Shown here in pieces: positions 1-64,000 of a stretch of 64,000 nt of DNA (within the stretch, counting starts at the first letter, position 1; each line of letters starts with the position of its first letter). The DNA comes from Candidatus Methanomethylicus oleisabuli (lineage in GTDB: Archaea; Thermoproteota; Methanomethylicia; Methanomethylicales; Methanomethylicaceae): the NCBI GenBank assembly GCA_001717025.1, contig MAGU01000068.1:307-64306 (forward strand). Reading direction: 5' to 3'. Both the position numbers and the translations under genes were made by a program. Below the pieces are notes generated by a model. That model was not told the origin of the DNA. It saw nothing but the letters and a program-made list of their open reading frames with translations, and made no database searches.

Positions 1-281
1 CCTGCGATACGCTATTCGCCAGCCATCCATTTAATCGCTAACATAAAAATAATTTTTATCACATATAAAATGTTTTAATATTATTAGTAATATTTTAGAT
101 AACCTCCCCCGTCACCATTTTTCTACCATCAGAGGCGGATAATCTGTAAACCCGCCATGAAACACCATCCTAAAGCATTTTTCAAAAACCTTTAGTATAT
201 ATCTTCTACGCTTTGCACCATCTATATATGCATATTATTATAAATACCAACGCATGAGCAATGAAAATTAGGTGAAATAAA

Positions 282-2537
282 TTGGATTCACGAAAAAGTT
301 ATGCATTCTTGATAGTGACTTTGCTCGCTCTTCCTTTGCTGACATTCGCAGCCCCTGTCAATGCCTCAACCGGCGCGCCATACCTAGGTGCAATCGATGC
401 CTCCAACAACATCTATATCGGGGTGTCTGACATCTCGATTCAAGCAGGACAGGCTATAGTCAGCCTCGTTGACGACACCAACATGGCTGGGAACAATGCC
501 AGCTTCACAATAATCTTCAACTACAACGGCACGAACCTCGTTGACTTCTCGGGTGTGCAATTTGATCTTTACATGAGCAAGAACGGCTATTCAAACATCA
601 CTTCCGATGATATACTATACGCCTCAAGCTTCAGCACGTCAATGCTGGACCTACCATACGGGCAGACCGTTGTTAAGGCCAATTCAAGGCTGCTTGGTGG
701 TAACGCTACATTCACCCTTGGGACCGGCACCTTCTACGACGTCAACCAAGGCCATGCCACAATCACTGCCAAGGTTTTGACCGGACCTATCCCGTTCGAC
801 ATAACGCCTGAGTACAAGTTCATAAAGGTCTGGGACGGTTCCAACACCCTTGTTGCCGTCAGCATACAACGCGTAATAGTGCTGCCATACCTTGCATTCG
901 TACCGTCGATGGGTCCGGGTTGCCAGTCAGTCGTGCTGAGCGGAACGGCTCTCGCGCCTAATGCAGTCATCAACCTTTCATACACCCAGCCGGCAGAGAT
1001 CTCCGGCCTCATCGCTCAGGTAACTACCGACGAGAACGGCCAGTTTACTTATATTTGGAACATCGCAGACCTAGGCTATGGCTATGAACCCACCCCAATG
1101 GAGATGATATACATACGAGCGGTATACAACGCAACCGGCGACCCTGTGGGTCCTGATATCCAGTATTTGGAGATCAGCCGGTTCTTCACTTACTTCCAAG
1201 GCATAATCCCATCTGGATACGGTTTCTGGGGGAACAATTCTGCCTCTATTTCCGTCTATGTCCACGGTGACCTGATAGTAGAGGGTGCATACTTCAGCCC
1301 CTGCGATGTAGTGACCTTCATTGTAGAAGGCATCACCATCGGATCTGCGACGGTACTTCCTCTGACCGGCATCTTCAATGCCTCGATGATTGTTCCAGAA
1401 CTATCGAGTGGTCCTCACACCGTCTGCGCGATAAACAACGGCATAGTATACTGCTTTGAGATAAACGTGTTGCCGACGCTGGAGGTTACCCCATCGAGCG
1501 GATCGTGCGGCACAGAAGTTGAGTTCTTAGCTTACGGATTTCCCGCCGAATCGCAAATCTACATCTACTGGTTCAACTTCGATAACTCGCTTAACTTGTG
1601 GCACAACGTCGTAAACGGCACGACCGGCACAGATGGCAAGTTCAACGTAACCGTCACTTATGATGTCGAACACATGTACGGCGGCCTACACCCTATAGTA
1701 GCGACAGACTTCTACTACGGGCCAAGCGTACCTGATGCCATATTCTCGAACCTGTCTGCTGTCATCGCACCGGCGCTCTTCACGATGCTGCCGAGCATCT
1801 GGATAGAACCTGACGTTATCGACAACGACTGCACGATCTTCAACGTCTATGGATGCGGCTTCGTTCCATACACTGCCTACTATGTCGATATCGACAACCA
1901 GGAATTCAACGCGCCAACAATAAACTGCGACCTCATGGGTAACATCGAGATCGGGCTAGTCTCTGCAGGATTCAGACCTGGCACACACTCTGTTTCCATA
2001 TACGGCCTGCCTAACTCGACAATGGGCGACTATCAGCCTGTTGCATACGACTGTTTCACGGTATCCACCGTCGGCGACCCGGTCTTCGGGATGCTCCTCT
2101 CTATCGACAACTCAATGGTGACGATCCAAAATGGTATTGAGACGCTGCAGTTATCGATTGACGAGCTCAATGCGAGGCTTGTTTCCTTCAATAACACGCT
2201 TGTAACGATCCAGAGCACGCTGGGCATCATCCAGACGAACATCCAGACGATAAACGGTAAGGTCGACATAATCAGCGGGGACCTAGCAACGGTGAAGACC
2301 AGCCTCGGCTCAGTCAATGGCACTGTGACCTCAATAGCCGGCGATGTAGCGACCGTTGAGACGCAGCTCGGGACGGTCAAGACGACGCTGGATGCTGTCA
2401 AGACTACGACTGACCAGACCAAGAGCTTCCTGCCAGTCGATATGACCCCTGTTTGGATTACCCTGATTCTTGCGCTAATCGCTGCAATTACAGGGATAAT
2501 CGCGGTCGTCTCAGTGCGCGGCAAAGTTGCGGCTTGA
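282..2537 (+). CDS. Secreted cell-surface (S-layer-like) glycoprotein with N-terminal signal peptide, many N-X-S/T sequons, a C-terminal heptad-repeat stalk and a single C-terminal TM anchor followed by basic residues
   Basis: TTG start with AGGTGA SD 7 nt upstream. Signal peptide MDSRKSYAFLIVTLLALPLLTFAAPVNA. Dozens of NxS/T sequons. C-terminal hydrophobic helix ITLILALIAAITGIIAVVSV followed by RGK. AT-rich upstream region with TATA-like boxes. Confidence 0.6.
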   Translation: MDSRKSYAFLIVTLLALPLLTFAAPVNASTGAPYLGAIDASNNIYIGVSDISIQAGQAIVSLVDDTNMAGNNASFTIIFNYNGTNLVDFSGVQFDLYMSKNGYSNITSDDILYASSFSTSMLDLPYGQTVVKANSRLLGGNATFTLGTGTFYDVNQGHATITAKVLTGPIPFDITPEYKFIKVWDGSNTLVAVSIQRVIVLPYLAFVPSMGPGCQSVVLSGTALAPNAVINLSYTQPAEISGLIAQVTTDENGQFTYIWNIADLGYGYEPTPMEMIYIRAVYNATGDPVGPDIQYLEISRFFTYFQGIIPSGYGFWGNNSASISVYVHGDLIVEGAYFSPCDVVTFIVEGITIGSATVLPLTGIFNASMIVPELSSGPHTVCAINNGIVYCFEINVLPTLEVTPSSGSCGTEVEFLAYGFPAESQIYIYWFNFDNSLNLWHNVVNGTTGTDGKFNVTVTYDVEHMYGGLHPIVATDFYYGPSVPDAIFSNLSAVIAPALFTMLPSIWIEPDVIDNDCTIFNVYGCGFVPYTAYYVDIDNQEFNAPTINCDLMGNIEIGLVSAGFRPGTHSVSIYGLPNSTMGDYQPVAYDCFTVSTVGDPVFGMLLSIDNSMVTIQNGIETLQLSIDELNARLVSFNNTLVTIQSTLGIIQTNIQTINGKVDIISGDLATVKTSLGSVNGTVTSIAGDVATVETQLGTVKTTLDAVKTTTDQTKSFLPVDMTPVWITLILALIAAITGIIAVVSVRGKVAA
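2284..2409 (+). repeat. 21-nt (7-aa) imperfect tandem repeats encoding the heptad stalk of the surface protein (LATVKTS/LGSVNGT/VTSIAGD/VATVETQ/LGTVKTT/LDAVKTT)
   Basis: Visible periodicity in the translated ORF and the DNA. An extended heptad-like region starts near 2110. Confidence 0.5.
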
Positions 2538-2587
2538 GCCGCAATTTCCCCTTTTTTTATTCCATTTCCTACCTCTTACTCTTTCTT

Positions 2588-3520
2588 TCATTCGGACATT
2601 TGCCGGCCTTCATTGCTGGTGCTGACTCGTTCATGATGTCTTAAGAACTCTCTCAACTGCACCTCTGTCGCAAGGCCATTCCTGGCTCCCTTGCTCTGTA
2701 TCTTAACTGCCGCAGAGGCAAGCCCCCACCTCAGACACTCCTCCTCAGCAAGCCCTCTGCAGCATGCCGAGATGAATCCAGCGTCAAAGGCATCGCCTGC
2801 CCCGGTCGTGTCCTGGACATCTACCTTGTAAGCCGGGAGCGTATACTCCCTCCCTGCCGATATCATATGCGCTCCATCCGCCCCCCTCTTGACAACGACT
2901 CTTTTCACACTCTCGGAGAGCATGCGGGCCCCGTCGCTCCAGCCCTCGCCAGTCAGGGTCTCACACTCGCTCTCGTTTAACAAGACTATGCTCGCCCCAT
3001 CCAAATCCTCCACCTCCAGCTCTCCAACAGAGCCGCCGGGGTCGACACTCACCTTCCACCTCCCGCCGTGTCTCATCACCCTCTTCAGGACGTTTCTGCT
3101 TACGTTGCAGAGCTGAACCATCCTTGATGACGACGATGCCCTTTCCATCCCTTCCCCGGCAATCCTCTCCAACAAGGCATTAGCCCCTCTGTAGGCAACC
3201 ATCCTCCTGCTGCCATCTCCTTCAACGATGACGCAGACCGTTCCAGTTACGGCGTCATCAACCCTTCTTATGAACTCGGTGATAACACCCTCGCCTCGTA
3301 GTGCATCGATGGCTTCTTCACCGTCCAAGTCGTTGCCCACGCATGCAAGTATGCCGCTCCTCAAACCGAGCTTCGCCACGCCTGCCGAAAAGTTCGCAGC
3401 AGATCCCCCATGAAACCTTGTAAACCCATGTGCAAAAACCTCTGCATCATGTGCTGGTGCCGCATCGACATAAAACGAAAGGTCTATGTTGATGTTTCCC
3501 AGCGCAATAACGTCAAGCAT
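2588..3520 (-). CDS. PfkB-family carbohydrate/nucleoside kinase (ribokinase-like)
   Basis: C-terminal DTTGAGDAFDAGF anion-hole/ATP motif and N-terminal MLDVIALGNINIDL glycine-rich fold. The ORF extends to 3574 but an internal Met start is more plausible. Confidence 0.7.
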   Translation of the reverse strand: MLDVIALGNINIDLSFYVDAAPAHDAEVFAHGFTRFHGGSAANFSAGVAKLGLRSGILACVGNDLDGEEAIDALRGEGVITEFIRRVDDAVTGTVCVIVEGDGSRRMVAYRGANALLERIAGEGMERASSSSRMVQLCNVSRNVLKRVMRHGGRWKVSVDPGGSVGELEVEDLDGASIVLLNESECETLTGEGWSDGARMLSESVKRVVVKRGADGAHMISAGREYTLPAYKVDVQDTTGAGDAFDAGFISACCRGLAEEECLRWGLASAAVKIQSKGARNGLATEVQLREFLRHHERVSTSNEGRQMSE

Positions 3521-3531
3521 TGCTGCCAACC

Positions 3532-4224
3532 CTATGCCCTTTCCAGTATTATGCGCGCATCGACCACCTTGCATCCGTCTTCATACCCCAGCGTAGGGTT
3601 GAGGTCAACCTCCGACACGCCTCCATTCTCAATCATCAGCCTCGACACTCTGATTAGAGCATCCGCCAAGCTCTCGAGGTCTACTGGCTTGCGCCCCCTT
3701 GCCCCCCTCAGTAGCGGAAGTGCCTTGAGTTCACTGATCATCTCCATCGCGTCACCCCCATCTATGGGTGCGACCCTGAATGAGACATCCTCAAAGATCT
3801 CCACGAAGATTCCGCCAACTCCAAACATTACGACTGGTCCGAACTGAGGGTCCCTCTTGGCGCCGATTATTGTCTCAATGCCGGGCTTTGCCATCCTTTC
3901 CATGATTACCCCTTCAAATCTGCTTCCCGTCCTATCCGCCACGGCCTTTAAGCTCGCAAAGGCATCCATGACCTTCTCGGGGCAGTCGATGCCCAGAAGG
4001 ACCCCCCCCACATCAGACTTGTGAATGATGTCCGATGATACTATCTTCATCGCCAAGGGAAATCCGAGGTCTGCTGAGTAGCCCAACGCCTCAGCCTCGT
4101 ATCTGGCAACCCTCCAATCGCCAACAGGCAAGCCATACGCCTTGCACAGCTCCTTTGCCTCCGGCTCGAGTAGCCATCCCCTTTGCCTGCCCCCCTCCAC
4201 TATCTCCTGAGCCATATGAACCAT
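3532..4224 (-). CDS. ATP-grasp domain protein resembling the ADP-forming acetyl-CoA synthetase beta subunit
   Basis: 230 aa with an ATP-grasp fold (KIVSSDIIHKSDVGGV, EVDLNP). No alpha subunit lies adjacent. Confidence 0.55.
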   Translation of the reverse strand: MVHMAQEIVEGGRQRGWLLEPEAKELCKAYGLPVGDWRVARYEAEALGYSADLGFPLAMKIVSSDIIHKSDVGGVLLGIDCPEKVMDAFASLKAVADRTGSRFEGVIMERMAKPGIETIIGAKRDPQFGPVVMFGVGGIFVEIFEDVSFRVAPIDGGDAMEMISELKALPLLRGARGRKPVDLESLADALIRVSRLMIENGGVSEVDLNPTLGYEDGCKVVDARIILERA

Positions 4225-4344
4225 CGATTAATTGATAGACGACGCCCCATAAAACACTTTCACAGCGCACTGAACCGTTTTGGCATGGCGTTCCAGCAAA
4301 CTTTAATATCGAAATGTGCATCTCTTCTTCGATATGATGTCCAT

Positions 4345-6279
4345 ATGTCCCATCCCATTTCATCACAGCCGGCCGGTTCACGACTTCTCCTGCTGGGAAA
4401 CGAGGCTGTAGCCCGAGGCATAGTTGAAGCAAACGTCGAGATTGCCGCCTCATACCCAGGAACGCCCGCCTCTGAGATCGTGGACACCCTAGCCCTCGTT
4501 GCAGACGAAGTAGGTATGCACGTTCAATGGTCAACAAACGAGATGGTCGCATTCGAGGTTGCCATCGGTGGGGCTCTCTGCGGAAAGAGAAGCACCGCCT
4601 CGATGAAACACATAGGTGCAAACTGGATAGTCGACCCCTTGACGCACTCAACATACCATGGCTTCAAGGCAGGTCTGCTCGTTATCTCTGCCGACGACCC
4701 ATCCGGACACAGCTCCTCAAACGAACAGGATAGCCGCTATCTGGCTCAACTCGCCGAGCTACCCGTAGTCGAGCCATCCGACATCCAAGAGGCAAAGGAC
4801 TTTGTGAGACTCGCATTGGAGATCTCTGAGGAGGTCAAGCTTCCTGTAATGTACAGGCTTGTTACGCGCATCTGCCACTCGAGGGGTGACTGCGTAATGG
4901 GCGAGATACGGCGGAATCCCACATCGCCAAAATTTGAGGACACCTATTATAGTAACTTCGTTCTTGGCGATGGCATAGTGGGTCCAAGAGTGATCCCCGT
5001 CATGCACTCCATACTTCACTCGAAGCTTTTGCGTGTTGAGGACGCTGCAGTAAGAAGGGGGCTCTTAAAGGTTGAGCATCCTGATGCTGGGTCACCAAGG
5101 CGCCTATGCATAATCACCGCCTCGGCTCCGGTTAACTACGTCTTCGATTACCTTAACTATCGCAAGTTAAGGGGCAAGATAGGCGTCATGAAGCTCGGCC
5201 TCACAATGCCGTTCCCAAAGGGGGCGGTATCAGAGTTCATTAAGAGTTACGATGAGGTGCTTGTTGTCGAGGAGGGGGAGCCGTACTGCGAGCGCAGCAT
5301 AAATGCCCTCGCAAAGGACATCAAGCCATCGTTGATGGTGCACGGAAAGGAGGATGGCTATCTGCCGCGTGAGGGGGAGCTCAACTATGGGCTGGTCGAT
5401 GTAGCGATCTCAACCCTATTGGGGATAAGTCCAGAGGCGGTGCCGCCGATAAAGTCTGAGGTGATGGCCGATGCCGCTAGGCTGCTCACTCCGAGGACCC
5501 TCACAATGTGCGCCGGCTGCCCCCACCGATCGGCCTTCTATGCCGCTAAGAAGGCGACCCGAAACGTCGCGAATGCGAGGTACATCGCGATCGGCGACAT
5601 CGGTTGCTACACTCTAGGCATATATCCTCCTCTGAAGTTCATGCAGGATGTCTTCTGCATGGGTGGCAGCGTTGGCATCGCCAACGGCGTTGCGAAGGCC
5701 GGAGTATCCGATCCGGTGCTGGCCACCATAGGTGATTCTACGTTCTTCCATGCTGGCATACCCGCACTCATCAACGCAACGTTCAACCAAGCCGACATCA
5801 AGGTCATGGTCCTCGACAACGAGGTGACTGCAATGACCGGCTACCAGCCGCACCCTGGGTGTGGCGAGACTGCAACGATGAAGCCGACCAAGAAGCTCTC
5901 GATCGAAGCCATATGCAGGGCATGCGGGATAGAGTTCGTGAGGACCGCCGACTCATATGACTTGGATGCATGCGTGAAGGCGATGGAGGATGCGTTGAGG
6001 TTCAAAGGGCCGGCCGTAGTCATATTCAAGCGCGTCTGTAGCCAAGAATACCTGAAGCGGGCTAGGCGCAACAACATTGCCATTCAGCATTATCTTGTGG
6101 ACGACTCTGCATGCGTTGGTTGCAGGACATGCGTGGCTGCTTACGGGTGTCCTGCCATAGGCTTCGACCTGGAGCGCAAGAAAGCCTGCATCGATGCGTC
6201 TTCCTGTATGGGTTGCGGCGTCTGCGGCGCCGTCTGTCCTAATGGAGCAATAAAGATCTCGGGAGGGGGCTCGCAATGA
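4345..6279 (+). CDS. iorA: Indolepyruvate:ferredoxin oxidoreductase alpha subunit (TPP-binding, 2x[4Fe-4S])
   Basis: C-terminal CVGCRTCVAAYGCP...CMGCGVCGAVCPNGAI ferredoxin motifs and a TPP-binding GDxxxxHAG-like region. In-frame ATG at 4345 avoids overlap with the upstream convergent gene. Confidence 0.8.
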   Translation: MSHPISSQPAGSRLLLLGNEAVARGIVEANVEIAASYPGTPASEIVDTLALVADEVGMHVQWSTNEMVAFEVAIGGALCGKRSTASMKHIGANWIVDPLTHSTYHGFKAGLLVISADDPSGHSSSNEQDSRYLAQLAELPVVEPSDIQEAKDFVRLALEISEEVKLPVMYRLVTRICHSRGDCVMGEIRRNPTSPKFEDTYYSNFVLGDGIVGPRVIPVMHSILHSKLLRVEDAAVRRGLLKVEHPDAGSPRRLCIITASAPVNYVFDYLNYRKLRGKIGVMKLGLTMPFPKGAVSEFIKSYDEVLVVEEGEPYCERSINALAKDIKPSLMVHGKEDGYLPREGELNYGLVDVAISTLLGISPEAVPPIKSEVMADAARLLTPRTLTMCAGCPHRSAFYAAKKATRNVANARYIAIGDIGCYTLGIYPPLKFMQDVFCMGGSVGIANGVAKAGVSDPVLATIGDSTFFHAGIPALINATFNQADIKVMVLDNEVTAMTGYQPHPGCGETATMKPTKKLSIEAICRACGIEFVRTADSYDLDACVKAMEDALRFKGPAVVIFKRVCSQEYLKRARRNNIAIQHYLVDDSACVGCRTCVAAYGCPAIGFDLERKKACIDASSCMGCGVCGAVCPNGAIKISGGGSQ

Positions 6280-6905
6280 GTATTTGCAAAGACGATGAAG
6301 AGGGGCAGGTCAACATAATCATCTCGGGCATCGGGGGCCAGGGTAACGTAAGGTCGGCGCAGATCTTGGGGGCCGCCGCTGTGAAGGCAGGGCTAAGGGC
6401 AAGGATATCGGACGTTTTCGGCATAGCCCAGAGGGGCGGTCCGGTGCTCAGTCATGTGCGGATCGGGAGCGGCATATGCGGGAGCATGGTCAACAGCCAC
6501 AGTGCTGACATCGTGATGGGGCTGGAGCCAATGGAAGCGCTCCGTGGTGTCGCGCAATTCCTGAGACCGGGCGGAACGGCGATTATCAGCATGCGTCCAG
6601 TCCCTCCCGTTGAGGTCAACATAGGCAAGGCAAGATATCCTGATATGGGGGCGCTATTGCATACGATTCGAAAGGTAGCATTCCGCGTAATCACACTTGA
6701 TGCCTCAAAGGTCGCCGAGGATGTCGGGATTCCCATTGCCGCCAATATCGTCATGCTAGGCGTCCTGGCGGGATCCGGTCTACTGCCATTCGACAGGGGA
6801 TTTCTTGTAGAATCGATAAAGGAAAATATTCCGCGCTCGCTCGAGCAGAACCTCAGGGCATTCGAGGCGGGATTCGCCATAGGTAAGGGCGGGCATACGA
6901 GTTGA
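6276..6905 (+). CDS. iorB: Indolepyruvate oxidoreductase beta subunit (Por gamma-like)
   Basis: ATGA overlap with iorA. Carries the IISGIGGQG motif typical of the 2-oxoacid oxidoreductase gamma/IorB family. Confidence 0.75.
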   Translation: MSICKDDEEGQVNIIISGIGGQGNVRSAQILGAAAVKAGLRARISDVFGIAQRGGPVLSHVRIGSGICGSMVNSHSADIVMGLEPMEALRGVAQFLRPGGTAIISMRPVPPVEVNIGKARYPDMGALLHTIRKVAFRVITLDASKVAEDVGIPIAANIVMLGVLAGSGLLPFDRGFLVESIKENIPRSLEQNLRAFEAGFAIGKGGHTS

Positions 6906-6924
6906 TCTATTGCCGTGAGTTGAG

Positions 6925-8391
6925 CTATGGTCGACCAGCGGCATTCTCTGCCCTTAGCCTCCTCACTCTATCCCAAACGACCTCATTGACAACCGTTGGG
7001 TCCGCTTTGCCGCTAGTCTTCTTCATCAACTGGCCAATCAGGTAATGGACCGCGTTGTCGTCGTGCATAGCATCGCCAACGGCCTTCAAGTTCTCTCTGA
7101 AGACCTCATCCGCCACGCTGCCGAGCACTGCCCTGTCCGCTACCTTCCTCATCCCGCGCTCCTCGACTATCTGCACCGCATCCTTGCCGCTGGTGATGAG
7201 CTCAGGCAGTATTATCTTGCCTATCTTTCCGCTGATTATGCTCTCCTTTATCATATTCAGCATATTGACGAACGTTGAAGGAGTGATCTTGGCCTCATCC
7301 AGCTCTAGCCCCTTGCTGTGGAGTTCGCCTAGTACGTCTCCCATCAGCCAGTTGCTAACCGTCTTGGCATCGCCGTAGAGTCCAACGCTCTCCTCGTAGA
7401 AGTCGGCAAGCCTCTTATCGGCCGTCAGGACTTGCGCATCATATTTGGGTATGGCGTAGACCTTGATGAACCGCGCCGCCCTTGCGTCAGGCAGCTCAGG
7501 CATCCGCTTTCTTATGCCCTCCACATACTCCCGCCTCAAAATTAGGGGGGCAATGTCCGGCTCCGGGAAGTACCGATAGTCGTGCTCCTCCTCCTTCTCC
7601 CTGAGCGATATTGTCACCTTCCTTATCTCATCCCAGTGCCTCGTCTCCCTAGTTACCCTGCCGCCCTTCTGTATCACGTTGCGCTGCCTTGAGATTTCGA
7701 AGTTTAATGCCTTCTCAACCTCTTTGAACGAGGATATGTTCTTGATCTCGACGCGTTCGCTACCTTTTATCGATATGTTGGCGTCGCAGCGCATCGCCCC
7801 CTCCAGACCGCCATCGCACGCTCCTATGTGCTCCATTATCGACCTCAGCTTCTGCAGTAAGAGCCTCGCCTCCTTGGGGGACGACATGTCCGGCTCGGTC
7901 ACTATCTCGAGCAGCGCCATGCCTGCCCTGTTGTAATCGACGAGAGTGTATGGCGAGAGGTCTATCGGTCCTATGTGCACCAGCCTTGCAGGGTCCTCCT
8001 CGAGCTGGATCCTTGTGATCCTCACGACTTTTGCTTGGGGTCCCACGTTGATCTCTATGTGCCCCCCCTTGCAGATGGTCGTCATTCCTGCAGTCTCATA
8101 CATCGAGATCTGGAAGTTTTTGCTCATGTCGACATAGAAGTAATTCTTCCTGTAGAACGACGTCTTCTCACTTATGGTGCTGTTGAGCGCGATTCCTGCC
8201 ATAACAGCAAACTCGACCGCCTTTCTGTTCGGCTTGGGCAGCGATCCTGGATGTCCTAGGCAAATCTCGCATACGTTAGAGTTCGGCTCTTTGTCGCGGT
8301 AATCCGAGCTACAGCCGCAGAAGAGCTTGGTCCTAAGCTTCGTAAGCTGGCAGTGTATCTCAAGCCCTATAACGACATCATTCTCCAACAT
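6925..8391 (-). CDS. gatB: Asp/Glu-tRNA amidotransferase subunit B
   Basis: N-terminal VIGLEIHCQL...CGC motif and C-terminal GatB/YqeY domain. Confidence 0.85.
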   Translation of the reverse strand: MLENDVVIGLEIHCQLTKLRTKLFCGCSSDYRDKEPNSNVCEICLGHPGSLPKPNRKAVEFAVMAGIALNSTISEKTSFYRKNYFYVDMSKNFQISMYETAGMTTICKGGHIEINVGPQAKVVRITRIQLEEDPARLVHIGPIDLSPYTLVDYNRAGMALLEIVTEPDMSSPKEARLLLQKLRSIMEHIGACDGGLEGAMRCDANISIKGSERVEIKNISSFKEVEKALNFEISRQRNVIQKGGRVTRETRHWDEIRKVTISLREKEEEHDYRYFPEPDIAPLILRREYVEGIRKRMPELPDARAARFIKVYAIPKYDAQVLTADKRLADFYEESVGLYGDAKTVSNWLMGDVLGELHSKGLELDEAKITPSTFVNMLNMIKESIISGKIGKIILPELITSGKDAVQIVEERGMRKVADRAVLGSVADEVFRENLKAVGDAMHDDNAVHYLIGQLMKKTSGKADPTVVNEVVWDRVRRLRAENAAGRP

Positions 8392-8393
8392 GG

Positions 8394-9824
8394 CTATCCA
8401 CTCACAAGCGGCGGTCTAAGGTCAAGCCGTAGCTCCTCCTCCAAGCGTTTAGCAACCGTTAATATCCGTCCCTCGCACAGTGGCGGAGCCATTATCTGGA
8501 GTCCAACGGGGAGCCCTTCAACAAACCCACATGGCAGCGACAATGCCGGTATCCCCGCTAGGTTTATTGATACGGTGTCGATGTCGGTCATGTACATCGA
8601 AAGCGGATCGTCGACCTTCTCGCCCAGCCTGAAAGCTGTTGACGGCACGGTCGGTCCAAGAAGCGCATCATATCTCTTGAAGAGACGGTCGAAGTCGTTC
8701 TTTATCAGCGTCCGTACCTTCTGCGCCTTGACATAATAGGCATCGTAGTACCCTGATGATAGGGCAAACGTTCCAAGGATTATCCTCCTCTTTACCTCCT
8801 TCCCGAAACCTCTGCCCCTAGTCTTTGAGTATGATGACGACCAGTCGAGCCCCTCGTCCTCCTCCCTCATGCCGTATCGTATCCCGTCATACCTCGCGAG
8901 ATTTGAACTGGCCTCAGACATCGCTATCATGTAGTATGCCGGCAGCGCATACCTGACGGATGGCAAGCTTACCTCCTCCCACTGCGCACCCATCGATTCG
9001 ATCATATGAACACACCTCCATACCGCCTTGCCTACCCCCTCGTCCGTCCCTTCGCCTAGGAACTCACGAGGGACTCCAAACTTCATCCCCTTGATGCCCT
9101 TTCCCAAGTAGCTTAGGTAGTCCTCACCCTTCACATTCAACGTCGTACCGTCCCTCTCGTCGTACCCGCTCACCGCATTCATGATCAGCGCGCAGTCCCT
9201 GACGTCCCTCGTCATAGGTCCGATCTGCTCTATACTATTAGAGAAAGCTACCAAGCCGTACCTGCTCATCAATCCGTAAGTGGTCTTCAACCCAACTACG
9301 CCGCAGAAGCTTGCAGGACACCTTACCGACCCCCCGGTGTCAGAGCCTATTGCCGCTACCGCCTCCCTTGCTGCCACTGCCACCCCGCTACCCCCAGAGG
9401 ATCCGCCTGGTACCATCTCTGTGTTCCATGGATTCCTGCTAGGGAAGAACGCGCTATACTCGGTCGACGATCCCATTGCGAACTCGTCCATGTTGGTCTT
9501 ACCAATCACGTGCCCGCCTGCCCTTTTGATCCTCTCCACAACCGTAGCATCATACGGTGGGACATATCCCTCTAGCATCCTCGATGCGCACGTCGTCCTC
9601 GTGCCCTTAGTGCAGATGTTGTCCTTGACTGCAATCGGCGCCCCCCCCAGGATTCCGCTGGACTCCCCGTCCATGCGGTCAATAAGCGTTATGTATGCCT
9701 TGAGCCTGCAGTCATTCCTTAGAATGCTGCCTTTATACTCCTCAAAAACCTCCTCTGCTTCAAGGCTGCCGTTTTTTATCGCCTCAACGAGTTCGTATAG
9801 CGTGAGGTCTAACGTTCTGCCCAC
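8394..9824 (-). CDS. gatA: Asp/Glu-tRNA amidotransferase subunit A (amidase)
   Basis: Amidase signature GGSSGGS. Adjacent to gatB and gatC. Confidence 0.85.
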   Translation of the reverse strand: MGRTLDLTLYELVEAIKNGSLEAEEVFEEYKGSILRNDCRLKAYITLIDRMDGESSGILGGAPIAVKDNICTKGTRTTCASRMLEGYVPPYDATVVERIKRAGGHVIGKTNMDEFAMGSSTEYSAFFPSRNPWNTEMVPGGSSGGSGVAVAAREAVAAIGSDTGGSVRCPASFCGVVGLKTTYGLMSRYGLVAFSNSIEQIGPMTRDVRDCALIMNAVSGYDERDGTTLNVKGEDYLSYLGKGIKGMKFGVPREFLGEGTDEGVGKAVWRCVHMIESMGAQWEEVSLPSVRYALPAYYMIAMSEASSNLARYDGIRYGMREEDEGLDWSSSYSKTRGRGFGKEVKRRIILGTFALSSGYYDAYYVKAQKVRTLIKNDFDRLFKRYDALLGPTVPSTAFRLGEKVDDPLSMYMTDIDTVSINLAGIPALSLPCGFVEGLPVGLQIMAPPLCEGRILTVAKRLEEELRLDLRPPLVSG

Positions 9825-9840
9825 TATCCGCCACCGCTTT

Positions 9841-10137
9841 TTATACTATCTTAGGCGCGACGAAGAACCCTTCCTTCGTCTTCTTCGCACTGGCTATCGC
9901 TTCATCTCTCTTCATGCCCGGTCTTTCGATGTCATCCCTGAGGCTCTCAGTCTCTTCGAACGCATGGAACGTCGGCTCCAATGCCGAGAGGTCCAGCACC
10001 TCCAAATCATTCGCAAACTCGAGTATTCTGCTCAGCTGCATGGAAAATTCCTCCCTCTCCTTCTCCGTGAGCTCGATCCTCGCTAGCCATGCCAGCCTCT
10101 CTATCCTCTCTTTGGAGACTATCTTTAGACTCTCCAT
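9841..10137 (-). CDS. gatC: Asp/Glu-tRNA amidotransferase subunit C
   Basis: About 98 aa from the internal Met (MESLKIVSKERIERLAWLARIELTEKE), matching GatC size and motif. The longer ORF to 10224 is probably not used. Confidence 0.7.
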   Translation of the reverse strand: MESLKIVSKERIERLAWLARIELTEKEREEFSMQLSRILEFANDLEVLDLSALEPTFHAFEETESLRDDIERPGMKRDEAIASAKKTKEGFFVAPKIV

Positions 10138-10341
10138 GATGGGTGCACCTGTAAATTCTAACGATGGTGATAATTGAATGATGTACTTAAAAAATCCTGT
10201 GTATGGGGCATCCCATGCGGTCATTCTCTTGCATCATCAGTAGATCATCCCCTCCTTGCTTGATGTGCCCATGCCGACAGCGCCGCCCATACATATATCG
10301 CAGTAAAATATATATCTACGCATAATATCTGTATTCTCAAG

Positions 10342-13053
10342 GTGTTTCAAATGTCAAACAGAACAATATCGCTAGAGGTTGCTGAACTCAACCCCTATTA
10401 TGCCCATAGGGGGCTCGCGTTCATCAACCCGCGGGTCATGCAGAGGCTTGGTCTATCTCCTGGCGATTTCATCAAGATCACAGGCAAGCGGCAGACTGTT
10501 GCAAAGGTCTGGTCAATGGACGACGACTATGAAAATGAGGATATGATAGGGATAGACGGTGTCATACGCTACAACGCGCAGACATCTATACAAGACACGG
10601 TTACCGTCTCAAAGGTAGACCCTAAACCCGCGTCGAAGATCGTGCTCTCGCCAGCAGAGCCTATGGCAATAAGCCCTGCAATGGCATCATATATCGGAGA
10701 AAAGATCGTGGACTATGCCTTCTGTTCCAACGACCTCGTATCCGTGCCGCAGCTCACCAGCGTGCTGCTCTTCAGGGTGGCTTCTGTTAGCCCCTCGTCT
10801 CCAGCCTTGGTGGTTGAGGAAACTAAGGTAGAAGTTAAGGAGGTGGAGGAAAAGGCGCCAGAAGCCAAGACCGCCGGTAGGGCCACTGGTGTAACCTACG
10901 AGGATATCGGTGGCTTGGGCGACGCCAAGGAGAAGATCCGCGAGATGATAGAGCTTCCGATGAAGCATCCTGAGCTCTTCAAGCGTCTTGGAATCGAGCC
11001 TCCGAAGGGAGTTCTGCTTCACGGTCCGCCAGGCACCGGCAAGACCCTCCTAGCAAAGGCTGTAGCAAATGAGTCTGGCGCAAACTTCGTCACGATCAAC
11101 GGGCCCGAGGTGATAAGCAAGTACTACGGCGAGTCCGAGGGCAAGCTGAGAGAGATCTTCGAGCAGGCGGAGAAGAACGCCCCTACTATAATATTCATAG
11201 ACGAGATCGACTCGCTAGCACCCAAACGCGAGGACATATCCGGCGAGGTGGAGCGCCGCGTTGTGGCGCAGCTCCTCACTCTTATGGACGGTCTTAAGGC
11301 ACGCGGGCAGGTTATCGTCATAGCGGCTACCAACCGTCCAGACGATGTGGACCTGGCGCTGCGCAGGCCAGGTCGCTTCGACCGCGAGATCCAGATTGCG
11401 ATACCTGATAAAAAGGGCAGGCTGGAGATCCTGCAGATACACACGCGCAATATGCCACTTACCCGCAACATCAACATAAGGCGGCTCATCGAGTCTGCAA
11501 AGAGCAGTGGCGGCAAGGCAAGCCAAACCATTGAAGGAGCAATGGACGGCGCCCTCCTCAGGGAACTATCCGATTACCTTGAACTGATCACCTCCTACGA
11601 CGTTAAACAGCTCGATACCTATGAGAAGATCATCCAGCTGGCCAAGCAGGACGCGATGCACAAGATCGACTTCGCAGGAGGCGTCGATAAGAGCAGGATC
11701 GCGAGCATAGCCAAGGAGATACCCCCCTCATCAATCTCCGATTTGAGGTATGCCTTAGAAAAGGCAAGTGGCGTAAGGCACCTGGTAGGGGTTACGGACG
11801 TTGCATCCTTCTCAAGGCGCTTGGACCAGGAATCCGCATCCACGATCGAGCTTGCGCTGGGCATAGGCAGGATCCCCTGCATAGACCGGATCGTCGACCT
11901 CGAGGCTGCATACTTGTCGGAGGGTGATGCCGAAGCCGATAACTCGAAGCTGCCGCTGTCGCAGATCGTGATGATGTCAAAGAACCTGGACCCCGAAAAG
12001 AGCGTGGACCTCGGGGAGTTGGCATCGCTTACTAATGGCTTCAGCGGCGCCGACCTTGCAGCGCTGTGCCGTGAGGCCGCAATGAAAGCCCTCAGGCGAT
12101 TTGTGCCAGGCATGAACCTCAACGAGGAGATCCCTGCCACTCTGCTTGCGTCGCTCAAGGTCTCTAAGAACGACTTCATGGACGCCCTCAAAGAGATAAC
12201 CCCCTCTGCGCTGAGGGAGGTCTACGTCGAGGTCCCGGAGGTGCACTGGAACGACATCGGTGGGCTGGACGACGTCAAGAGGCAGCTGAAAGAGATGGTT
12301 GAGTGGCCGATGAAGCAGCCCGAGCTCTTCGAACAGATGGGGATTCTCCCTCCAAAAGGAATCCTCCTCTACGGTCCGCCAGGCACCGGCAAGACCCTCC
12401 TAGCAAAGGCAGTGGCCACCGAGAGCTCTGCCAACTTCATAAGCGTCAAGGGTCCTGAGGTGCTAAGCAAATGGGTTGGGGAGTCTGAGAAGGCTGTGAG
12501 AGAGATCTTCAAGAAAGCAAGGCAGACCGCTCCGTGCATCGTCTTCTTCGATGAGATAGATTCGATAGCGCCACAGCGCGGAAACAGCAGCAGCGACTCC
12601 GGCGTCACAGAGCGCATGGTAAACCAGCTCCTCTCTGAGATGGACGGTCTAGTCTCTCTGAAGAGTGTAGTCGTTATTGCCGCTACCAACAGGCCAGACA
12701 TAGTTGACACAGCCCTGTTGCGCCCAGGCAGGTTCGACAGGAGCGTTTACATACCGTTGCCTGACAAAGCTGCTCGGCGGGAGATCTTCAGGGTTCACAC
12801 GCGCAAAATGCCAATTGCAAAGGACGTCGACTTTGGTCTGCTAGCAGAGAAGACCGAAGGCTACACCGGCGCCGACATAGAAGCCATATGCCGCGAGGCA
12901 GCGCTGGTAGCGCTGCGTGAGGAGATGCGCAAAAAGGACGTGACGATGAAGCACTTCGAAGCAGCCATGAAGTCCATAACTCCGAGCGTATCCGATGCTG
13001 ATCTGCGGCAGTATGACGTCATGAAGAAGACCCTCGGCAAGATGATCTCCTGA
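10342..13053 (+). CDS. cdc48: CDC48/VAT AAA+ ATPase (two AAA domains) with an atypical insertion of about 175 aa in the D1 lid
   Basis: Two Walker A sites [14 protein letters not shown], second-region homology, and an N-domain. Insert lies between IHTRNMPL and [18 protein letters not shown], about nt 11464-12003. Confidence 0.85.
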
Positions 13054-13061
13054 GACGCGTG

Positions 13062-13090
13062 TGAGGGGATGGCCCCGTGAGGGGCCTTCA
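13062..13090. terminator. Bidirectional hairpin plus T7 tract between convergent cdc48 and cimA
   Basis: GGCCCC-GTGA-GGGGCC stem-loop followed by TTCATTTTTTT. Confidence 0.45.
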
Positions 13091-13095
13091 TTTTT

Positions 13096-14640
13096 TTAAT
13101 CCCTGCGCCTCTTAGCGTAGATTCTGTTTATGCTCTCCATTATGGCGTTCACTGATGCCATTACTATGTCCCCACCGACTGCCATTCCTGATGCCGTTTT
13201 GCCGTCGTCGTCCTCGACCTCGACCTCGACCGTGCAGAGCGAATCCGTCCCTCCCGATATCGCCTCGAGCTTGTAGTTGAGGAGCTTGATCTCCTCGCCA
13301 AGCGCAGACTGTATTGCCTTGGAAAGCGCGTCCACTGGTCCAGTCCCAACGCCCGCGGCTACCTTCCTCGCACTGTTCGCCATCAACTGAACGGACGCCG
13401 TCGGTGTTATCTTGTCTCCTGTAACTACGAGGATCTCGTTCAGCTTGACGAGCCTCTCCGCGTCGGGCATGCTGCCCAGAACGCTCTCGACAATAGTCGT
13501 TACGTCGTCTTCAGTTATCTTCTTCTTGTTGATCGTGTGGCTCCTTACTTTCTCCACGACCTCTGCTATCTGTTCATCGCTCATGTTGTACTTCTCTTTA
13601 ATGAAATTCGATACTGCGTGCTTGCCTGTATGCTTGCCCATCACGATCCTTCTCTTCTGACCGACCATCTCAGGGGTTAACGGCTCATAACTCTCTGCCT
13701 TGGCAAGAACTCCATGGACATGGATCCCCGCCTCGTGGGCAAAGGCATTGTCGCCTACTATCGGGTAGTTCGGCGTAAGCCTGATCATGCTCGCCCTCTC
13801 GACGAGTTTCGACGCTTCTTTGAGCATGTTCAGCTTTATGCCCGTCTTTACTCCATACATCGCCTCCATGGCAGTCACTGCCTGCTCAAGGCTCGCATTG
13901 CCCGCCCTCTCTCCCAGCCCGTTAACCGTGACGTGTATCTGGGATGCCCCTGCTTTGATGCCTGCCAGTGTGTTGGCCACCGCCATTCCGAAGTCGTTAT
14001 GACAATGTATCGAGACCGGTTTCTTGAGACTGATGCAGAGCTCGCTTATGAATGACTGCATCGCTTCCGGCTCCATTACGCCGACCGTGTCAGGCACGTT
14101 GTTAATATCCGCGCCATGCGCATCAACGCTGCTGTAAAACTTGACGAGCCTCTCCAATGGGGTCCTTGTCGCGTCTTCGCATGAGAACTCACACTCGAGT
14201 CCATGCGCCTTGACGTAGTCCGTCGCTGCGACCGCCTGCCTCAATGCATGCTCCTCATCCATCCTGAGCTTGTATTTGAGGTGCACGTCTGATGTTGCAA
14301 TAAATATGTGCACCCTGTCGACATCTGCCTTGATGCACGCATCCACATCTCCGGTTACGCACCTGGCGAGACCGCATATCTTAGCCCGGAGTCCCAACCC
14401 CTTGATCATCCTTATGGTATCTATCTCCTCTTCCGAATTCACGGGGAATCCTGCCTCGATGACATCTACGCCAATGTCATCCAGCTTCCTTGCTATCTCG
14501 AGCTTCTCATCGAGCGTAAAGCAGACTCCTGGAGTCTGTTCCCCGTCCCGTAGCGTGGTGTCAAAAACGCGCACTCTGTCGCTGAATTTAGCTCTCTTAC
14601 GGACAGGCTCTATCATGTCGCTCACGAACACACCTTCCAT
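13096..14640 (-). CDS. 2-isopropylmalate synthase / (R)-citramalate synthase family
   Basis: VRVFDTTLRDGEQ motif, HMGL-like TIM barrel, and C-terminal LeuA dimerisation/regulatory domain. Confidence 0.8.
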   Translation of the reverse strand: MEGVFVSDMIEPVRKRAKFSDRVRVFDTTLRDGEQTPGVCFTLDEKLEIARKLDDIGVDVIEAGFPVNSEEEIDTIRMIKGLGLRAKICGLARCVTGDVDACIKADVDRVHIFIATSDVHLKYKLRMDEEHALRQAVAATDYVKAHGLECEFSCEDATRTPLERLVKFYSSVDAHGADINNVPDTVGVMEPEAMQSFISELCISLKKPVSIHCHNDFGMAVANTLAGIKAGASQIHVTVNGLGERAGNASLEQAVTAMEAMYGVKTGIKLNMLKEASKLVERASMIRLTPNYPIVGDNAFAHEAGIHVHGVLAKAESYEPLTPEMVGQKRRIVMGKHTGKHAVSNFIKEKYNMSDEQIAEVVEKVRSHTINKKKITEDDVTTIVESVLGSMPDAERLVKLNEILVVTGDKITPTASVQLMANSARKVAAGVGTGPVDALSKAIQSALGEEIKLLNYKLEAISGGTDSLCTVEVEVEDDDGKTASGMAVGGDIVMASVNAIMESINRIYAKRRRD

Positions 14641-14788
14641 GCTATAACACCATCGCACTAGATAGAAGAATGCGTTTTTGTATATAAACTATGGGCTAAC
14701 GTCGGCTCGGTCTATAATTCTTTAGATGCGAAGTCTTTCTTTATCGGCAGAGGCTCCTCCGTTAAGATTAAATGTTTAGACGTGCATA

Positions 14789-15196
14789 ATGATATGGTGT
14801 TTCTTCTTGTCCAAGGAGACAAATGAACTTACAGGCAAATTCAGCAAGAAGATGGGCTTTGCGCCCGAGATTATGCACGTCGCGGTACAACTTGATCCAA
14901 AGATGGCAGAGTTCTACAACTTCTGCGACTCTACCATTCAAAATGACGGGGCACTCCCTTCTAAGACAAAGATGCTGATCATAATGGCTATGGGCGCGCA
15001 GCGTCACTGCAAGGAGTGCGTCGTCTCAGCAATGCGCGGTGCTTATAACAAGGGGGCGTCAGAGCAGGAGATACTCGAGGCAATCAGGGCTGTGGCGGTG
15101 GCCGGTGGCGCCCCAGCGATTACTGCCTGCAAGGACGCTCTCGTAATGCTCAGGGATAAGGACTTCGCCAAAGCCGGCTGCGGTCACAAAGGCTAA
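14789..15196 (+). CDS. Carboxymuconolactone decarboxylase (AhpD-like) family protein
   Basis: CxxC-containing CMD core (HCKECVVSA). The start may be the internal Met at 14852. Confidence 0.6.
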   Translation: MIWCFFLSKETNELTGKFSKKMGFAPEIMHVAVQLDPKMAEFYNFCDSTIQNDGALPSKTKMLIIMAMGAQRHCKECVVSAMRGAYNKGASEQEILEAIRAVAVAGGAPAITACKDALVMLRDKDFAKAGCGHKG

Positions 15197-15267
15197 CTAA
15201 TTAATATAGCCCATATCGCGGCTTGAAGTTTGGCGCCGACTCTGATGGGCACATCAACCTTTTTACC

Positions 15268-15822
15268 TCACTCCTCGTACAGCACTCCCAAATCTTTAAG
15301 CTTCAGATGAATCTTATCGACGGCAACCTTAACCTCGTCCTCATGTTTTGCTCCCGTGCATACCATCTTCCCTGACGAGAATATCAGCAGTACTACTTTA
15401 GGCTCGGCCATCCTGTATATGAGCCCCGGGAACTGCTCCGGCTCGTACATGACGTTCTCCAACAGGAACGCCGCCTTCTCGAGGTTCACCTCTGCGTTAA
15501 GGTTTGCAGAAGCGACGATGTTCTGGATCTTGATCTCGGGCGTTCCGATTATGACTATGTTCCTGTCCTTCAGGTTCTTGATGATCTTCCTAACCGCGTT
15601 ATGTACTTCCTTCTCCGACTTGGCTCCCGTGCATACCATCTTCCCTGACGAGAATATCAATGTTGCCGTGCGTGGCTTAGCCAGCCTGTAGACAAGCCCG
15701 GGGAACTGCTCGGGGTTATATTCAACCCCCGGCACGTTGCCCGAGATGGCGTCAAGATCGATGCTCTGATTCATAGTCACGGAAGCAACAACATTTTCAA
15801 TTCTAACTGACGGCTTAGCCAT
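15268..15822 (-). CDS. tbp: TATA-box binding protein
   Basis: Two TBP repeats ([10 protein letters not shown]...[14 protein letters not shown] / [10 protein letters not shown]...[14 protein letters not shown]) and an acidic C-terminal tail. Start [11 protein letters not shown]. Confidence 0.9.
15339..15376. repeat. 38-nt segment identical to 15618-15655 (the two TBP repeats are near-identical at nucleotide level)
   Basis: ggctcccgtgcataccatcttccctgacgagaatatca occurs twice inside tbp. Confidence 0.6.
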
Positions 15823-15874
15823 ATCATATGCGCCCCAAGAAAACTGCATCCAGAATAAACGGTTTTAAGGGTCT

Positions 15875-16507
15875 TTATAAAGCTTTTTTGTTTTCTGAAT
15901 ATTTTTCCTCAATTTTGTTATTTTCATTTTTTCCTCCAATCGGAATAATTATCAAAACTATAAGTATTAAAACAACTCCCGCGATAACGATTGGGTTCTT
16001 GAACCACAGGAATGGCCATCCCGCATATGGTATGAAGAAGGCTACCTTCCCGATTATCCTCGTCTCCGGGACCCACGAGCCTGGAACCTTTGGGTCTTGG
16101 TCGGGGAAGGGATTGTTATCCCCCTTTGTGAGAAAATAATATGTTCCATTTATTTCGGTCTTCATTATTGCTCTGTGGATGATTGGTGTTGGGTAGTATA
16201 CCGTAAAGAAGAAGTAGTCTGATACCGACTCATCCTCATGGTATGGCCTGTAGATGACAACGTCCCCTGCCGGCTCGGCGCCTGCGATTATGTCTTCCCC
16301 ACTCGCATATTGGACGAAGATCAGCGAACCTGTCGGTATGTTGGGCTCCATGCTCCCTGACTGGACGGCTGCAAAGGGGAAGTTGGTGCCTGAGGCCGCC
16401 CTGCTTATGGCAGTCGAGCATACGATGACTGCCATTACCGCGACCAGTGCGATGATTGTCCCCTTCGCCTTCATCAGCTTTTGTAGTGTTGCCATTGAGC
16501 AGCTCAC
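15875..16507 (-). CDS. Signal peptidase I (archaeal Sec11-type)
   Basis: Catalytic SGSMEP motif, N-terminal TM segment and C-terminal TM segment. 4-nt overlap with porB. Confidence 0.75.
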   Translation of the reverse strand: MSCSMATLQKLMKAKGTIIALVAVMAVIVCSTAISRAASGTNFPFAAVQSGSMEPNIPTGSLIFVQYASGEDIIAGAEPAGDVVIYRPYHEDESVSDYFFFTVYYPTPIIHRAIMKTEINGTYYFLTKGDNNPFPDQDPKVPGSWVPETRIIGKVAFFIPYAGWPFLWFKNPIVIAGVVLILIVLIIIPIGGKNENNKIEEKYSENKKAL

Positions 16508-17421
16508 TGCCTGAGCGGGCCAAAGCCGAATTTCGCCGCCGTCGCGTCCACCTTTTCCTGCATCTTTGCAACGTCCTCATCCTTCAAATGCCTGAACCTG
16601 CCCTGCGTCTGCAGGTACTTCTTAACGGGCTCCCTCCGGGGCACCTGAACCGTAAGCCTCATCTTGCCATCTACTACCTCATATAACGGCCAGAGCCCCG
16701 TCAGAACTGCTAGCTTTCCCATCTCGATGCCAGCATTGACGTCAAAACGCCACCCCGTTGGGCACGGCGTAAGGACGTGCAGAAACGCCGGCCCATTCAC
16801 ATCAAGCGCCCTTCTTGTCTTATTCATTAGGTCGTACGGGTATGACGGACAGGCAGTCGCTGCGTACTGTATGCCGTGGGCAACTGCTATTGCCATCATA
16901 TCCTTCTTCTCTCTATTCTGACCAGGTGACAGCTTGCCAGGCGGCGTCGTCGTCGTGGCTGCGGCGTAAGGCGTTGCCGAGCTCCTCTGAACCCCTGTAT
17001 TCATATACGCTTCGTTGTCATAGCAGACATAAACGAAGTCCTCTCCCCTCTCAAAGGCGCCACTCAATGCCTGGATGCCTATGTCGAAGGTGCCTCCATC
17101 GCCTCCAAGCGCAATTATGTTGACCTTCTCGTCAGTCTTCTTCTTCCGGAAGAGCGCCGCCATCCCGTGCTGTATTCCGGACGCGACCGATGCGGCGTTC
17201 TCGAAAGCTACATGTGTCCATGGGACCCTCCAAGCACTCTGCGGGAAGTATGATGTAGCAACCTCGACGCAGCCTGTCGACGAAACCACCACCGTGTTCT
17301 TCCCCGCGGCCTTGAGGATCTGCCTTATCGTCGTGCCTACCGTGCAGCCAGCGCAGAGCCTGTGTCCCGGAGCCAGCAACTCCTCCTTCGGTAAGTCCTT
17401 TAAGGTCCTAAAAGCAACGCT
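16504..17421 (-). CDS. porB: 2-oxoacid (pyruvate):ferredoxin oxidoreductase beta subunit (TPP-binding)
   Basis: CAGCTVGT and GDGG TPP motifs. Start probably the internal Met giving an ATGA overlap with porA. Confidence 0.85.
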   Translation of the reverse strand, partial: SVAFRTLKDLPKEELLAPGHRLCAGCTVGTTIRQILKAAGKNTVVVSSTGCVEVATSYFPQSAWRVPWTHVAFENAASVASGIQHGMAALFRKKKTDEKVNIIALGGDGGTFDIGIQALSGAFERGEDFVYVCYDNEAYMNTGVQRSSATPYAAATTTTPPGKLSPGQNREKKDMMAIAVAHGIQYAATACPSYPYDLMNKTRRALDVNGPAFLHVLTPCPTGWRFDVNAGIEMGKLAVLTGLWPLYEVVDGKMRLTVQVPRREPVKKYLQTQGRFRHLKDEDVAKMQEKVDATAAKFGFGPLRQ

Positions 17422-18587
17422 CATTCTCTCAACCCCACATACATGCATGGCTTTGGCGACTTCGTGTCTGCGGCATCCATAGTCGCCTTAAACATCGTCC
17501 TGAAGTTCTCGAGCGAGATGTCCCTCCCTCCAAGTCCGCTAACAAAACCCTGCAGAACCGGTCTCTCCTTAAGCCCATAAAGGCATGTTGCGACGTCGCA
17601 GAACAGAGGATTCGATGGACCGCCAGGAGTGCTTGACCTGTCCATTACCCCGAGCCCCTTGAGCCCACTTACCTTCTGCCTAAAAATCTCTACCGGGAAT
17701 GGCCTGAACGTCCTTATCGATATCACCCCTGCCTTGATCCCTTTCCTCCTCCACTCCTCTGCTACAACTCTAGCAGAGCCTGTCATTGATCCCATGGTGA
17801 GCAGAGCATACTCTGCGTCGTCCATCCCATATGTACCGATGTCATCATAGCTTCTCTCGAAGCTGCGATTGAATTCGGTAGTGATTTTGCTTATGGTGCT
17901 GCGGCTCCTCTCGATCGCATCTATGGCTTGGTACTTCATCTCAAAGTAGTACTCCGGAGGACCTACGACTCCGACGCTGAATGACGTCTTCGGCGAGAGC
18001 CTGTTCACGAGCGGCTTGGATGGTATATACTTCCTTACGGTCTCTTCCTCTATCAACTCGACCGGCTCGTAGGTATGGCTCAGAATATACCCGTCAAGAT
18101 TAACCATCACTGGTAATCGTGTCTCTTCTGTCATCTTGAATGCCATTAACGTCGTATCGTAAGCCTCTTGTGCAGACGATACCCAGAGCTGAATCCACCC
18201 CGAATCCCTCTCTGCCATCGCGTCGGCATGGTCGTTCCATATGTTTAGTGGTGCCGATAGCGCACGGTTAACGTTGGCCATGACCATTGGGGTCCTCAGG
18301 GCAGCGGCTATGAACAGCACCTCGTGCATGAATGCTAGCCCCTGCGACGAAGTCGCCGTGAAGACCCTTGCACCGGTCATCGAGGCACCTATGCACGCGC
18401 TCATTGCAGAGTGCTCCGATTCTACGTTTATGTAATCAGCATCAAGCTCGCCGTTCGCAACGAACTCCGAGAGCTTCTCCACTATGGTCGTCTGTGGTGT
18501 TATAGGATACGCAGCCACCACATCGACGTCCGCCATCTTGACGGCATGCGCGACAGCGTAGTTGCCGCTCAATCCAATCTTCTTCAT
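17421..18587 (-). CDS. porA: Pyruvate:ferredoxin oxidoreductase alpha subunit
   Basis: PorA domain architecture. Start MKKIGLSGNYAVAHA abuts the porD stop. Confidence 0.85.
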   Translation of the reverse strand: MKKIGLSGNYAVAHAVKMADVDVVAAYPITPQTTIVEKLSEFVANGELDADYINVESEHSAMSACIGASMTGARVFTATSSQGLAFMHEVLFIAAALRTPMVMANVNRALSAPLNIWNDHADAMAERDSGWIQLWVSSAQEAYDTTLMAFKMTEETRLPVMVNLDGYILSHTYEPVELIEEETVRKYIPSKPLVNRLSPKTSFSVGVVGPPEYYFEMKYQAIDAIERSRSTISKITTEFNRSFERSYDDIGTYGMDDAEYALLTMGSMTGSARVVAEEWRRKGIKAGVISIRTFRPFPVEIFRQKVSGLKGLGVMDRSSTPGGPSNPLFCDVATCLYGLKERPVLQGFVSGLGGRDISLENFRTMFKATMDAADTKSPKPCMYVGLRE

Positions 18588-18889
18588 TTTTCCTCCTCCT
18601 CCATCCTGATCGCCCTGACTGCGCATGCCTTATCACAGATGCCACATCCTTTGCAGTACATGAATTCTACCTCGTATCTGCCGTCAGGATTTACCTTTAT
18701 CGCGCCCTCTGGGCAGAATATCCAACATAGGCCGCACTTAGTACACTTGTTTTGGTCAATAATTGGCTTCGAAGTCCTCCAGGCGCTGGCGTCGAAGAGC
18801 ACTGAGCTGCCTGGCTCTGTTATGGTCCCTCCTTCAGGCAACTCCCTCCAGCCCTTCAGAGGAACCTTTTCGCACTTCATCTTACACAC
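18584..18889 (-). CDS. porD: Pyruvate:ferredoxin oxidoreductase delta subunit (2x[4Fe-4S] ferredoxin)
   Basis: CTKCGLCWIFCP...CKGCGICDKACAV motifs. Confidence 0.8.
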   Translation of the reverse strand: MCKMKCEKVPLKGWRELPEGGTITEPGSSVLFDASAWRTSKPIIDQNKCTKCGLCWIFCPEGAIKVNPDGRYEVEFMYCKGCGICDKACAVRAIRMEEEEK

Positions 18890-19439
18890 CCCTCTCCATA
18901 ATCGTTACCTCTTTGTACGCCCTTCTTGCCATATTCACGTTCTTATCCGCGTAAATCTTGAACCTCTCTTTGAATATATCGTCTAGCGTATCGATCTTTA
19001 CGATGCCAGTAACCTTCACCAGTGCACCAAGGATAGCCGTGTTTGTGATAGGCGACCCCAGCGTTTCAAGTGCTATCTTTGTGGCATTGACGGTTGCGAT
19101 CTTGCCTGCCTGTGGAAAAGTATCCACGAAGTTTGCTGGTGGATGGCTGGTGTTTAGAACGACCGTACCTCTACCCTTGAGACCATCGCCTACCCCTTCC
19201 ATTGTGCAGAGGTTCTTGTCCAGCACAACAATCACGTCAGGCTCGTAAATTTGTGAGCGAAGCAGTATCTCCGAATCGCTGATCCTGGTAAAAGCAAGGA
19301 CGGGGGCACCTCGCCTCTCAGGACCGAAAGCCGCAAAAGCCTGCGCATATCTGTTCTCCTTGATAACAGCAGTTGCAAGTATTTCGGCAGCCGTGACTGC
19401 ACCCTGACCGCCACGGCCATGCCATCGAATTTCTAGCAT
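18882..19439 (-). CDS. porG: Pyruvate:ferredoxin oxidoreductase gamma subunit
   Basis: Por gamma family (GRGGQG motif). First gene of the porGDAB operon. Confidence 0.8.
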   Translation of the reverse strand: MLEIRWHGRGGQGAVTAAEILATAVIKENRYAQAFAAFGPERRGAPVLAFTRISDSEILLRSQIYEPDVIVVLDKNLCTMEGVGDGLKGRGTVVLNTSHPPANFVDTFPQAGKIATVNATKIALETLGSPITNTAILGALVKVTGIVKIDTLDDIFKERFKIYADKNVNMARRAYKEVTIMERGV

Positions 19440-19454
19440 CCGATAACACCTTTT

Positions 19455-19500
19455 TTTGATATAGGGCTAAATGACCCTTATTATATAAAAACTTTAACCA
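19455..19500 (-). promoter_or_regulatory. Putative archaeal promoter (TATA/BRE) for the porGDAB-sipW-tbp transcription unit
   Basis: Minus-strand TTTTATATAATAAGG box about 25-40 nt upstream of the porG start. AT-rich intergenic region. Confidence 0.35.
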
Positions 19501-19612
19501 TTAGTTTCAAACCAAACATGATAAATCATCGAATTTAATGGGTCTGCAAAATGAGTTCGCTATGTCGGCATCTGCGTCATTATTAAATAGTGTTAGCCGC
19601 AATTAGCATCCA

Positions 19613-20047
19613 GTGGGTTCTATGGAAAATGCCGCTATGGTCGAGGTCAGCAATTGGCTAAACGAAGGTCGACCCTTCGAGGTAATGTTTGAATGTGGCG
19701 TAGCCGTAGTTGGAGAGGTTAAGAACATCGTTAAGATTGAACTGAAGAAGGGCGAGACTAAAGGTCTTGGGGTTGGTAGGAAGAAGGCCGGCAGGAAGGT
19801 TCCTAAGGAGCAGAAGGCTTTTATTCTGAGTGCTGCTGAGCGCCTACTCGCAGCAAAAGTTCCATTTAAGGTCACCTTCGGTCCAAAAGATAGTACCCTG
19901 AGGTTTGACCTAGATCGATACGTCCACATTTACCCGGACAGATGCTCTGTTGTCGGCTTCACTGATCTTGATGAACCCCCCATCGCCCTTATAAAGGAGC
20001 AACTTGCATCCATTCAAAACGTAAGATTGCTAACACCGCAGAGATGA
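19613..20047 (+). CDS. Hypothetical protein (basic K/R-rich central region)
   Basis: 144-aa ORF with coding-like composition and no recognisable domain. Confidence 0.4.
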   Translation: MGSMENAAMVEVSNWLNEGRPFEVMFECGVAVVGEVKNIVKIELKKGETKGLGVGRKKAGRKVPKEQKAFILSAAERLLAAKVPFKVTFGPKDSTLRFDLDRYVHIYPDRCSVVGFTDLDEPPIALIKEQLASIQNVRLLTPQR

Positions 20048-20235
20048 TTCGCATGAAACCCGTATCCGTTATCCTCTATTCGCTAGCGCTAATTCTCACC
20101 TTCTCCCCTGCATTCTGCTATTTGATCCTAAGCTCTTTCCTCTCCGTAGCGCAATTCACCGCTCAGGTAGCGAGCGTAGTCCCCATGATTGTCGGCATCG
20201 CTTTGCTGGTGTTTATAAAATATAAAAAACTCTGA
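20044..20235 (+). CDS. Small hydrophobic membrane protein (2 TM)
   Basis: ATGA coupling to the upstream ORF. Two predicted TM helices. Confidence 0.35.
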   Translation: MIRMKPVSVILYSLALILTFSPAFCYLILSSFLSVAQFTAQVASVVPMIVGIALLVFIKYKKL

Positions 20236-20244
20236 GCCGCTAAA

Positions 20245-20748
20245 CTAACGCCTGTATCCCTTCATAAGCCTGAGGTAAGCCGCCGAAGTCTCTTCAATTC
20301 TCATGATGTCGCTCGCATTAGCCATTCTGACTACCTTTGCTGGAACGCCCATTGCTACTGACCTGTCGGGTATATTCTTGCCTTCAAGAACGAGCGCCGA
20401 GGCACCAACCATCGAATTGCTGCCGACCACAGCGCCGGTGAGAACCACCGCTCCCATGGCAACGAGCGAGCAGTCTCCTATCCTGCAACCATGTATGATG
20501 CAGCCATGTGCTATCGTCGTGCCTCGGCCAATCACTGTTGGAAAACCGGGATCTGTATGAACGAGTGCCCCGTCCTGCACGCTTGCCCCATCTTTGATTG
20601 TAATCCTCTCGATGTCTCCTCTGAGCACTGCACCTGGCCAAATGTTGGCATTATCGCCGATTATGACGTCTCCAATAATCACTGCAGCCTCGTGGACAAA
20701 CGCCTCTCTGCTTATTGATGGTACTTTGCCATCAATCTCCTGTATCAC
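20245..20748 (-). CDS. Gamma-class carbonic anhydrase / hexapeptide-repeat (LbH) protein
   Basis: Left-handed beta-helix hexapeptide repeats and His ligands typical of the gamma-CA/PaaY family. Confidence 0.75.
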   Translation of the reverse strand: MIQEIDGKVPSISREAFVHEAAVIIGDVIIGDNANIWPGAVLRGDIERITIKDGASVQDGALVHTDPGFPTVIGRGTTIAHGCIIHGCRIGDCSLVAMGAVVLTGAVVGSNSMVGASALVLEGKNIPDRSVAMGVPAKVVRMANASDIMRIEETSAAYLRLMKGYRR

Positions 20749-21218
20749 GTCATATCCTCCAGCACTACCCTGTCTATCTCCGCATCTATGATATACTTAA
20801 ATCCGAACTCCTCTGCCCATTCTGGTCGGCGCATGACTCCTTGGAAGAAGAATGCGACCACGAACTCGAGGTCACTTACCTTCAGCAACGCACCCCTCAA
20901 TATTTTTGGGTTTACAGCGGTCTTTGCCATTGCCAGCCCTCCTAGAAGGACGACGATTTCAAACTTTTCTGCAGCGATTGCGCCTCCAAGCTGGTAGCCA
21001 AAGCCCTCTAACATTGATATCTTCCTTATTTTACTCGTGTCTCCTCCAGCCATGAAGTATGGTTCCAAAGGAAGGTCCTTTATTGAATTGCACAAGAACT
21101 CTGCAAATGGCAGGCAGGTTGCGGGTGAGCCAACGAAGAGCAGCTTGGCAGGCTTGCCATAGTTTATCATTGCGCCTTTGAAGCACCTGCTCAACCCAAC
21201 GAGACCCTTCTCTAACAT
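20745..21218 (-). CDS. Conserved archaeal protein of unknown function
   Basis: The ORF runs to 21374 but the N-terminal start is uncertain. Candidates are 21374, 21263 and 21218; the ORF-track start at 21374 would overlap the divergent regulator ORF by 12 nt, so 21218 is reported. 4-nt overlap with the gamma-CA gene. Confidence 0.45.
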   Translation of the reverse strand: MLEKGLVGLSRCFKGAMINYGKPAKLLFVGSPATCLPFAEFLCNSIKDLPLEPYFMAGGDTSKIRKISMLEGFGYQLGGAIAAEKFEIVVLLGGLAMAKTAVNPKILRGALLKVSDLEFVVAFFFQGVMRRPEWAEEFGFKYIIDAEIDRVVLEDMT

Positions 21219-21374
21219 CTTCTCCACTGTTGGTCTTCTCCATACACGACTCCCTCCTGGCATTAATGAAACTTGTGCATTTCCCGTCGCCTCCGCACCA
21301 CTTAGTTTATGCCGTTCATGAAGTGACCGAAAAGGTGAAAATACCACGGCTCCATAGGTAAGATGAAAGTTCAA

Positions 21375-22004
21375 ATGACGCCATTAAAGCAATTCTTGGA
21401 GTATATAAATAAAAGCTCACAGCCAAGGGGGCCTATCCCTGCGTTTACCCCTGTGCACATCGTTACTGCAATTCTGATAATCGCCTCTGAGGGATCTATC
21501 GGGCGGATTGCCCTCTCTAAGCGTTTGAAGATTGGTGAGGGGTCTGTCAGGACGATAATCAAGAAACTGCTCGAAAAGGACGTGATAGCAGTAGACTCGA
21601 TTGGAGGCTGCAATCTGACAGTTACAGGCGCAGGCATTGCAACCGAGCTGAAACGATTGTTGGTGAAACGCGTCCCGTTTGATCTTACCGAGATGGGCAT
21701 CACTCTGCCTTCATACGCAATTCATGTCAGATCGGACGTGGCTAAAATGCCCCTGACCAAACTTAGGGATATGGCAGTTAAGAACGGCACTGACGGTCTT
21801 GTCGTCTTTTCTTACCGCAGTGGTCGGCTTACCCTGCCCCTGTTGACCGACGACGTCTATAAAGTATACCCAAAACTAGCAGCTTCTTTTGACGAGTCGT
21901 TCAGACTGATAGAGGGGGATTCTGTCATTGTTGGCTTCTCAAGCGAAGCAATTCGTGCCGAAGAGGGCACACTTGCGGCAGCCTTGGCCGTGATTGATGC
22001 CTAA
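21375..22004 (+). CDS. Putative transcriptional regulator with an N-terminal winged-HTH domain
   Basis: HTH-like N-terminus (SIGRIALSKRLKIGEGSVRTIIKKLLEKDVI) plus a C-terminal domain of unknown function. The start could be 21363. Confidence 0.45.
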   Translation: MTPLKQFLEYINKSSQPRGPIPAFTPVHIVTAILIIASEGSIGRIALSKRLKIGEGSVRTIIKKLLEKDVIAVDSIGGCNLTVTGAGIATELKRLLVKRVPFDLTEMGITLPSYAIHVRSDVAKMPLTKLRDMAVKNGTDGLVVFSYRSGRLTLPLLTDDVYKVYPKLAASFDESFRLIEGDSVIVGFSSEAIRAEEGTLAAALAVIDA

Positions 22005-22062
22005 TTGTATGCATAAATCATATATTTACGGCACCATAATTGGAGTAGGGCGCATTTAATCT

Positions 22063-23034
22063 ATGAAAAAATCCCTTGTCGTGTTCGGAATTTTCCTTAT
22101 TGTAATCGTGGGCGTAGCAGGTCTTTACGTGTCTGGCTTCTTCAATAAATCGTCAGCGATCGAGATCAGGATGGGGTGCTTGGATAATGACTTGCACCAG
22201 CTAGCTCTGCACGTCGCTATAGCCAATGATTACTTTGAGCAGAATGGGATCAATATCAAACTTTTAAGCTACGACAGCGGTCCACGCCTTATGCAGAGCT
22301 TCGTGGCTGGAGACTTGGATTTTGCTTACGTGGGCGCACCTCCAGCAATCAATGGTCGTGCGGCAGCTCTTTCTGGCACGAATTCGAACGTCCCAGTGAT
22401 TGTCGCCTCGGTCAACCTGGAGGGCTCGTCTCTGGTGACCCGTAGCGGGATCTCTTCGATTAGCGACCTTAACAACACCATAATAGGAACGCCGGGCACC
22501 GGGACCATTCAAGACATACTTTTATCCAATTTCATACGGAACAACAGCCTGACCGTCACAAAAAGTCCAGCCTCCATCTCGACCCTCCCCATACTCCTCA
22601 GTAATGGTGAGATAGATGGGTTCATCGCATGGGAACCCGTGCCATCTGTTGCAGTCAACCGGTCCGCTGCGCAAGTTCTTTTGACCTCACACGACCTTAT
22701 GCCAAACCATCAATGCTGCGTTCTAGTCGCCTCAAGCAAAATCATAGCCGCCGATCCTGATACCGTTACTAAGATCGTTCAGATACACAAGAATGCCACT
22801 GACTACATCAATTCGAATGCCGCCTCAGCCAAGGTCATTGCAGCTGACTATACTGCGCTCTCGCAGCCCGTTATCGATATAGCCTTTAGCCACGTGGAAT
22901 ACAACTACACACTCAATGTTGACAGCATAAAAACATTCCTTTTACAGATGATACAGCTAGGAACTGTCACCTCAATCAACGCATCCCAAGTAGACTCCTT
23001 CATAGACGCTTTTATTGACACGAGCTACGGCTAG
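22063..23034 (+). CDS. ABC transporter substrate-binding protein, NitT/TauT (SsuA/NMT1-like) family, membrane-anchored
   Basis: N-terminal TM/signal anchor and periplasmic binding fold similar to sulfonate/nitrate/bicarbonate SBPs. Confidence 0.65.
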   Translation: MKKSLVVFGIFLIVIVGVAGLYVSGFFNKSSAIEIRMGCLDNDLHQLALHVAIANDYFEQNGINIKLLSYDSGPRLMQSFVAGDLDFAYVGAPPAINGRAAALSGTNSNVPVIVASVNLEGSSLVTRSGISSISDLNNTIIGTPGTGTIQDILLSNFIRNNSLTVTKSPASISTLPILLSNGEIDGFIAWEPVPSVAVNRSAAQVLLTSHDLMPNHQCCVLVASSKIIAADPDTVTKIVQIHKNATDYINSNAASAKVIAADYTALSQPVIDIAFSHVEYNYTLNVDSIKTFLLQMIQLGTVTSINASQVDSFIDAFIDTSYG

Positions 23035-23054
23035 GACTATTGTGAAGTGATCAA

Positions 23055-23837
23055 ATGCCCAAGCTGGACCGGTTCCGGAGCACGCTTATAGGCGTCGCGT
23101 CTTTGGCGACATTCGTCATCATCTGGCAAGTGGTGACAATGGTAGCGAACTCGCCGTTTCTGCCAACACCCGTTCAGGTATTTGAGGCATTCATAAAGAT
23201 CAGCACAATTGGGGATATTGATGGCTATACCCTGTGGTGGCACATTGGATTTAGCCTTTACCGTGTTCTGCTAGGCTTTGCCGTCGCAATCGTAACCGCT
23301 GTCCCTCTCGGGATCTTGATGGGGGTCAAGCCCGTGGTGAAGAGCGTCGCATCACCAGTAACCGAGATCGTCCGTTTCATACCTCCTATCGCATGGATCC
23401 CCCTATCGATCATCTTGTTCAGTGGCATCAACAGATACATCTTCCTTCTTTGGATTGGCATCTTCTTCCCCATCCTCCTCGACACAATAGCAGGCGTCAA
23501 ACGCACATCCGAAACACAGGTCAATATGGCAAAAACCTTCGGCGCCGACAACAAAGCAATCATAAAGAAGATCATCTTTCCTAGCGCACTACCCGAGATT
23601 ATGAACGGTCTAAGGGTTGGCCTAGGTGTTGGGTGGATGTGCATTGTGGCAGCAGAGATGATGGGAGGGGAGCCAGTCGGGCTAGGGCGCCTAATCCTGA
23701 AATATGCAAACCTCCTCCAGATCGACGTTGTAGTTCTTGGGATGGTTGTAATAGGTTTGGTAGGGCTCGCTATGAATTACCTGATACTATCCGTCGAGCG
23801 CAGGCTCTTCAAATGGCGCGTGGAGATTAAAGCGTAG
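23055..23837 (+). CDS. ABC transporter permease (NitT/TauT family)
   Basis: 6-TM permease with EAA-like loop. Confidence 0.8.
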
Positions 23838-24601
23838 TGACCATTATGCCACCCTTGATAATTGCAAAAGGATTAAGTAAAAGCTTCTTCGCTGGTAAAG
23901 AGACGATAAGCGTTATTGACAATCTCGATCTCTCAATCGATGAGGGGCGATTCGCATGCATAGTCGGTCCATCTGGTTGCGGAAAGACGACCCTTCTAAA
24001 GATCCTTTGTGGGCTCGAAAAACCGACGGCTGGTAGCATGCTTATTCACGGTCAACCCCCAGACCCAAAGAAGCAGCGATTTGGGGTGATCTTCCAGGAG
24101 GACTCTTTGCTTCCTTGGCTCAACTTACTGAATAATGTAAAACTGGGGCTTGAGCTCTGCCATATCGACAATGCAGAGGAGATCGCGATCAAATACATAG
24201 ACCTTGTAGGTTTGGAAGGTTTTGAGAAGTACTTCCCCCATCAGATCTCTGGCGGGATGAAGAAACGTGTCGCTATCGCTAGGGCTCTGGCTGTAGACCC
24301 TGAGATAATACTCATGGACGAGCCATTTGCCGATTTAGACGCGCAGACTCGATCTATGATGCAGAAGGAGCTCCTCTCGATTTGGTCTAAACTTAACAAA
24401 ACCATCGCATTCATAACGCACAACGTAGATGAGGCCGTCTTCATCGGTCAGTCCGTATATGTACTGACTAAGCGCCCCACAAAGGTGAAGGCTACCGTAT
24501 CTATCGATATCGACCATCCGCGTTCTAGGCTAAGCCCACCATTCATATCATACCGGGAGAAGATCCTCGGCATGCTTCAGGAGGAGATAACTAGTCTGTG
24601 A
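23837..24601 (+). CDS. ABC transporter ATP-binding protein (NitT/TauT family)
   Basis: Walker [10 protein letters not shown], signature [12 protein letters not shown], Walker B ILMDEP. Confidence 0.85.
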
Positions 24602-24611
24602 GCTGACCCAA

Positions 24612-25157
24612 ATGCAAGAAGAACATGATGTGTGTGCCGACCTCATAGCCTCAGCCTTAACATCTAACCAGGCATTCATAGGCTCTTTAAAGAGCATAAT
24701 GCGACAGAGGGGCTTGTCTATGAAAGACCTGAGTGATGGCTCAGGAATCCCCTTGAGCACCTTGAACAAGGCTATCTCTGAGGAGCGGGACCTTCGCCTC
24801 TCAACTCTGCGCCAGATCATTAATTACTTCAGGCCAAAATCAAATGTCCGCGAGAGCGATATTGTTGTGGGGCTGATCGCAGCAAGGTCATCGCTGGACA
24901 AGTTCTCCAAGCGAAACATCGAGTTCAACGGTAGGAGGGTGTCCGTCAAAGAGTATCCTGCGCCCGACATCGAAGGCGCAATAATAAGCGCTATCAGGGC
25001 CGAACGCGAAGTTGACGGCATCGTGTGCGCCTCAATTGTGGCTAGCATAATTGAGAAGTTCGTCACCTTGCCCATAATGGCCATCAATATTGATGAATCA
25101 AACATAATGGCTTCAATTTCTACATTAATCGAAAAAATTACGTCAAAATGCAAATGA
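24612..25157 (+). CDS. XRE-like HTH DNA-binding protein with a C-terminal uncharacterised domain (candidate mcr-proximal regulator)
   Basis: HTH segment GLSMKDLSDGSGIPLSTLNKAISEERDLRLSTLRQIINYF. Lies immediately upstream of mcrB on the same strand. Confidence 0.5.
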   Translation: MQEEHDVCADLIASALTSNQAFIGSLKSIMRQRGLSMKDLSDGSGIPLSTLNKAISEERDLRLSTLRQIINYFRPKSNVRESDIVVGLIAARSSLDKFSKRNIEFNGRRVSVKEYPAPDIEGAIISAIRAEREVDGIVCASIVASIIEKFVTLPIMAINIDESNIMASISTLIEKITSKCK

Positions 25158-25204
25158 CCCTTCATTTTATTAATCAGATTGCCATTCTTTTTACCGCTCA
25201 GTCA

Positions 25205-25224
25205 ATTGTTTCATATGAAACAAT
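25205..25224. promoter_or_regulatory. 20-bp perfect palindrome ATTGTTTCATATGAAACAAT in the mcrB upstream region (candidate operator)
   Basis: Perfect dyad symmetry, about 110 nt upstream of the mcrB ATG and just upstream of TATA-like boxes. Confidence 0.4.
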
Positions 25225-25234
25225 AACTACGTCC

Positions 25235-25295
25235 CACTCCTTTATTTTTTAATGCACCTTCTTGTATTTGTAAGCAATGTTTTAATATTTCCGCT
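25235..25295 (+). promoter_or_regulatory. Putative mcr promoter region (TATA-like TTTATTTTTTAA and TTTTAATATTT)
   Basis: AT-rich boxes 40-100 nt upstream of mcrB. The mcrB RBS GAGAGGAG sits 7 nt before the ATG. Confidence 0.35.
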
Positions 25296-25335
25296 AGGTT
25301 ATTTAGACCGCAACAAAACTCTAGAGAGGAGTCCT

Positions 25336-26670
25336 ATGGCGAAATATTCAGATAAAGTAGATCTATACGACGATCGAGGACGTGTTTTCGCCTCTAAGGT
25401 TCCTTTAGAGGCTTTGAGTCCATTGCAAAACCCAGCAATACAAAAAATTGTCTCTTTCGTGAAACAGTGCGTCTCCGTCAATCTAGAGGGCGTTGAGAAG
25501 TCTCTTGCGACTGGAGCAGTCGGTGGCAAGTCATGCATTATTAACGGAAGGTCTCTTAAATTGGACCTTGTTAAGAATGCAGGAAGCATTGCCGATACGA
25601 TTAAAAAGACTCTCCAGGTCTCGGCCGACGATGATACCGATGTAAAGGTCCTCAAGGGTGGGAAGCACCTTCTAGTGAGAGTCCCAGCCAAGAGGATGAA
25701 TGCCGGTGTCGAATATACCACAGGAGCAACCTCAACCGCAGCGGCCCTCTGTTGTGCTATTGTCGACAACTTCAATGTTGGCATCTGGGATGCGGACTTA
25801 GTTCATGCCTCTGTTTGGGGTAGATACCCTCAGACAATGGAAATGCTAGGCGGAAACGTGTCTTCGTTACTATCCGTTCCACAGCAGAATGAAGGTATGG
25901 GATACGCTCTTAGGAACGTTCCTTGCGCACACATTGCCTTGATTACAAGGAAGAATGCCATGAACGCTGCAGCCCTTTCCTCAATAATGGAACAGGCTGC
26001 GATGTTTGAGATGGGCGATGCTATTGGCGACTTCGAGAGGCTCCATATTCTGGGCCTTGCCTACCAGGGGTTGAACGCAAACAACTTGGTATATGATATC
26101 GTCAAAGCGAATTCAAAGACCGGCACTCTGGGCGATGTAGTTATATCCACTGTGAAGAGGGCAATTGACGATGGCGTAATCAAGCCACTTGCAAAGGCGC
26201 CATCTGGCTACATAAACTACACGACTGACGACCTCAACAAATGGAACGCATATGCCTCAGCGGGTCTTCTTGCCGGAACAATGGTGACTTGTGGTGCAGC
26301 AAGATCAATGCAGCATACACCATCTGTATTCATCTACTTCAACGACCTAATCGAAAGGGAGACGAGCCTGCCAGGTGTGGACTTTGGCAGAGTTGAAGGT
26401 ACAGGTGTTGAGATGGCCTTCTTCAGCCATTCTATATATGGCGGAGGCAACCCTGCCGTATTTGCCGGCAACCATATCGTGACAAGGCACAGCAAGGGCT
26501 TCACGATACCGTGCGTCGCGGCAGCAGTAGCTCTTGACGCTGGAACAACCATCTACACACCAGAGAAGATCTCTGGCACGATTGGTGAGGTGCTGAGTGA
26601 AGTAGCCGAGCTAAGGGAGCCTCTGAAGTATGTCAATGAGGCCGCAGTAGCAATCAAGGGAGGAGTCTAA
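25336..26670 (+). CDS. mcrB: Methyl-coenzyme M reductase beta subunit
   Basis: Full-length McrB-like sequence of about 445 aa from [15 protein letters not shown] with a strong SD. The longer track ORF from 25252 is unlikely. Confidence 0.93.
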
Positions 26671-26671
26671 A

Positions 26672-27448
26672 ATGGCAACTTACAAACCACAATTATATCC
26701 TGGAAACTCAAAGGTTGCCGCTAACCGAAAGAAGTACATGGATCCATCCTATAAGCTCGAGAAGCTAAGGACCGTCAGCGATGACGATATTGTGAGACTC
26801 ATGGGCCATAGAGTCCCAGGAGAGGCTTACAAGAGCGTCCACCCGCCTCTTGAGGAGATGGGTGAGCCGTCTTGCCCTATCCGAGAGCTTGTAGAAGCGA
26901 CACCCGGCGCTAAGGCTGGTGACAGGATAAGGTACATACAAATGACCGACTCCGTCTACTTCACGCCGTTGACCCCATACATGAGGGCATGGTCAGGGCA
27001 TACAAGGTACCGTGGCGTAGACATCGGCGTACTCTCAGGAAGAGTTCCACTTGAAGCGAGGGAAAGGGATCTTGAGAAGGTTGCCAAGGAGCTTGTAGAA
27101 ACTGAAATCTTCGATCCTGCAAGGTGTGGGATTAGGGGCGCGACCGTCCACGGCCACTCTCTGAGGCTCGACGAGAACGGTCTGATGTTCGATGCACTCC
27201 GCAGGTTCCAGTTTGACAAGAAGACTGGCGAAGTAGTCTATGTCAAGGACCAGATCGGCGTTCCTCTGGACAAGCCAATCTCAGTTGGTAAGCCAATAAA
27301 GGAAGAAGAGCTCAGAAAGAGGACAAGCGAGTATAGAGTCGAAGATGTAGCCTTCAGGACCGACAAGGAAGTCATTAACTTCATCGAGCGGCTCCATATG
27401 CTCAGGACGGAGGCAGGCTTTGATCCGAACAGGGTCAAGGGTATCTAA
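26672..27448 (+). CDS. mcrG: Methyl-coenzyme M reductase gamma subunit
   Basis: 258-aa McrG-like sequence. SD GGGAGGAG is embedded in the mcrB 3' end. Confidence 0.93.
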
Positions 27449-27462
27449 GGAGGTAGCATGAA

Positions 27463-29133
27463 ATGAGCTCAGAGAATAAAATGTTCATAGAAGCGCTTCG
27501 CAAGAAATTCAAAGAAGCGCCAGAGGACAAGAACACGAAATACTACATCTACGATGGCTGGAAGCAGTCGAAGAGGAAGAGAGAGTTTGTAGAAGCTGCC
27601 AAGAAGGTTGCAAAGGAGAGGTCGATCCCATTCTACAACCCTGATATGCACCTCGGTGGAATACCGATGGGGCAGAGGGTACTGATGCCCTACAGAATTT
27701 CCAACACCGACGTATACGTGGAGGGCGATGACCTGCACTTTGTCAACAACGCTGCTATGCAGCAGATGTGGCACGACATCAGGAGGACCGTAATCGTCGG
27801 TCTAGACTCTGCCCACACCGTGTTGCAGAAGCGTCTTGGCAAGGAAGTGACTCCGGAGACAGTCAATCACTACCTAGAAGTGCTGAACCACGCACTCCCG
27901 GGCGCCGCAGTCATCCAAGAGCATATGGTTGAAACCAACCCAGGTCTAGTGTCTGATAGCTACGTCAAGGTCTTCACCGGCGACGACGAACTGGCCGATG
28001 AGATTGACCCGCGCATGCTGATCAACATCAACAAGGAATTCCCTGCAGACCAAGCGGCATCCCTCAAGAAGGCTATCGGCAATAAGATCTACCAAGTGCT
28101 GCACATGCCAACAATTGTCTCAATGACCTGCGATGGTGGGACCATGTCAAGGTGGGCCGCTATGCAGATCTCCATGTCCATGGTGAACACCTACAAGCTG
28201 ATGGCAGGTGAAGCCGCTATCGGCGAGTTCGCGTTCGCGGCAAAGCACGCTGAAGTCATCGAGATGGGAACACTCATGCCATGGCGGCGCGCTAGGGGTC
28301 CAAACGAGCCTGGCGGCATACCTCTTGGATACATGGCGGATATATGCCAAGGATCGAGGGTAAAGCCAGAAGACCCTGTTTGGGTTGCGCTTGAGTCAAT
28401 CTCAATGGCAGCGTTGCTGTATGACCAGATCTACTTCGGCAGCTATATGTCAGGCGGCGTAGGATTCACGCAGTATGCAACATGCACATACACCGACAAC
28501 GTCCTAGACGACTTCTGCTACTACGGCGCAGACTACGTCAAGAAGAAATACGGCGGCTTTGCAAAGACCAAGCCAAGCTGGGACCTGATCAAGGACGTGG
28601 GAACTGAAGTAACGCTGTACGGCCTTGAGCAATATGAGAAGTACCCGGCGCTCATGGAGACCCACTTCGGCGGCTCACAGAGGGCAGCGGTGGTGTCTGC
28701 GGGCGCAGGTGTTGCGGTGTCTCTGGCTACAGGGCACTCGACCGCTGGCATCAACGCTTGGTATCTGAGCCAACTGCTCCACAAGGAGGCGATGGGAAGG
28801 CTTGGATTCTATGGCTATGACCAGCAGGACCAGTGCGGTTCAGTCAACAGCTTCTCATACAGGAGCGATGAGGGTCTGCCGTTCAACCTGAGGGGCGTCA
28901 ACTACCCCAACTATGCGCTCAACGTAGGTCACCAGTCTGCATACTGTGGCATCGTTTCTGCTGCGCATGGCGGAAGGAATGACGCTTGGACGACCAGCCC
29001 GCTCATCAAGGTGGCATTTGCCGACAAGGACCTGAAGTTCGACTTCACACACCCGAGGCTATGCTTCGCAAAAGGTGCGCTGAGGGAGTTCGTCCCAGCC
29101 GGCGAGAGGGACTTGATAATCCCGTCGCACTAA
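27463..29133 (+). CDS. mcrA: Methyl-coenzyme M reductase alpha subunit
   Basis: Canonical McrA motifs: AKHAEV (methyl-His site), [13 protein letters not shown] (methyl-Arg site), GFTQYA (methyl-Gln site), [12 protein letters not shown] (thio-Gly, didehydro-Asp and methyl-Cys positions at nt 28813-28836), and YxxxxGGSQR. Confidence 0.95.
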
Positions 29134-29137
29134 ACAC

Positions 29138-29162
29138 ACCTTTTTCTTTTTTTATTCATCTC
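29138..29162 (+). terminator. Oligo-T archaeal terminator after mcrA
   Basis: CCTTTTTCTTTTTTTATT immediately after the mcrA stop. Confidence 0.5.
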
Positions 29163-29175
29163 CAGCTGATTTCTA

Positions 29176-29789
29176 TGCCTCCAAGCAATGGTTTTGAGTC
29201 GCTATCAAGAATCTTGAACATTCTGAACGCTCTATCGTCACTTGAATCCGCCGCAGACGCAAGAGAGACTTACCCCGAGTTTCCAAATCTCGCTGAGCAC
29301 ATCGCTCAGCTCTTCCTAGAAGATCGCCTATTCGACATACTTCCAAGGCTAGAGACTCAGCGGGAGTTGGTGATGAAATGGCAACCCGCCGTTCGACCCG
29401 CTCTGGATCCCTACATATCCACCCAGATCGGCGTTCTATCAAAGAACTTCGATGACTACGAGACGGGGCACTTCTTAGATTATCCGGACTGTTGCATACG
29501 ATCCTTCAGCGAACGCATAAGATATGCGCTAGACGAATTGCATGAGAGAGAGCTGGCAGAACTTGGCAAAAGAGGCGGTTCAAAGCCTTACTTCGTCACG
29601 ACTTTCGGATTCGTCCCATGCAGCGTCTTATGCGAGGAGTCCCACAGCAGACACCTGATAGCCTTCGCCGAAGATAGTGAGGTGGATGCGATGAGGTCGC
29701 TCGAGGTCGAGATTGCACGCGCCCTTCCCCACTCTCATCCTGTATATCAGGGAAGTTACTACGAGATTAGGTCGACCCTATTGAGTTGA
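29176..29789 (+). CDS. Cys-containing hypothetical protein directly downstream of mcrA
   Basis: About 204 aa from MPPSNGFESL. Cys motifs DYPDCCIRSF and VPCSVLCEESH. The track ORF from 28986 overlaps mcrA in another frame. Confidence 0.45.
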
Positions 29790-30540
29790 CTATGTCCTCC
29801 ACATCATTAAGGGAAGTTACGACATGGTCCAAGTCTCCGCATCCGATGAACCTATCGTCTGGAATCGCTCCCTGTCGTCTCACGATTACGGAGATGTCCG
29901 CCTCCCTCAGGGCCGTAAGGTCGTTTATATCGTTCCCAACCATGACTACTATGCCGTAATATCCTCTGAGCTTCTTCACAAGGTCTCTCTTGTCCTCAGG
30001 CGAGGCATCGAAGAGGACAAATTCCTTTGGTATACCTAATATGTCTGCGCATCTCATCGTCATGTCCATGCAATTTCCTGTCGCAAGAAAGACGTCTGAT
30101 CCGCCACGTTGCATTCTGCCGACCGCGTCCCTTACCTCTCCATAAAGCCTCCCGCCCAAGCCGACTATGCCTGTTACCTCTCCTCCTTTGTTCACTATGA
30201 CTGCCATGCATATGCCGAGCTCTGAATTGCAGTGAGACTTGGCCAACTCCGATACTAGCCTAATACCGTCGGCTACATCCTTCTCCAGCAGTACGCAGCG
30301 CCTGATCTCAGGGATAGGCACGAATGAGGCGCAACTTGCCTTGAAGCTCACTCCTTTCAGGTCACCCTTAATTAGCGAGTCTACGGCGCCGCGTATATTG
30401 ACGAGTGCCTCTCCCCTTCTTACAACATAACTGAGCGTATTCTCGTGAAAAATACACTTCTTAGAGCCGAGGTCGTAGATGACTCTGCACGGATCAAAGA
30501 TTGTCCCTGATTTGTCCAGCACCACCGCTTTTCGCATCAA
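29767..30540 (-). CDS. HAD-superfamily hydrolase resembling the soluble P-type ATPase P-domain (DKSGT / GNDIND motifs)
   Basis: Motif I LDKSGT (cf. DKTGT) and motif IV VGNDINDLTAL (cf. GDGINDAPAL). Confidence 0.55.
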   Translation of the reverse strand: MMRKAVVLDKSGTIFDPCRVIYDLGSKKCIFHENTLSYVVRRGEALVNIRGAVDSLIKGDLKGVSFKASCASFVPIPEIRRCVLLEKDVADGIRLVSELAKSHCNSELGICMAVIVNKGGEVTGIVGLGGRLYGEVRDAVGRMQRGGSDVFLATGNCMDMTMRCADILGIPKEFVLFDASPEDKRDLVKKLRGYYGIVVMVGNDINDLTALREADISVIVRRQGAIPDDRFIGCGDLDHVVTSLNDVEDIVNSIGST

Positions 30541-30567
30541 TCCGTCCCCATTATGCCTTATATGCAG

Positions 30568-30840
30568 TTATCCACCACCGCTTACCGTGCCGCTGCCGTC
30601 GGGCCTGCCCTCATCCCTTATCTCCGTAAGAGCGTTGCCATCTTCGCCGCCCGCCTCCTTTTTGGGGCCTTTCGCGCTCCCCTCCCTCTCTACTTTCGGC
30701 TCCAAAGAGCCGATCTCATAGAGAAGCCCTGTCGTGTCCAGCTCGGCCCAGATCTTGCCATCTAGCTCATGGAGCCTGATAACCTTGCCTTCGGTCCCTG
30801 TCTTGGTATAGATCACTCTTTGACCCTCTGTGACCTTCAA
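30568..30840 (-). CDS. Small hypothetical protein (90 aa, Gly/acidic C-terminal tail)
   Basis: Lies 27 nt upstream of the HAD gene on the same strand. No recognisable domain. Confidence 0.35.
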   Translation of the reverse strand: MKVTEGQRVIYTKTGTEGKVIRLHELDGKIWAELDTTGLLYEIGSLEPKVEREGSAKGPKKEAGGEDGNALTEIRDEGRPDGSGTVSGGG

Positions 30841-31099
30841 GAAGATCCCTCATTTCTCGTTATTCTCCGCATCCTATATTTTTTTCCGAAGCTCATCCCT
30901 TCCAAAGAACTGATGCCATACAACGATGTACGCACGGCGGATCGGTAGGCGCATCATGCAGCAATTTATCTACGTTGCCTCAAAACCTATGGGATGGGTA
31001 TGGAAATGCGTCTTGATAAGCGACAACTTCCATATTAAAAGGGTCGCATATCATAACGCTTATTATTCTGACATTCATTTTCTTTTTTTATCGTGAGGG

Positions 31100-32035
31100 T
31101 TGCATTTGGAATCTCTTGCTCAGGTGATCTCGGCGGCTAAGAACTATAAAGGTCTTAAAAGGAAACTCGAGATCGGTGAGATCATCCAAATCCTGGGGGA
31201 GTCTGATTACGATGACGCCGGCGTTCTTGATATGGGTGACCTTAAGATCGTTGTATCCGCTGATGGGATCACAGAAGACCTCGTAAAATCAGACCCGTGG
31301 TTTGCAGGCTACTACTCGGTACTGGTGAACGTCAACGATGTCGTTGTCAAGGGGGCAAAGCCGATGGGGTATGTCGACGTTATCTCCGGGTCCCCAGAAA
31401 CTAGGCGAAAGATGGCTGAGGGAATTAAGACAGGTCTGGAAAAATATGGTCTCAAGCTCCTCAAGGGTCACACGCATCCTGATTCTTCATACGAGGCGAT
31501 CGATGCCGCGGTCGTCGGTATCGCAAAGAGGGTTGCCAAAGGAACCGATGCAAGACCTGGCGATAAGCTGATAATGGCGATAGACCTCGAAGGGTCCTTC
31601 GGAACAAAGGGCTGGGTGAGGTGCTTCGACAGCACACTTCACCGCACCCGGGATGACCTGCAGCTAATGGTCTCGACAATAGTGGCTGCCATAGATAATG
31701 GGTACATCTCCTCATCGAGAGACATCAGCGCCCCTGGGATACTCGGCAGTTTAGCTATGCTCTGCGAGGCCAGCGGCGTCGGTGCCACAGTGGATTTGGA
31801 AACGATCCCCAAACCCCCTATGATATCGCTCTCTGACTGGCTCATCTCTTACCCTGCGATGGGCTTCATATTTGCCTCTAAAGACGTTGCCATCCTCGAG
31901 ACTCTGCGAGGCGTTGGCTTCTCTGCAGAAGTTGTGGGCAACTTCACCGAGTCGAAGCAGATTACAGTCTCGATGGGAAACGAAAAGGGCGTCTTTATGG
32001 ACCTAGCACTGGAGTCCGTTTTTGGACTGCGCTAG
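31100..32035 (+). CDS. AIR-synthase-related (PurM-like) protein, candidate methanogenesis marker protein 2
   Basis: PurM-like N-terminal DDAGVLDMGD motif. About 311 aa, matching Mmp2 size. TTG start. Sits between the mcr operon and the ycaO-tfuA-A2 operon. Confidence 0.5.
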   Translation: MHLESLAQVISAAKNYKGLKRKLEIGEIIQILGESDYDDAGVLDMGDLKIVVSADGITEDLVKSDPWFAGYYSVLVNVNDVVVKGAKPMGYVDVISGSPETRRKMAEGIKTGLEKYGLKLLKGHTHPDSSYEAIDAAVVGIAKRVAKGTDARPGDKLIMAIDLEGSFGTKGWVRCFDSTLHRTRDDLQLMVSTIVAAIDNGYISSSRDISAPGILGSLAMLCEASGVGATVDLETIPKPPMISLSDWLISYPAMGFIFASKDVAILETLRGVGFSAEVVGNFTESKQITVSMGNEKGVFMDLALESVFGLR

Positions 32036-33625
32036 CTCCTCCCTCTCCTCTGGCGTGAAGAACTTGATCACCTCTGCGGGGCTGCCCATCTTGGCTATCT
32101 TTCCTTCTCGCATGAGTATTGCCTCCTCACAGGTGTTCAACACGAATCCAAGATCATGAGAGACTATGATGAATGTCTGACCGAGTTCGTTTCTTGCGGT
32201 CTTTATAGAACGCGAAACGTCCTGTTGCGTTATCGGGTCCATTGTACCCGACGGCTCGTCTAAGATCACTATTATCGGCTCACGTATGAGCACCTGCGAC
32301 AGAGCAACGCGGTGCCTCTCCCCTTCGCTGAGCTCGTCCGGATACTTCTTGAGAGTTTCCTCTATTCCGCCCTCTTCAAAACCTGCTGCTGCGAGAACGT
32401 TGTGCGCTTTGAACTTGGCAAACTCGTCCGGCAACTCCAGACCTATCGCGTCGGTGAGGTTCTCAAGCACAGTCCTATAAGGGTAGAGCGTATACTCTTG
32501 GTGTAGCAACCCCATGTAAGGCGTGGCCCTGCCTCTGCCTAGCGGTCCGGGCTCAAGCATGTTGATCCACTCGTCTCCGATCTTCATCTCGATCCTTCCC
32601 GAGGTCGGCGCAGTCACCCCGCATATGGCTCTTGAGAGTGTTGTCTTCCCAGCGCCGCTCATACCAATTATTCCGAATATCTGCTTCTCCTTCACCTCGA
32701 AGCTCACGCCATCTAGCGCTTTAACAACGCCCTTGTCTATCGAGAAGTAATGCTTCTTAAGGTCAGATACTTTAAGAATCGCCTTTCCAGGCTCTTTAGG
32801 CGCCGGGATCTCCTCCGGATTTAGCCTGCTCATAAATTTTGCAACAACGCTCTTCGTGTCGCCCTCGGCATCTATCCTGCCATCTTCGAGCAGAACCGCT
32901 CTCTCGGAGATCGCCTCAATTGCCTCGGGGACATGCGATGTGACAAGAAGCGTTGTGCCCTTCTTCTTCACCTCATCTATCAAGATGCCGTATATCGCCT
33001 TCGCGTTTATTGGATCCAACGTCCCTGTTGGCGCGTCTGCGAGGAGCAAGACTGGGTTAACCGCTAGCTGCCTGCCGAGCACCACCCTCTGCTTCTCCCC
33101 GCCGCTAAGGTCCCGAGCCGTGTGGATAAGCCGGTTCGAAAGCCCCATGCTCTTGGCTATCTCTATTGCCCTCTTGTTTATGTCACTCTCCGGCACCCCG
33201 CTCTTGCTCAGCGCCTCTATGAGATTCTCATAAACAGTCATGCTTCCGTAAAGAGCAAAAGTCCTCTGGAACATTATTGATATTCTGTTCCTTAGTGCCT
33301 TAGCGTATGAATCGTTCCTCCAAAGGTCTACCTCCAGCAGCTCCATCTTACTATAACATCTTGGGCAGACCTTCCCCGCCTTGCTGGGCCCATCTATATG
33401 CTCACATTCCTTGCAAATCGCAATCCTATATGTGATCCTTCCAGACGAAGGGGCATAATCGGATATGCCCTTTAGCATCGACAAAAGTACGGTCTTGCCC
33501 GAGCCGCTCCTACCAATTATTCCAAGCCTCTCCCCCTCTCCTATGGTCAATGAGATGTTGCTGAGGACTTCCTTTGTGCCGAACTTCTTTGATACTCCGT
33601 CAATGATGATGAATGGCTCGCTCAT
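32003..33625 (-). CDS. atwA: MCR component A2-like ABC ATPase (two nucleotide-binding domains, no TMD) with a Cys4 zinc-ribbon insert in NBD1
   Basis: Two Walker A sites (GRSGSGKT, GMSGAGKT), two signatures (LSGGEKQR, LSEGERHR), and a CKEC...CPRC insert. Start MSEPFIIIDG. Confidence 0.65.
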   Translation of the reverse strand: MSEPFIIIDGVSKKFGTKEVLSNISLTIGEGERLGIIGRSGSGKTVLLSMLKGISDYAPSSGRITYRIAICKECEHIDGPSKAGKVCPRCYSKMELLEVDLWRNDSYAKALRNRISIMFQRTFALYGSMTVYENLIEALSKSGVPESDINKRAIEIAKSMGLSNRLIHTARDLSGGEKQRVVLGRQLAVNPVLLLADAPTGTLDPINAKAIYGILIDEVKKKGTTLLVTSHVPEAIEAISERAVLLEDGRIDAEGDTKSVVAKFMSRLNPEEIPAPKEPGKAILKVSDLKKHYFSIDKGVVKALDGVSFEVKEKQIFGIIGMSGAGKTTLSRAICGVTAPTSGRIEMKIGDEWINMLEPGPLGRGRATPYMGLLHQEYTLYPYRTVLENLTDAIGLELPDEFAKFKAHNVLAAAGFEEGGIEETLKKYPDELSEGERHRVALSQVLIREPIIVILDEPSGTMDPITQQDVSRSIKTARNELGQTFIIVSHDLGFVLNTCEEAILMREGKIAKMGSPAEVIKFFTPEEREELAQSKNGLQC

Positions 33626-33709
33626 ACGCACACCGCAGAACACTTTATCTTGAAAATCGTGATATATAAACAAACTGAATTGCTGTTGTTGGGGGGCAAT
33701 AAAGACGCA

Positions 33710-34399
33710 TTATCTTGTTTCATACACTTTATTCTTTAGACGCGCGCTAACATCCTTCAGCACCTCCATCGCATCGATGCGTTTTTGGTCGACATGCTTC
33801 TCAATCATTAGTGAAGCGATCGTTCGGCAACGATCAGGCGGCATTCCCGTGTGTAGCGCTCTCTGGCATATCCTCATGGGATTCCTGAACTGGAACGGCG
33901 TCTCGCTTGCTGCCTTCAAGAAAGATTCCTCCTCCTCCGGCGTTATCTCTCCTGAATTTGCGAGCCCTTCAAGCGTAGCCCTTATATTGACCATCGGCTC
34001 TGAGATCGGCGCTAGCGTCTCTGGGTGGAAGACCAGCGCAACCTCATCATCCGATGATATCTTTCCATCTTTATACCATCTGTATATCTTGCCAACGCCT
34101 ACCATTCCGTATGCGTCCATCTCTGCTGCCCTCAGTGCTCCCATGCTTGATCCGCCCACCACTACGACGCCTCTTTCGATAGCGTATTTTATCTCCCTGT
34201 GTGCCACCGCATTCCGCTGGTAGAAGACCCCATCAATTAGCCCTATTATCTCGAAACCTTCGTCTGTAGCCGAAACTATGTCTCCCCTGCCGGCTGGCGG
34301 ACGGAAGGTTGCAGATGGGAGTACCCTGATCGCCTCGGCTATGGGCGCGCTCGGCCCCAAGAAAATTACTGCCCTTCGACGGCGCTTAAGCAACCCCAC
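33710..34399 (-). CDS. tfuA: TfuA-like protein (partner of YcaO for McrA thioglycine formation)
   Basis: TfuA-domain sequence of about 229 aa immediately downstream of ycaO. Confidence 0.75.
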   Translation of the reverse strand: MGLLKRRRRAVIFLGPSAPIAEAIRVLPSATFRPPAGRGDIVSATDEGFEIIGLIDGVFYQRNAVAHREIKYAIERGVVVVGGSSMGALRAAEMDAYGMVGVGKIYRWYKDGKISSDDEVALVFHPETLAPISEPMVNIRATLEGLANSGEITPEEEESFLKAASETPFQFRNPMRICQRALHTGMPPDRCRTIASLMIEKHVDQKRIDAMEVLKDVSARLKNKVYETR

Positions 34400-34408
34400 T
34401 CACCTTAG

Positions 34409-35644
34409 CTACTGGCTATGCCCCCTCAGCCTCTTGCCGGCTCTTTCTTTATCCATGGCATATACCTCTAAACCCGGAACTATTACCCTCACTGCGGGCA
34501 CCTCTGTCTCGGTCCGAGTTAAGTCTGCAACAACCACCTCGTCCAGTCCAACGGATGATAGCCTCCGAAGCGTGTATCTTATGTCGTTCAGGAAATCGCT
34601 GCTGTCGAATGTCGGCATCTCGTCTAACGATGCCTCCACTCCAGTCCCTTCAAACCACTTGCGATTGATGCGCTTCATCCTCTCGTAGCCCGCCCTTCTT
34701 GCGAAATCCGCCTTGTACGTGTCCTCTCTTGTGCCGTGTATTGTGGTTAGTCTGCTCTGGACGGCTTCCGTGAACGCCCGCAATGCCGCAATCTTGGGAT
34801 CTGGGTGCGTTCCAACTCCCAATGAAAGGAGGGCAGGGTCTCTTGTAGCTTCATCATCGAGTGCTACTGCGATGGTGGCTATTCCAATGTCGGATGTTAT
34901 GTCCTTCGCGTATGCCTTTACGCTTGCCCTACTCAGCCTGCCGACGATCTCGCCTATGGGGCCGTTCATTTCTGATCCTATGTTGAGGTCTCTGCCCTTT
35001 AGCGTGCCGTGCTCGAAGAGCGACCACGAATCCCTTTCTATGACTTCCATCAAGCCGTGGAGTATCGCCTCCTCGAAAAGATTGCCGACAGCAAGCCCGT
35101 TCGTGTTCGTCCTGAAGAGCTGGTTTTTGCGGCTGTAAGGATGAAAAACCGCCTCCGCTGGTACCAGTATCCAATGATCTTTACTGATCGAGAATCCCCT
35201 GAACCATTCTATCCTGTCAGAACTCTGGTAACTTACAGTCGCCGGCAATACGAGCCTCGTGGGATCGAGGACCGCGTCGCCCCCATTCTCGCATGCCCTC
35301 TGGAGCTCATCGTAGCTTCCGACCACGCACATGCCGCTCCTGGGCTCGGCGGAGAACCTCTCGATGCCCTCCATTATGGCTGAAACCTGCGCCTCCTCCT
35401 TCGTGAACCCCTTCCCAGCATAGACCGTTACTGCACCATCCGCGGCGCCGGGTCTTACCGATGTGAATACAGGTACGCCTATCCTGTCAAGCCCGGTGAT
35501 CTCCGCAACCCTGGTTATGCCTGCGTTAAGAAGGGCTCCCTGAACGTGCTCGAGTGTGGTCGCCGGTGAGGATGCGCGATGGGTATCCAGCAGGTAGCCC
35601 TTTGGGGCAGGTTTAAGAATCATTCGTAGTCCCACTGCAGCCAA
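34409..35644 (-). CDS. ycaO: YcaO-domain protein (methanogenesis marker protein 1; McrA Gly thioamidation)
   Basis: YcaO ATP-binding region (EGIERF... motif family). 411 aa. Paired with tfuA. Confidence 0.8.
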   Translation of the reverse strand: MAAVGLRMILKPAPKGYLLDTHRASSPATTLEHVQGALLNAGITRVAEITGLDRIGVPVFTSVRPGAADGAVTVYAGKGFTKEEAQVSAIMEGIERFSAEPRSGMCVVGSYDELQRACENGGDAVLDPTRLVLPATVSYQSSDRIEWFRGFSISKDHWILVPAEAVFHPYSRKNQLFRTNTNGLAVGNLFEEAILHGLMEVIERDSWSLFEHGTLKGRDLNIGSEMNGPIGEIVGRLSRASVKAYAKDITSDIGIATIAVALDDEATRDPALLSLGVGTHPDPKIAALRAFTEAVQSRLTTIHGTREDTYKADFARRAGYERMKRINRKWFEGTGVEASLDEMPTFDSSDFLNDIRYTLRRLSSVGLDEVVVADLTRTETEVPAVRVIVPGLEVYAMDKERAGKRLRGHSQ

Positions 35645-36883
35645 TCACTTTGACTCTTCGAGGTCTTTCATACCTGAGACCATTACCGCCGCCCCAACGC
35701 ATCCTATGAGGTTAGGCCTCTTGGGGACGATCATCTCAACGCTCAGGATCTCTGATAGCGCCTTTACAAGACCCTTGATCATCGCAGTTGAACCGACCTC
35801 AATGATGGGGTATCTTATGTCGATCTCCTGCAGTTGCTGCTCAAATACCTGCTCGGCAACGCTGTGGCACGCCGCGGCTGCCGCATCCTCCGTCTTGGCC
35901 CCCCCTGCGAGCCCTGCGACTAGGTCCTGCAGCCCGAAGACGATGCAGTACGCATTCATTGGCACTGCCTTATACTCCCCCTTCGCAGAAAGTTCGCTGA
36001 ACTCCTCCATAGATAGCCCCAGCCGCTTGGCGGTCGTCTCTAGGAACCTCCCAGAGGCGCCTGCACATGCTCCCCCAACCGTAAAGCTGTCCGGTATGCT
36101 ATCATAGAGCGTTACAGCCTTGTTGTCCATACCACCTATGTCTATGACCGTCGCGTCTCCCTTCTGCTTGTCCGTGAGGAAGAGCGCGCCCTTGGAGCAT
36201 GTCGATACCTCCTCCATTGCAAGCTGAGCCTTATACTTCTCCTTTAGTATGGTTCTCCCGTACCCAGTGACGCCCACCGCCTCCACCGCTTCCTCGCTCA
36301 GCCCCGCCTCCTTCAATGCTTGGTTCAATGCTGCGATGCCCGACTCAAGAACACCTGTTGTTGGAAACCAGCCCGAACCTAATATCTCGTTGTTCTTCAT
36401 CACAACCGCCTTCGTTGTCGTCGAGCCTGAGTCGATGCCGGCGGTTATCCCCTCCTGCTTAGTCCTTGCAAAGAGAGGTTTTTTGCCTATTATGTTTACA
36501 AGAGCCTCCATCCTCAGCAGGAGCGCACCTGCCTTAGACCTCTCAGTGAATGAGTATGATACGACCGGTATCTTCGACTGGCTTTGGATATATCTCCGGA
36601 TCACGCTCCTCACTAGCGCCCCCTCTGCGCATCTGAAGCAGCTCGCAATAAATACCCCATCAGCGTCAACCCTGCCCTCTACTATCGCCTTGGCCCTTGC
36701 CATCATCACCCTTAGCCCTGGGCTAGCCACGTGGAATCCTATCTCCTCCTCGGCGGCTCTTATCTCTGAAGCCTCGATCTCCGGCGTGAAGATGTTGCCA
36801 CCAACGATATGCGCTGCCTTCTCGATTTCGTTTTGAACACCGCTGTATTCTGAGCCGCATGAGATCTGCGCTATCCTGACCAT
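35645..36883 (-). CDS. BadF/BadG/BcrA/BcrD-type ATPase (ASKHA), candidate methanogenesis marker protein 15
   Basis: 412 aa. ASKHA motifs (GIDSGSTTTK, DIGGMD). First gene of the mmp15-ycaO-tfuA-A2 operon. Confidence 0.55.
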   Translation of the reverse strand: MVRIAQISCGSEYSGVQNEIEKAAHIVGGNIFTPEIEASEIRAAEEEIGFHVASPGLRVMMARAKAIVEGRVDADGVFIASCFRCAEGALVRSVIRRYIQSQSKIPVVSYSFTERSKAGALLLRMEALVNIIGKKPLFARTKQEGITAGIDSGSTTTKAVVMKNNEILGSGWFPTTGVLESGIAALNQALKEAGLSEEAVEAVGVTGYGRTILKEKYKAQLAMEEVSTCSKGALFLTDKQKGDATVIDIGGMDNKAVTLYDSIPDSFTVGGACAGASGRFLETTAKRLGLSMEEFSELSAKGEYKAVPMNAYCIVFGLQDLVAGLAGGAKTEDAAAAACHSVAEQVFEQQLQEIDIRYPIIEVGSTAMIKGLVKALSEILSVEMIVPKRPNLIGCVGAAVMVSGMKDLEESK

Positions 36884-36984
36884 CTAGAACACCTGTGATG
36901 TATCAAATTTGTTAATCTCAATGAGAGCAGCAATTTCAAATAAACTTTCCTGACATGCCGCCGTCCCTTTCTCAACGTTGCATC

Positions 36985-38151
36985 TCATTTTATTCTTATC
37001 TCAACCACGTCCTTGTCTTCGAGGATATGCTCCGAGCCGACCCTCTCCCCTCCATAGTTGACTGATTTGCCCCAGATCCTTGCTAGCTTGAACTGCTTGA
37101 AGAACTGCGAATGGACGATCTTTGCAATATCGCTTACAGTAGCCCCTGCTTTGACTATGATCGGCTTCTTTGCAGGCTCCCCTCCCACCTCCTTAGTGTA
37201 TATCCTCAATATCCCTAGCGAGTCGAAGAGCCTCTTGTTGATGTCCGAAAGCCCCTGATTCAAACTCGCCGATGCGCCTATTGCGCCCTTATTGGCGGAG
37301 ATCTCGAACTCTGCAACCGCTTGCGGTTCGAGGTCTACCTTGTTTATGAGTATCAGCGACGGTTTGTACATCTTCGTCTGCTCAAGTGACTCCACTATGT
37401 CTTCTTTGGTTACATCGCCCCAGATCCTTACCACGGCGTTCCTGATTCCTGCCTCCTTAAAGGTCTTTTCAATCTCTTCCACTCCGCAAAGTACCCTTCC
37501 AGTGCAGGCTACTTGGAGACCGCCGCCGTTCGACCTCTCAATTTCGATCTTTCTAGTTTTCTTGTCTAGGGTTATGCCTGCATGTGTAAGCTCCTTCGTT
37601 ATGATGCTGAACTGGCCAATCGCGTCTGTAGCGTCAAGCACTATCAGCAGCCCATCTGCATTCCTCGCCAAGCTCAGTAGCTGCGCCCCCCATGCTCCCC
37701 CCCTATGCGCTCCATTGAACATGGCAGGGGTGTCTATGAGCTGGAACTGAATGTCCTCGAACCTCAGCATTCCTGGAATCGGCTCCTTAGTTGCGAAGAG
37801 GTGGTCGCCGACCTCCACCCTCGCGTTGGTTAATGCTCTGAGGAGCGAGCTCTTGCCGGCGCCTGTCATCCCTAGCATCACTATCTGCGCAGCGCCCTCC
37901 TTCTTTATTGAGAACCCTCCTCCGCCGCTCCCGGTCGCCTTCCTCCTTCTTTGGAGGTCCTGCTCCTCCTTCAGTTTTGAGAGCCTCCTCCGGAGGTACC
38001 CTCTCATCTTCTCGTTTCCCTTATGCTCTGGTATGGTCGATATGAACTCCTCAAGATATTTGATCTTCTCAGGGAGCGTTTTGGCGTTTATGTACCTCTG
38101 CTCAGCTGCCTTAGCCTGAGGAGGTAAGTTTGCTGGCAAGCGCCGCACCAT
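36985..38151 (-). CDS. DRG/OBG-family GTP-binding protein with C-terminal TGS domain
   Basis: G1 GMTGAGKSSLL and G3 DTPA motifs. TGS-like C-terminus. Confidence 0.7.
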   Translation of the reverse strand: MVRRLPANLPPQAKAAEQRYINAKTLPEKIKYLEEFISTIPEHKGNEKMRGYLRRRLSKLKEEQDLQRRRKATGSGGGGFSIKKEGAAQIVMLGMTGAGKSSLLRALTNARVEVGDHLFATKEPIPGMLRFEDIQFQLIDTPAMFNGAHRGGAWGAQLLSLARNADGLLIVLDATDAIGQFSIITKELTHAGITLDKKTRKIEIERSNGGGLQVACTGRVLCGVEEIEKTFKEAGIRNAVVRIWGDVTKEDIVESLEQTKMYKPSLILINKVDLEPQAVAEFEISANKGAIGASASLNQGLSDINKRLFDSLGILRIYTKEVGGEPAKKPIIVKAGATVSDIAKIVHSQFFKQFKLARIWGKSVNYGGERVGSEHILEDKDVVEIRIK

Positions 38152-38178
38152 GATTAGAATGCATTCTTGATATAATAA

Positions 38179-39159
38179 TCATTCCGTCGTCGCTTTGCCG
38201 CTTAATCTTCCCTTGGCGTAGAGTCTAGACACCCTTATTATCCGGTCCGCAAGCTTTGTCGCGCTCTCCTCAAAGAAGTAAGCATTCGGCTCGATTGCAA
38301 AGCCGCCCTCATCTATTACTACGTCGACCCATCCTCCCATATCCCTTATGGCGCATTTAGCGAATTCGATGAGCTCATCTTCGTCTCTTCGACTCTTCTG
38401 CGACCTCTTCAGAACCGCATAGCTTAGGTTGAGCTTTTTAATCGCATCAAGCACCATCTCGTCATACTTGACATTGATCACTGCCCTTGCCTTGACATCG
38501 GCGCTCTTTACCGCAAGCAGTAGCTTCGCAAGGTGGCTCGAGACGCCAAACTCGGGATCCATGAGTGCCTTGGCTTTCCCTCTAACTCTTACCATCCTGC
38601 CCGGGATCCCTGCGACGTCAGCAATCCCCTGTGCATCCTTCAGCGCCATGACTATGTTGCTGCATACCTCTGGCACCAACTCCGTGAATTCGGGGGCGCT
38701 CTCTAGGAGTGAAACCGCAGCCCTAAGATCGCCGAGTATCACTCTTCTGACGTCAGATATGTCCGCCAAACTCATGTGGAGCTGCATGCAGATGATGCAT
38801 CTCTCTTCCTCGAGCTCAGGGACTTTGATCTTATGCGCATGGCAGATCGCCCCACCCCGGCGTAAGCTGAGGCAAATTTCGCATATGTTGTTAACCAAAT
38901 CAACATAGTTGAGCCTCTTCGTCGCAATCTCCGCGGTGAGCCCCTTCGATATGCTCCTGAGCTCCTCGATATTGAATGGCGGAGGCGCTATAGTCTCCAA
39001 ATCCTGGGTGAGATAGCCACTCACTGCCGCTTGGGTCACTCCTAGTCTCCTCGCTATCCTCGTTTGCGTCCAACCATAGCTCTGTGCCAGCTCCTTCGCA
39101 ACCATCGTCCTGAGTGTCGGCAATAATGATCTAACGGTCAGTTCGCATGGAGGATTCAT
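38179..39159 (-). CDS. ThiR-like transcriptional regulator (N-terminal HTH + Cys4 + ThiN-like domain)
   Basis: HTH AQSYGWTQTRIARRLGVTQAAVSGY, CxxC...CxxC motif, and a C-terminal ThiN-type thiamine-phosphate synthase-like domain. Divergent from thiDN. Confidence 0.55.
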   Translation of the reverse strand: MNPPCELTVRSLLPTLRTMVAKELAQSYGWTQTRIARRLGVTQAAVSGYLTQDLETIAPPPFNIEELRSISKGLTAEIATKRLNYVDLVNNICEICLSLRRGGAICHAHKIKVPELEEERCIICMQLHMSLADISDVRRVILGDLRAAVSLLESAPEFTELVPEVCSNIVMALKDAQGIADVAGIPGRMVRVRGKAKALMDPEFGVSSHLAKLLLAVKSADVKARAVINVKYDEMVLDAIKKLNLSYAVLKRSQKSRRDEDELIEFAKCAIRDMGGWVDVVIDEGGFAIEPNAYFFEESATKLADRIIRVSRLYAKGRLSGKATTE

Positions 39160-39318
39160 GTAGCTTCACCATAACTGGTTTATTTGAAATATTATATCAC
39201 AGGCTTATAAGATTATTATAAGCATGTTCCACTCTTAATGCAACACGCCCCTGCTTCGGACACATGTTGCGTTCAAAGTTTAAATAAATAGGATGCTTAA
39301 ACCTCATGAGGGGTATCC

Positions 39319-40728
39319 TTGGGTAATCCTCCTGTCGCACTGACCATCGCTGGGTCTGACTCAGGCGGGGGCGCCGGCATACAGGCTGATCTGAAGACCT
39401 TTGCTGCCTTAGGAGTTCACGGTGTAGTCGCAATCACTGCAGTAACCGCTCAAAATACCTTGGGGGTCAATGCCGTGAGCGAGATCCCTCCAGAAGTCGT
39501 CCGCCGTCAAATAGACGCTGTCGTGGATGACTTTGGCGTTAGGTATGCGAAGACCGGCATGCTCTTCTCGTCCCCTATAGTTTCAGCCGTGTCCAAAGCA
39601 GCATCCGCACACAAACTTCACCTCGTTTTGGATCCAGTAATGCTGGCAAAGTCAGGGGCGCCACTGTTGAAGTCTGATGCACTCAAAACCCTCAAGGAGC
39701 AGTTGCTTCCTCTTGCAGACGTCGTCACCCCTAACATCGACGAGGCCGAGGCGCTGTCGGGGATGGTCATCCGTGATATAAAAGATGCTGCCGTTGCTGG
39801 CAACGCTATCTTGAGGCTGGGTCCCAGGGCGGTTGTGATCAAGGGTGGCCACCTAAAAGGCTCACCCATCGATATGCTGGTTACCGGCGATGGTGCGATA
39901 AGGCAGTATGGGGGCTCCAGAATCAGTTCAGGCTCTACCCATGGTACCGGCTGCACCTTTTCTGCGGCGATAACGGCCCTGTTGTCCAAAGGTTGCTCCT
40001 TAGAGGACTCTGTGCTCGGCGCAAAGGAGTTCGTATCAAACGCCATCCTCTATGGATTGAGAATCGGGAAAGGGGTGGGTCCCGCCAATCCAATGAGCAA
40101 CGTTGAGATCGACGCAGAGAAGTACAGAGTGATCTCTAATATTACTGACGCAGTAACCATACTAGAGTCTGCGGAGGGCCTTTCGATGCTCTGCCCCGAG
40201 TGCCAAATAAACATAGGCATGGCCCTTCCTTCTCCGTATGCCCTCACCCCAGACGATGTGTGTGCGATACCTGGCAGGATCGTCAAGGTAGGCTCGCGCC
40301 TTAGAGCGAGTGCGTGCCCCCATTTCGGTGCATCTAGCCATGTTGCAAAAGTAATCTTGGCAGCAATGTCCTTTGATCATAATATCCGATCAGCCATGAA
40401 CATTAAGTATTCTGAATCGATACTGGAGGCCTGCTCCAAGACAGGCTTCACCGTCTCCTCTTACAATCGAGCTAATGAACCGGACGAGATCAAGCGCACC
40501 GAGGGCGCCTCTATACCATGGGGCGTGAATGTCGCAATAAATGCGGCTAAGAGGATGCCTGATGTGATATTCCATAAGGGCGATATGGGAAAAGAGCCCA
40601 TGCTCAACATACTTGGCAGAGACTCCGTTGAGGTAGTGGTGAAAGCCACCTCTATATTCAAACAATTAATGAAGCCTAGCTCCGCGAGCCATTTCGATAC
40701 TGCCACGCGTCAATGCGGGGCACCTTGA
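39319..40728 (+). CDS. thiDN: Bifunctional ThiD (HMP/HMP-P kinase) - ThiN (thiamine-phosphate synthase) fusion
   Basis: N-terminal [20 protein letters not shown] ThiD motif and C-terminal ThiN domain. TTG start. Confidence 0.8.
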
Positions 40729-41224
40729 CTTTATTCTCATCGCACATGCCGCTCCTCACGTCCTCTATGTAGGAGTTCAACTTGAAGACTGGTATCACGA
40801 ACGTGCCCCTGTTCTCAATAACCGATTCTTGATAAAGGGTGATAATGATGGGTACTATGGTCACCTCTCCCCACCTCTCCATCCCCAAACAAGCAAATTC
40901 CTGCATCTTCAAGGCAAACTCTTCCGCCCTACGGCTTTGAGCCACGGCTGCCGCCCTCAGACTTGATGCTTTTCCCTGCCTTATGCACCAGTGCTTGCAG
41001 TCCGTTAGGATCACCCTGGGTAGTGCCAACGCTACCACGTCTATCTCATATCTCTTCTTCTTCGACGAGAACCTAAAGTTGCGAAATGTTCTGAAGCCGT
41101 TAGCCGAGAAGATCTCTGAGACTATGCCCTCGAAATCCTGCCAAGTCATCTCCATGGCGATGCTTTCTAGACCTTTTCCCTCTCTCAGCATCAACTCTAT
41201 GCCGTCCAATGATAAGCATGGCAT
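40676..41224 (-). CDS. Restriction-endonuclease-like (Mrr-cat/PD-(D/E)xK) domain protein, orphan
   Basis: YEIDVVAL...DCKHW core resembling PD-(D/E)xK. The start may be internal, as the ORF overlaps the thiDN 3' end. Confidence 0.45.
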   Translation of the reverse strand: MPCLSLDGIELMLREGKGLESIAMEMTWQDFEGIVSEIFSANGFRTFRNFRFSSKKKRYEIDVVALALPRVILTDCKHWCIRQGKASSLRAAAVAQSRRAEEFALKMQEFACLGMERWGEVTIVPIIITLYQESVIENRGTFVIPVFKLNSYIEDVRSGMCDENKVKVPRIDAWQYRNGSRS

Positions 41225-41240
41225 TCTGCCTCATGCCCCC

Positions 41241-42032
41241 TCAAATCTTTAGTATTGGAGGGAATCTTAACTTATGCGCGTTATTATGCACCCTCTCTAC
41301 AACCTTATCCACCAGCGCATCCCCCCCCTCACCGAGAAGCCTGGCTATCTCCTCCTTTTTCATCCTCATATCCACCATCATAGTCAGTATGCCATCTATC
41401 TGCTCGTAGCTTATTCCGAGCTCCCCCTCCGCAGTCTGACCATCCCACAAGCAGGGGCTACTCCTCTTGGATATTATCCTGCTCGGAATCCCGATGCTCT
41501 CGGCAAGCTGCCTCACTTGAGTCTTATAGAGCCCACCGATCGGCAGAATGTCTGCTCCGCCGTCTCCATATTTAGTGAAATAACCTATCAGCAGTTCACT
41601 TCTATCGCTGCTGCCAACGACGATCCTGCCCTCAGAGTTGGCAAAATAGTACAGCATCAACATTCTGATCCTGGACTTGACGTTACCTTCTGCAACCTTG
41701 TTCCCCTTGCTCGCCACCGATGACAATATGCACCTAGTGGCATCCGTTATGTTCAATATCCTGTAATTGATACCCTTCGACTCTGCAAAGCTTACGGCAT
41801 CCTCAATATCCACGGGGGGGGTTGAGCCGTCTTCTGGCATTATCAGCGCAAGGACCTTGGACTTGCCTAGTGCTTCGATCGAAAGCGCTGCAACTGTTGT
41901 GGAATCTATGCCTCCACTTAGCCCAAGCACGACCCCTTTCTTTCCTACTTTCTGCCTCAAGAACTTGACGATCTTTCTCACAACCTCGTCGCTGTTGATG
42001 GAAGGTGCAACTGCAAAGCTCAACATAACCAT
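41241..42032 (-). CDS. nadE: NH3-dependent NAD+ synthetase
   Basis: PP-loop SGGIDST motif. About 260 aa. Confidence 0.8.
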   Translation of the reverse strand: MVMLSFAVAPSINSDEVVRKIVKFLRQKVGKKGVVLGLSGGIDSTTVAALSIEALGKSKVLALIMPEDGSTPPVDIEDAVSFAESKGINYRILNITDATRCILSSVASKGNKVAEGNVKSRIRMLMLYYFANSEGRIVVGSSDRSELLIGYFTKYGDGGADILPIGGLYKTQVRQLAESIGIPSRIISKRSSPCLWDGQTAEGELGISYEQIDGILTMMVDMRMKKEEIARLLGEGGDALVDKVVERVHNNAHKLRFPPILKI

Positions 42033-42112
42033 CCTAGGGGTACCATATCGATGAGTATATAAAAGCTTAAATCACTAAATAACTTCAACTGATAGGAAAG
42101 GGAGTATGATTT

Positions 42113-42442
42113 ATGGCGTCAAAAGATCAAGCAATGGGTGCTGGAATTCTAGGTGTTGCAATCATCCTTATAGTCGTCTATATCTGGGCGCTGTTCTTCT
42201 CGCCTGTAGATATGATTATTGGCGGCTATCCACTTCGTTATTGGATGGTGATCATTCCCGTTACAATTGTAGTACTTGGCGTGCTAGCCATAGCTGGTTG
42301 GATAGGCTACACAATGGCAACAACGCCGCCTCCAAAGCCCCTTGAGGACATACCCGAGTTGTCGGAGAATTCAGAGAACAAAGCAGCGCCCACTCCACCT
42401 AATACAGAGGCCACTCCACCGCCGCCACCAGAGAAGAAGTAA
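42113..42442 (+). CDS. Small membrane protein (2 TM) with Pro-rich C-terminal tail
   Basis: Two TM helices followed by TPPPKP...TPPPPPEKK. Followed by an oligo-T tract. Confidence 0.4.
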   Translation: MASKDQAMGAGILGVAIILIVVYIWALFFSPVDMIIGGYPLRYWMVIIPVTIVVLGVLAIAGWIGYTMATTPPPKPLEDIPELSENSENKAAPTPPNTEATPPPPPEKK

Positions 42443-42580
42443 TGCCAATTTCTTGGGCAATCTGCCCTTTTTTTAATAAAACGAATATCGTTAAATCGTA
42501 GGCATTCCATACTGCTTAATGCCAGAAGGCACGGTTTGGTGATGAAACGTGTCACTCTGGTGCTGAATCGTTATGGGTGA

Positions 42581-43267
42581 ATGGAAATGGGCATCCAATA
42601 CCCTCTGATAATAATCAATTTCAAGACATACTCTGAATCAACGGGTGCAAATGCCTTGTTAATAGCAAGGTGCGCAGAGAGGGTAAGCAAAGAATATGGT
42701 GCTTGCATAGCGGTTGCGCCTCAGCCTGCCGACATTCTAAGAGTAGCATCTGTTGTAGAGATACCCGTGTTTGCGCAACACGTCGACACAGAAAAGCCTG
42801 GACCGCATACCGGCTATATCACGCCCGAATCGGTGAAGGAAGCAGGCGCCTGTGGAACGCTCATCAATCACTCTGAGCACAGGCTTCGCATAGACCTGAT
42901 TGAAGAGTCCATCAATAGATGTCGATCTTTGGGCATTATAACGTGCGCATGCGCAAACTCATCGCTGGTGGGGAAATCACTTGCGGCGTTCGAGCCTGAC
43001 ATGATAGCCGTGGAGCCGCCGGAACTGATTGGCGGCGGCGTCTCCGTCTCAAAAGCCAAGCCAGGGATCATATCGGAGTCGGTCAGTGCAATACGTAGCG
43101 TAAGTATTGCCGTCCGGCCACTGTGTGGGGCAGGCATAACTGATGGAGAAGATGTCTCCGCCTCCATGAAGCTTGGCGCAGAAGGAGTCTTGGTAGCATC
43201 AGGAGTTGTCAAGGCAAAAGATCCCGGAGCCGTGCTAGTCGAATTTGCGAAGGCAATTCGTCAATGA
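42581..43267 (+). CDS. tpiA: Triosephosphate isomerase (archaeal short form)
   Basis: About 228 aa. PLIIINFKTY N-terminus and catalytic-loop conservation. Confidence 0.8.
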   Translation: MEMGIQYPLIIINFKTYSESTGANALLIARCAERVSKEYGACIAVAPQPADILRVASVVEIPVFAQHVDTEKPGPHTGYITPESVKEAGACGTLINHSEHRLRIDLIEESINRCRSLGIITCACANSSLVGKSLAAFEPDMIAVEPPELIGGGVSVSKAKPGIISESVSAIRSVSIAVRPLCGAGITDGEDVSASMKLGAEGVLVASGVVKAKDPGAVLVEFAKAIRQ

Positions 43268-43342
43268 TATTTGTACACTTTTATACATAAATGCTTAAAT
43301 ATGTAGACTTAGTGCTATCTTAGTCTAAGGTGTAACTTATGG

Positions 43343-44707
43343 GTGACTGTCTTTGGCACCAATGCCGTAAGGATCGACCTGCCGGTCGATGACATTCCGA
43401 AATACTGGTATAATATTCTGCCTGATCTGCCTGAACCGTGCCCCCCGCCGCTGGATCCGAAAACCAGGGCTCCAGCAGGGCCAGAGTCTCTCAGCAAGAT
43501 CTTCTCAAAGAGCTTGCTGGCTCAGGAGATGTCGACTGAGCGGTTCATAAAGATTCCTGAAGAGATCAGGTCAGTGTATGTCAACCTATCCAGGCCCACG
43601 CCGATATTTCGGGCAAGGCGCCTGGAGAAGTATCTTAAGACCCCTGCTGAGATATACTTCAAGTATGAGGGTATCTCGCCTCTTGGGAGCCATAAAGGAA
43701 ATACTGCTGTTGCCCAGGCCTACTACAACATGATCGATGGCACACAGCGCCTTGTAACAGAAACGGGCGCCGGGCAGTGGGGAACCGCCCTCGCCCTCTC
43801 TTGCAGCCTCTTCGATATGAAGTGCAGGGTCTTCATGACGCGAGCCTCACATGATCAGAAGCCTTACAGGCGCCTGTTAATGGAGATGTATGGTGCAGAG
43901 GTCTTCGCGTCGCCAAGTAATGTAACCGAATTCGGGCGAAAGACCCTGAATGAGCGCCCTGATCATCCTGGCAGCCTTGGCGTTGCAATAAGCGAGGCTA
44001 TCGAGGTCGTTCTGGAAGACCCCCTCTCTAAGTACTGCTTGGGGTCTGTGCTGAACCATGTTCTGCTTCATCAGACCGTTATTGGGCAGGAGGCAAAGAT
44101 GCAGATGGACCTTATCGACCGCAAGCCTGATTTCGTTATAGCCTGCGTCGGCGGTGGTAGTAACTTTGGAGGCATAGCCTATCCGTTCATTCAGGATAAG
44201 CTAAAGGGTGCCTCGGAGGCCGAGTTCATAGCGGTTGAACCTACCGCCGTCCCCTCGTTAACCAAGGGGGTATATACATACGACTTCGGAGATACTGCCG
44301 GTCTGACTCCTCTGTTGCCCATGTATACGGTTGGTCACGAATTCGTGTCCCCTCCCATACACGCCGGAGGTCTCAGATACCATGGAAAGGCGCCATCGCT
44401 GAGCTCGCTAGTCAAGAGCAAGGTCGTGAAGCCGGCAGCTCTAAACCAGTGCGAGGTATTCGAGGCAGGAAAGGTCTTCTGCAGGCTAGAAGGTGTATTG
44501 CCCGCTCCGGAGAGCGCCCATGCCCTATGCATGGCAATGAATGTTGCTGAAGAGTGCCGAAAGAAGAATGAGAAGAAGGTCATACTCTTCAACATGAGCG
44601 GGCACGGCCTGCTTGACCTAGGCGGTTACGGCGAGTACCTTGCAGGAAAGCTGAACGACTGCCCTCCAGGCAAGATAGACTTCAATGGAGTATTGAAGTG
44701 CGCATAA
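43343..44707 (+). CDS. trpB: Tryptophan synthase beta-like PLP enzyme, TrpB2 type
   Basis: N-terminal [15 protein letters not shown] extension typical of TrpB2. PLP-lysine region [11 protein letters not shown] start. Confidence 0.8.
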
Positions 44708-44785
44708 TGCGCACCTTTTTTTAAACCTTTAAAAGGCAGTTGCACCTTATTAATCCCCGATACTTTGCTTTCGGAGGTGAACAAT

Positions 44786-45094
44786 GTGGCTGAAGAAGTA
44801 AAAGCTCCTATAAACACTGCAATGCCTAGGGACGTTATCCTGGTCGGCAAGAAACCAATTATGAGCTATGCGACAGCTGCACTTATGCAGCTTAAGGAGA
44901 GCAACGCCATCACCATCAAGGCCAGGGGTATGTCTATCTCTTCTGCAGTCGACGTTGCTGAAGTGCTGACTAAGAAACTAATGAGAGACGAGGCATTCGT
45001 TGAATCAGTAACGATCGGTACAGTAAAGCTAGGCGAACCAGAAAGGAACGTTTCTACAATCGAGATCAAAGTGGCAAACAAGGCAAAGAAGTGA
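44786..45094 (+). CDS. albA: Chromatin protein Alba
   Basis: VILVGKKPIMSYATAAL...ITIKARGMSISSAVDVAEVL. GTG start 6 nt after GGAGGTGA. A TTG at 44765 is an alternative. Confidence 0.8.
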   Translation: MAEEVKAPINTAMPRDVILVGKKPIMSYATAALMQLKESNAITIKARGMSISSAVDVAEVLTKKLMRDEAFVESVTIGTVKLGEPERNVSTIEIKVANKAKK

Positions 45095-45099
45095 TCTCA

Positions 45100-45125
45100 G
45101 AAACGCCTTTTTTTCCATTTTTTAC
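45100..45125 (+). terminator. Oligo-T terminator after alba
   Basis: CGCCTTTTTTTCCATTTTTTAC. Confidence 0.4.
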
Positions 45126-45173
45126 AGCACCGCTCATTTTAACTGGTCTAGGTCCAGCCGCTTATGTCTTAAT

Positions 45174-45677
45174 TCAACTCAACGAGACCTTCGTGACTGT
45201 AGGCACCTTCAAGAGCTCGGAAACCACGTTCCCTGGCACTTGCCTATCTGTAATTATGAGCAACTTTGGGTCTGGGTTCACATCCGGGTCTTCCGCGAGT
45301 ATCTGCCTGATGCCCACGTTAGCATTTGCTATTATCTCCGTCGCTTTCGAGATCACCCCTACCGCATCAGGTCGCGCCCTGATTTCGACTACGCCAAAGC
45401 CGAACATCGGCGCAACATCCTTCAGGAAGCTTCCAGCCGGCTTAAGACCCGTGAATATCTTCTTCATCTTGGGATCATGAAGGATGTCTTCTACAGTCTC
45501 CCTGACGACCCTTCTGTCCACCTTGGCAGCTCTAGCTATGCTGGAATCTGTTATCTCGACCTCGCCGCAAGCTATCTTAGTATCCTCATTTATCCTAAAT
45601 CCTAATTCTACCATCAGCCTTGCGACCTTGAGCTTTGCGGGGGCGCATCCAAAGAAAGCCGTGATCTCCTTCCACAT
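45174..45677 (-). CDS. Predicted regulator of amino-acid metabolism with ACT domain (COG2150-like)
   Basis: About 167 aa from MWKEITAFFG. ACT-like C-terminal domain. Confidence 0.55.
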   Translation of the reverse strand: MWKEITAFFGCAPAKLKVARLMVELGFRINEDTKIACGEVEITDSSIARAAKVDRRVVRETVEDILHDPKMKKIFTGLKPAGSFLKDVAPMFGFGVVEIRARPDAVGVISKATEIIANANVGIRQILAEDPDVNPDPKLLIITDRQVPGNVVSELLKVPTVTKVSLS

Positions 45678-45788
45678 GTATCCCACTATGTATGTTTTTG
45701 TTCGTGAATGGCTATATATGACTATTGGATGCACCACTCGTATTTTCCCATCATCATGCACTTTGGAGGCATCGTAACGAAGTCGATC

Positions 45789-46343
45789 CTAATCGAAACC
45801 AACAAGTATGGTGCCTAGCTTCGGGTCTTTCGTATCGAGCCCCATCCTCTTCTTTATGTAGCTGTCTACGGGGGGCGATGGGCTTCCGACTACCGCATAA
45901 GGCCCTAGCCTATCTGGCATCTCTAGCGGCAATATCTGAACCCGCATCTCATCCCGCTCCTCCTTCATTTTTCCCATCTTGTCCTTATAGAAGACTATCT
46001 CCCCGACAACTATGTCGCCCCTCTGTTTGCACTCTTCTATCTTTGCAGGGTCTATGACCTCCTCTCCAATCAGCTCAGATCCACAGGTCAACTTTATCAA
46101 TGAGCAACGCGGCCACTGCATAGTTCCATCTGTTAGTCCGCCTACCAAGTTCTTCCTCTTTAGCGCCTCCCGCACGCCGACATTGATGCCTTTGCATAAC
46201 CCCATCAGGACGCTATTCTCCGCCTCACTCTCGAGCCTCTCAATCTCCGCGCGGTCCTTATCATTCAACTCAATTGTCCGTATGATTCCTTGCATCGTGG
46301 AGAGCTCTTTCAGGACATCGATTTTGTAGTTATCTGCTGACAT
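45789..46343 (-). CDS. Hypothetical protein, last gene of the Mmp/A2/RACo operon
   Basis: 14-nt overlap with the upstream RACo-like gene. 184 aa with no recognised domain. Confidence 0.4.
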   Translation of the reverse strand: MSADNYKIDVLKELSTMQGIIRTIELNDKDRAEIERLESEAENSVLMGLCKGINVGVREALKRKNLVGGLTDGTMQWPRCSLIKLTCGSELIGEEVIDPAKIEECKQRGDIVVGEIVFYKDKMGKMKEERDEMRVQILPLEMPDRLGPYAVVGSPSPPVDSYIKKRMGLDTKDPKLGTILVGFD

Positions 46344-48222
46344 ATACTCTGACCACCTTGGGCGCCTTTATCGACCCTGCCGTTTCAGGGAACATATTTA
46401 GCCTGCTATTGGGCATATACATCGCATTGATGTACTCCTCAGTAAATATCGGCTCGGCCGCCAACTCAATGTACTTCATCCTATCTGCGACCTCTATAGC
46501 CTCGCGTCTAAGATCGAGCGACTTCAAGCATATCCGTGCGCCGGACCCTGCTGTATTCCCCGTAAATGATATCCTATCCAGTGGAACTTCAGGTATCATA
46601 CCGAGCACTCTAGCGCTGGCAGGGTCTATATAATTCCCAAACGCGCCGGCGATGATTATCTCATTCAATTCTGCCGTTGTATGTCCGCTCTTCCTCATAA
46701 GCGTCATATACCCGCCAAACATTGCTGCCTTAGCCTTTTGGATCTCCCTTACGTCATCCTGGGATACGACGATGTCCTCCTTTCCAGACGCTGTCTCCTC
46801 CTTCGGCACAAGCACAAACTCCTTTCCCATCGGCGTGACCCTGACTCCCTTGTGCCCTTCCACTAGTTTCCCGGACGTGTCTAGTGCTCCGCACTTGAGC
46901 ATCTCCGCTATGGCATCAATTATCCCTGAGCCGCAGATACCCCTTGCCTTTTCATCGTCTATGGTCTTGTATATTACCTCATCTTCTATGATTCTTACCT
47001 TCTCAACCGCCCCGTTCGCAGCACGCATGCCATTCTTTATATGCGCCCCCTCAAAGGCAGGCCCTGAAGCTGTCGAGCATGACCATATGCCTTCCCTGCC
47101 TCCAAGCATGACCTCCGTGTTCGTTCCGACATCCATCAGCAATGTCAGCTTCTCCTTCTCATGCAGCCTACATGCGAGGGCGTCCGCTATCGCATCCGCC
47201 CCGACGAACCCCGCAACGTTAGGGAGCACATGGACGTTTCCTGATGCGTTGATTGATATTCCAAGGTCCCTAGCCTTGATGTCATACGCCCTGCCCAATC
47301 CTGCCGGGTATGGCGCCAGTCCTAGGCTCTTAGTGTTGACCCCCACAAAGAGGTGGTGCATAGCCGTATTGCCAACCGCGACCATTTCGTATAGCTCCCG
47401 CCTTTCAATGCCTGTTTCTGTGAGCCCTTTCTCTATGAGCTCATTTATGCCATCGACTATTGCCTTCTGCACCTCGCCGAGCTCTCTTTCACCTTGGGCG
47501 GCGTAGTTGATGCGCGATATGACGTCCTCGCCGAACCTTATCTGGGGATTCATCATACCATCTGCGAATGCTATCCCGCCATCCATGAGGTCAACAATGA
47601 AGACCGCGAGTTTCGTAGTTCCGATATCAACCGCAACGCCAAAGGACCTCTTTCTAGTATCGCCCTCCTCGACCCCTATGACCTCTTTCCCTCCGAGGAT
47701 CACTGCCGTGACCTTCCAGTCGGCCCTTCTCAATATCGTCGCAATCTTCGTGGCAATTCTGTAGTCAAGCCTGACATCCAAGACCCCTTTTGAGCCAAGT
47801 GAAGAGTACAGTCTGATGTCATCCGCAACAGTATCGTGGAGCGTGGGCGGCGCGAGCTCAAGGTAAACCTTCTCCACGTTGCTCCTGATCTTGACGGGTG
47901 GCTCCTTACCCATTATCACTAGCCGTTGCCTGCCAACTCTGCTCTGGTCTGGAACCCTTATTGTAACGTTTCCCTTGACCTTAGCTAAGCAAGCAAATCT
48001 GTAGCCCTTCTCGGCCTTCTCCTTTGGGATCCTCTTCAGTTCAACATCTGTGATGGGAGAGACTTCCCCCTCTATGACCTCGACAAGACATTTGCCACAT
48101 AGCGACTTGCCGCCGCATATTGAAGCTATATCGACCTCGCCTTTGACTGCAGCACTCATGAGTGTCGTTCCTTCAGGCACCAAAACCCTCTTGCCCTCTG
48201 GCAAAAATTTCACTTCAAACAT
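46330..48222 (-). CDS. RACo-like ATP-dependent reductive activase: N-terminal plant-type [2Fe-2S] ferredoxin domain + C-terminal ASKHA ATPase (COG3894/DUF4445)
   Basis: CGGKSLCGKC...C ferredoxin motif. Long ASKHA domain (VDIGTTK, DVGTNTE, GICGSG). Start MFEVKFLPEG, 8-nt overlap with the upstream A2 paralog. Confidence 0.7.
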   Translation of the reverse strand: MFEVKFLPEGKRVLVPEGTTLMSAAVKGEVDIASICGGKSLCGKCLVEVIEGEVSPITDVELKRIPKEKAEKGYRFACLAKVKGNVTIRVPDQSRVGRQRLVIMGKEPPVKIRSNVEKVYLELAPPTLHDTVADDIRLYSSLGSKGVLDVRLDYRIATKIATILRRADWKVTAVILGGKEVIGVEEGDTRKRSFGVAVDIGTTKLAVFIVDLMDGGIAFADGMMNPQIRFGEDVISRINYAAQGERELGEVQKAIVDGINELIEKGLTETGIERRELYEMVAVGNTAMHHLFVGVNTKSLGLAPYPAGLGRAYDIKARDLGISINASGNVHVLPNVAGFVGADAIADALACRLHEKEKLTLLMDVGTNTEVMLGGREGIWSCSTASGPAFEGAHIKNGMRAANGAVEKVRIIEDEVIYKTIDDEKARGICGSGIIDAIAEMLKCGALDTSGKLVEGHKGVRVTPMGKEFVLVPKEETASGKEDIVVSQDDVREIQKAKAAMFGGYMTLMRKSGHTTAELNEIIIAGAFGNYIDPASARVLGMIPEVPLDRISFTGNTAGSGARICLKSLDLRREAIEVADRMKYIELAAEPIFTEEYINAMYMPNSRLNMFPETAGSIKAPKVVRVYVSR

Positions 48223-49891
48223 TGTCACATGTCTCCATGAATCTACCAACAACTTCTTTCGGCTGCCCATCCGATATTACTTTCCCATTTTTTATCAAAA
48301 TACATCGATCCGAGACCTCCTCGACGAAATCAAGCTGGTGGCTCACAAGCACTATTGCTGGCTTTAGCGTCTGCTTTATGCGTTTTAATGAGTTTGATAC
48401 TATCCTGAGCGTCCGTGGGTCCAGATCCCCGAATGGCTCATCGAGTATAATGATACGTGGCTTTGCAATTACGGCCAATGCAAGTGCTACCCTTACCTTC
48501 TCTCCTCCTGAGAGTTCGTACACATGTCTATCGAGAATCTCGCTGCCAAGACCCATCAGCCCCAAGGCTGAAAGCGCAACCTCCTTCGCTATCTCGGGGT
48601 CCTTGCTTCTGAAGAGCGATTTAAGGACCTCTCGATCTATTCCTATCTCCCTCAACTTTGCTTGGACCTCTGCATCAGGCATATCTGCGACCCTGTGGAG
48701 GGCATCGACTGTTTCATCACTGATTCCGGCCTTCTTTGCCCTTTTGAGCGCATCCTCTACCATTTTATAATCTTTGATTCCTACCTTCGCCGCGAAGAGC
48801 TCCAAGACTCTTGACCAGTATGAGAGGTCAAACTCTTGGTGAAGTATGCCAATCTGCCTCCTTGCGTGCATGCTGCTCCTCCCTAGTTTCTGTAGTTTGA
48901 CCCACTCGTCCTTGTAAATGACATTGACCTCGCCCGAGTCGGGCATCTCAAGACCTGCCAACATCCTCAATAAAACCGTCTTTCCAGCGCCAGAAGGACC
49001 GATGATGCCTGTTATCTCTCCTCGCCTGAACTCGAGGTTCGTATTATACAGCTCAAATACCTTGCCATATGGTACGAGTTTGTAGACTCTTGTAACATCC
49101 TTAAACGCCATTGCTACAGGCCCCTTCAGAACCGATTTTGGCAATGGCGGCTCCATCTTTGAGAGATATCTATTCAAAACGCCCTCTACGTCGCCGCTGT
49201 CCGCAATCCTGCCCCCCTCAATCAGGATCATCCTCTTGGCAAGAGCTCTGTGAAAATTTGGGTTATGGGAGGCAAATATTATCGCCATGTCGAGCTCCTT
49301 GTTTGCCCTCCTGAGTGCATCTATCAGGTCAATCCTAGTCTCTGGGCAGGTCATAGTGCCAGGCTCGTCCAACAGAAGCAACTTCGGTCTCCTTGCAATC
49401 TGCCTCGCTACTATCAGCCTCTGCTTCTCCCCGCCGCTCAGAACCTCCGACCACAAATCTGCCCTGCTGTCCAATCGCACTATCCTGAGTAGCTCCATCG
49501 CCTCCTCCCTGTGCTCCTCATATTCACCCTCGTCCTGAGGCATTGACTCCTCTCCCATTTCGACATACCTCATAGCCCTGATCACGTTATCCACTGCCGA
49601 GTCAGGCCATAGCCCAAAGTTCCTCTGTAGCTGTATTGCTGTCTTTTCTTGGAGCTGGATGTAGGTGCTCTTGGGCGAATCCGGTCTTACTTCAACGTCC
49701 CCAATCTTTATCGAACCACTATCAAAAGGCTCGACCCCCCTCAATATTCGCAACAAGCTGCTCTTTCCGGCGCCGCTGCCTCCCATGATTCCCAACATCT
49801 CTCCCTCGCCCAAGGAGAATGAGACGTCGTTCAAAGCCGTTATTTTGCCGTCAAGGTATGTCTTCTTTAGCCCGTTAACCTCAAGTAACAT
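48215..49891 (-). CDS. Second MCR component A2-like double-NBD ABC ATPase (paralog)
   Basis: Walker A GGSGAGKS / GPSGAGKT, signatures LSGGEKQR / LSGGEKVR. No TMD. Embedded in the Mmp cluster. Confidence 0.65.
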   Translation of the reverse strand: MLLEVNGLKKTYLDGKITALNDVSFSLGEGEMLGIMGGSGAGKSSLLRILRGVEPFDSGSIKIGDVEVRPDSPKSTYIQLQEKTAIQLQRNFGLWPDSAVDNVIRAMRYVEMGEESMPQDEGEYEEHREEAMELLRIVRLDSRADLWSEVLSGGEKQRLIVARQIARRPKLLLLDEPGTMTCPETRIDLIDALRRANKELDMAIIFASHNPNFHRALAKRMILIEGGRIADSGDVEGVLNRYLSKMEPPLPKSVLKGPVAMAFKDVTRVYKLVPYGKVFELYNTNLEFRRGEITGIIGPSGAGKTVLLRMLAGLEMPDSGEVNVIYKDEWVKLQKLGRSSMHARRQIGILHQEFDLSYWSRVLELFAAKVGIKDYKMVEDALKRAKKAGISDETVDALHRVADMPDAEVQAKLREIGIDREVLKSLFRSKDPEIAKEVALSALGLMGLGSEILDRHVYELSGGEKVRVALALAVIAKPRIIILDEPFGDLDPRTLRIVSNSLKRIKQTLKPAIVLVSHQLDFVEEVSDRCILIKNGKVISDGQPKEVVGRFMETCDNV

Positions 49892-49900
49892 TTTTAGACC

Positions 49901-50809
49901 TCACTGGAACATCGATGCGGGAAGAACCTTCACTAATATGTAGTCCCTCATCTGTGATCTCTTAATCATCGCGAACCCTCCTAGGCGCTTGCCATTAATC
50001 ACAATATTGCTTACTCTGTCCTTGTACTCATCATAGTTGAGCTTGATCCTGACGCCATCTATTTTTAACGTGACCGGGTTCGGCGAGAGTGCCTCCTTTG
50101 CCTCGGGGATCTGCCTCTCCACCTCGTCCTTGACGACCGTCGGCTCCAATACAAGCGGGTCTAGATCAAGCTCCCTGCGCCTCTCCTCTACGACCTTCCC
50201 GGCCATCTCAGAGACCGACTTGAGCTTGTTTATCATGTCCCCCGTCCTAGCGCGTTCCGGATACCTTCCGATCCCGCCGACATATCCATGCGCCCCCTCT
50301 ATGCTTCCAATCTCAGGTCCTCCAGTCACTATGACCGGGATGGCTAAGTCCTTGTAGAGCTGGGGTTTATACTTGACTAAGCAATGCTCAAAATTGCCTA
50401 GCGTGAAGACTGCAATGTCGTGCTCTTCTATCAGTTCCCTCTCCTTAGGGGAGCTGTGCACTATCTTCTGCCCCACCCCCCTAGAGAGCCCAATGATGTT
50501 TGTCTTTGCCCCGTGCCTCCTTAGGTTCTCCGCAACATCACATGCTGGATGGGGCAGATGGTGCCTCGACAGGGTCGGCGCGACAACTGCAACCTCGACT
50601 CCAATAAGTGGCGCCGGCGTGATCTTCCCCCTAACCTCGGCCGCCAACTTATTTAACTTTTCCAGCTCCTCCTCAGGAACTGCGAGATTCATTATGAGGT
50701 CAAGCCCAGCAACATTCTTCTGGACTACGAACCCGCCGACATCCTCAATGAATTCCGTGATCATCTCGTGCCTGTAGAGGCCGCCCTCGAAGAGGAGATA
50801 CTTCAGCAT
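49901..50809 (-). CDS. Candidate methanogenesis marker protein 7
   Basis: About 302 aa. Position between the Mmp17-like and A2 genes, as in canonical Mcr-associated clusters. Assignment by size and context only. Confidence 0.45.
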   Translation of the reverse strand: MLKYLLFEGGLYRHEMITEFIEDVGGFVVQKNVAGLDLIMNLAVPEEELEKLNKLAAEVRGKITPAPLIGVEVAVVAPTLSRHHLPHPACDVAENLRRHGAKTNIIGLSRGVGQKIVHSSPKERELIEEHDIAVFTLGNFEHCLVKYKPQLYKDLAIPVIVTGGPEIGSIEGAHGYVGGIGRYPERARTGDMINKLKSVSEMAGKVVEERRRELDLDPLVLEPTVVKDEVERQIPEAKEALSPNPVTLKIDGVRIKLNYDEYKDRVSNIVINGKRLGGFAMIKRSQMRDYILVKVLPASMFQ

Positions 50810-50810
50810 A

Positions 50811-51359
50811 TCACAGCCTCCATGCCGCCTCTGCTTGCCTCTTCCACTCTTCCTTTATGGGATCCTCTGCAGCAACTATTGTGATCTCGCCATCTTTCTT
50901 TATGACATGACGCACGCGGAACCCTTCGGGTATTATGCGCAATGCTAGCTCATTCACCTTTGATCCAACGTCGATTGGCTTATCGCGTATCTTTAGCCTC
51001 TTTACATCCTCTGCCTCAACACCATCGACCCTTATCTCCAACCTGCTGCCCTGCTCAACCCTGTCTCTCCCGTATGTTGTCCATAGCGTCTTGAGTGCGT
51101 CCCCAACGTCAACCTCGCTGTAGAGGGTTATCTTCACCCCGTCCATGCGCGACTCTATGCTCCCTAGATCTGCTATACTGTTCTTACCTGCGAACTCTTT
51201 GTACCTTATGCTTATTATGAAAAATGGTTCTTCTGGTCTTATGCACATCCAAATGCCTTCGACAGTGCCTGTAAGTCCCAAGTCCTCAACGGTCTTCTCT
51301 GCGATGTACTTGTACTGCTCCCCTCCGGTTCTATCAGTGGAATCGACGGTTGTCTGCAT
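50811..51359 (-). CDS. Candidate methanogenesis marker protein 17
   Basis: 182 aa, by size and context. Confidence 0.35.
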   Translation of the reverse strand: MQTTVDSTDRTGGEQYKYIAEKTVEDLGLTGTVEGIWMCIRPEEPFFIISIRYKEFAGKNSIADLGSIESRMDGVKITLYSEVDVGDALKTLWTTYGRDRVEQGSRLEIRVDGVEAEDVKRLKIRDKPIDVGSKVNELALRIIPEGFRVRHVIKKDGEITIVAAEDPIKEEWKRQAEAAWRL

Positions 51360-51773
51360 TCAGCTCTCACCGCCCTCCATGATCTTCTTAAGCTTGTCGA
51401 CCTCGATCTTGCGCTTCCCCTCATCCTCTTTCCCCTCAATCGCTGGGCTTTCCAGCGCCTTCGATACATTCTTCAAGACCTCCCTCTCCATAGAAAGCAT
51501 GTGATAGCCTGGCCTTGGTCCACCGCCCCTCTTAGCACGGCAGATGCGATTGTCGCCAATCTTGTAGCCCCTCTGCTTGTAAAATACCCTATTCGGATCT
51601 ATGGCCTTGAGCTCATTTATTGTTGCCATCACCTTCTCCTCCTCGCCCTCAAGAAGGAGTCCATAGCAAGTCTCTTTGTAGTCCACGTCCCCTCTACTTG
51701 CTACCTTCTCCGCGAGCATCGACGGCGTCAGGTTGGAATCTGAAGAGAGCACCACAAGGTAAGTCTTTATCAT
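51360..51773 (-). CDS. Candidate methanogenesis marker protein 6
   Basis: 137 aa, by size and context. ATGA overlap with the upstream gene. Confidence 0.35.
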   Translation of the reverse strand: MIKTYLVVLSSDSNLTPSMLAEKVASRGDVDYKETCYGLLLEGEEEKVMATINELKAIDPNRVFYKQRGYKIGDNRICRAKRGGGPRPGYHMLSMEREVLKNVSKALESPAIEGKEDEGKRKIEVDKLKKIMEGGES

Positions 51774-53332
51774 CGTTGCCCCTCCATTATGTATATCTCC
51801 TCGCCCTCCTTGAGCCCCCTCAAAGGCTCCATATTGCTGACGACCTCGCCGATAATGTTCGTTCCATCGAATGCCTCAGCAGTAGGTCCGAATCTGTCGC
51901 TCTCTGTGAATCTAATCCCAATCATTCCCGTGAACTTCTTAACGCTGTTGGTAACGCCTATCTGACCCCCTTTGACCAACGAGGTTGGTATGTTCTCGGG
52001 CATTAGCCCCTTGGCTAGAGACTCGTTGCCCTTGAATAATATCAGATCCATCTTAGGGGCAGAGAAGTATGTCTCGAGTTTCCCAAACCGCCGGAGTTCG
52101 AGGCCGGTGACTACCCTGAAGTACCTTGCAGATACCGGGGCATCCTCATTGTAGAGGCGGATCTTTACGATCTTATCCTGCCCTACGCCGATCGTCTTGA
52201 CCGCCTTCTTAGCAACGATCTCCAATGAGTTGCTAGGCAAATGCTCTACAACAATTGCAGAATCTGATTTGTCGCCCAGCCTCTCGACACTTATTCCCTG
52301 CTTTGCTAGAAACGCCTCAGCCTCGGCCTGCGTCTTTCCAAGAATGTCAATGCGCTCTTGGGAGGCTGAGACCGCGATCCTGTCCCCCTCCTCAGAGACA
52401 TCCGCAAGTTCCATCCCGCTTATTATTTGCCCCGCTATCGAATGGCTTGCGCTTAAAGGCGCCTCTGCCGTATATACGTATATCGCGCCTGCATTGCTGC
52501 CCGTGTTTCTAACGGTTAGTGTACCGCGGTGCCTCTCGCCCAGACCTTCGGCTGCCAGTGAAGCTAGTCCAACCCTGTTGTCAGATATGAACCTGCTTGT
52601 TTTGGATCTGACCTCCATCCATCCCTTTCCAAACACGTTATAAACATGTTCACTCGATGCCGGCGAGGCGCCGTCCAACTCTATGGTCATCTTGGTGATT
52701 AAGCTGTCTCCTTCTTCAAGCACATAATCGCCGTCGATCTTAATGACTGATTTGGAAGCCTCCTTCATTTCTATGACCGGTTCGATCTTGATTATTCTGT
52801 CGCCCATCTTCATGCTCTCTACGAGGTGCCTTCCATAAACCACTCTGCCTATAACGCCGCAGCCCTTTGGGGGGGAGTAGTTGCCTATATGCGTCTTCTT
52901 ACCGAAGACTATATGCGTGTTCTCGCTACTGAATCCAGATAGGCTTAATGCCACTTCGTTCTTCTTCATCTCAAACTGCTCATTTGAAGGTTCAAAATCA
53001 GTTGAGATCTGACCGAATACGGTCGCATCTCTGGTAGACCATCTTACGCTCGTTCCTTCAAACGATCTGAAATGCCTCCTCCACCCGTCGAGCACTCCCT
53101 GGCAATCTATCTTTATTATGAGCCTGCCCTTTGTAGTCTCTATGCTGAATAGGTCTGTAACCACCCTCTCAATGGCGACCTTCTTCCTCAAGGCAAGGAT
53201 GCACCCCCTGTCAGATTCACAAATCTTCTTCAATACTTGATTGACGGTAGTTCCGGTCGCAATATCGATGGTCTGCCCGTTTATACTTGCCTTCAATGGA
53301 TGCCATCCCAACCTGTAGTGTAGTTTATCCAA
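51770..53332 (-). CDS. Candidate methanogenesis marker protein 3
   Basis: 520 aa. First gene of the operon, divergent from mcrDC. Confidence 0.45.
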   Translation of the reverse strand: MDKLHYRLGWHPLKASINGQTIDIATGTTVNQVLKKICESDRGCILALRKKVAIERVVTDLFSIETTKGRLIIKIDCQGVLDGWRRHFRSFEGTSVRWSTRDATVFGQISTDFEPSNEQFEMKKNEVALSLSGFSSENTHIVFGKKTHIGNYSPPKGCGVIGRVVYGRHLVESMKMGDRIIKIEPVIEMKEASKSVIKIDGDYVLEEGDSLITKMTIELDGASPASSEHVYNVFGKGWMEVRSKTSRFISDNRVGLASLAAEGLGERHRGTLTVRNTGSNAGAIYVYTAEAPLSASHSIAGQIISGMELADVSEEGDRIAVSASQERIDILGKTQAEAEAFLAKQGISVERLGDKSDSAIVVEHLPSNSLEIVAKKAVKTIGVGQDKIVKIRLYNEDAPVSARYFRVVTGLELRRFGKLETYFSAPKMDLILFKGNESLAKGLMPENIPTSLVKGGQIGVTNSVKKFTGMIGIRFTESDRFGPTAEAFDGTNIIGEVVSNMEPLRGLKEGEEIYIMEGQR

Positions 53333-53417
53333 GGGAACAATAAAAACTGCTCGTTCGCGCGGTATGAAGCCAATCTTTTTATTTATCCGCTTGGGCTATT
53401 TAGCTAAGGTGCCTGCA

Positions 53418-53747
53418 TTGTCCGATTCTTCTGAGATATGTGAAATAGAGGTCATGCCTAGGCGATTAATGAGCACCGAGAAAGGCGAATCTCTGGTTTC
53501 AGCGCTCAATGGAGATGATAGGGTCGTAGAGGTCCTTATTCATGGTCCAAAATATCGTGATGGCAAACAAATTATAGGGCGTTTCATAATCAGGCTTGTG
53601 CCAGGTACTGCGCCGGAAGTTATTCTATCCTCCTTCAAGCCTACATTCGAGTCCACAATGCCCTTCGGGTACGATGTCAGGATAGGGCGATTTACAAAGC
53701 CAAAGCCGACTGTAAAGGATTACCTGTCAGGCAGAGTTAGCAGGTGA
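53418..53747 (+). CDS. mcrD: Methyl-coenzyme M reductase operon protein D
   Basis: TTG start giving MSDSSEICEIEVMPRRLMSTEKG... C-terminal FGYDVRIGRFTKPKPTVKDY resembles the McrD C-terminus. ATGA overlap with mcrC. Confidence 0.55.
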   Translation: MSDSSEICEIEVMPRRLMSTEKGESLVSALNGDDRVVEVLIHGPKYRDGKQIIGRFIIRLVPGTAPEVILSSFKPTFESTMPFGYDVRIGRFTKPKPTVKDYLSGRVSR

Positions 53748-54436
53748 TGCGGTTGAAGGAGTCGATAGGGCGGGAGGCGCAGATCGTAGATTGCAGAGAA
53801 TCGATGGGCATTGGGGAGGGCGGCGGGCTGGCACAGAGGGGAACGATATCTGAATCAGAGGCGTTCGAGGTGGTAGCCGTAGCAATGTCCCCCTCCAAAA
53901 GGCACATCACCAAGCCCGTGTGTGAGATCACTTACGGATTAAGGGAACAAGGGATCCGGACGAGCGTTCTCGTGCTTGAGTCTGGCTCCGGCGTGCCGCC
54001 AGAATCCCCGTACGGCGGCGCTCCTGGTGGATCCATGGCGGGGATCAACGAAAAAGAGATATTGCAGGTGCGGCGCTTCAAGATAGCCCTCTTCCATCTG
54101 GGCGGCATCACGGGTCACGTCGTGCACAAGGCAAAGTCTTTCTTACGTTATGCCGACATCCCTACCATCATAGTCTGTGAGGCACCAGTGGACTATGAAG
54201 ATTTTGCCAAGGTAGGCATAGTCACGCGGCTAGTAAGGCCACCGCCTGGAAAGGTGGAGGTCGCAGGAGTCATAGTGGACCTGATCACCGGCGTTGTGAG
54301 GGGAGTTAGTTGCCCTCGCGACAAGCTAAATGAGATAGTTATAAAAGTGAAGTATTGGTTGAGCAAGGCGAGTAGTGGCGAAATCACCTTAGGGGGCGGA
54401 TCGTTTGGCAAAGATCTTCATATTCCCGCCGAATAG
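53744..54436 (+). CDS. mcrC: Methyl-coenzyme M reductase operon protein C
   Basis: VDCRESMGIGEGGG, RHITKPVCEITYGLRE, VCEAPVDYEDFAKVG and GVSCPRDKLNEIV motifs match the McrC family. Confidence 0.75.
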   Translation: MMRLKESIGREAQIVDCRESMGIGEGGGLAQRGTISESEAFEVVAVAMSPSKRHITKPVCEITYGLREQGIRTSVLVLESGSGVPPESPYGGAPGGSMAGINEKEILQVRRFKIALFHLGGITGHVVHKAKSFLRYADIPTIIVCEAPVDYEDFAKVGIVTRLVRPPPGKVEVAGVIVDLITGVVRGVSCPRDKLNEIVIKVKYWLSKASSGEITLGGGSFGKDLHIPAE

Positions 54437-54869
54437 CCTCATACTTTACGATCTGGTTGTTCGAGAAGGCCACACCCCTCTGGGTCTTGGCGAAGAGGTT
54501 TCCAAGAATTTGGGCAAGCCTGAGATCGACTCGCCTCCTATGAACATAACCCCCGATTTCCCGAGAAGGGGGCTCAAATACGCTGCAATCGAAGTGCCCG
54601 CCGGCGTCAGAGGGCGCCTGGCATTGATGGGCCCTCTGATCGAGGATGCCGATGGCGCAATCATCGTGGACGAGTCCGAGGCACTGTTTGGATGCGCAAG
54701 TTGCGCACGAACAAACGAATTTCTGCTCTATCTGATCAAAAGGAGGGGCATTCCAAGCATTCATGTTCCATATCCTAAGGATGAAGCAGACGCCAAAATA
54801 ATGGTATACAAAATCAAGTCTTTCCTGAAGAATATGGGTGAAAAAGATGGTAAGCCTAACAATAGCTGA
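54405..54869 (+). CDS. Hypothetical 154-aa protein co-operonic with mcrDC (possible methanogenesis marker, e.g. Mmp5-sized)
   Basis: 32-nt overlap with the mcrC 3' end. CASCAR motif. Confidence 0.4.
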   Translation: MAKIFIFPPNSLILYDLVVREGHTPLGLGEEVSKNLGKPEIDSPPMNITPDFPRRGLKYAAIEVPAGVRGRLALMGPLIEDADGAIIVDESEALFGCASCARTNEFLLYLIKRRGIPSIHVPYPKDEADAKIMVYKIKSFLKNMGEKDGKPNNS

Positions 54870-55353
54870 TGATAAACTGCCTGCTTTCTGCAGCTCAATA
54901 ATGGATGAGGCGCTACGCGAGATCATACTGTTGCTGAGCGATGGGCCACTCAACGCCGAAAAGATTGCCGAGATTATGGGCATAACTCAGCAGGACTCTG
55001 AAGGCAGGCTCGAGAGGCTCTATTCGGCAGGGCTGGTCAGAAAGACCCGAGTGCCGGAGGGCGTTCTACTCTTCTCTTTGGACTTTTCAATGGAGCGGCT
55101 GGGTAGCCCTTATGACAAAAAGATCGCGGAGCCGCTTGCGTCAGACCTTTCCAAGACCATTCAATCTTTTCTAGAGTCACACGCCTCCGAGGTATCGTCC
55201 TCATGCAGCAATATCGGCATGTCCCTAGGGCGAGCGGTTGAGCAGCTCTTCCTCACCTCATTCTCGTCGATAATGGGGCGTCTACAAGCCGAGATCGTTG
55301 AGGAGGACAAGGGGCTCAGTAAAGCCCTCGCTGAAGAGGAACAAAAACAATGA
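54838..55353 (+). CDS. Winged-HTH (ArsR-like) transcriptional regulator
   Basis: HTH EKIAEIMGITQQDSEGRLERLYSAGLV. Confidence 0.5.
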   Translation: MKKMVSLTIADDKLPAFCSSIMDEALREIILLLSDGPLNAEKIAEIMGITQQDSEGRLERLYSAGLVRKTRVPEGVLLFSLDFSMERLGSPYDKKIAEPLASDLSKTIQSFLESHASEVSSSCSNIGMSLGRAVEQLFLTSFSSIMGRLQAEIVEEDKGLSKALAEEEQKQ

Positions 55354-55357
55354 TGCA

Positions 55358-55612
55358 CTACTTGAATTTTTCAAGCATCTCTTCCATCTTCTTTACTATA
55401 TACTCTCGCGCCCTGATGAGTTGATCCTTCTCACCCTTTATGACCCATGATTTTGGCATCATAGGGCTATCCGCCATCTCCGGAATGTTTACTTCCTTAT
55501 CTGTAAGCTCTACGCCGAATTTGTTAACCGCCTCAGCTATGATCGAGTAAGGCGTCCCAGCCGGTATCGGAAAATAGAATGTCTCGCTCTCTCGAGTTAC
55601 TTTATCTACCAT
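55358..55612 (-). CDS. Small hypothetical protein (84 aa)
   Basis: Coding-like composition. Adjacent to the HD hydrolase gene. Confidence 0.3.
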   Translation of the reverse strand: MVDKVTRESETFYFPIPAGTPYSIIAEAVNKFGVELTDKEVNIPEMADSPMMPKSWVIKGEKDQLIRAREYIVKKMEEMLEKFK

Positions 55613-55652
55613 ACAATCCTCGCCTGACCTTCATCTATCTTCCATCTCAATC

Positions 55653-56195
55653 CTATAAAAGTGCTCGAAGTTGCCCTCTCAACCCTTCATCAAACCGCTC
55701 AAGCATCTCCTCCAACTCCACCTTACAGCTAGACGCGATGTCTTCTGTATGGAACCCCCTATCTGCATAAACAATGGCCTGCCTCAATGTCGAGAGTATG
55801 TCCGCAAATTTGACAAGTTTGGCCTCCTTGGTCCTCCTCTCCTCGTATTCGCGGAAGACGCACTCCAGCTCTTCAAGGTCGCTCTCATCAGCCATATCCT
55901 TGATGATCTCGATCTCCGTTCTGCTCTTCATGTCATTACCGATCCTCATGGTTAGGCTCCTCGGCATATCTCCCGAAACCGCCTCCCCCCAGTCATGCAC
56001 CACGCCCATAAACAGCAGCCTGTCCTTATTCAGATCATGAACCCTCATGCCTATGACCGTTAATATAGAGGTGACCTCGAATGTATGCTCCGCAATAGTC
56101 TCGGCCTCGGATGGCGGTACCCCCCTCTGGAGCCATCCTGTTCTAGGCATATTCTTAAGCACCGCTGCCTTCTCCAAGAGCTTCTTGTGATCCAT
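55653..56195 (-). CDS. HD-domain phosphohydrolase
   Basis: H...HD...D metal-binding motif (VHDWGEAVSGD). Confidence 0.65.
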   Translation of the reverse strand: MDHKKLLEKAAVLKNMPRTGWLQRGVPPSEAETIAEHTFEVTSILTVIGMRVHDLNKDRLLFMGVVHDWGEAVSGDMPRSLTMRIGNDMKSRTEIEIIKDMADESDLEELECVFREYEERRTKEAKLVKFADILSTLRQAIVYADRGFHTEDIASSCKVELEEMLERFDEGLRGQLRALL

Positions 56196-56258
56196 GCTTA
56201 TGCACTGCCTTATGTTTGATATAAACGCTTAAAAATCTAATTCGTCCCTCTTACCTAT

Positions 56259-56453
56259 GTGTTTACTTTGAGGATACCTATTATCAATCAAGATCTATGC
56301 ATTGGGTGCGGAACGTGCGTTGCACTCTGTCCTGATGTATTCGATCTGCTGCCTGAAGGCAAATCCCATGTAGTCAAGGCAGATGGTAACTGCGAACTAG
56401 AGAGCGTAGCCTCCTCGTGCCCAGTTCAAGCGATCTCGATCATCGAAAATTAA
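56259..56453 (+). CDS. Small [4Fe-4S] ferredoxin
   Basis: CIGCGTCVALCP plus C...C...CP. About 64 aa. GTG start. Confidence 0.55.
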   Translation: MFTLRIPIINQDLCIGCGTCVALCPDVFDLLPEGKSHVVKADGNCELESVASSCPVQAISIIEN

Positions 56454-56458
56454 CATGG

Positions 56459-57703
56459 CTATCTGCCAAGCAACTCCTTTGCCCTTGCCACGCTGAAATT
56501 GCCCTCTCTCGCAAGGATCTCGGCTACCCTCTCCGCCTCCACTCCTGTTGCCCCTGCCATTGCCGCCACATTTCGCGCATGCAGCTTCATGTGCCCTTTC
56601 TGGATGCCCTCTGTCACAAGCGCCCTCAGTGCTGCAAAGTTCTGCGCCAGCCCCAGCGCTGCAGTGACCTCAGCGAGCTCCCTCGCACTCTTGATTCCCA
56701 TCAGCTTGAGGGCAAATTGTGCAGTAGGGTGCGTCTTCGTTGCACCGCCAACTGTGCCAACGGCCATAGGAAGTTCAAGCTCACCATGAAGGTTTCCGTT
56801 CGAATCTCTGCTCCATTTGGAGAGGGATGTGTATCTACCGCCGATCGCTGCGTATGCGTGAGCCCCTGCCTCGACCGCCCTTGTATCATTAGCTGTGGCG
56901 AGGACCAACGCCGTTATCCCATTCATTATGCCCTTGTTGTTGGTTGCGGCGCGGTAAGGATCGGCAGCCGCAAATTTGTATGCGCGGACTATCCCGTCAA
57001 CAACACCTTCGCCGCCGATGCTTTCCTTGTCATATGTTACTGCCGCCTTGGCTAGCCGCTCTGTCGCTAGGTTGGATAGAATGCGAAGAAGCGCCCTTCC
57101 CTTGGCTAGTGCTTCTATCTCGGCGGTCATGCCCTCGACTACCGTGTCAATCGTGTTTGCTCCCATCGCATCTCTGCAATCGATAAAGAATTCTACAATC
57201 AGCATCTCTTCCCCTGCATGCAGAATCCTTGCTTCGATGCCAACCACGCCCCCTCCAAGTGCAGGAAGCAGACCTGCGTGCTTATTCGCTTCAACGATCA
57301 GCCTGTCCTTCTCAGCCTCAATTCGTGCTTTTCCAGTGGCAGCGTCTTCGACATCGACCAGCTGTATCTGTCCCCTCATGACCGGTCTCGTGCTCGTTGC
57401 CGTGAATCCGGCAGGGAGCGCAAGTTTTGCAGCATAACTTGCAGCCGCTATGACCGACGCCTCTTCCGTAGCCATGGGTATCAGTATTTCTTTTCCATTT
57501 ATCTTGAAGTTGGTGGCTACTCCCAAGGGAATCTGCATTGTGCCTATTGCATTCTCAACCATCAGGTTTGCCGATTCCAACGTCAGCCCATCAGCAAGCG
57601 CCTTGAGGTCTTCATCAGAGACGCCTGCCACCTCCTTGAGTAGCTTGCGGCGCTCTTCTAATTCTCTCTTATAGAATCCTTTCAGTTGAGAACCCATGGT
57701 CAT
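56459..57703 (-). CDS. hmgA: HMG-CoA reductase (class I, archaeal)
   Basis: ENAIGTMQIPLGVA and DAMGAN catalytic motifs. Confidence 0.85.
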   Translation of the reverse strand: MTMGSQLKGFYKRELEERRKLLKEVAGVSDEDLKALADGLTLESANLMVENAIGTMQIPLGVATNFKINGKEILIPMATEEASVIAAASYAAKLALPAGFTATSTRPVMRGQIQLVDVEDAATGKARIEAEKDRLIVEANKHAGLLPALGGGVVGIEARILHAGEEMLIVEFFIDCRDAMGANTIDTVVEGMTAEIEALAKGRALLRILSNLATERLAKAAVTYDKESIGGEGVVDGIVRAYKFAAADPYRAATNNKGIMNGITALVLATANDTRAVEAGAHAYAAIGGRYTSLSKWSRDSNGNLHGELELPMAVGTVGGATKTHPTAQFALKLMGIKSARELAEVTAALGLAQNFAALRALVTEGIQKGHMKLHARNVAAMAGATGVEAERVAEILAREGNFSVARAKELLGR

Positions 57704-58400
57704 TTGTATGCCCTTCTATGAGTCTTAATACCTCTATTACACCGTACCCATCCTCATACTCACATATTATGTCCGCAATAGCCTTGAGCTCAGGAACGGC
57801 GTTCTTCACCGCGACGCCTACGTCGGATGCCCTGAGAAGCGACAGATCATTGAGGTCATCACCGATTCCAAGGAGCCTGGTGCATCCCATCCTCTTCATG
57901 ACTTCTCTGACCCCCCTGCCCTTGTTCCATCCCTTTGGCATTATTAATAGCCCTTCTTTATTGAACTCCATCTCGACCTCATCGCCAAGGCCCGCCTCCC
58001 CAATCTTGGTTGCTAGCTCAAGTGCATCGTCCTTGTAACCGGCGAGCACAACATCGCCTGTGTAGACCCTCATACCGCTCTTGTTCATTATGCCCGTGAT
58101 CTCGGACCTTATCTTGCCCCATCTTTCGCTCTTAACTAAGATCTCTTTACTTCTTCCACCATCCGTATTCATTATTGTGCCGTTCTCGGTTACTATGACA
58201 TCAAATACCCTCAACACATCCCTGTCCGGGATATCATCAAACCTCCTGCCGGTAGCAAGCATGCGCTTGAAATGAACGAACCGCATTAGCTCCTCCTTGA
58301 CGTCATCGCTGATCATGAAGCCTTTTCTCTCGTCAGCTATGGTCCTATCATAATCCATTGCTACGGCATCCACGTTTATTTTCAAGTAAGCAAACCCCAC
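57669..58400 (-). CDS. HAD-IIB sugar-phosphate phosphatase (MPGP/SPP-like)
   Basis: Motif I AMDYDRT and motif IV GIGDDLNDLSLL. Cap-2 architecture. Confidence 0.6.
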   Translation of the reverse strand: MGFAYLKINVDAVAMDYDRTIADERKGFMISDDVKEELMRFVHFKRMLATGRRFDDIPDRDVLRVFDVIVTENGTIMNTDGGRSKEILVKSERWGKIRSEITGIMNKSGMRVYTGDVVLAGYKDDALELATKIGEAGLGDEVEMEFNKEGLLIMPKGWNKGRGVREVMKRMGCTRLLGIGDDLNDLSLLRASDVGVAVKNAVPELKAIADIICEYEDGYGVIEVLRLIEGHTNDHGFSTERIL

Positions 58401-58409
58401 TCCCTAAGC

Positions 58410-59657
58410 CTATGTCAGCAGTTCTCGATAGAGTGCCAGGTGGTCCTGGACTCCCCTCTCTGTTGAAAAGTTAGTCTGATATATCTTCTTGCCGTTATCT
58501 CCCATCTCTCGCGCCCTTCCAAAATTAGTTAGGACGTAATCTATGGCCTCTGCCAGCGCCGTAGCGTCATTCGGCTTGACGATGTAGCCGTTGACGCCTG
58601 GCCAAATCTGCGTGGGTATTCCTCCCACAGCGCTTCCGATTACGGGCCTCCCAAAAGCCATCCCCTCAGTTATAGCCAGACCGAAACCCTCTTGGTGCGA
58701 TGGAAGGACAACCAGATCGCATTCCTTGTATGCGCTCATTAGCGAATCCCTGTCGATTGCTCCTGTGAACAGTACCTTGTCCTTAAGGTTGTATTCATCG
58801 ACCTTCTCCTTCAGCTCCTTCTCGTAATCTTCCTTCTCCTTGATCTTCAGGAACTCCTTCGTTACTGAACCATTTCCTATGAAGATGATCTTGCAGTCTG
58901 ATTTCATCCTCGAGGCGGCATCAAGCAATACGCTCTGCCCTTTCAGCTTATCAATCCTGGCCACGCACAGTATAATCTTGGCGTTTTTGGATATGCCGTA
59001 GCTTTTTCTGAACGACCGCTTCGGCTCCTCCACATCAATGAAGGGCGGTATGCAGCAGGGTTTTTTCCAAACAAGGCCCGATTTTAATGCCGCATTTATG
59101 TACGGCTTCGTTGAAAATACTACCTTTGAATACTCGTTCAGCTCCTTTACTATCTGCTCTCTCCAACTCTGGTGTACCTCCTCCGTAAATGGTATGTGCC
59201 AAGTGAAGGGCATAGGCAATCCGAGCCTCTTTAGGATCCCTCCGAGGGGCAGGAGCTGGAAGTCATGGACATGGATGATGTCTGGCTTCGAGATGTCCGC
59301 CACCTCTCTTATCCTTTCAGCAAATATCTCGTTGACCTTGATGTATCCCTCATACCCATAGAGGTGTTTGTTATACAGCTTGTCTAGAGCGGACTCTTTC
59401 CCATGGAATATCTTCAGAATCAACTCCTTATAAGTCGAGTACCCAGCCATCGTAGCGCCGTCAATGGAGCCATCTTTAGGTACTCGATAAACACTCATCC
59501 CCTCGATAGCGGTGTCCGAACTCCCCTTTGGGGTCTTTAAATTTATGAACACTACCGTGTGGCCTAGCTGCCTCAACCTGCGGCCTAGCCAGAAGAGGTA
59601 ATATGAAACTCCGCCCGTGCTGGGATAAAACGATTGACTTACATAGAGGATCTTCAA
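58410..59657 (-). CDS. GT4-family glycosyltransferase (sugar-phosphate synthase-like)
   Basis: GT-B fold with EGFGLAITEGMAFGRPVIGS motif. 415 aa. Confidence 0.75.
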   Translation of the reverse strand: MKILYVSQSFYPSTGGVSYYLFWLGRRLRQLGHTVVFINLKTPKGSSDTAIEGMSVYRVPKDGSIDGATMAGYSTYKELILKIFHGKESALDKLYNKHLYGYEGYIKVNEIFAERIREVADISKPDIIHVHDFQLLPLGGILKRLGLPMPFTWHIPFTEEVHQSWREQIVKELNEYSKVVFSTKPYINAALKSGLVWKKPCCIPPFIDVEEPKRSFRKSYGISKNAKIILCVARIDKLKGQSVLLDAASRMKSDCKIIFIGNGSVTKEFLKIKEKEDYEKELKEKVDEYNLKDKVLFTGAIDRDSLMSAYKECDLVVLPSHQEGFGLAITEGMAFGRPVIGSAVGGIPTQIWPGVNGYIVKPNDATALAEAIDYVLTNFGRAREMGDNGKKIYQTNFSTERGVQDHLALYRELLT

Positions 59658-61300
59658 ATCAGCCCACCATTCATTATTATCGAAAGCTGAACCTTGTTGA
59701 TCGCCCCTTGGTTTCTCAGAACAGTGATTCCATTTTTGAGCCTGTCCCTATTCTTTGCATTTAGTATGTCGAACAGTTCTCTGGAATCAAATAGAATCAC
59801 TGCGATGTTGTCCCAATTCCCTTCGAGGTAGCTCACCACTTTTTCTGACACTTTGATTTTTTCATACGGCTCCTCCTTTCCATTCTCCTTAATTATTATT
59901 GGAGGCTCGATGATGCTCATGTTCTGATCCTTGGAGACGAGGTAGAACGGCACGTAGATGACCTCGAGGTCTCTCTGGACGGTGTCCGCTTTCATGAATA
60001 TATCCTTATATTTGTCCAGCTCCTCCTCCGCCTTCTTATGGACGTCCTCAAGTAGTTCCTTCTGCCTTACGTAAGCCATCCTCTTCTCATTCATCTTAGT
60101 TTTTATCTTGAGTAGAGCCCGCTCCTTTTTCGATATTAGGTCATCGAGCTCTTTGATCACGAACTCCCTCCTCTTAAGGAAACACTCCTCGATCTTCTTC
60201 CGTTCAAGGTCCTCGTTAGATGGCAGTAGCTTCTCCTTCTCCATTATTTTGTTAAGGTCTGCCTCAAGCAACCTTAATTTTTTGTTGATCTTCGATTGCT
60301 TCTCCTTCAGTTCTGCTATCTCCTCCGTGAGGGCGAAGATTCGATTTGTCAGCCTCTCTTTCTCCTTCTTCATCGCCTCTTTTTCTAAAACGACGTCCTT
60401 GATCTCAAGAAGCTTTACCGTATCGTTCTCAATCTTCTCCTTCTTCAAACTCAATGCCGAGATATTGTCCTCTAGCCTTGTTATCTCGTTCTTGGCATGC
60501 TCCCTCTCCTCATAAGCCTTATTGATGGTCTTCTCTATCTCTGCTGCATTCGACCTTGTGTCTTTGAGAGTCCGTTCAATGAAGTCGCACTCATTTTTGA
60601 GGCTGTCCATCTTCTTCTCCAATTCTGTTCTGAACTCCTTGATGACCGACCTCTCAACATTATCAACGAGGTTCTCAATCTCTTGGTTCTTCTGCGCAAT
60701 CTTCTCCTCATACTCTTTCTGTAGTTGCTCGTATTCACTGGTAAGGGGGTCCATGTCTTCCTTATACTTCCTCTCCATCTCATCTATCGTCTTTCTGATG
60801 CCCAATGCCGAATTTTTCGTCTTCAGGTAAATGCTGTACAACCCGTCTGCCACGTTCTTGGTCTTGCTCTCATCCAGCGCAGGCCACAGCGCCAACCCAT
60901 CATTTATCTCTATATCGTAAGCGGCAGCGTTCCACTCAGATAGGCTTATGCCTTTGCCGTTCTCAATGAGTGGCAGCTCATAGGTCTTTAGTGTGTAAAG
61001 CTGGTAGTCCTCGCTTCCACCTAAATATTCGCTTACCCTGCAACTATGCAGCGCCATACCATCTACCGCTACTGCCGCATCCCCCTCTTTTATAAGATAT
61101 ATCGGATAATACATTTTATAAACGAAGTCAATTTTACTTTTATCCTCTTGAAACAGCCTGAAGATGCTCCTCCACTTCTTGCCCATTACATTGAATACTT
61201 TTAGAAGGACCAGCGCATCCCCAGCTTCAGGTGGCAACGCTTTCTTTGTTCCATCCTTTCTTTGGACAAATGCGAAATTAATCACGCGCATCTCTCTCAA
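59654..61300 (-). CDS. Large coiled-coil protein (N-terminal globular domain, E/K-rich coil of about 280 aa, C-terminal globular domain)
   Basis: 548 aa. AT-rich codon usage distinct from the flanking genes. 4-nt overlap with the GT4 gene. No NTPase motifs. Confidence 0.55.
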   Translation of the reverse strand: MREMRVINFAFVQRKDGTKKALPPEAGDALVLLKVFNVMGKKWRSIFRLFQEDKSKIDFVYKMYYPIYLIKEGDAAVAVDGMALHSCRVSEYLGGSEDYQLYTLKTYELPLIENGKGISLSEWNAAAYDIEINDGLALWPALDESKTKNVADGLYSIYLKTKNSALGIRKTIDEMERKYKEDMDPLTSEYEQLQKEYEEKIAQKNQEIENLVDNVERSVIKEFRTELEKKMDSLKNECDFIERTLKDTRSNAAEIEKTINKAYEEREHAKNEITRLEDNISALSLKKEKIENDTVKLLEIKDVVLEKEAMKKEKERLTNRIFALTEEIAELKEKQSKINKKLRLLEADLNKIMEKEKLLPSNEDLERKKIEECFLKRREFVIKELDDLISKKERALLKIKTKMNEKRMAYVRQKELLEDVHKKAEEELDKYKDIFMKADTVQRDLEVIYVPFYLVSKDQNMSIIEPPIIIKENGKEEPYEKIKVSEKVVSYLEGNWDNIAVILFDSRELFDILNAKNRDRLKNGITVLRNQGAINKVQLSIIMNGGLI

Positions 61301-61799
61301 ACCTTCACTCTATCTTTGACAATTTATCCGAGCGTCTGAACTTTGGCAGGCAATGCGTGCCTAGCCTTTCTATATGTTCTATTGGATTATTCTCCGTCTT
61401 AGCTATTTGCATGCATATTTAGCTTATCCCTTTTTGCTTGCGCCATCCTTCCATTTGCCACACAATCGTCGCAGACCTCAAGCAGTTTAATTTAAACGCC
61501 CGAATCTTGGCTCTCTATGCTCCGGCTACAGCAAGGGCATAATCAACTCTTTTTACAAGCGGTTGATTGTATCGGCCCTCAGGCTTGCTTGTTAGTTGCT
61601 GGCGAGGCATCATTCTTTGGCTCGCCGGCAGGGTGCCATTAATATTCGATGCCCAAGCACAACCGCGCCTCTTCCTGTATTGTTTATATAGCGGTTTTCG
61701 TTACATCTTCACTCGCCTTTGCTTACATAAGCGCTGGCGGCATGGCTGCTGATGCTGTGGCTTGGGATCAGCATATTTTAGTAAATTTGGTGCTTCATC

Positions 61800-62669
61800 A
61801 TGGTCGACATGATCTCTGAGATGCTAGCCATCCTCGAAACGTCCTTCTGGCAGATAGTGGCCCTCTCCATAGGTCTTGGAGCAACCTTCATCTTTGTATA
61901 TGTCTTGAACAAACTATTGAACCGCCGGCTGAAGCAGATCTCAAAGTCCCCTTCATTGCAGACCATATATGTAGTGCTGCGCCGCCTAATTCTGGCTACG
62001 GTTTCACTTATAGGCGTCACAATCACTATTTTCTCAGTTTTTCCAAGCCTTGGCACCATGGTTGCATCAATGTTTGTGGCTGCCGGGTTCGCTTCGATAG
62101 TGGTGGGCATGGCTGCACAAACAACCCTCTCGAACATAATCTCGGGGATAATGATATCGCTGTCGCAGCCCTTCAAGATTAATGACGCCGTGACGTACAG
62201 AAATGAATTCTGTTTTGTTGAGGACATAAGGCTAACATACATCGTTTTACGGACGTGGGATAACCGCCGGCTGATGGTGCCAAACTCGTTGATACAATCC
62301 GAGGTCATCATTAATTACACGGCAGTAGATCCGACCGTTTTAGTCCCCGTCATAATAACAATCTCATACAAGTCTGATGCTGACAAGGCAATGAGAATAT
62401 TGGTCGATATAGCGAAGAAACATCCCGACTGTCTGCCTATCGGGGATCTACCGAACGCCGTCATAATGGACTTCGATACTACCGGCGTCAAGATACGTCT
62501 GCTCAGCCGGGCTAAGGACCAGCCTACTGCCTTCGCGATGGCTCGCGCTATCATGGCTGATGCTAAGAGAGAGTTCGATAAGAACGGCATCGAGTTCCCA
62601 TCGATTCGAAACTACCTGATACTGGATCAAGGCACCTTCGCCTCCTTGCGTGAGTCTAAGGAGGCATGA
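61800..62669 (+). CDS. mscS: Small-conductance mechanosensitive channel (MscS family)
   Basis: 3 TM helices plus the MscS beta-domain. Confidence 0.75.
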   Translation: MVDMISEMLAILETSFWQIVALSIGLGATFIFVYVLNKLLNRRLKQISKSPSLQTIYVVLRRLILATVSLIGVTITIFSVFPSLGTMVASMFVAAGFASIVVGMAAQTTLSNIISGIMISLSQPFKINDAVTYRNEFCFVEDIRLTYIVLRTWDNRRLMVPNSLIQSEVIINYTAVDPTVLVPVIITISYKSDADKAMRILVDIAKKHPDCLPIGDLPNAVIMDFDTTGVKIRLLSRAKDQPTAFAMARAIMADAKREFDKNGIEFPSIRNYLILDQGTFASLRESKEA

Positions 62670-62757
62670 AGAATGCGCGGAGACCGTTGTACCGCGGCAC
62701 TCCTCGCCATACAAAGACTTTTAAAGCTGTATCCGGTTTAGGCTATCGGTGGCAATT

Positions 62758-62904
62758 TTGACGCAGTACCTATGTGAAAAATGCGGGAAGGTCATCGAGA
62801 GTAGCGACCTTAGCGGGCTGCCTGGGATTCGCTGCCCCGCATGCGGGCACAGGATCCTCTACAAGGCGCGATCCCAAATTGTGAGGGTCATCCAGTCCAA
62901 ATGA
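62758..62904 (+). CDS. rpoP: DNA-directed RNA polymerase subunit P (Rpo12/RpoP), not present in the ORF track
   Basis: TTG start 6 nt after GGTGG. 48 aa: MTQYLCEKCGKVIESSDLSGLPGIRCPACGHRILYKARSQIVRVIQSK, with the CxxC...CxxC zinc ribbon and RCPxCGxRIL signature. Confidence 0.6.
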   Translation: MTQYLCEKCGKVIESSDLSGLPGIRCPACGHRILYKARSQIVRVIQSK

Positions 62905-62928
62905 TGCCCTTTTGGTAGCCCTACTTTT

Positions 62929-63831
62929 CTATCTCCTAGCCAGCTTTATCATTGAACACAGCTCAAATATTATCTTCGATGCTACAGCCGCAGTATTCCC
63001 GTTGTCGTAGGGAGGGGATACTTCCACAAGATCGAATCCGACTATCCTGTCATCCACTGCATCGTTAAGCATATCCAGCAGATAGGTAGGCGAGATCCCC
63101 TCAGGCTCTGGGTTGCCGATCCCTGGGGCATAAGCTGGATCGAGGACATCTATGTCGATCGATACGTATATCTTCCGGGCGCCCTCAAGCCTCTGCTTTA
63201 GCCATCTAGCCGAGGTATTGGCGTCTGATCTGAGCATCTCGCGGGCGCTGATATAATCTATGCCCTTCTTCCTGACCGCCTCGATCTCTTCGCTATATGT
63301 GGCGCGCACCCCCGCAAGTACGATCTTTCCGGAAGCGATCTCTTCAAGCGATCTTCTCATCACACATGCATGCGACATCCTGTTGGACAGATACTCATCG
63401 CGCATATCGAAGTGGGCATCAAACGAAACGACCGTTACGTCCTTTATCGCCTTCACGGCACCAAGCGTTACGGAGTGCTCTCCACCAATCATTACCGGTA
63501 CCTTCCTCGTCGCAATGATGTCCTCCACAGTCTCGCTGACCCTCCTTATTGTCTCAGCGGAATCTCCGTGGACTACCGCAATGTCGCCTAGATCGTGAAT
63601 CTTTATGTCCTCAAAATCCATTCCTGTCCTCCAGGACCAGGTCTCAAGATTCGCCGAGAGCTGCCTCAATGCGTTGGGTGCAAACCTGGAGCCCGGTCTG
63701 AAACTGGATGTGCTGTCGAATGGGACCCCGAAGAGAACGAAGTCTGCCTCAGAGAATTCTGTCTGGAACCCGGCAAATGATTTTGACGCATCGTCCACAT
63801 AAAACGCTTCTTTCAATGCAAGACACCCCAT
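62929..63831 (-). CDS. speB: Agmatinase / arginase-family ureohydrolase
   Basis: Mn-binding motifs GGEHS, DAHFD and SIDIDVLDP. Confidence 0.8.
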   Translation of the reverse strand: MGCLALKEAFYVDDASKSFAGFQTEFSEADFVLFGVPFDSTSSFRPGSRFAPNALRQLSANLETWSWRTGMDFEDIKIHDLGDIAVVHGDSAETIRRVSETVEDIIATRKVPVMIGGEHSVTLGAVKAIKDVTVVSFDAHFDMRDEYLSNRMSHACVMRRSLEEIASGKIVLAGVRATYSEEIEAVRKKGIDYISAREMLRSDANTSARWLKQRLEGARKIYVSIDIDVLDPAYAPGIGNPEPEGISPTYLLDMLNDAVDDRIVGFDLVEVSPPYDNGNTAAVASKIIFELCSMIKLARR

Positions 63832-63896
63832 AAGTTATATTTGGGTCAATGTACCTCTACTTGAACTTACCTCATTGGTGTACAGACATGGATAAG

Positions 63897-64000
63897 TATG
63901 ATAAGGTTATCGACCTGTGCAAGAGACGAGGATTCTTCTGGCCCGCATCGGAGATCTACGGCGGCGTGGCAGGCTTCCTTGACTTTGGTCCATTGGGCAC
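63897..64000 (+). CDS. glyS: Glycyl-tRNA synthetase (archaeal/eukaryal type), 5' fragment continuing beyond the window
   Basis: [37 protein letters not shown] matches the conserved GlyRS N-terminus. Confidence 0.7.

Follow-up and report, generated by a model that had tools for sequence, protein, structure and literature searches.

A conserved, lineage-restricted dyad upstream of the mcrBGA promoter in Methanomethylicia as a putative distal protein-binding site

The mcrBGA operon of Candidatus Methanomethylicus oleisabuli was found to be preceded by a dyad-symmetric element for which the best reading, on comparison with related genomes, is that of a putative protein-binding site of the mcr promoter, distal, conserved and restricted to certain lineages; to this reading we assign a probability of about 0.5. 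The element is a perfect 20-bp palindrome (ATTGTTTCATATGAAACAAT) located in the 178-nt spacer between mcrB and a helix-turn-helix (HTH) gene on its 5′ side. Both lie within the 64,000-nt stretch of contig MAGU01000068.1 that was analyzed as a whole (hereafter the window; see Table 1 for coordinates). According to the favored reading, a candidate dimeric factor other than the neighboring regulator would bind the dyad and, acting at the DNA level, would tune recruitment of TBP and TFB at the mcrBGA promoter, which would be a very strong one. The neighboring 181-aa regulator would mainly serve the promoter of its own transporter operon by way of TACAAT/ATTGTA boxes.

[quoted passage not shown] In the searchable literature, neither the regulator nor the dyad nor the mcr promoter of Methanomethylicia (Verstraetearchaeota) was found to be described. 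The locus concerns recently cultured methanogens of the Thermoproteota, for which no description of mcr control was found. It supplies several testable objects, namely a conserved upstream element of fixed position, the core promoter and leader as mapped here, and a class-wide cluster comprising a sulfonate-type importer, two putative regulators and mcrBGA. It also led to the definition of a large archaeal regulator family combining an XRE-type HTH with half of a PrpR_N fold, together with a candidate DNA box.

The three mcr genes were identified by Pfam MCR domains and by NCBIfam equivalogs (TIGR03257, TIGR03259, and TIGR03256 for mcrB, mcrG, and mcrA, respectively). McrA belongs to a cluster at 90% identity to which the sources give the name Candidatus Methanomethylicus sp. 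Other MCR-related genes in the window are a marker 2-like gene (31100–32035), atwA (32003–33673), tfuA, ycaO and marker 15, with the marker 15-ycaO-tfuA-atwA operon ending at 36883. Upstream of mcrB, a cluster headed by a second putative regulator carries the genes of an SsuABC-like importer, the best NCBIfam matches of which were SsuA_fam, TauC/SaoP and SaoA/taurine ATPase, all under the curated cut-offs (121.7 against 163.5 for SsuA_fam, 176.9 against 342 for TauC, and 209.4 against 360 for SaoA). The HTH gene starts 10 nt past the stop codon of the ATPase gene, which suggests that it is co-transcribed with the transporter genes and is probably the last cistron of their operon.

Further loci of Methanomethylicia were obtained by nine protein look-ups and by a scan of species-representative genomes with an alignment-based profile. 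Among the loci retrieved, the gene order DUF2124/DUF4443/transporter/HTH/mcrBGA/DUF483 recurs, with the synteny of the DUF4443 gene being kept in nearly all of those examined. The HTH gene was located directly 5′ of mcrB and on the same strand in every one of them, the encoded protein sharing from 76% down to 46% identity with the window copy. This class-wide linkage of the transporter-regulator unit to mcrBGA is notable in itself.

Table 1. Features of the mcrBGA locus and of the upstream cluster (window positions).
Feature	Position	Strand	Basis or remark
Putative regulator heading the cluster	21363–22004	+	Pfam winged-helix PH0730-like_N and DUF4443
Transporter operon promoter region	22002–22027	+	TAA stop of the DUF4443 gene, box and TATA-like sequence
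ATTGTA box	22004–22009	+	Transporter promoter
TATA-like TAAATCATATAT	22014–22025	+	Transporter promoter
SsuABC-like importer, substrate-binding protein	22063–23034	+	Pfam NMT1_2/NMT1
SsuABC-like importer, permease	23055–23837	+	Pfam BPD_transp_1
SsuABC-like importer, ATPase	23837–24601	+	Pfam ABC_tran
181-aa XRE/Cro-C1-type HTH regulator	24612–25157	+	HTH at approximately aa 19–73; C-terminal alpha/beta domain at approximately aa 84–180
Conserved block 3′ of the HTH stop, CCCTTCATTTTATTAAT	25158–25174	+	CTTCAYTTTATTA kept in clades A, B and L120
T-run	25186–25192	+	Precedes the dyad
20-bp perfect palindrome ATTGTTTCATATGAAACAAT	25205–25224	none	Conserved core TTYCAWATGAAAYRAT at 25209–25224
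BRE-like AGCAATG of the core mcr promoter	25273–25279	+	Precedes the TATA box across lineages
TATA box TTTTAATA	25280–25287	+	Conserved across lineages
mcrB leader GACCGCAACAAAACTCTAGAGAGGAGTCCT	25306–25335	+	Identical or nearly so in clades A, B, L005 and L121
Ribosome-binding site GGAG	25328–25331	+	Within the mcrB leader
mcrB	25336–26670	+	Pfam MCR domains and NCBIfam equivalog, above cut-offs
mcrG	26672–27448	+	Pfam MCR domains and NCBIfam equivalog, above cut-offs
mcrA	27463–29133	+	Pfam MCR domains and NCBIfam equivalog, above cut-offs

The palindrome has 10+10 symmetry and is flanked by A on either side (25204 and 25225), so that the symmetry stops there; in the window it begins 47 nt 3′ of the HTH stop codon. 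Its existence and its place in the spacer, as reported by the first-pass annotation, were confirmed. The accompanying statement that perfect 20-mers are rare by chance was, however, overstated, as 19 of the 300 sequences obtained by shuffling the window with its dinucleotides preserved had a perfect palindrome with arms of at least 10 bases (6%). The perfection of the dyad is therefore only mildly unusual and by itself weak evidence; its conservation is the stronger evidence. No further copy of the 20-mer with three or fewer mismatches was found in the 64-kb window. The same annotation had proposed a search elsewhere in the genome, for example upstream of mcrDC or the Mmp operons. A search covering the window, with its other MCR-related operons, yielded matches at chance level (nine 3-mismatch matches including two self-matches, with 4.45 expected) and no second copy. 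With a single copy in 64 kb despite the presence of the atwA, ycaO-tfuA, marker 15 and marker 2 operons, no regulon is visible.

The HTH-mcrB spacers of 24 distinct lineages (L numbers below, with clades given by letter) were compared. Within the species of the window the dyad matches at 20 of 20 positions, being perfect in all seven contigs, and its center lies 121 nt before the mcrB ATG. The three other species of clade A (L001, L008, and L015) and L120 retain 18 of the 20 positions, with the left arm reading ATCGTTCCAT or ATTGTTCCAA and the center 121–122 nt from the ATG. In clade B the element takes the form TTT(T)CAAATGAAACGAT with its center at 122 nt, L010 and L030 matching at 15 and 14 positions (shuffle p of 0.008 and 0.066, respectively). 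Clade C (L013, identical with L032) carries TTTGTTTCAAATGAAATAAT, a 17/20 match that was equalled in none of 2000 shuffles; its center is at 102 nt from the ATG, i.e., 19–20 bp nearer to mcrB (about two helical turns), and it begins 3 nt past the HTH stop codon. A weak copy (CATATGAAAAAAG) is present in L121 at 122 nt, and L122 and L026 (clade E-like) have only the non-significant sequences TTGAAATAAT or TTGAAATAGT at 112–115 nt. The dyad was not found in the spacers of L005, six D lineages, L027, L028 and three F lineages, the F spacers being only 60–74 nt long.

When clades A and B are compared, 13 of the 16 positions of the core do not vary, within a flanking spacer that can barely be aligned, and the HTH proteins of the core-retaining lineages are only 54–62% identical. 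The distance from the HTH stop codon to the dyad varies (46–62 nt in clades A and B, 3 nt in clade C). As judged from these alignments, a dyad element of ~16 bp (TTYCAWATGAAAYRAT) has been conserved, of which the palindrome is a perfect form specific to the species of the window. Conservation in relatives was thus borne out for clades A, B, C and L120, whereas the dyad is absent from most other Methanomethylicia. Variation within the species of the window is uninformative in this respect, since the absence of all five variable sites of the 178-nt spacer from the dyad has a chance probability of ~0.55. In a neighbor-joining tree of McrB, clades A and B are sister to L005, and clade C is sister to F, which makes the distribution of the dyad patchy, and repeated loss or convergence has to be assumed. 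Its lack in most of the class also indicates that it is not essential for mcr expression.

These data bear on the reading that the dyad has no function of its own, being a lineage-specific palindrome kept by chance or shared ancestry. The frequency of equally long palindromes in shuffled windows, the absence of the dyad from most of the class and the single copy in 64 kb are all in keeping with it. However, the core has been retained in lineages with such divergent HTH proteins and with the spacer around it scrambled, at the same nucleotide distance from mcrB, and we consider a functionless palindrome to be very doubtful. The persistence of the core where the spacer is unalignable, together with the fixed 121–122 nt to the ATG, supports the initial proposal that the dyad is a functional cis element of the mcr promoter.

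The core promoter was located by the same comparison. A TATA-like sequence (TTTTWAYA) begins 54–59 nt before the mcrB ATG in nearly all lineages, and 41–42 nt before it in the short-spacer F lineages. With the distance from TATA box to start site that is customary in archaea, transcription of mcr is predicted to begin near 25310. As the distance from TATA box to ATG is constant, the dyad can be regarded as placed relative to the promoter: its center (25214.5) lies 69 bp 5′ of the TATA center, at approximately -95 from the predicted start, and in clade C 50 bp from the TATA center. There is no overlap of the dyad, which ends at 25224, with the BRE/TATA (TATA start at 25280) or with the predicted start; the dyad is 5′ of these elements and its position relative to the promoter is conserved. 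The dyad had been described as lying just upstream of TATA-like boxes. It is indeed upstream, but the T-rich sequence at 25243–25253 is kept only in the closest relatives, and the TATA box shared across lineages starts 56 nt beyond the dyad.

The name operator, also given to the dyad at first, does not agree with this geometry. Repressor operators of the classical archaeal type would cover the BRE/TATA or the start site, and a position of approximately -95 is the wrong place for one, while it agrees with a regulatory site further upstream. Such distal positions are those of archaeal upstream sites for activation or modulation and not of repressor operators, although a site at approximately -95 is further out than most characterized archaeal activator sites.

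It was also considered that the dyad might end the upstream operon, either as an RNA hairpin or as a bound roadblock, and so terminate or insulate read-through into mcr. The dyad follows the HTH stop codon by 47 nt and comes after a T-run, in clade C it begins 3 nt past the stop codon, and the copy in the window can form a hairpin of 8 bp (z-score approximately -3). The conserved block and T-run between 25158 and 25192 possibly represent the 3′ end of the transporter/regulator operon. However, the hairpin is AU-rich and weak, with -7.5 kcal/mol in the window compared with -4.2 to -4.6 kcal/mol in L001, L010 and L013; two C-A mismatches arise on the sense strand of clade A, and only 4–7 weak pairs remain in clades B and C. 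No T-run is present at terminator distance 3′ of the dyad, where a terminator scan was blank, and the spacing of the dyad is fixed to mcrB and variable to the stop codon. We therefore regard a role in ending the upstream operon as quite improbable. An intrinsic terminator in particular was rejected, there being no G+C-rich stem with T-run, no retention of pairing in relatives and no hit in the scan. A conserved RNA structure was likewise rejected, as Rfam 15 gave no match on either strand of 24000–25600 at E ≤ 1 and the hairpin is weak and not kept.

Two other explanations of the sequence were dropped. A mini-ORF starting from the ATG within the dyad (ATG AAA CAA TAA) is not kept in frame or length in relatives. 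The sequence TTCCATATGAAAC resembles ORB sequences; an origin recognition box, a kind of element that comes in clusters beside orc1/cdc6 and around A/T-rich unwinding DNA, was discarded on account of the single copy in 64 kb and of the lack of orc1/cdc6 nearby, the neighboring AAA gene (10342–13053) being of the CDC48 type.

Which protein might bind the dyad depends in part on the nature of the 181-aa regulator. Its HTH region matches Pfam HTH_3 (30 bits against a cut-off of 23, aa 26–73), and a profile search of PDB sequences returned XRE-type HTH proteins only. In the AlphaFold2 model this region is a compact helical DNA-binding fold, with helices at 7–17, 19–32, 37–44, 48–56 and 63–73 and pLDDT values of 85–91. 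The C-terminal domain, at first described as uncharacterized, resembles one lobe of a PrpR_N-like sensor fold, and the earlier description is corrected to that extent. The protein of the window gave no match to PF06506 at E ≤ 0.01; its relative in L031 scored 31.4 bits (cut-off 29.1), a match confined to profile positions 13–71 of 167. The complete two-lobed PrpR_N fold is not present in the regulator, only about half of it. In the wider family 32 of 46 members match HTH_3 and 20 of 46 match PF06506.

Close homologs of the regulator form 24 clusters, all from Methanomethylicia. Among 1.84 billion representative proteins, 174 relatives were found with a profile, of which ~60 are full-length at 165–195 aa, and a metagenome scan seeded from a 15-sequence subset alignment identified more than 515 loci of the wider family. 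Outside the class, the two closest relatives occur in L031 (Hecatellales, 41% identity) and L033 (38%), where the regulator gene is divergent from a gene for an SsuA-type substrate-binding protein, accompanied in L031 by a permease and an ATPase; no mcr gene was found near either. Of 80 loci of the wider family from metagenomes, ~23 showed the same divergent regulator-transporter pairing and none contained mcr. Other neighbors in the metagenomes include a PLP enzyme/ABC ATPase/CobW set, HMG-CoA reductase and NadA-like/DUF7714 genes. These varied contexts suggest that the family serves archaea in general as regulators that sense small molecules; its branch closest to the protein of the window is tied, as gene neighborhood indicates, to putative sulfonate-type importers.

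A candidate target of the family was found at the transporter promoter. The sequence TAATTGTATRC followed by AAATCATATAT is conserved there in clades A, B, L005, L021 and L026, with the box abutting the BRE/TATA, and in clades C and F the box lies just downstream of the transporter TATA box. Of 20 lineages of the class, 14 have TACAAT/ATTGTA in the stretch separating the DUF4443 gene from that of the substrate-binding protein, compared with ~0.055 expected per region. Outside the class, the 160 nt 5′ of the regulator gene contain it in 28 of 69 dereplicated loci (~0.07 expected per region), and GTACAAT in 16 of the 69 (~0.016 expected). By our own grouping these matches come from approximately seven independent lineages, and wherever a TATA box can be recognized, the TACAAT/ATTGTA box usually coincides with the expected start site or lies close to it. 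The out-of-class loci are without the DUF4443 gene, which makes the XRE/PrpR_N-like protein the better candidate for binding the box. Autoregulation of the transporter operon through TACAAT/ATTGTA boxes is thus most likely the main function of the regulator, as far as motif enrichment can indicate.

This has consequences for the original proposal, in which mcrBGA would be under the control of the adjacent regulator, here an XRE/PrpR_N-like protein, bound to the dyad as a dimer; the signal might in that case be the ligand carried by the transporter. The constant position of its gene directly 5′ of mcrB in every lineage of Methanomethylicia examined, down to 46% identity, speaks for such a role, and the outer arms of the window dyad (ATTGT and ACAAT) are on each side one base off the ATTGTA/TACAAT box. 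The HTH-mcrB spacer of L021 furthermore has a perfect 16-bp palindrome (AATTGTATATACAATT) consisting of two family boxes, and boxes occur in the mcr spacers of 6 of 21 lineages compared with ~0.11 expected per region, a mild enrichment. However, what is conserved in the dyad is the inner TTYCAWATGAAA, while the outer arms decay to ATCGT, ATTTT, ACGAT and ATAAT in relatives. Throughout the class the recognition helix (IP[LI]ST[LI]NK) hardly varies, yet most lineages have no dyad, and the HTH motifs of clade C (with dyad) and clade F (without) are almost identical. Nor does the choice of Leu or Ile in STLNK/STINK go with the dyad, as the F lineages and L021 have STLNK and no dyad.

The regulator is class-wide and the dyad is found in part of the class only; the relatives of the regulator outside the class are paired with transporters and never lie beside mcr, and the family box sits at the transporter promoter. 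On these grounds a dedicated mcr regulator acting through the dyad is not upheld, and we judge binding of the dyad by the adjacent protein to be unlikely. The first-pass annotation had left room for another dimeric factor, and it is this second option that we favor. The L021 palindrome and the enrichment of boxes in mcr spacers suggest that the regulator may have a secondary role near mcr.

A more far-reaching idea is that the importer, the XRE/PrpR_N-like sensor and mcrBGA form one functional unit kept throughout Methanomethylicia, in which the regulator would sense coenzyme M (CoM) or a related sulfonate or thiol and couple expression of the transporter and of MCR to cofactor supply, via the TACAAT boxes and, in Methanomethylicus, the distal dyad. 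We offer this as speculation with a small chance of being correct. If true, MCR would have a dedicated regulator that responds to a ligand, the first of its kind, and this in methanogens outside the Euryarchaeota. Should the transporter import coenzyme M, the cluster would bear on the cofactor dependence and the cultivation of these organisms.

Turning to known systems, IMP-dehydrogenase-related protein VII reportedly binds the mcr promoter of Methanothermobacter thermautotrophicus. We take it to be among the few proteins reported on an mcr promoter, and to belong to a family unrelated to the regulator of the window and to an organism of another phylum; it is not known to have any connection with the dyad. 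The favored reading of the dyad as a distal protein-binding site can be compared with the sites of Ptr2 and EarA, which are presumably of a similar kind, and with that of Tar. Tar (TK0271) of Thermococcus kodakarensis binds TGGACA-N8-TGTCCA upstream of the BRE/TATA (PMC6737238). Like the dyad, sites of the Tar type are dyad-symmetric, lie 5′ of and clear of the BRE/TATA of a strongly expressed operon, and keep their position relative to the promoter. The dyad differs in having an unrelated sequence, in lying further from the TATA box (69 bp, center to center) and in the lack of a second site or regulon within the 64-kb window.

For the regulator, the comparison is with PrpR and TrpY. The N-terminal sensor of PrpR (PF06506; PDB 2pju and 2q5c) is two-lobed, whereas the regulator of the window has about half of it; PrpR combines the sensor with an AAA+ sigma-54 activator module and a C-terminal Fis-type HTH, in place of which the regulator has an N-terminal HTH of the XRE type. 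In a published summary, TrpY of M. thermautotrophicus is described as an HTH regulator with boxes in overlapping divergent promoters that represses its own gene and the neighboring operon (PMC6737238). A similar logic is proposed for the XRE/PrpR_N-like family, with short boxes at the core promoter of its own unit and a putative ligand-sensing domain, the likeness being one of description. As described there, the TrpY gene is divergent from its target, whereas the regulator of Methanomethylicia would be the last gene of its target operon.

An SsuABC-type system of Methanosarcina acetivorans is described as a CoM-specific importer, with CoM starvation inducing its ssuA and ssuC (PMC12068725). 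The importer of the window is similar in that its best family matches are SsuA_fam, TauC and SaoA and in that it adjoins the genes of a CoM-using enzyme, although its family scores are below the curated cut-offs and the likeness is one of family match. The medium of the Methanosuratincola petrocarbonis isolate contains CoM (PMC12244365). By analogy with the importer of M. acetivorans, and given this medium, a cofactor-linked function for the cluster would be a reasonable idea.

One gene order was found to be class-wide in Methanomethylicia (window 20745-29789; relatives' loci L001-L032 and L120-L122): DUF2124, the winged-helix regulator with DUF4443, the SsuABC-like importer, the XRE-PrpR_N-like regulator, mcrBGA and DUF483, with an mcr operon of mcrBGA that carries neither mcrC nor mcrD. 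That a sulfonate-type importer adjoins the MCR genes suggests that coenzyme M, or a compound related to it, is taken up. The window also possesses an MCR maturation and activation cluster at 31100-36883 (see table). Separately, a RACo-type gene and a second double-ABC ATPase, which is component A2-like with a score under the cut-off, together span 46330-49891.

The regulator belongs to a large, uncharacterised archaeal family which combines an XRE-type HTH with half of a PrpR_N fold in ~170-190 aa (loci L031 and L033-L113); it comprises 174 representatives when grouped at 50% identity, and over 515 loci in metagenomes. Recurrent neighbours of these genes are divergent SsuA-type ABC operons, a set of PLP enzyme, ABC-type ATPase and CobW-like GTPase genes, HMG-CoA reductase, and NadA-like/DUF7714/Sua5 genes. 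Core promoters associated with the family carry TACAAT/ATTGTA boxes, often forming short palindromes (AATTGTATAC, GTACAATTGTAT, TGTACAATTGTG), and this box is a candidate operator of the family. The HTH-mcrB spacer of one relative (L021), which does not have the 20-bp dyad of the window, holds a perfect 16-bp palindrome, AATTGTATATACAATT, consisting of two inverted TACAAT boxes.

Other non-coding blocks were also found to be conserved. The mcrB leader, GACCGCAACAAAACTCTAGAGAGGAGTCCT, is the same or almost the same across lineages with otherwise scrambled spacers, a conservation exceeding what a ribosome-binding site alone needs. Immediately 3' of the HTH stop codon, CCCTTCATTTTATTAAT is kept in the dyad-bearing clades A and B and in L120; its opposite strand, TTAATAAAATGAAG, is TATA-like, and the block could either signal a 3' end or act as an antisense promoter. 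The block ACCGAAAAGGTGAAAATACC, 5' of the DUF4443 gene and kept in nearly all lineages, is probably the core promoter of that gene.

Coordinates of features in the window and in relatives' loci
Feature	Position	Strand	Remark
ACCGAAAAGGTGAAAATACC	21326-21345
TACAAT/ATTGTA box	22004-22009
CCCTTCATTTTATTAAT	25158-25174
GACCGCAACAAAACTCTAGAGAGGAGTCCT	25306-25335
Methanogenesis marker 2-like AIR-synthase-related gene	31100-32035		match below NCBIfam cut-off
Component A2, atwA	32003-33673	minus
tfuA	33710-34399
ycaO	34409-35644
Methanogenesis marker 15	35645-36883
RACo-type corrinoid activation protein	46330-48270	minus
Second double-ABC ATPase	48215-49891		comes after RACo-type gene
TACAAT/ATTGTA boxes, L024, L025, L029			transporter promoters
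TACAAT/ATTGTA boxes, L031	4983-4994
Palindrome AATTGTATATACAATT, L021	about 5551-5566		12-27 nt past HTH stop codon

Two relatives showed irregularities at the spacer or its regulator gene. The HTH gene of the clade B locus L030 (5001-5560) is frameshifted in this assembly, its product ending at about 110-123 aa with the remainder readable in another frame, and an intact counterpart (P0006) is present in a different sample; the frameshift may be an assembly error. The dyad is retained in L030 despite it. In a contig of Ca. Methanomethylicus mesodigestus V1 (L014), one N and a 10-bp duplication (GGATATATANGGATATATATG) lie directly past the dyad, around 5615-5635, and are probably an assembly artefact.

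Follow-up and report, generated by a model that had tools for sequence, protein, structure and literature searches.

Organization of the genes for MCR and its helper proteins in a Methanosuratincola-like genome

Genes and features of the MCR loci

The window, a 64-kb stretch of DNA from Candidatus Methanomethylicus oleisabuli that belongs to a Methanosuratincola-like genome, carries the MCR genes and their helpers at separate sites (Table 1). The three structural genes mcrB-mcrG-mcrA adjoin each other at 25336-29133, and ORF coordinates as well as Pfam domains confirmed the absence of mcrD and mcrC between them that an earlier note on this DNA had described. mcrB stops at 26670 and mcrG begins at 26672, so that the canonical mcrBDCGA order, which places mcrD and mcrC between mcrB and mcrG, does not apply. 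The B-G spacer measures 1 nt and the G-A spacer 14 nt, in place of the 2-15 nt previously given. An internal SD had been assigned to each gene: that of mcrG, GGGAGGAG, lies inside the 3' end of mcrB, the SD of mcrA (GGAGGT) is situated in the G-A spacer, and the GAGGAG of mcrB precedes its ATG. The T5-C-T7 tract starting 8 nt past the mcrA stop is unique in the 64-kb window, was found in 0/100 shuffles and fits an archaeal oligo-T terminator; no hairpin terminator was found 3' of mcrA. McrA is 87% identical to its counterpart in Ca. Methanosuratincola subterraneus and scored about 860 bits against solved MCR I structures (860 to PDB 1E6V) versus 529 bits against ethyl-CoM reductase. All five Pfam domains of McrA/B/G were far above cut-off, and the enzyme is a methane-type MCR, nearer to MCR I than to alkyl-CoM reductase.

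Table 1. Features of the MCR loci in the order of their position in the window
Feature	Position	Strand	Evidence
mcrB (MCR beta subunit)	25336..26670	+	Pfam MCR_beta_N 253.7 bits, MCR_beta 400.8 bits; ATG 25336, GAGGAG upstream
mcrG (MCR gamma subunit)	26672..27448	+	Pfam MCR_gamma 404.3 bits; 1 nt past mcrB stop
mcrA (MCR alpha subunit)	27463..29133	+	Pfam MCR_alpha_N 482.7 bits, MCR_alpha 217.1 bits; 14 nt past mcrG stop
T5-C-T7 tract, probable archaeal oligo-T terminator of mcrBGA	29141..29153	+	sole occurrence in window
DUF483 gene directly 3' of mcrA	29175..29789	+	Pfam DUF483 99.2 bits; same place in Ca. M. subterraneus (L089)
AIR-synthase-related, methanogenesis-marker-2-like gene	31100..32035	+	TIGR03267 249.7 bits, below cut-off 365; Pfam AIRS, AIRS_C
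true component A2 (AtwA), last gene of mmp15-ycaO-tfuA-A2	32003..33673	-	TIGR03269 733.8 bits, above cut-off 517
tfuA (McrA thioglycine formation)	33710..34399	-	NF033432 239 bits vs 235.2
ycaO / methanogenesis marker 1 (McrA thioglycine formation)	34409..35644	-	TIGR03266 440.5 bits vs 365
methanogenesis marker 15 (BcrAD/BadFG-type ATPase)	35645..36883	-	TIGR03286 624.5 bits vs 455.75
conserved 184-aa ORF, last gene of minus-strand operon	45789..46343	-	no family match
RACo-type reductive activase (2Fe-2S ferredoxin domain + ASKHA ATPase)	46330..48270	-	Pfam Fer2, RACo_linker, Raco_middle, RACo_C_ter above gathering score
double-ABC ATPase, A2 homologue without zinc-binding motif	48215..49891	-	TIGR03269 315.5 bits, below cut-off 517.1
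methanogenesis marker 7 (McrC paralogue)	49901..50809	-	TIGR03274 395.6 bits vs 349.15
methanogenesis marker 17	50811..51359	-	TIGR03291 117.4 bits vs 67.1
methanogenesis marker 6	51360..51773	-	TIGR03272 132.2 bits vs 125.95
methanogenesis marker 3 (Mmp3)	51770..53296	-	TIGR03268 501.5 bits vs 234.45, aligned from ORF residue 16; longest ORF to 53332, probable start TTG 53296
divergent intergenic region, A/T-rich TATA-like boxes	53297..53417	.	GTTTTTATTG on minus strand; TTTTTATTTAT, CTATTTAG on plus strand
mcrD, short form, 109 aa, TTG start	53418..53747	+	Pfam MCR_D 41.1 bits vs gathering score 25
mcrC, start GTG 53744, ATG 53747 or TTG 53753	53747..54436	+	TIGR03264 284.6 bits vs cut-off 213.5
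methanogenesis marker 5 (Mmp5)	54405..54869	+	TIGR03271 203.1 bits vs 140.25; Pfam DUF2112 194.6 bits
winged-helix (ArsR/TrmB-like) putative regulator, gene 4 of plus-strand unit	54847..55353	+	weak HTH_20, TrmB, HTH_5 matches, all below gathering scores

The cluster mmp15-ycaO-tfuA-A2 is located 3 kb downstream of mcrA. Judged by its sequence, its last ORF (32003-33673) is the true component A2: it exceeds the family cut-off, matches the A2 chain 8S7V_K/9H1L over its full length (586.6 bits), and has two nucleotide-binding domains with two Walker A motifs as well as the zinc motif CKEC-X12-CPRC at residues 87-106. An N-terminal CXXCX12CXXC zinc-binding motif sets A2 apart from related ABC ATPases (bioRxiv 2026.03.18.712670).

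At a second site 24 kb from mcrBGA, a short mcrD, mcrC and a third gene are transcribed divergently from mmp3-mmp6-mmp17-mmp7, which agrees with the previously described placement of mcrD-mcrC (53418-54436). The TTG start of mcrD likewise held, as it lines up with the starts (ATG or TTG) in relatives and has an SD-like AAGGTG ahead of it. The mcrC product, 100% identical to public protein P0121, was verified with the McrC model and yielded only 25.8 bits with the model of its paralogue Mmp7. Translational coupling was supported within each unit, although the overlap of the mcrD stop and the mcrC start reads GTGATG (4 nt from GTG, 1 nt from ATG) and not literally ATGA. The overlapping ORF reported after mcrC is present, shares 32 nt with it and encodes Mmp5; a fourth gene, for a putative winged-helix regulator, comes next and is found 3' of mmp5 in 11/14 Methanomethylicia loci. 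All six methanogenesis markers (3, 5, 6, 7, 15 and 17) scored above the NCBIfam curated cut-offs.

The tail of the divergent operon, consisting of an A2 homologue, a RACo-type activase and a 184-aa ORF, is the less ordinary part of the locus. The ABC ATPase (48215-49891), formerly taken for A2, was rejected as component A2: it stays below the cut-off that the ORF at 32003-33673 passes with 734 bits, gave 224.8 bits to 8S7V_K, and has three Cys overall, none of them N-terminal. The CXXCX12CXXC motif was present in 0/16 of its orthologues versus 23/23 canonical A2 proteins. The RACo assignment was upheld by four Pfam domains and a full-length match to RACo 3ZYY (375 bits). The protein has the RACo/COG3894 architecture of 2Fe-2S ferredoxin, linker, middle and ASKHA ATPase domains, including the cluster cysteines (CGGxxxCGKC) and phosphate-binding motifs (DIGTT), and reached 485.6 bits with NCBIfam AcsV, under the exception-level cut-off of 800 that marks orthologues of the acetyl-CoA-pathway activase. 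The 184-aa ORF had no match in Pfam and NCBIfam; in 13 Methanomethylicia loci and a deeper lineage (L088) it immediately follows the RACo-like gene, and weaker homologues are located in the mcr/activation neighborhood of Methanomassiliicoccales.

The spacer between the divergent units, given before as a shared region of 30-85 bp, measures 85 nt with the mmp3 start TTG 53332 and 121 nt with TTG 53296, the start conserved in a related locus (L001) whose ORF begins there in the same context, GCATCCATTG. In 14 loci, two A/T-rich boxes and an SD-like element keep a constant distance from the mcrD start. Both units probably start at back-to-back TATA boxes in this spacer of about 121 bp, and the arrangement of the boxes makes it plausible that the units are co-regulated via a bidirectional promoter region that they share. 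These promoters and the transcript boundaries given here are sequence-based predictions.

Conservation of the layout and alternative explanations

The layout was identical in 14/14 of the Methanomethylicia loci fetched, among them the complete genome of Ca. Methanosuratincola verstraetei (CP186953.1), and was also observed in L088, where the A2 homologue is merely 51% identical; the 80 loci compared are the McrC relatives nearest the query and no balanced methanogen sample. Very probably, this is the standard organization that the class Methanomethylicia (Verstraetearchaeota) uses for MCR and helper genes, with three separate groups. The first is the compact mcrBGA, whose genes show tight translational coupling and end in a probable oligo-T terminator. 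The second is mmp15-ycaO-tfuA-A2, which encodes the enzymes of thioglycine formation and the true component A2. The third comprises the two divergent units mcrD(short)-mcrC-mmp5-wHTH and mmp3-mmp6-mmp17-mmp7-(A2 homologue)-(RACo-like)-(184-aa ORF).

The split MCR layout is real, neither an assembly error nor peculiar to this genome. The window derives from a metagenome contig (ENA ERZ27315059 k141_297004), and such contigs can be chimeric, so that unrelated contigs might have been joined and both the 24-kb gap and the mcrDC/mmp3 junction might be false. This is extremely improbable, as the junction recurs in 14 independent genomes, one of them a complete chromosome, and in L088, and the mcrC locus was recovered in three separate assemblies. 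Furthermore, the intervening housekeeping block is syntenic at both flanks: the mcrBGA side corresponds to Ca. M. subterraneus (L089) from the upstream ABC transporter to mmp15 and the GTPase-ThiN-ThiD genes that follow it, and TIM and NadE are near the RACo end in L088. GC content is even over 22-58 kb (0.47-0.55). The earlier description of mcrD-mcrC as relocated implied a derived event in this genome, which does not agree with a class-wide layout that also extends to a deeper lineage and has already been tabulated. A recent lineage-specific relocation, in which an ancestral mcrBDCGA lost D and C to the side of the activation operon, could draw on mcrBDCGA being the commonest order among cultured methanogens, on its presence in Korarchaeia (Methanodesulfokores) within Thermoproteota and on the D-then-C order retained at the new site. 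We consider it unlikely, because the split is fixed in the whole class and in the sister order Nezhaarchaeales and thus not recent. A D-C pair or C alone is joined to mmp genes in Bathyarchaeota BA2 and Methanomassiliicoccales as well, separate 'DC' pairs are also listed for Hadarchaeia and Helarchaeales (Shao et al.; gene pattern only), and the data agree just as well with the reverse polarity, in which C and D started out next to the mmp genes and were taken up by the mcr operon afterwards.

The standard organization would include a working mcrD, and the ORF at 53418-53747 is assigned on sequence grounds as a McrD homologue of a divergent, class-wide short form. The function ascribed to McrD is binding of apo-MCR and help with F430 insertion. 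Alternatively, the ORF might be what is left of a decayed gene or encode a small unrelated protein, leaving the organism effectively without McrD, like ANME-1. The HMM check proposed for this ORF gave a divided result, with Pfam MCR_D above its gathering score (model positions 74-119 only) but the equivalog TIGR03260 at 39.7 bits under its cut-off of 100. Moreover, the protein has only 109 aa versus 140-170 in canonical forms, and public gene callers shorten it to 92 aa. The 28 residues it is missing map to the wedge loop of the M. acetivorans McrD structure, provided that the PDB chain carries a 23-residue tag; a single-sequence AlphaFold model was unusable (pLDDT 45). Nevertheless, hhalign matched the ORF to the canonical McrD profile across its whole length with a probability of 99.5% (E 8e-23, 104 aligned columns, a 28-residue deletion), and PDB McrD chains 8GF5_X (E 5e-8) and 8W33_A (E 3e-7) were matched as well. 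Both conserved McrD ends, E-I-E-x-x-P-R-R-L and G-R-F-T-K-P-x-P-T-V-x-D-Y, are retained, and mcrD is always directly upstream of mcrC and translationally coupled to it. The short form is intact in 13 Methanomethylicia loci and Nezhaarchaeota at 32-66% pairwise identity to the window protein, which points to purifying selection. That the ORF is not a working McrD is considered highly improbable. If McrD lacks the wedge loop class-wide, its binding to apo-MCR would have to differ from the M. acetivorans model.

Functional grouping and implications

McrC and McrD act in trans (Shao et al. 2022), and McrC is part of the ATP-driven activation complex McrC-Mmp7-Mmp17-Mmp3-A2 (PMC12176620). That mcrC and mcrD adjoin the mmp genes thus suggests that genes are grouped by the complex or step they serve, although this grouping is incomplete since the true A2 and Mmp15 are encoded outside the operon adjoining mcrC. 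The M. acetivorans activation operon is read approximately 40-fold less than mcrBDCGA. Separate placement would permit expression of factors needed in catalytic amounts at different, probably much lower, levels than the very abundant MCR.

The activity that characterizes the RACo family is ATP-dependent reduction of a Co(II) corrinoid protein. For the operon tail, the ordinary reading would be that RACo only reactivates methyltransferase corrinoid proteins; no corrinoid-protein gene was found in the 64-kb window. The RACo-type activase, the zinc-motif-less A2 homologue and the 184-aa protein, fixed at the operon end in Methanomethylicia, could alternatively form an auxiliary ATP-driven electron-injection module for MCR, with RACo as the donor of low-potential electrons for the McrC/Mmp7 clusters or Ni(II)-F430. 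We regard this as rather unlikely; if true, the range of the RACo family would reach beyond cobalt corrinoids to the nickel tetrapyrrole. Among the accessible papers, none linked any of the three proteins to MCR.

The split per se is nothing new, being the normal class-wide arrangement already known from the literature, and confirms that Thermoproteota methanogens organize MCR helper genes by assembly/activation function, apart from the structural genes. Heterologous expression of these MCRs requires a helper set drawn from three loci, and the gene beside mmp7, often annotated 'A2', is not A2. Methanosuratincola strains are now cultured, and the corrected map provides concrete targets: the cluster in which mmp15-ycaO-tfuA accompany the true A2, the A2 homologue and RACo encoded together in the mmp operon, and McrD in its short form.

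Comparison with known systems

Several known systems share parts of this arrangement. In M. acetivorans, the MCR activation operon encodes A2, Mmp5, Mmp6, Mmp17, Mmp7, Mmp3 and Mmp15 (bioRxiv 10.64898/2026.03.18.712670). These are the same protein families as in the window and in the M. maripaludis activation complex (PDB 8S7V/9H1L), where Mmp7, Mmp17, Mmp3 and A2 are structural partners of McrC. In the window, however, the seven genes are distributed over three predicted transcription units, A2 and Mmp15 with ycaO-tfuA and Mmp5 with mcrDC, and the mmp3-6-17-7 unit bears the zinc-motif-less A2 homologue (MA_3967 type), the RACo-type activase and the 184-aa ORF. Methanomassiliicoccales have mcrBDGA plus atwA-mcrC-mmp3-mmp6-mmp5-mmp15-mmp17-mmp7 (Borrel et al. 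2014, BMC Genomics, PMC4153887) and thus also keep mcrC outside the mcr operon amid the same marker genes, as 23 loci confirmed. They differ in several points: mcrD has kept its place between mcrB and mcrG; mcrC runs in the same direction as the mmp genes and follows the true A2 with its zinc motif; the cluster includes mmp15 and lacks a RACo gene; and the whole set lies within approximately 16 kb of mcrA.

The locus had also been called reminiscent of non-canonical MCR lineages. This applies to the BGA order, which is common to ANME-1 and alkane-type lineages, but not to McrA, which is of the ordinary methane type. ANME-1 resembles the window in having mcrBGA without D and C and mcrC elsewhere; its mcrD is wholly absent and its MCR is a divergent methane-oxidizing form, while the window has a short mcrD and a standard methanogen-type McrA. 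Bathyarchaeota BA2 (mmp3-mmp6-mmp5-mmp15-mmp17-mmp7-mcrD-mcrC-DUF2099) likewise joins mcrD-mcrC to the activation genes, apart from mcrA/BG. Unlike in the window, all genes are co-directional in one string that includes mmp5 and mmp15, McrD is full length (167 aa), and the A2 homologue and RACo are absent. In Nezhaarchaeota (L056), mcrC adjoins the mmp genes too, and a Thermoprotei MAG (L050) has the same junction.

A review refers loosely to a 'complete mcrBDCGA operon' in Verstraetearchaeota (PMC9081873), a wording that the genomes contradict. Shao et al. 2022 (Commun Biol, Supplementary Data 1) list 'BGA // DC' for every Methanomethylicales genome, with rows for Methanosuratus petracarbonis, M. 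subterraneum, Methanomethylicus spp. and WYZ-LMO10/11. Their table gives the pattern only, without mmp5 and the regulator after D-C or the divergence from mmp3-6-17-7-(A2 homologue)-RACo. The pattern itself matches the window exactly: mcrBGA is contiguous, and mcrD and mcrC sit next to each other at a different site, in the listed genomes often on the same contig.

Organization of the mcr genes and their accessory genes

The genes for the MCR subunits form a compact plus-strand unit in which mcrB and mcrG are separated by 1 nt, the Shine-Dalgarno sequence of mcrG lying within the 3' end of mcrB, and mcrG and mcrA by 14 nt containing GGAGGT (see table). All five MCR Pfam domains in these proteins scored far above gathering score. 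Neither mcrD nor mcrC was present between mcrB and mcrG in the window. A second plus-strand unit of four genes (mcrD, mcrC, mmp5 and a winged-helix gene) was located 24 kb from mcrBGA, divergent from a minus-strand operon encoding the methanogenesis markers Mmp3, Mmp6, Mmp17 and Mmp7, which all exceeded their NCBIfam cut-offs; downstream of mmp7 this operon continues with genes for a double-ABC ATPase and a RACo-like protein and ends in a 184-aa ORF. Gene order and model scores thus bear out the split layout proposed in an earlier note on this sequence, and the 154-aa ORF after mcrC that the note had left undefined as "X" proved to be methanogenesis marker 5.

Features of the MCR-associated regions in the window
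Feature	Position	Strand	Evidence or remark
mcrB	start ATG 25336	plus	MCR Pfam domains
mcrG	26672-27448	plus	MCR Pfam domain
mcrA	27463-29133	plus	MCR Pfam domains
DUF483 gene	first of three after mcrA	plus	starts 41 nt past mcrA stop, beyond T-tract
HAD-family hydrolase	second of three after mcrA	minus	similar to soluble P-type ATPase domain
DUF2098 gene	third of three after mcrA	minus	
True component A2	32003-33673	minus	734 bits, TIGR03269; 587 bits to 8S7V_K (A2 chain, M. maripaludis activation complex); zinc motif at residues 87-106
184-aa ORF	45789-46343	minus	directly 3' of RACo gene in 13 Methanomethylicia loci and the deeper lineage L088
RACo-type reductive activase, full-length	46330-48270	minus	all four RACo Pfam domains
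McrD-like ORF	53418-53747	plus	passes Pfam
McrC	53747-54436	plus	TIGR03264, 284.6 bits (cut-off 213.5)
Methanogenesis marker 5	after mcrC	plus	TIGR03271, 203 bits (cut-off 140)
Putative winged-helix regulator (ArsR/TrmB-like, sub-threshold)	54847-55353	plus	overlaps mmp5 end

McrA shared 87% identity with its counterpart from Ca. Methanosuratincola subterraneus and 94% with a metagenomic protein; the hits that followed were, in order, Nezhaarchaeales, Archaeoglobi, Korarchaeia and, at 64-69%, classical methanogens. It scored about 860 bits against solved methane-forming MCRs versus 529 bits against ethyl-CoM reductase and is, judged by sequence similarity, an ordinary methane-type MCR of the class Methanomethylicia. 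A T5-C-T7 tract at 29141-29153, starting 8 nt 3' of the mcrA stop, occurred only once in the 64 kb window and had no match in 100 shuffles, while a scan for bacterial-type terminators and promoters downstream of mcrA returned none and no hairpin terminator was found. The terminator claimed earlier at this position therefore survives as a tract that can reasonably be read as an archaeal oligo-T terminator, not as a hairpin. Three small genes 3' of mcrA (29175-30840) were also found in Ca. M. subterraneus.

Conservation of the layout, the mmp3-mcrD spacer and the short McrD

For comparison, 80 loci were collected by a McrC-alignment scan with one genome per species and annotated by phmmer with the window proteins; these represent the McrC relatives nearest the query, not a balanced sample of methanogens. 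In all 14 Methanomethylicia loci, one of them from Ca. Methanosuratincola verstraetei LCB70, whose chromosome is complete, a series running Mmp3, Mmp6, Mmp17, Mmp7, ABC ATPase and RACo diverged from McrD, McrC and Mmp5, with the winged-helix (HTH) gene kept behind mmp5 in 11 of the 14. The same gene order was found in the deeper lineage L088, in which the A2-homologue ATPase was just 51% identical. The comparison with close relatives proposed in the earlier note thus matched the window throughout, and a relocation of mcrD-mcrC specific to this genome, as its wording implied, is excluded by a layout common to the 14 loci and the deeper lineage. An assembly chimera is likewise excluded by this shared order, by the synteny of the mcrBGA side with Ca. 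M. subterraneus, which begins with the ABC transporter lying upstream and reaches beyond mmp15 as far as GTPase and ThiN, and by even GC content over the mcr/mmp region. Public entries identical to the window McrC came from two Logan assemblies and an ENA contig of 85 kb.

The mmp3-mcrD spacer measures 85 nt with the first TTG as mmp3 start and 121 nt with TTG 53296, the start common to the Methanomethylicia locus L001. When 15 sequences were anchored at a conserved McrD motif, four elements recurred: the mcrD start codon, constant in position; an SD-like motif (AGGTG or TAGTGATCC); a TATA-like box close to it; and a distal A/T-rich box whose separation from the mmp3 start, in compact spacers, is that of a TATA box. 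In the window the two A/T boxes occupy 53346-53355 (minus strand) and 53373-53383 (plus strand). This pattern fits, but does not prove, putative back-to-back promoters, and the winged-helix protein is a candidate regulator of this divergent promoter region. In one MAG (WYZ-LMO10, L011 7965-8795) the spacer spanned about 830 bp, compared with 45-280 bp in other loci.

Of the two products encoded at 53418-54436, McrC exceeded its TIGR03264 cut-off and McrD passed Pfam but fell under the NCBIfam equivalog cut-off. A profile of 12 short McrDs matched a profile of eight canonical McrDs over the whole length (probability 99.5%), with one gap of 28 residues corresponding to approximately native residues 51-78 in a PDB alignment to the tagged M. 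acetivorans McrD. According to the published description of the M. acetivorans McrD-MCR structure, this segment is a large loop wedged between the gamma and alpha-prime subunits. Also missing from the short form was the C-terminal extension. Because the short form was intact in every Methanomethylicia locus holding the gene and in Nezhaarchaeota, it represents a conserved variant and not a remnant, and a pseudogene was rejected on the same grounds. Public gene calls begin McrD too late, giving 92 aa; TTG 53418, the start given in the earlier note, is supported by the start codons of relatives and by similarity that extends 5' of the public start. Folded by AlphaFold2 from its sequence alone, the short McrD gave a model too poor to use (mean pLDDT 45, pTM 0.33).

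Component A2, its homologue and the RACo-like activase

The ATPase of the minus-strand operon (48215-49891), which had been taken for component A2, scored 315 bits against TIGR03269 (cut-off 517) and 225 bits to the A2 chain of 8S7V, has three Cys in all and lacks the CXXCX12CXXC zinc motif that sets A2 apart from a widespread homologue of the MA_3967 type (bioRxiv 10.64898/2026.03.18.712670). The motif was found in none of 16 orthologues of this ATPase versus 23/23 canonical A2 proteins in the loci, and the A2 assignment was accordingly withdrawn. True A2 ends a contiguous, co-oriented mmp15-ycaO-tfuA-A2 cluster (32003-36883, minus) 3 kb 3' of mcrA, an order shared with Ca. M. subterraneus. 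The accessory genes of MCR thus occupy three units, not two, and the activation-complex ATPase is thereby linked to genes for the thioglycine modification of McrA (ycaO being marker 1).

The family without the zinc motif reaches Nezhaarchaeales, Methanobacterium and Methanomicrobiales. In two genomes of this wider family, Methanobacterium ferruginis (L086 6001-7734) and a MAG labelled Methanomicrobiales (L087 6001-7719), the homologue adjoined not mmp genes but a cluster encoding flavin reductase, Usp, rubredoxins, ferritin, peroxiredoxin and superoxide dismutase, which hints at a link to oxidative stress there.

The A2 homologue and RACo (46330-49891, minus) occupy positions 5 and 6 in the mmp3-mmp6-mmp17-mmp7 operon of the Methanomethylicia loci (L001-L013 and L040) and of L088, and together with the 184-aa ORF they are a class-wide fixture of its end. 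The RACo-like protein could be aligned over its full length with RACo of C. hydrogenoformans and retained the 2Fe-2S cysteines and ASKHA motifs. Literature searches on RACo with MCR or Methanomethylicia, and on mcrC/mcrD transcripts or activation markers of Methanosuratincola, found no paper tying RACo to MCR and no account of what this operon contains; their results did not include Borrel et al. 2019 or the Nature papers of 2024 on cultivation. Most simply, RACo would restore the corrinoid proteins of methyltransferases to activity and be expressed alongside other maintenance functions; on gene order alone, a part in MCR activation itself is conceivable. The 184-aa ORF matched no Pfam or NCBIfam family, and weaker homologues (E 1e-16 to 1e-5) were located in Methanomassiliicoccales in the mcrA-A2 and mcrC-mmp3 intervals. 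The ORF may represent an MCR-associated marker that has gone unrecognised.

Grouping of the helper genes and arrangements in other lineages

Cryo-EM and biochemistry in M. maripaludis placed McrC, Mmp7, Mmp17, Mmp3 and A2 in one complex responsible for ATP-dependent MCR activation (PMC12176620); therefore the placement of mcrC beside the mmp genes groups complex partners. The activation genes of M. acetivorans make up an operon whose expression lies about 40-fold below that of mcrBDCGA (bioRxiv 10.64898/2026.03.18.712670), and the split would keep low-copy helper factors apart from the highly abundant MCR enzyme. From published function and conserved gene order, we infer that the layout could serve both the grouping of partners of one activation complex and their separation from MCR.

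The mcr operons have been sorted into three main types that carry a strong phylogenetic signal (Shao et al. 2022, PMC9584954), and Supplementary Data 1 of that study gives "BGA // DC" for all Methanomethylicales genomes listed and "BGA // C // D" for Nezhaarchaeales. For Bathyarchaeia BA2, Hadarchaeia and Helarchaeales that table lists "DC" as a separate pair, and the study also showed by experiment that McrC and McrD work in trans. One review credits Verstraetearchaeota with a "complete mcrBDCGA operon", a loose wording that the genomes contradict. The split arrangement is thus known and class-typical for Methanomethylicia, and the earlier interpretation was partly right. Among Methanothrix-type genomes (about 35 Methanotrichaceae/Methanosarcinales loci within L014-L079) the McrC gene found by the scan was solitary: the 10 kb flanking it on each side contained neither mcr nor mmp genes.

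As in the window, mcrC sits among mmp genes in Methanomassiliicoccales, where it was reported within an atwA/marker cluster (Borrel et al. 2014, PMC4153887); in 23 loci it directly follows A2 and precedes Mmp3, Mmp6, Mmp5, Mmp15, Mmp17 and Mmp7. Bathyarchaeota BA2 carries the string Mmp3-Mmp6-Mmp5-Mmp15-Mmp17-Mmp7-McrD-McrC, while in a Nezhaarchaeota locus (L056) and a Thermoprotei MAG (L050) McrC diverges from Mmp3-Mmp6-Mmp17 at the same junction as in the window.

Follow-up and report, generated by a model that had tools for sequence, protein, structure and literature searches.

A predicted canonical component A2 and its zinc-less sister A2L in a split MCR island of the Methanomethylicia

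We analyzed a 64-kb stretch of DNA, hereafter the window, that contains genes for two tandem-NBD ATPases of the component A2 type. Comparison with homologues indicates that the ATPase with a Cys4 element, encoded at 32003-33625 on the minus strand, is nothing other than component A2 (atwA), the MCR-activating ATPase that has been characterised before. The second ATPase, at 48215-49891 on the same strand, belongs to a zinc-less family designated A2L. It is likely that the two represent canonical A2 and an ancient sister protein residing together in an MCR island that is split into separate units. The operon structure and the function of A2L given below are predictions drawn solely from sequence context.

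The MCR island occupies 25-55 kb of the window, whose lineage is uncultured Methanomethylicia (Verstraetearchaeota, Thermoproteota). The mcrBGA operon (25252..29133, plus strand) lies ~3 kb from the 3' end of A2; mcrA scored 978 bits against TIGR03256, and mcrB and mcrG were assigned by synteny and tblastn. A DUF2098 gene (30568-30840, minus strand; PF09871) follows; a DUF2098 protein was copurified with the activation complex of M. maripaludis (PMC12176620). A gene for an Mmp2-like AIR-synthase-related protein (31100-32035, plus strand; TIGR03267, 249.7 bits, below the cutoff of 365) is convergent with A2 and overlaps it by 33 nt. An mcrD-like gene (53364-53747; PF02505), mcrC (53744-54436; TIGR03264, 284.6 bits), and mmp5 (54405-54869; TIGR03271, 203.1 bits) are located on the plus strand and diverge from the mmp3 array. 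The same markers, also close to mcr, constitute the MCR activation operon of M. acetivorans (A2, Mmp5, Mmp6, Mmp17, Mmp7, Mmp3, and Mmp15), and the same marker genes form the mmp3-6-5-15-17-7 clusters of other Euryarchaeota. In contrast to both, the set in the window is broken up into three units. One, mcrD-mcrC-mmp5, is read from the opposite strand; the second runs from mmp3-6-17-7 through A2L and a RACo-type gene to two unknown genes; and in the third, mmp15-ycaO-tfuA precedes A2. The place adjacent to mmp7 is held by the zinc-less A2L instead of A2.

In its ATP form, A2 binds McrG and drives a conformational change required for the reduction of F430 to Ni(I). The A2 ORF (32003-33673) scored 733.8 bits against TIGR03269 (cutoff 517.1) and aligned from end to end with A2 of the solved activation complex (8S7V_K/9H1L) at 586 bits (residues 6-528 of the chain with 24-547 of the query). 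The start is most likely ATG at 33625 and not TTG at 33673, because homologues begin at an equivalent MGEPF/MGVPF and because the ORF extended to the TTG contains the TTTATATA box described below. The resulting product of 540 aa is a soluble tandem-NBD ABC ATPase with Walker A, signature, and Walker B motifs in both NBDs, and it is of the same length class and architecture as A2 of M. maripaludis (8S7V/9H1L chain K) and M. acetivorans (MA_3998). Its gene follows mmp15-ycaO-tfuA near mcrBGA, whereas that of M. acetivorans is inside the mmp operon and that of M. thermautotrophicus stands alone.

The Cys4 element, C71-x2-C74-x12-C87-x2-C90 (33356..33415, minus strand), corresponds to residues 71-90 of NBD1 (CKECEHIDGPSKAGKVCPRC; CKEC-x12-CPRC). 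The first-pass annotation had located it in this ATPase and noted its absence from the paralog at 48215-49891, with which our alignment of the two proteins (A1) agrees. It had called the element an insert; the element is, however, not peculiar to this A2. The CxxC-x12-CxxC motif was found in all 118 full-length A2 homologues, with spacing variants in the distant ones, and was kept even where A2 is single and has no ycaO-tfuA/mmp15-type linkage. In M. maripaludis A2, which is structure-verified, CPHC..C-EC stands in register with the window motif, and C71/74/87/90 of the window protein have nearly the same numbering as C70/73/86/89 of known A2. The structure of the M. maripaludis activation complex shows a Zn ion at the loop (PMC12176620). 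Mutation of the four cysteines in M. acetivorans A2 lowered its ATPase activity, and the zinc motif was described as a hallmark of canonical A2 (bioRxiv 10.64898/2026.03.18.712670). On the alignment, the element is thus the family-wide zinc-binding motif and not a lineage-specific insert. Since Cys4 is the hallmark of canonical A2, the roles proposed earlier, maturation for the Cys4 protein and activation for its paralog, are reversed: the activation ATPase defined by experiment has its orthologue in the Cys4 protein, and the 'activation' operon holds the divergent copy, A2L.

A2L, a protein of 558 aa, scored 315.5 bits against TIGR03269, under the cutoff; of the two proteins taken for A2, only that with Cys4 passes this model. 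Nevertheless, they are true paralogs, since no protein of solved structure is closer to A2L than A2, by either sequence or predicted fold. The best PDB match of A2L was 8S7V_K (225 bits; the next match, 117 bits), and the AF2 model (pLDDT 89.3) had 8s7v_K as its top Foldseek match (TM 0.76/0.81). The zinc motif was found in none of the 239 members of the A2L family, and the Walker B D-E pair was present twice in 237 of them; both pairs are intact in the window A2L. Two insert blocks in alignment A1, not present in A2, form an extra helical bundle in NBD2 (~aa 372-455; 48527..48778, minus strand), a feature of the A2L family, and the AF2 model placed helices at 362-454.

Phylogenetic trees were constructed by NJ on corrected p-distances, not by maximum likelihood. 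When the 92 most similar generic tandem ABC ATPases served as the outgroup for the whole proteins, A2, A2L, and A2+A2L each received 100% bootstrap support, and grouping of either paralog with generic cobalt/nickel-type ABC ATPases was not seen. In a tree of the separate domains, NBD1 of A2 and NBD1 of A2L came together at 69% bootstrap (54% with two outgroup sequences attached instead), the NBD2s gave the mirror-image figures, and N1 joined N2 of the same family at 0%. Both families occur across Euryarchaeota and Thermoproteota, and A2L also in Helarchaeota. Because the trees place A2 and A2L as sister families, the paralogy appears ancient and not local, and a local sub-functionalisation of A2, as envisaged in the first-pass annotation, does not hold. 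The zinc-less 'component A2 homologue' clade, to which A2L is assigned here, served solely as the outgroup in Adler & Nayak (2026). Like the M. acetivorans MA_3967 type, A2L is zinc-less, has two NBDs, is sister to A2 (in a set without Methanosarcina sequences), and is widespread in MCR/ACR archaea. Unlike that type, A2L of the window lies within the mmp3-6-17-7 operon and is coupled to a RACo-type gene; our literature search found no paper describing this arrangement.

The array directly 5' of A2L (49901..53332, minus strand) consists of mmp3 (51770-53332; TIGR03268), mmp6 (51360-51773; TIGR03272), mmp17 (50811-51359; TIGR03291), and mmp7 (49901-50809; TIGR03274), each above its cutoff. The mmp7 stop codon is separated from the A2L ATG by 9 nt, which include GAGGT, and the ATG of the RACo-type gene (46330..48222, minus strand) overlaps the A2L stop codon by 8 nt (ATGTTTGA). 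The array from mmp3 through the RACo-type gene ends with two conserved genes on the minus strand, p184 (45789-46343), which overlaps the RACo stop codon, and p195 (45174-45761); neither had a Pfam or NCBIfam match, and both are found 3' of RACo in Methanomethylicia loci. From spacing and conservation, translation of A2L would be coupled to that of mmp7 on its 5' side and to that of the RACo-type activase on its 3' side.

The order mmp3-6-17-7-A2L-RACo-p184-p195 was observed in all Methanomethylicia loci of sufficient length (L001, L010-L020), which reflects inheritance in one lineage, not eleven independent observations. In Methanomethylicia, A2L thus sits inside an MCR-activation operon, and the earlier statement that the two ATPases belong to two different MCR-associated clusters applies across this class. 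In Nezhaarchaeota, A2L is located between mcrD and mcrAGB, and at locus L054 between mmp7 and mmp17. The gene order of A2L in Methanomethylicia and Nezhaarchaeota is a modestly new point. With gene context and phyletic pattern as the only guides, the likeliest reading, still a tentative one, is that A2L would be a second MCR-directed remodelling ATPase, acting with Mmp3/6/17/7-McrC and lacking the redox switch proposed for the zinc motif.

A2L might instead be a soluble ABC-type ATPase unrelated to MCR, for example one of the stress response, whose placement among mmp and mcr genes in Thermoproteota methanogens is accidental. This is rather unlikely, although the euryarchaeal neighbourhoods speak for it. 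No mcr or mmp gene was found within 10 kb of A2L at ~70 euryarchaeal loci (57 Methanobacteriales-type loci plus those of Methanoperedens, Methanosarcinales, and Archaeoglobi). A2L adjoins a gene for a universal stress protein (Usp) at 52 of the 57 Methanobacteriales loci and in these archaea is often near genes of oxidative stress (rubredoxin, ferritin, peroxiredoxin, and SOD), and on a Helarchaeota contig it is near a CobN-type chelatase gene, a neighbourhood that is not mcr-related. On the other hand, three distinct embeddings among mcr/mmp genes (Methanomethylicia, Nezhaarchaeota, and L054) argue against an accident, as do the translational-coupling signals that flank A2L on both sides in the window and its closest relationship, in sequence, fold, and phylogeny, to A2. 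The named hosts of A2L are Methanobacteriales, Methanococcus voltae, Methanothrix, Methanoperedens/ANME-2, Methanoliparum, Hadarchaeales, Helarchaeota, and Archaeoglobi WYZ-LMO2, and each of these lineages includes members bearing MCR/ACR. In addition, the stress-gene neighbours would also suit a protein that repairs or re-activates oxidised MCR.

The product of the gene downstream of A2L, a reductive activase of 630 aa, aligned over its full length with C. hydrogenoformans RACo (3ZYY, 375 bits). It has the four RACo Pfam domains (PF00111, PF17650, PF17651, and PF14574), and it shares the four-domain architecture of RACo, with an N-terminal [2Fe-2S] ferredoxin, a linker, a middle domain, and a C-terminal ASKHA ATPase. 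Its scores were under the equivalog cutoffs of AcsV (486 vs 800) and RamA (139 vs 500), and its gene is in an mmp operon, whereas those of RACo/RamA-type activases adjoin acs or methyltransferase genes. These properties could be taken to mean that A2L and the activase form a module in which ATP drives the reductive re-activation of corrinoid proteins from the methyltransferase systems, and that this module merely shares the operon with mmp genes. The overlap of the two genes fits such a module, and so does the restriction of the A2L-RACo pairing to Methanomethylicia, which are obligate methyl-reducing methanogens; the pairing was observed neither in Nezhaarchaeota nor at any euryarchaeal locus. 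We nevertheless consider it improbable: to our knowledge, RACo and RamA enzymes function without an ABC ATPase partner, A2L is widespread without an adjacent RACo gene, and its nearest relative targets MCR and not corrinoid proteins.

The unit upstream of A2 is composed of mmp15, ycaO, and tfuA on the minus strand. Curated-cutoff scores confirmed the first-pass assignment of these genes and the double-NBD ATPase gene at 32003-36883. Mmp15 (methanogenesis marker 15; 35645..36883; TIGR03286, 624.5 bits with a cutoff of 455.75; PF01869) has a BcrAD/BadFG (HgdC/HadI-type) ASKHA ATPase domain. Its C-terminal 255 residues aligned with 4EHT, 1HUX, and 9GAI; for residues 147-401 and the 2-hydroxyisocaproyl-CoA dehydratase activator 4EHT, the score was 109 bits, with one cysteine conserved in CA(A/G)xxGRF and another in C(T/I)VF. 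Mmp15 thus shares one cysteine in each of the motifs CAxxxGRF and C(T/I)VF with HgdC/HadI-type activators of 2-hydroxyacyl-CoA dehydratases ('archerases') and BcrAD of benzoyl-CoA reductase; in the activators, these cysteines ligate a [4Fe-4S] cluster. What sets Mmp15 apart from them is an additional ~140-aa domain at its N terminus and its membership of TIGR03286, a family specific to methanogens. Mmp15 is therefore predicted by similarity to be an HgdC-type ATP-dependent electron-activating ATPase.

The YcaO-type McrA-glycine thioamidation protein (methanogenesis marker 1; 34409..35644; TIGR03266, 440.5 with a cutoff of 365; PF02624) and its TfuA-related partner (33710..34399; NF033432, 239.0 with a cutoff of 235.2; PF07812) would thioamidate one glycine of McrA. 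The start codon of ycaO is uncertain (TTG at 35644 or ATG 24 nt downstream). Each of the two passes its methanogen-specific equivalog model, and ycaO lies directly upstream of tfuA, as in M. acetivorans (MA0165/MA0164; PMC5589413). The stop and start codons of the M. acetivorans pair overlap and the pair is flanked by sulfur-metabolism genes, whereas the window pair is separated by 9 nt, with an AAGGTGA Shine-Dalgarno sequence, and is flanked by mmp15 and A2.

Co-transcription of all four genes, as initially assumed, is not established by their spacing. Since ycaO abuts the mmp15 stop codon (0 nt) and tfuA follows after 9 nt, these three genes would form a single tight transcription unit. A2 is set apart by a spacer of 84 nt (33626..33709, minus strand), which holds a putative archaeal TATA box, TTTATATA, at 33663-33670, ~38 nt 5' of the A2 ATG. 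The box matches the consensus, and just three relatives were compared for its conservation. The exact 8-mer occurs six times in 64 kb (~1 expected). The block 'tttgtttatatatc.cgatttt' is kept 5' of A2 in L007 and L009, although A2 of L009 is just 74% identical to that of the window; L008 has another, merely AT-rich sequence at this position. A2 therefore probably has its own promoter, and spacing and conservation suggest that it is expressed at least partly from within the spacer.

The order mmp15-ycaO-tfuA-A2 was kept at three other Methanomethylicia loci. In Nezhaarchaeota, a Methanomassiliicoccales MAG, L092, and M. acetivorans, mmp15 and A2 are found beside mmp genes without ycaO-tfuA, and because of this pairing in other lineages ycaO-tfuA looks inserted. 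The mmp15...A2 pair may thus have been displaced from the usual activation cluster, and ycaO-tfuA separates its two genes. Since A2 probably has its own promoter and is linked to mmp15 elsewhere without ycaO-tfuA, there is no indication that A2 is functionally tied to thioamidation. The proposal that a specialised Cys4 A2 serves McrA maturation or thioamidation with YcaO-TfuA and Mmp15, leaving A2L as the real activation A2, would account for A2 following ycaO-tfuA at these loci and for A2L following mmp7 so closely, but it is very improbable and already largely refuted by orthology, because the Cys4 protein is a full-length orthologue of MCR-bound A2 that passes the equivalog cutoff which A2L does not, its motif is universal in A2 even in single-A2 organisms without such linkage, the TATA-like element of A2 is its own and conserved, mmp15 and A2 pair without ycaO-tfuA, and we know of no ATPase besides YcaO required for thioglycine formation. 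Thioglycine is moreover formed without TfuA in Methanocaldococcus and Methanopyrus (PMC5589413).

Canonical A2 of the window differs from known A2 at one catalytic site. Where the catalytic Glu of Walker B in NBD1 is expected, the codon GCG (33032..33034, minus strand) encodes Ala198 (LLLADAPTG); D-E is present here in 117 of the 118 A2 homologues, including the 99%-identical P0149. If the substitution is real, it may weaken MCR binding, by analogy with the E200A mutant of M. acetivorans A2.

Four co-oriented ORFs occupy the minus strand of 32003-36883, and all four exceeded the cutoffs of curated family models. They were assigned as mmp15 (35645-36883; TIGR03286, 624.5 bits against a cutoff of 455.75), ycaO (34409-35644; TIGR03266, 440.5 bits against 365), tfuA (33710-34399; NF033432, 239.0 bits against 235.2, a narrow margin), and the gene of component A2, a tandem-NBD ABC ATPase also called AtwA (ORF 32003-33673; TIGR03269, 733.8 bits against 517.1). 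The first-pass annotation had read the sequence itself correctly: the four genes lie where it placed them, and the Cys4 sequence CKECEHIDGPSKAGKVCPRC is found in NBD1 of A2 (33356-33415) and is absent from the second double-NBD ATPase at 48215-49891. The adjacent ycaO and tfuA genes are of the methanogen type, with ycaO upstream and a gap of 9 nt containing AAGGTGA; by orthology to characterised proteins, YcaO-TfuA is the predicted machinery for McrA thioglycine formation. Mmp15 contains an HgdC/HadI-type (BcrAD/BadFG) ATPase domain, and its alignment with 4EHT keeps one Cys each in CAxxxGRF and C(T/I)VF, which we take to be cluster ligands as in the activator family. Within 32003-36883, antisense ORFs with lengths of 125-195 aa were rejected as genes, being shadow ORFs of the well-supported genes on the other strand. 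The complete 64-kb window gave no matches in Rfam and tRNA scans.

The A2 protein aligned with TIGR03269 colinearly over its full length (residues 23-549 with model positions 2-529 of 530), and its residues 24-547 aligned at 586 bits with chain K of 8S7V/9H1L, the A2 of the M. maripaludis MCR activation complex. Residues C71, C74, C87, and C90 were in register with CPHC...C-EC of 8S7V_K. This CxxC-x12-CxxC element has been named the zinc-binding motif (ZBM) of A2 and sets A2 apart from related ABC ATPases (10.64898/2026.03.18.712670). The ZBM was present in 118/118 full-length A2 homologues of our sample, and four Cys with altered spacing were found in more distant A2 representatives. In four of the latter (P0405, P0408, P0414, P0418), the first Cys pair is Cx4C, Cx6C or CxC. 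Since the spacing varies in distant lineages, the strict CxxC-x12-CxxC pattern would miss some true A2 proteins. Thus, the Cys4 element, which had been described as an insert of this A2 that its paralog lacks, is a known hallmark of canonical A2 rather than a genome-specific feature, and a lineage-specific zinc-ribbon insertion was rejected. The motif is not new: zinc was seen in the cryo-EM structure, and the Cys residues were tested by mutagenesis. The C70A/C73A/C86A/C89A variant of M. acetivorans A2 retained ATP binding, lost about half of its ATPase activity, and was no longer stimulated by MCR at all (10.64898/2026.03.18.712670). Among A2 orthologues, those of M. maripaludis and M. acetivorans are the only ones for which ATP-dependent binding to McrG/MCR and MCR-stimulated hydrolysis have been reported (PMC12176620; 10.64898/2026.03.18.712670). 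By orthology, the window A2 is predicted to serve in MCR activation as an ATP-binding remodelling ATPase with a zinc motif.

Walker A, signature, and Walker B motifs are present in both NBDs of A2. NBD2 is intact, and the Walker B of NBD1 reads LLLADA instead of ...DE; in this LLLADAPTG stretch, an Ala codon (GCG, 33032-33034, minus strand) replaces that of the catalytic Glu. The Glu is found in 117/118 A2 homologues, among them a 99%-identical protein. The corresponding E200A variant of M. acetivorans A2 retained a higher ATPase activity than the variant mutated in NBD2 and bound MCR poorly (10.64898/2026.03.18.712670). The replacement is most simply explained as a single-base strain variant or a consensus/assembly error.

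The A2 coding sequence almost certainly starts at the ATG at 33625, because homologues start equivalently and a TATA box would fall inside the longer ORF. The ycaO start directly follows the mmp15 stop, and the junctions of mmp15-ycaO-tfuA are tight; tfuA and A2 are separated by a spacer of 84 nt (33626-33709, minus strand). Since the host is an archaeon, exact matches to a TATA box were sought, with shuffled sequence as control, in preference to a sigma-70 scan. The sequence TTTATATA occupies 33663-33670 and precedes the A2 ATG by about 38 nt; 6 exact copies of this 8-mer were counted in the window, against about 1 expected. The block 'tttgtttatatatc.cgatttt' (tttgTTTATATAtc.cgatttt) is also present before A2 in two relatives (L007, L009), in one of which the protein identity is only 74%, and in a third the position of TTTATATA is taken by another AT-rich sequence. 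This consensus and its conservation suggest a dedicated archaeal promoter for A2 inside the apparent operon, from which A2 would be expressed at least in part. Judged from the spacing, there would be three expression units, namely mmp15-ycaO-tfuA, A2, and the genes from mmp3 through p195. The first-pass annotation had called all four genes of 32003-36883 co-transcribed; this may apply to mmp15, ycaO, and tfuA and is less certain for A2.

The second ATPase (48215-49891, minus strand), which we call A2L, differs from A2 in several respects. The first-pass annotation had taken both ATPases as A2. This holds for 32003-33625; A2L scored 315.5 bits on TIGR03269, against the cutoff of 517.1, in three separate stretches, and lacks the Cys4 motif, although this model was still its best family. 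No CxxC was found in the first 130 residues of the window A2L or of 239 relatives. Compared with A2, A2L is devoid of the ~32-residue ZBM segment and carries two additions, a short acidic stretch inserted into NBD1 and a further helical bundle within NBD2 (~aa 372-455). Walker A, LSGGE, and the D-E of Walker B are kept in both NBDs, and two hhhDE motifs are present in 237/239 family members. The best solved relative of A2L was A2 (225 bits), ahead of an OppD/F-type fusion at 117 bits and ABCE1 at 111 bits. An AlphaFold2 model from a 14-sequence family alignment (pLDDT 89.3, pTM 0.85) gave 8s7v_K as the top Foldseek match in the PDB (E 3e-41, TM 0.76/0.81, 30% identity), and DppD/OppD ranked behind it with 20% identity. 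The nearest relatives of both A2 and A2L are in MAGs of Candidatus Methanomethylicia/Verstraetearchaeota; A2L shares 85% identity with a protein encoded on contig MAGT01000008.1 of GCA_001717035.1, and a sequence identical to the window A2 is present on a 67-kb NCBI contig.

An exhaustive phmmer search over 1.84 billion cluster representatives ranked the A2L family first (539 to ~235 bits), followed by A2 representatives (227 to ~170 bits); generic tandem ABC ATPases appeared at ~190 bits and below, overlapping the lower A2 range. From this search, 92 generic proteins were taken as outgroups in place of the approximately four generic ABC ATPases of the fetched loci. In a neighbor-joining tree of whole proteins (42 A2, 49 A2L, and the 92 generic proteins; 100 replicates), the A2, A2L, and A2+A2L clades each received 100% bootstrap support, and neither paralog was placed among the generic proteins, the outcome that the first-pass annotation had named as a refutation of its reading. 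A second neighbor-joining tree was built from 74 non-redundant proteins cut into NBD1 and NBD2 (200 bootstraps). All four sets of domains were monophyletic (87-97%); the NBD1s of A2 and A2L came together in 69%, or in 54% with two outgroup sequences attached, the NBD2s gave mirror-image figures, and the two halves of one family were grouped in 0%. The pairing of NBD1s and of NBD2s across families indicates that A2 and A2L descend from an ancestor which already had two NBDs. According to these trees, which are distance trees and not maximum likelihood, A2 and A2L are sister families that arose by an ancient duplication, and the proposed sub-functionalisation of A2 within this window is not supported. 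The assignment of A2L as a generic cobalt/nickel-type ABC ATPase was rejected by its best sequence relative and top fold match, both of which are A2, and by the tree.

With tandem NBDs, no zinc motif, and a sister position to A2, A2L belongs to the clade of the zinc-less A2 homologue (M. acetivorans MA_3967 type). This family includes proteins of Methanosarcinales, ANME-2, and Methanothrix. A search with a Methanosarcinales A2L (L082) listed at least 120 matches, all from Methanoperedens, ANME-2 or Methanosarcinales MAGs; no Methanosarcina sequence was among the matches listed, and A2L is a putative orthologue of MA_3967 itself.

The MCR island extends over 25-55 kb of the window. It begins with mcrBGA (25252-29133) and continues with genes for a DUF483 protein, a HAD hydrolase, a DUF2098 protein, and an Mmp2-like protein, and then with A2, tfuA, ycaO, mmp15, and a GTPase gene. 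After ~7 kb of housekeeping genes follow p195 and p184 (genes of two conserved proteins of 195 and 184 aa; 45174-46343, minus strand), which form the end of the mmp3...RACo array, then a RACo-type gene, A2L, mmp7, mmp17, mmp6, and mmp3. Divergent from mmp3, the mcrD-like gene, mcrC, mmp5, and a gene for a small HTH protein form a unit of their own (53364-55353, plus strand). This unit stands 24 kb from mcrBGA, and mmp5 and mmp15 are absent from the usual mmp3-6-5-15-17-7 array in the window. No Pfam or NCBIfam match was obtained for p184 or p195.

One genome per GTDB species was scanned with the A2L alignment, and the resulting 80 loci were annotated by tblastn with the marker proteins of the window. 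In Methanomethylicia (L001, L010-L020), mcrD-mcrC-mmp5-HTH was divergent from mmp3-mmp6-mmp17-mmp7-A2L-RACo-p184-p195 in every sufficiently long locus. In the window, the A2L ATG is 9 nt from the mmp7 stop with GAGGT between them, the A2L stop and the RACo ATG overlap (ATGTTTGA), and p184 overlaps the RACo stop. In two genomes of Nezhaarchaeota, A2L is flanked by mcrD and mcrAGB, and A2, mmp7, mmp15, mmp5, mmp17, mmp6, mmp3, and mcrC are within 10 kb of it. In the unclassified MAG 'archaeon isolate H03B2' (L054:797-5720), mmp6-mmp7-A2L is followed by mmp17 on the opposite strand and then by mmp3. This context and the phyletic pattern lead us to favour, tentatively and just short of even confidence, the possibility that A2L acts as a second MCR-directed ATPase together with the Mmp3/6/17/7-McrC proteins.

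A different context was seen in ~70 loci of Methanobacteriales type and of Methanoperedens, Methanosarcinales, and Archaeoglobi, in which no mcr/mmp gene was found within 10 kb of A2L. In the Methanobacteriales-type loci (L004, L006, L021-L089), A2L adjoins a universal stress protein (Usp) gene in 52/57, and genes for rubredoxin, ferritin, peroxiredoxin, and SOD are nearby in about half. The contexts in Methanoperedens, Methanosarcinales, Archaeoglobi, and Helarchaeota showed no consistent partner beyond a Usp gene and an S49 peptidase. On the Helarchaeota contig (L093:14296-20430), a large CobN/Mg-chelatase-type gene pair, which may be tetrapyrrole-related, lies 2.5 kb downstream of A2L, and no mcr/mmp genes were found within 10 kb. 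Such loci would be expected if A2L had no connection to MCR, an explanation that we regard as unlikely in view of the host range. The named hosts are Methanomethylicia, Nezhaarchaeota, Methanobacteriales, Methanococcus voltae, Methanothrix, Methanoperedens/ANME-2, Methanoliparum, Hadarchaeales, Helarchaeota, and Archaeoglobi WYZ-LMO2. To our knowledge, each of these lineages includes MCR- or ACR-bearing members, and A2L, where its host is named, would be confined to such lineages. If A2L is a second MCR-directed ATPase, it would escape the proposed redox switch because it has no ZBM. This would fit the stress-gene neighbourhood in Methanobacteriales, for example in the re-activation of oxidised MCR, which is a speculation.

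The RACo-type reductive activase encoded after A2L (46330-48222, minus strand) contains Fer2, RACo_linker, Raco_middle, and RACo_C_ter domains, all above the gathering thresholds, and matched 3ZYY at 375 bits over residues 2-613. The pairing of A2L with this gene was found in all sufficiently long Methanomethylicia loci and in no other sampled lineage. An extension of our favoured reading, which we consider improbable as a whole, is that A2L and the translationally coupled [2Fe-2S]/ASKHA activase constitute an unrecognised integral MCR-activation module of Thermoproteota methanogens, in which an ATP-driven injector of low-potential electrons and a zinc-switch-independent remodelling ATPase would feed the Mmp7/McrC/Mmp17/Mmp3 cluster chain. 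If so, the module would be a candidate for the physiological reductant of F430 that is still missing, and a family of proteins conserved throughout MCR/ACR archaea would acquire a function. The same pair could instead be a corrinoid re-activation module of the methyl-reducing Methanomethylicia, as the domain composition of the activase would allow. We hold this to be distinctly improbable. The activase scored below the cutoffs of both AcsV (NF040756; 485.6 bits, cutoff 800) and RamA (TIGR04270; 139.1 bits, cutoff 500).

The two ATPases had originally been assigned to different tasks, the Cys4-bearing A2 to post-translational modification and maturation and its paralog to activation. Three other Methanomethylicia loci keep the order mmp15-ycaO-tfuA-A2, with the convergent Mmp2-like gene and mcrAGB after it. 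Elsewhere, A2 stands alone in M. thermautotrophicus; a Methanomassiliicoccales MAG has it adjoining mcrC and an mmp3-6-5-15-17-7 array, and in another genome it diverges from mmp3-6-5-15-17-rSAM-7. It is located beside mmp7 and mmp15-mmp5 in Nezhaarchaeota and lies within a seven-gene activation operon in M. acetivorans. The common theme is the linkage of A2 with mmp15 and other markers, and the peculiarity of Methanomethylicia is the presence of ycaO-tfuA in between, which argues against a dedicated maturation role of the window A2. Although the operon structure first pointed to it, this division of roles is thus very improbable and the least likely of the readings.

A zinc motif in A2 and a homologue without it have both been published before; in the literature, we found no function assigned to this homologue and no description of the mmp15-ycaO-tfuA-A2 order. 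Nor did we find an account of the split activation cluster of Methanomethylicia, of a zinc-less paralog in the slot after mmp7, of A2L coupled to a RACo-type gene, of an mmp operon that contains a RACo gene, or of A2L between mcrD and mcrA in Nezhaarchaeota. The papers on the activation complex state that some "auxiliary" factors of MCR activation are still missing. The host range of A2L, its embedding among mcr/mmp genes in Methanomethylicia, Nezhaarchaeota, and L054, and its coupling to RACo in Methanomethylicia make it a testable candidate for such a factor, and gene context may thereby offer a functional lead on this uncharacterised family.

Several neighbouring genes of the island also recur elsewhere. 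The GTPase gene (36985-38151, minus strand) is directly upstream of mmp15, and its relatives in three loci (L007-L009) have MMR_HSR1 and TGS domains. The DUF2098 gene (30568-30840, minus strand) is located between A2 and the mcrBGA side; a DUF2098 gene also follows mcrA in one MAG of Methanomassiliicoccales (L091), and the DUF2098 protein of M. maripaludis was copurified with the activation complex, contacting McrC (PMC12176620). The AIR-synthase-related Mmp2-like gene (31100-32035, plus strand) scored 250 bits on TIGR03267, below the cutoff of 365. It is convergent with A2, the 3' ends overlapping by 33 nt; this arrangement is kept in L007-L009, and a similar AIRS gene is found near A2 in a further locus (L092).
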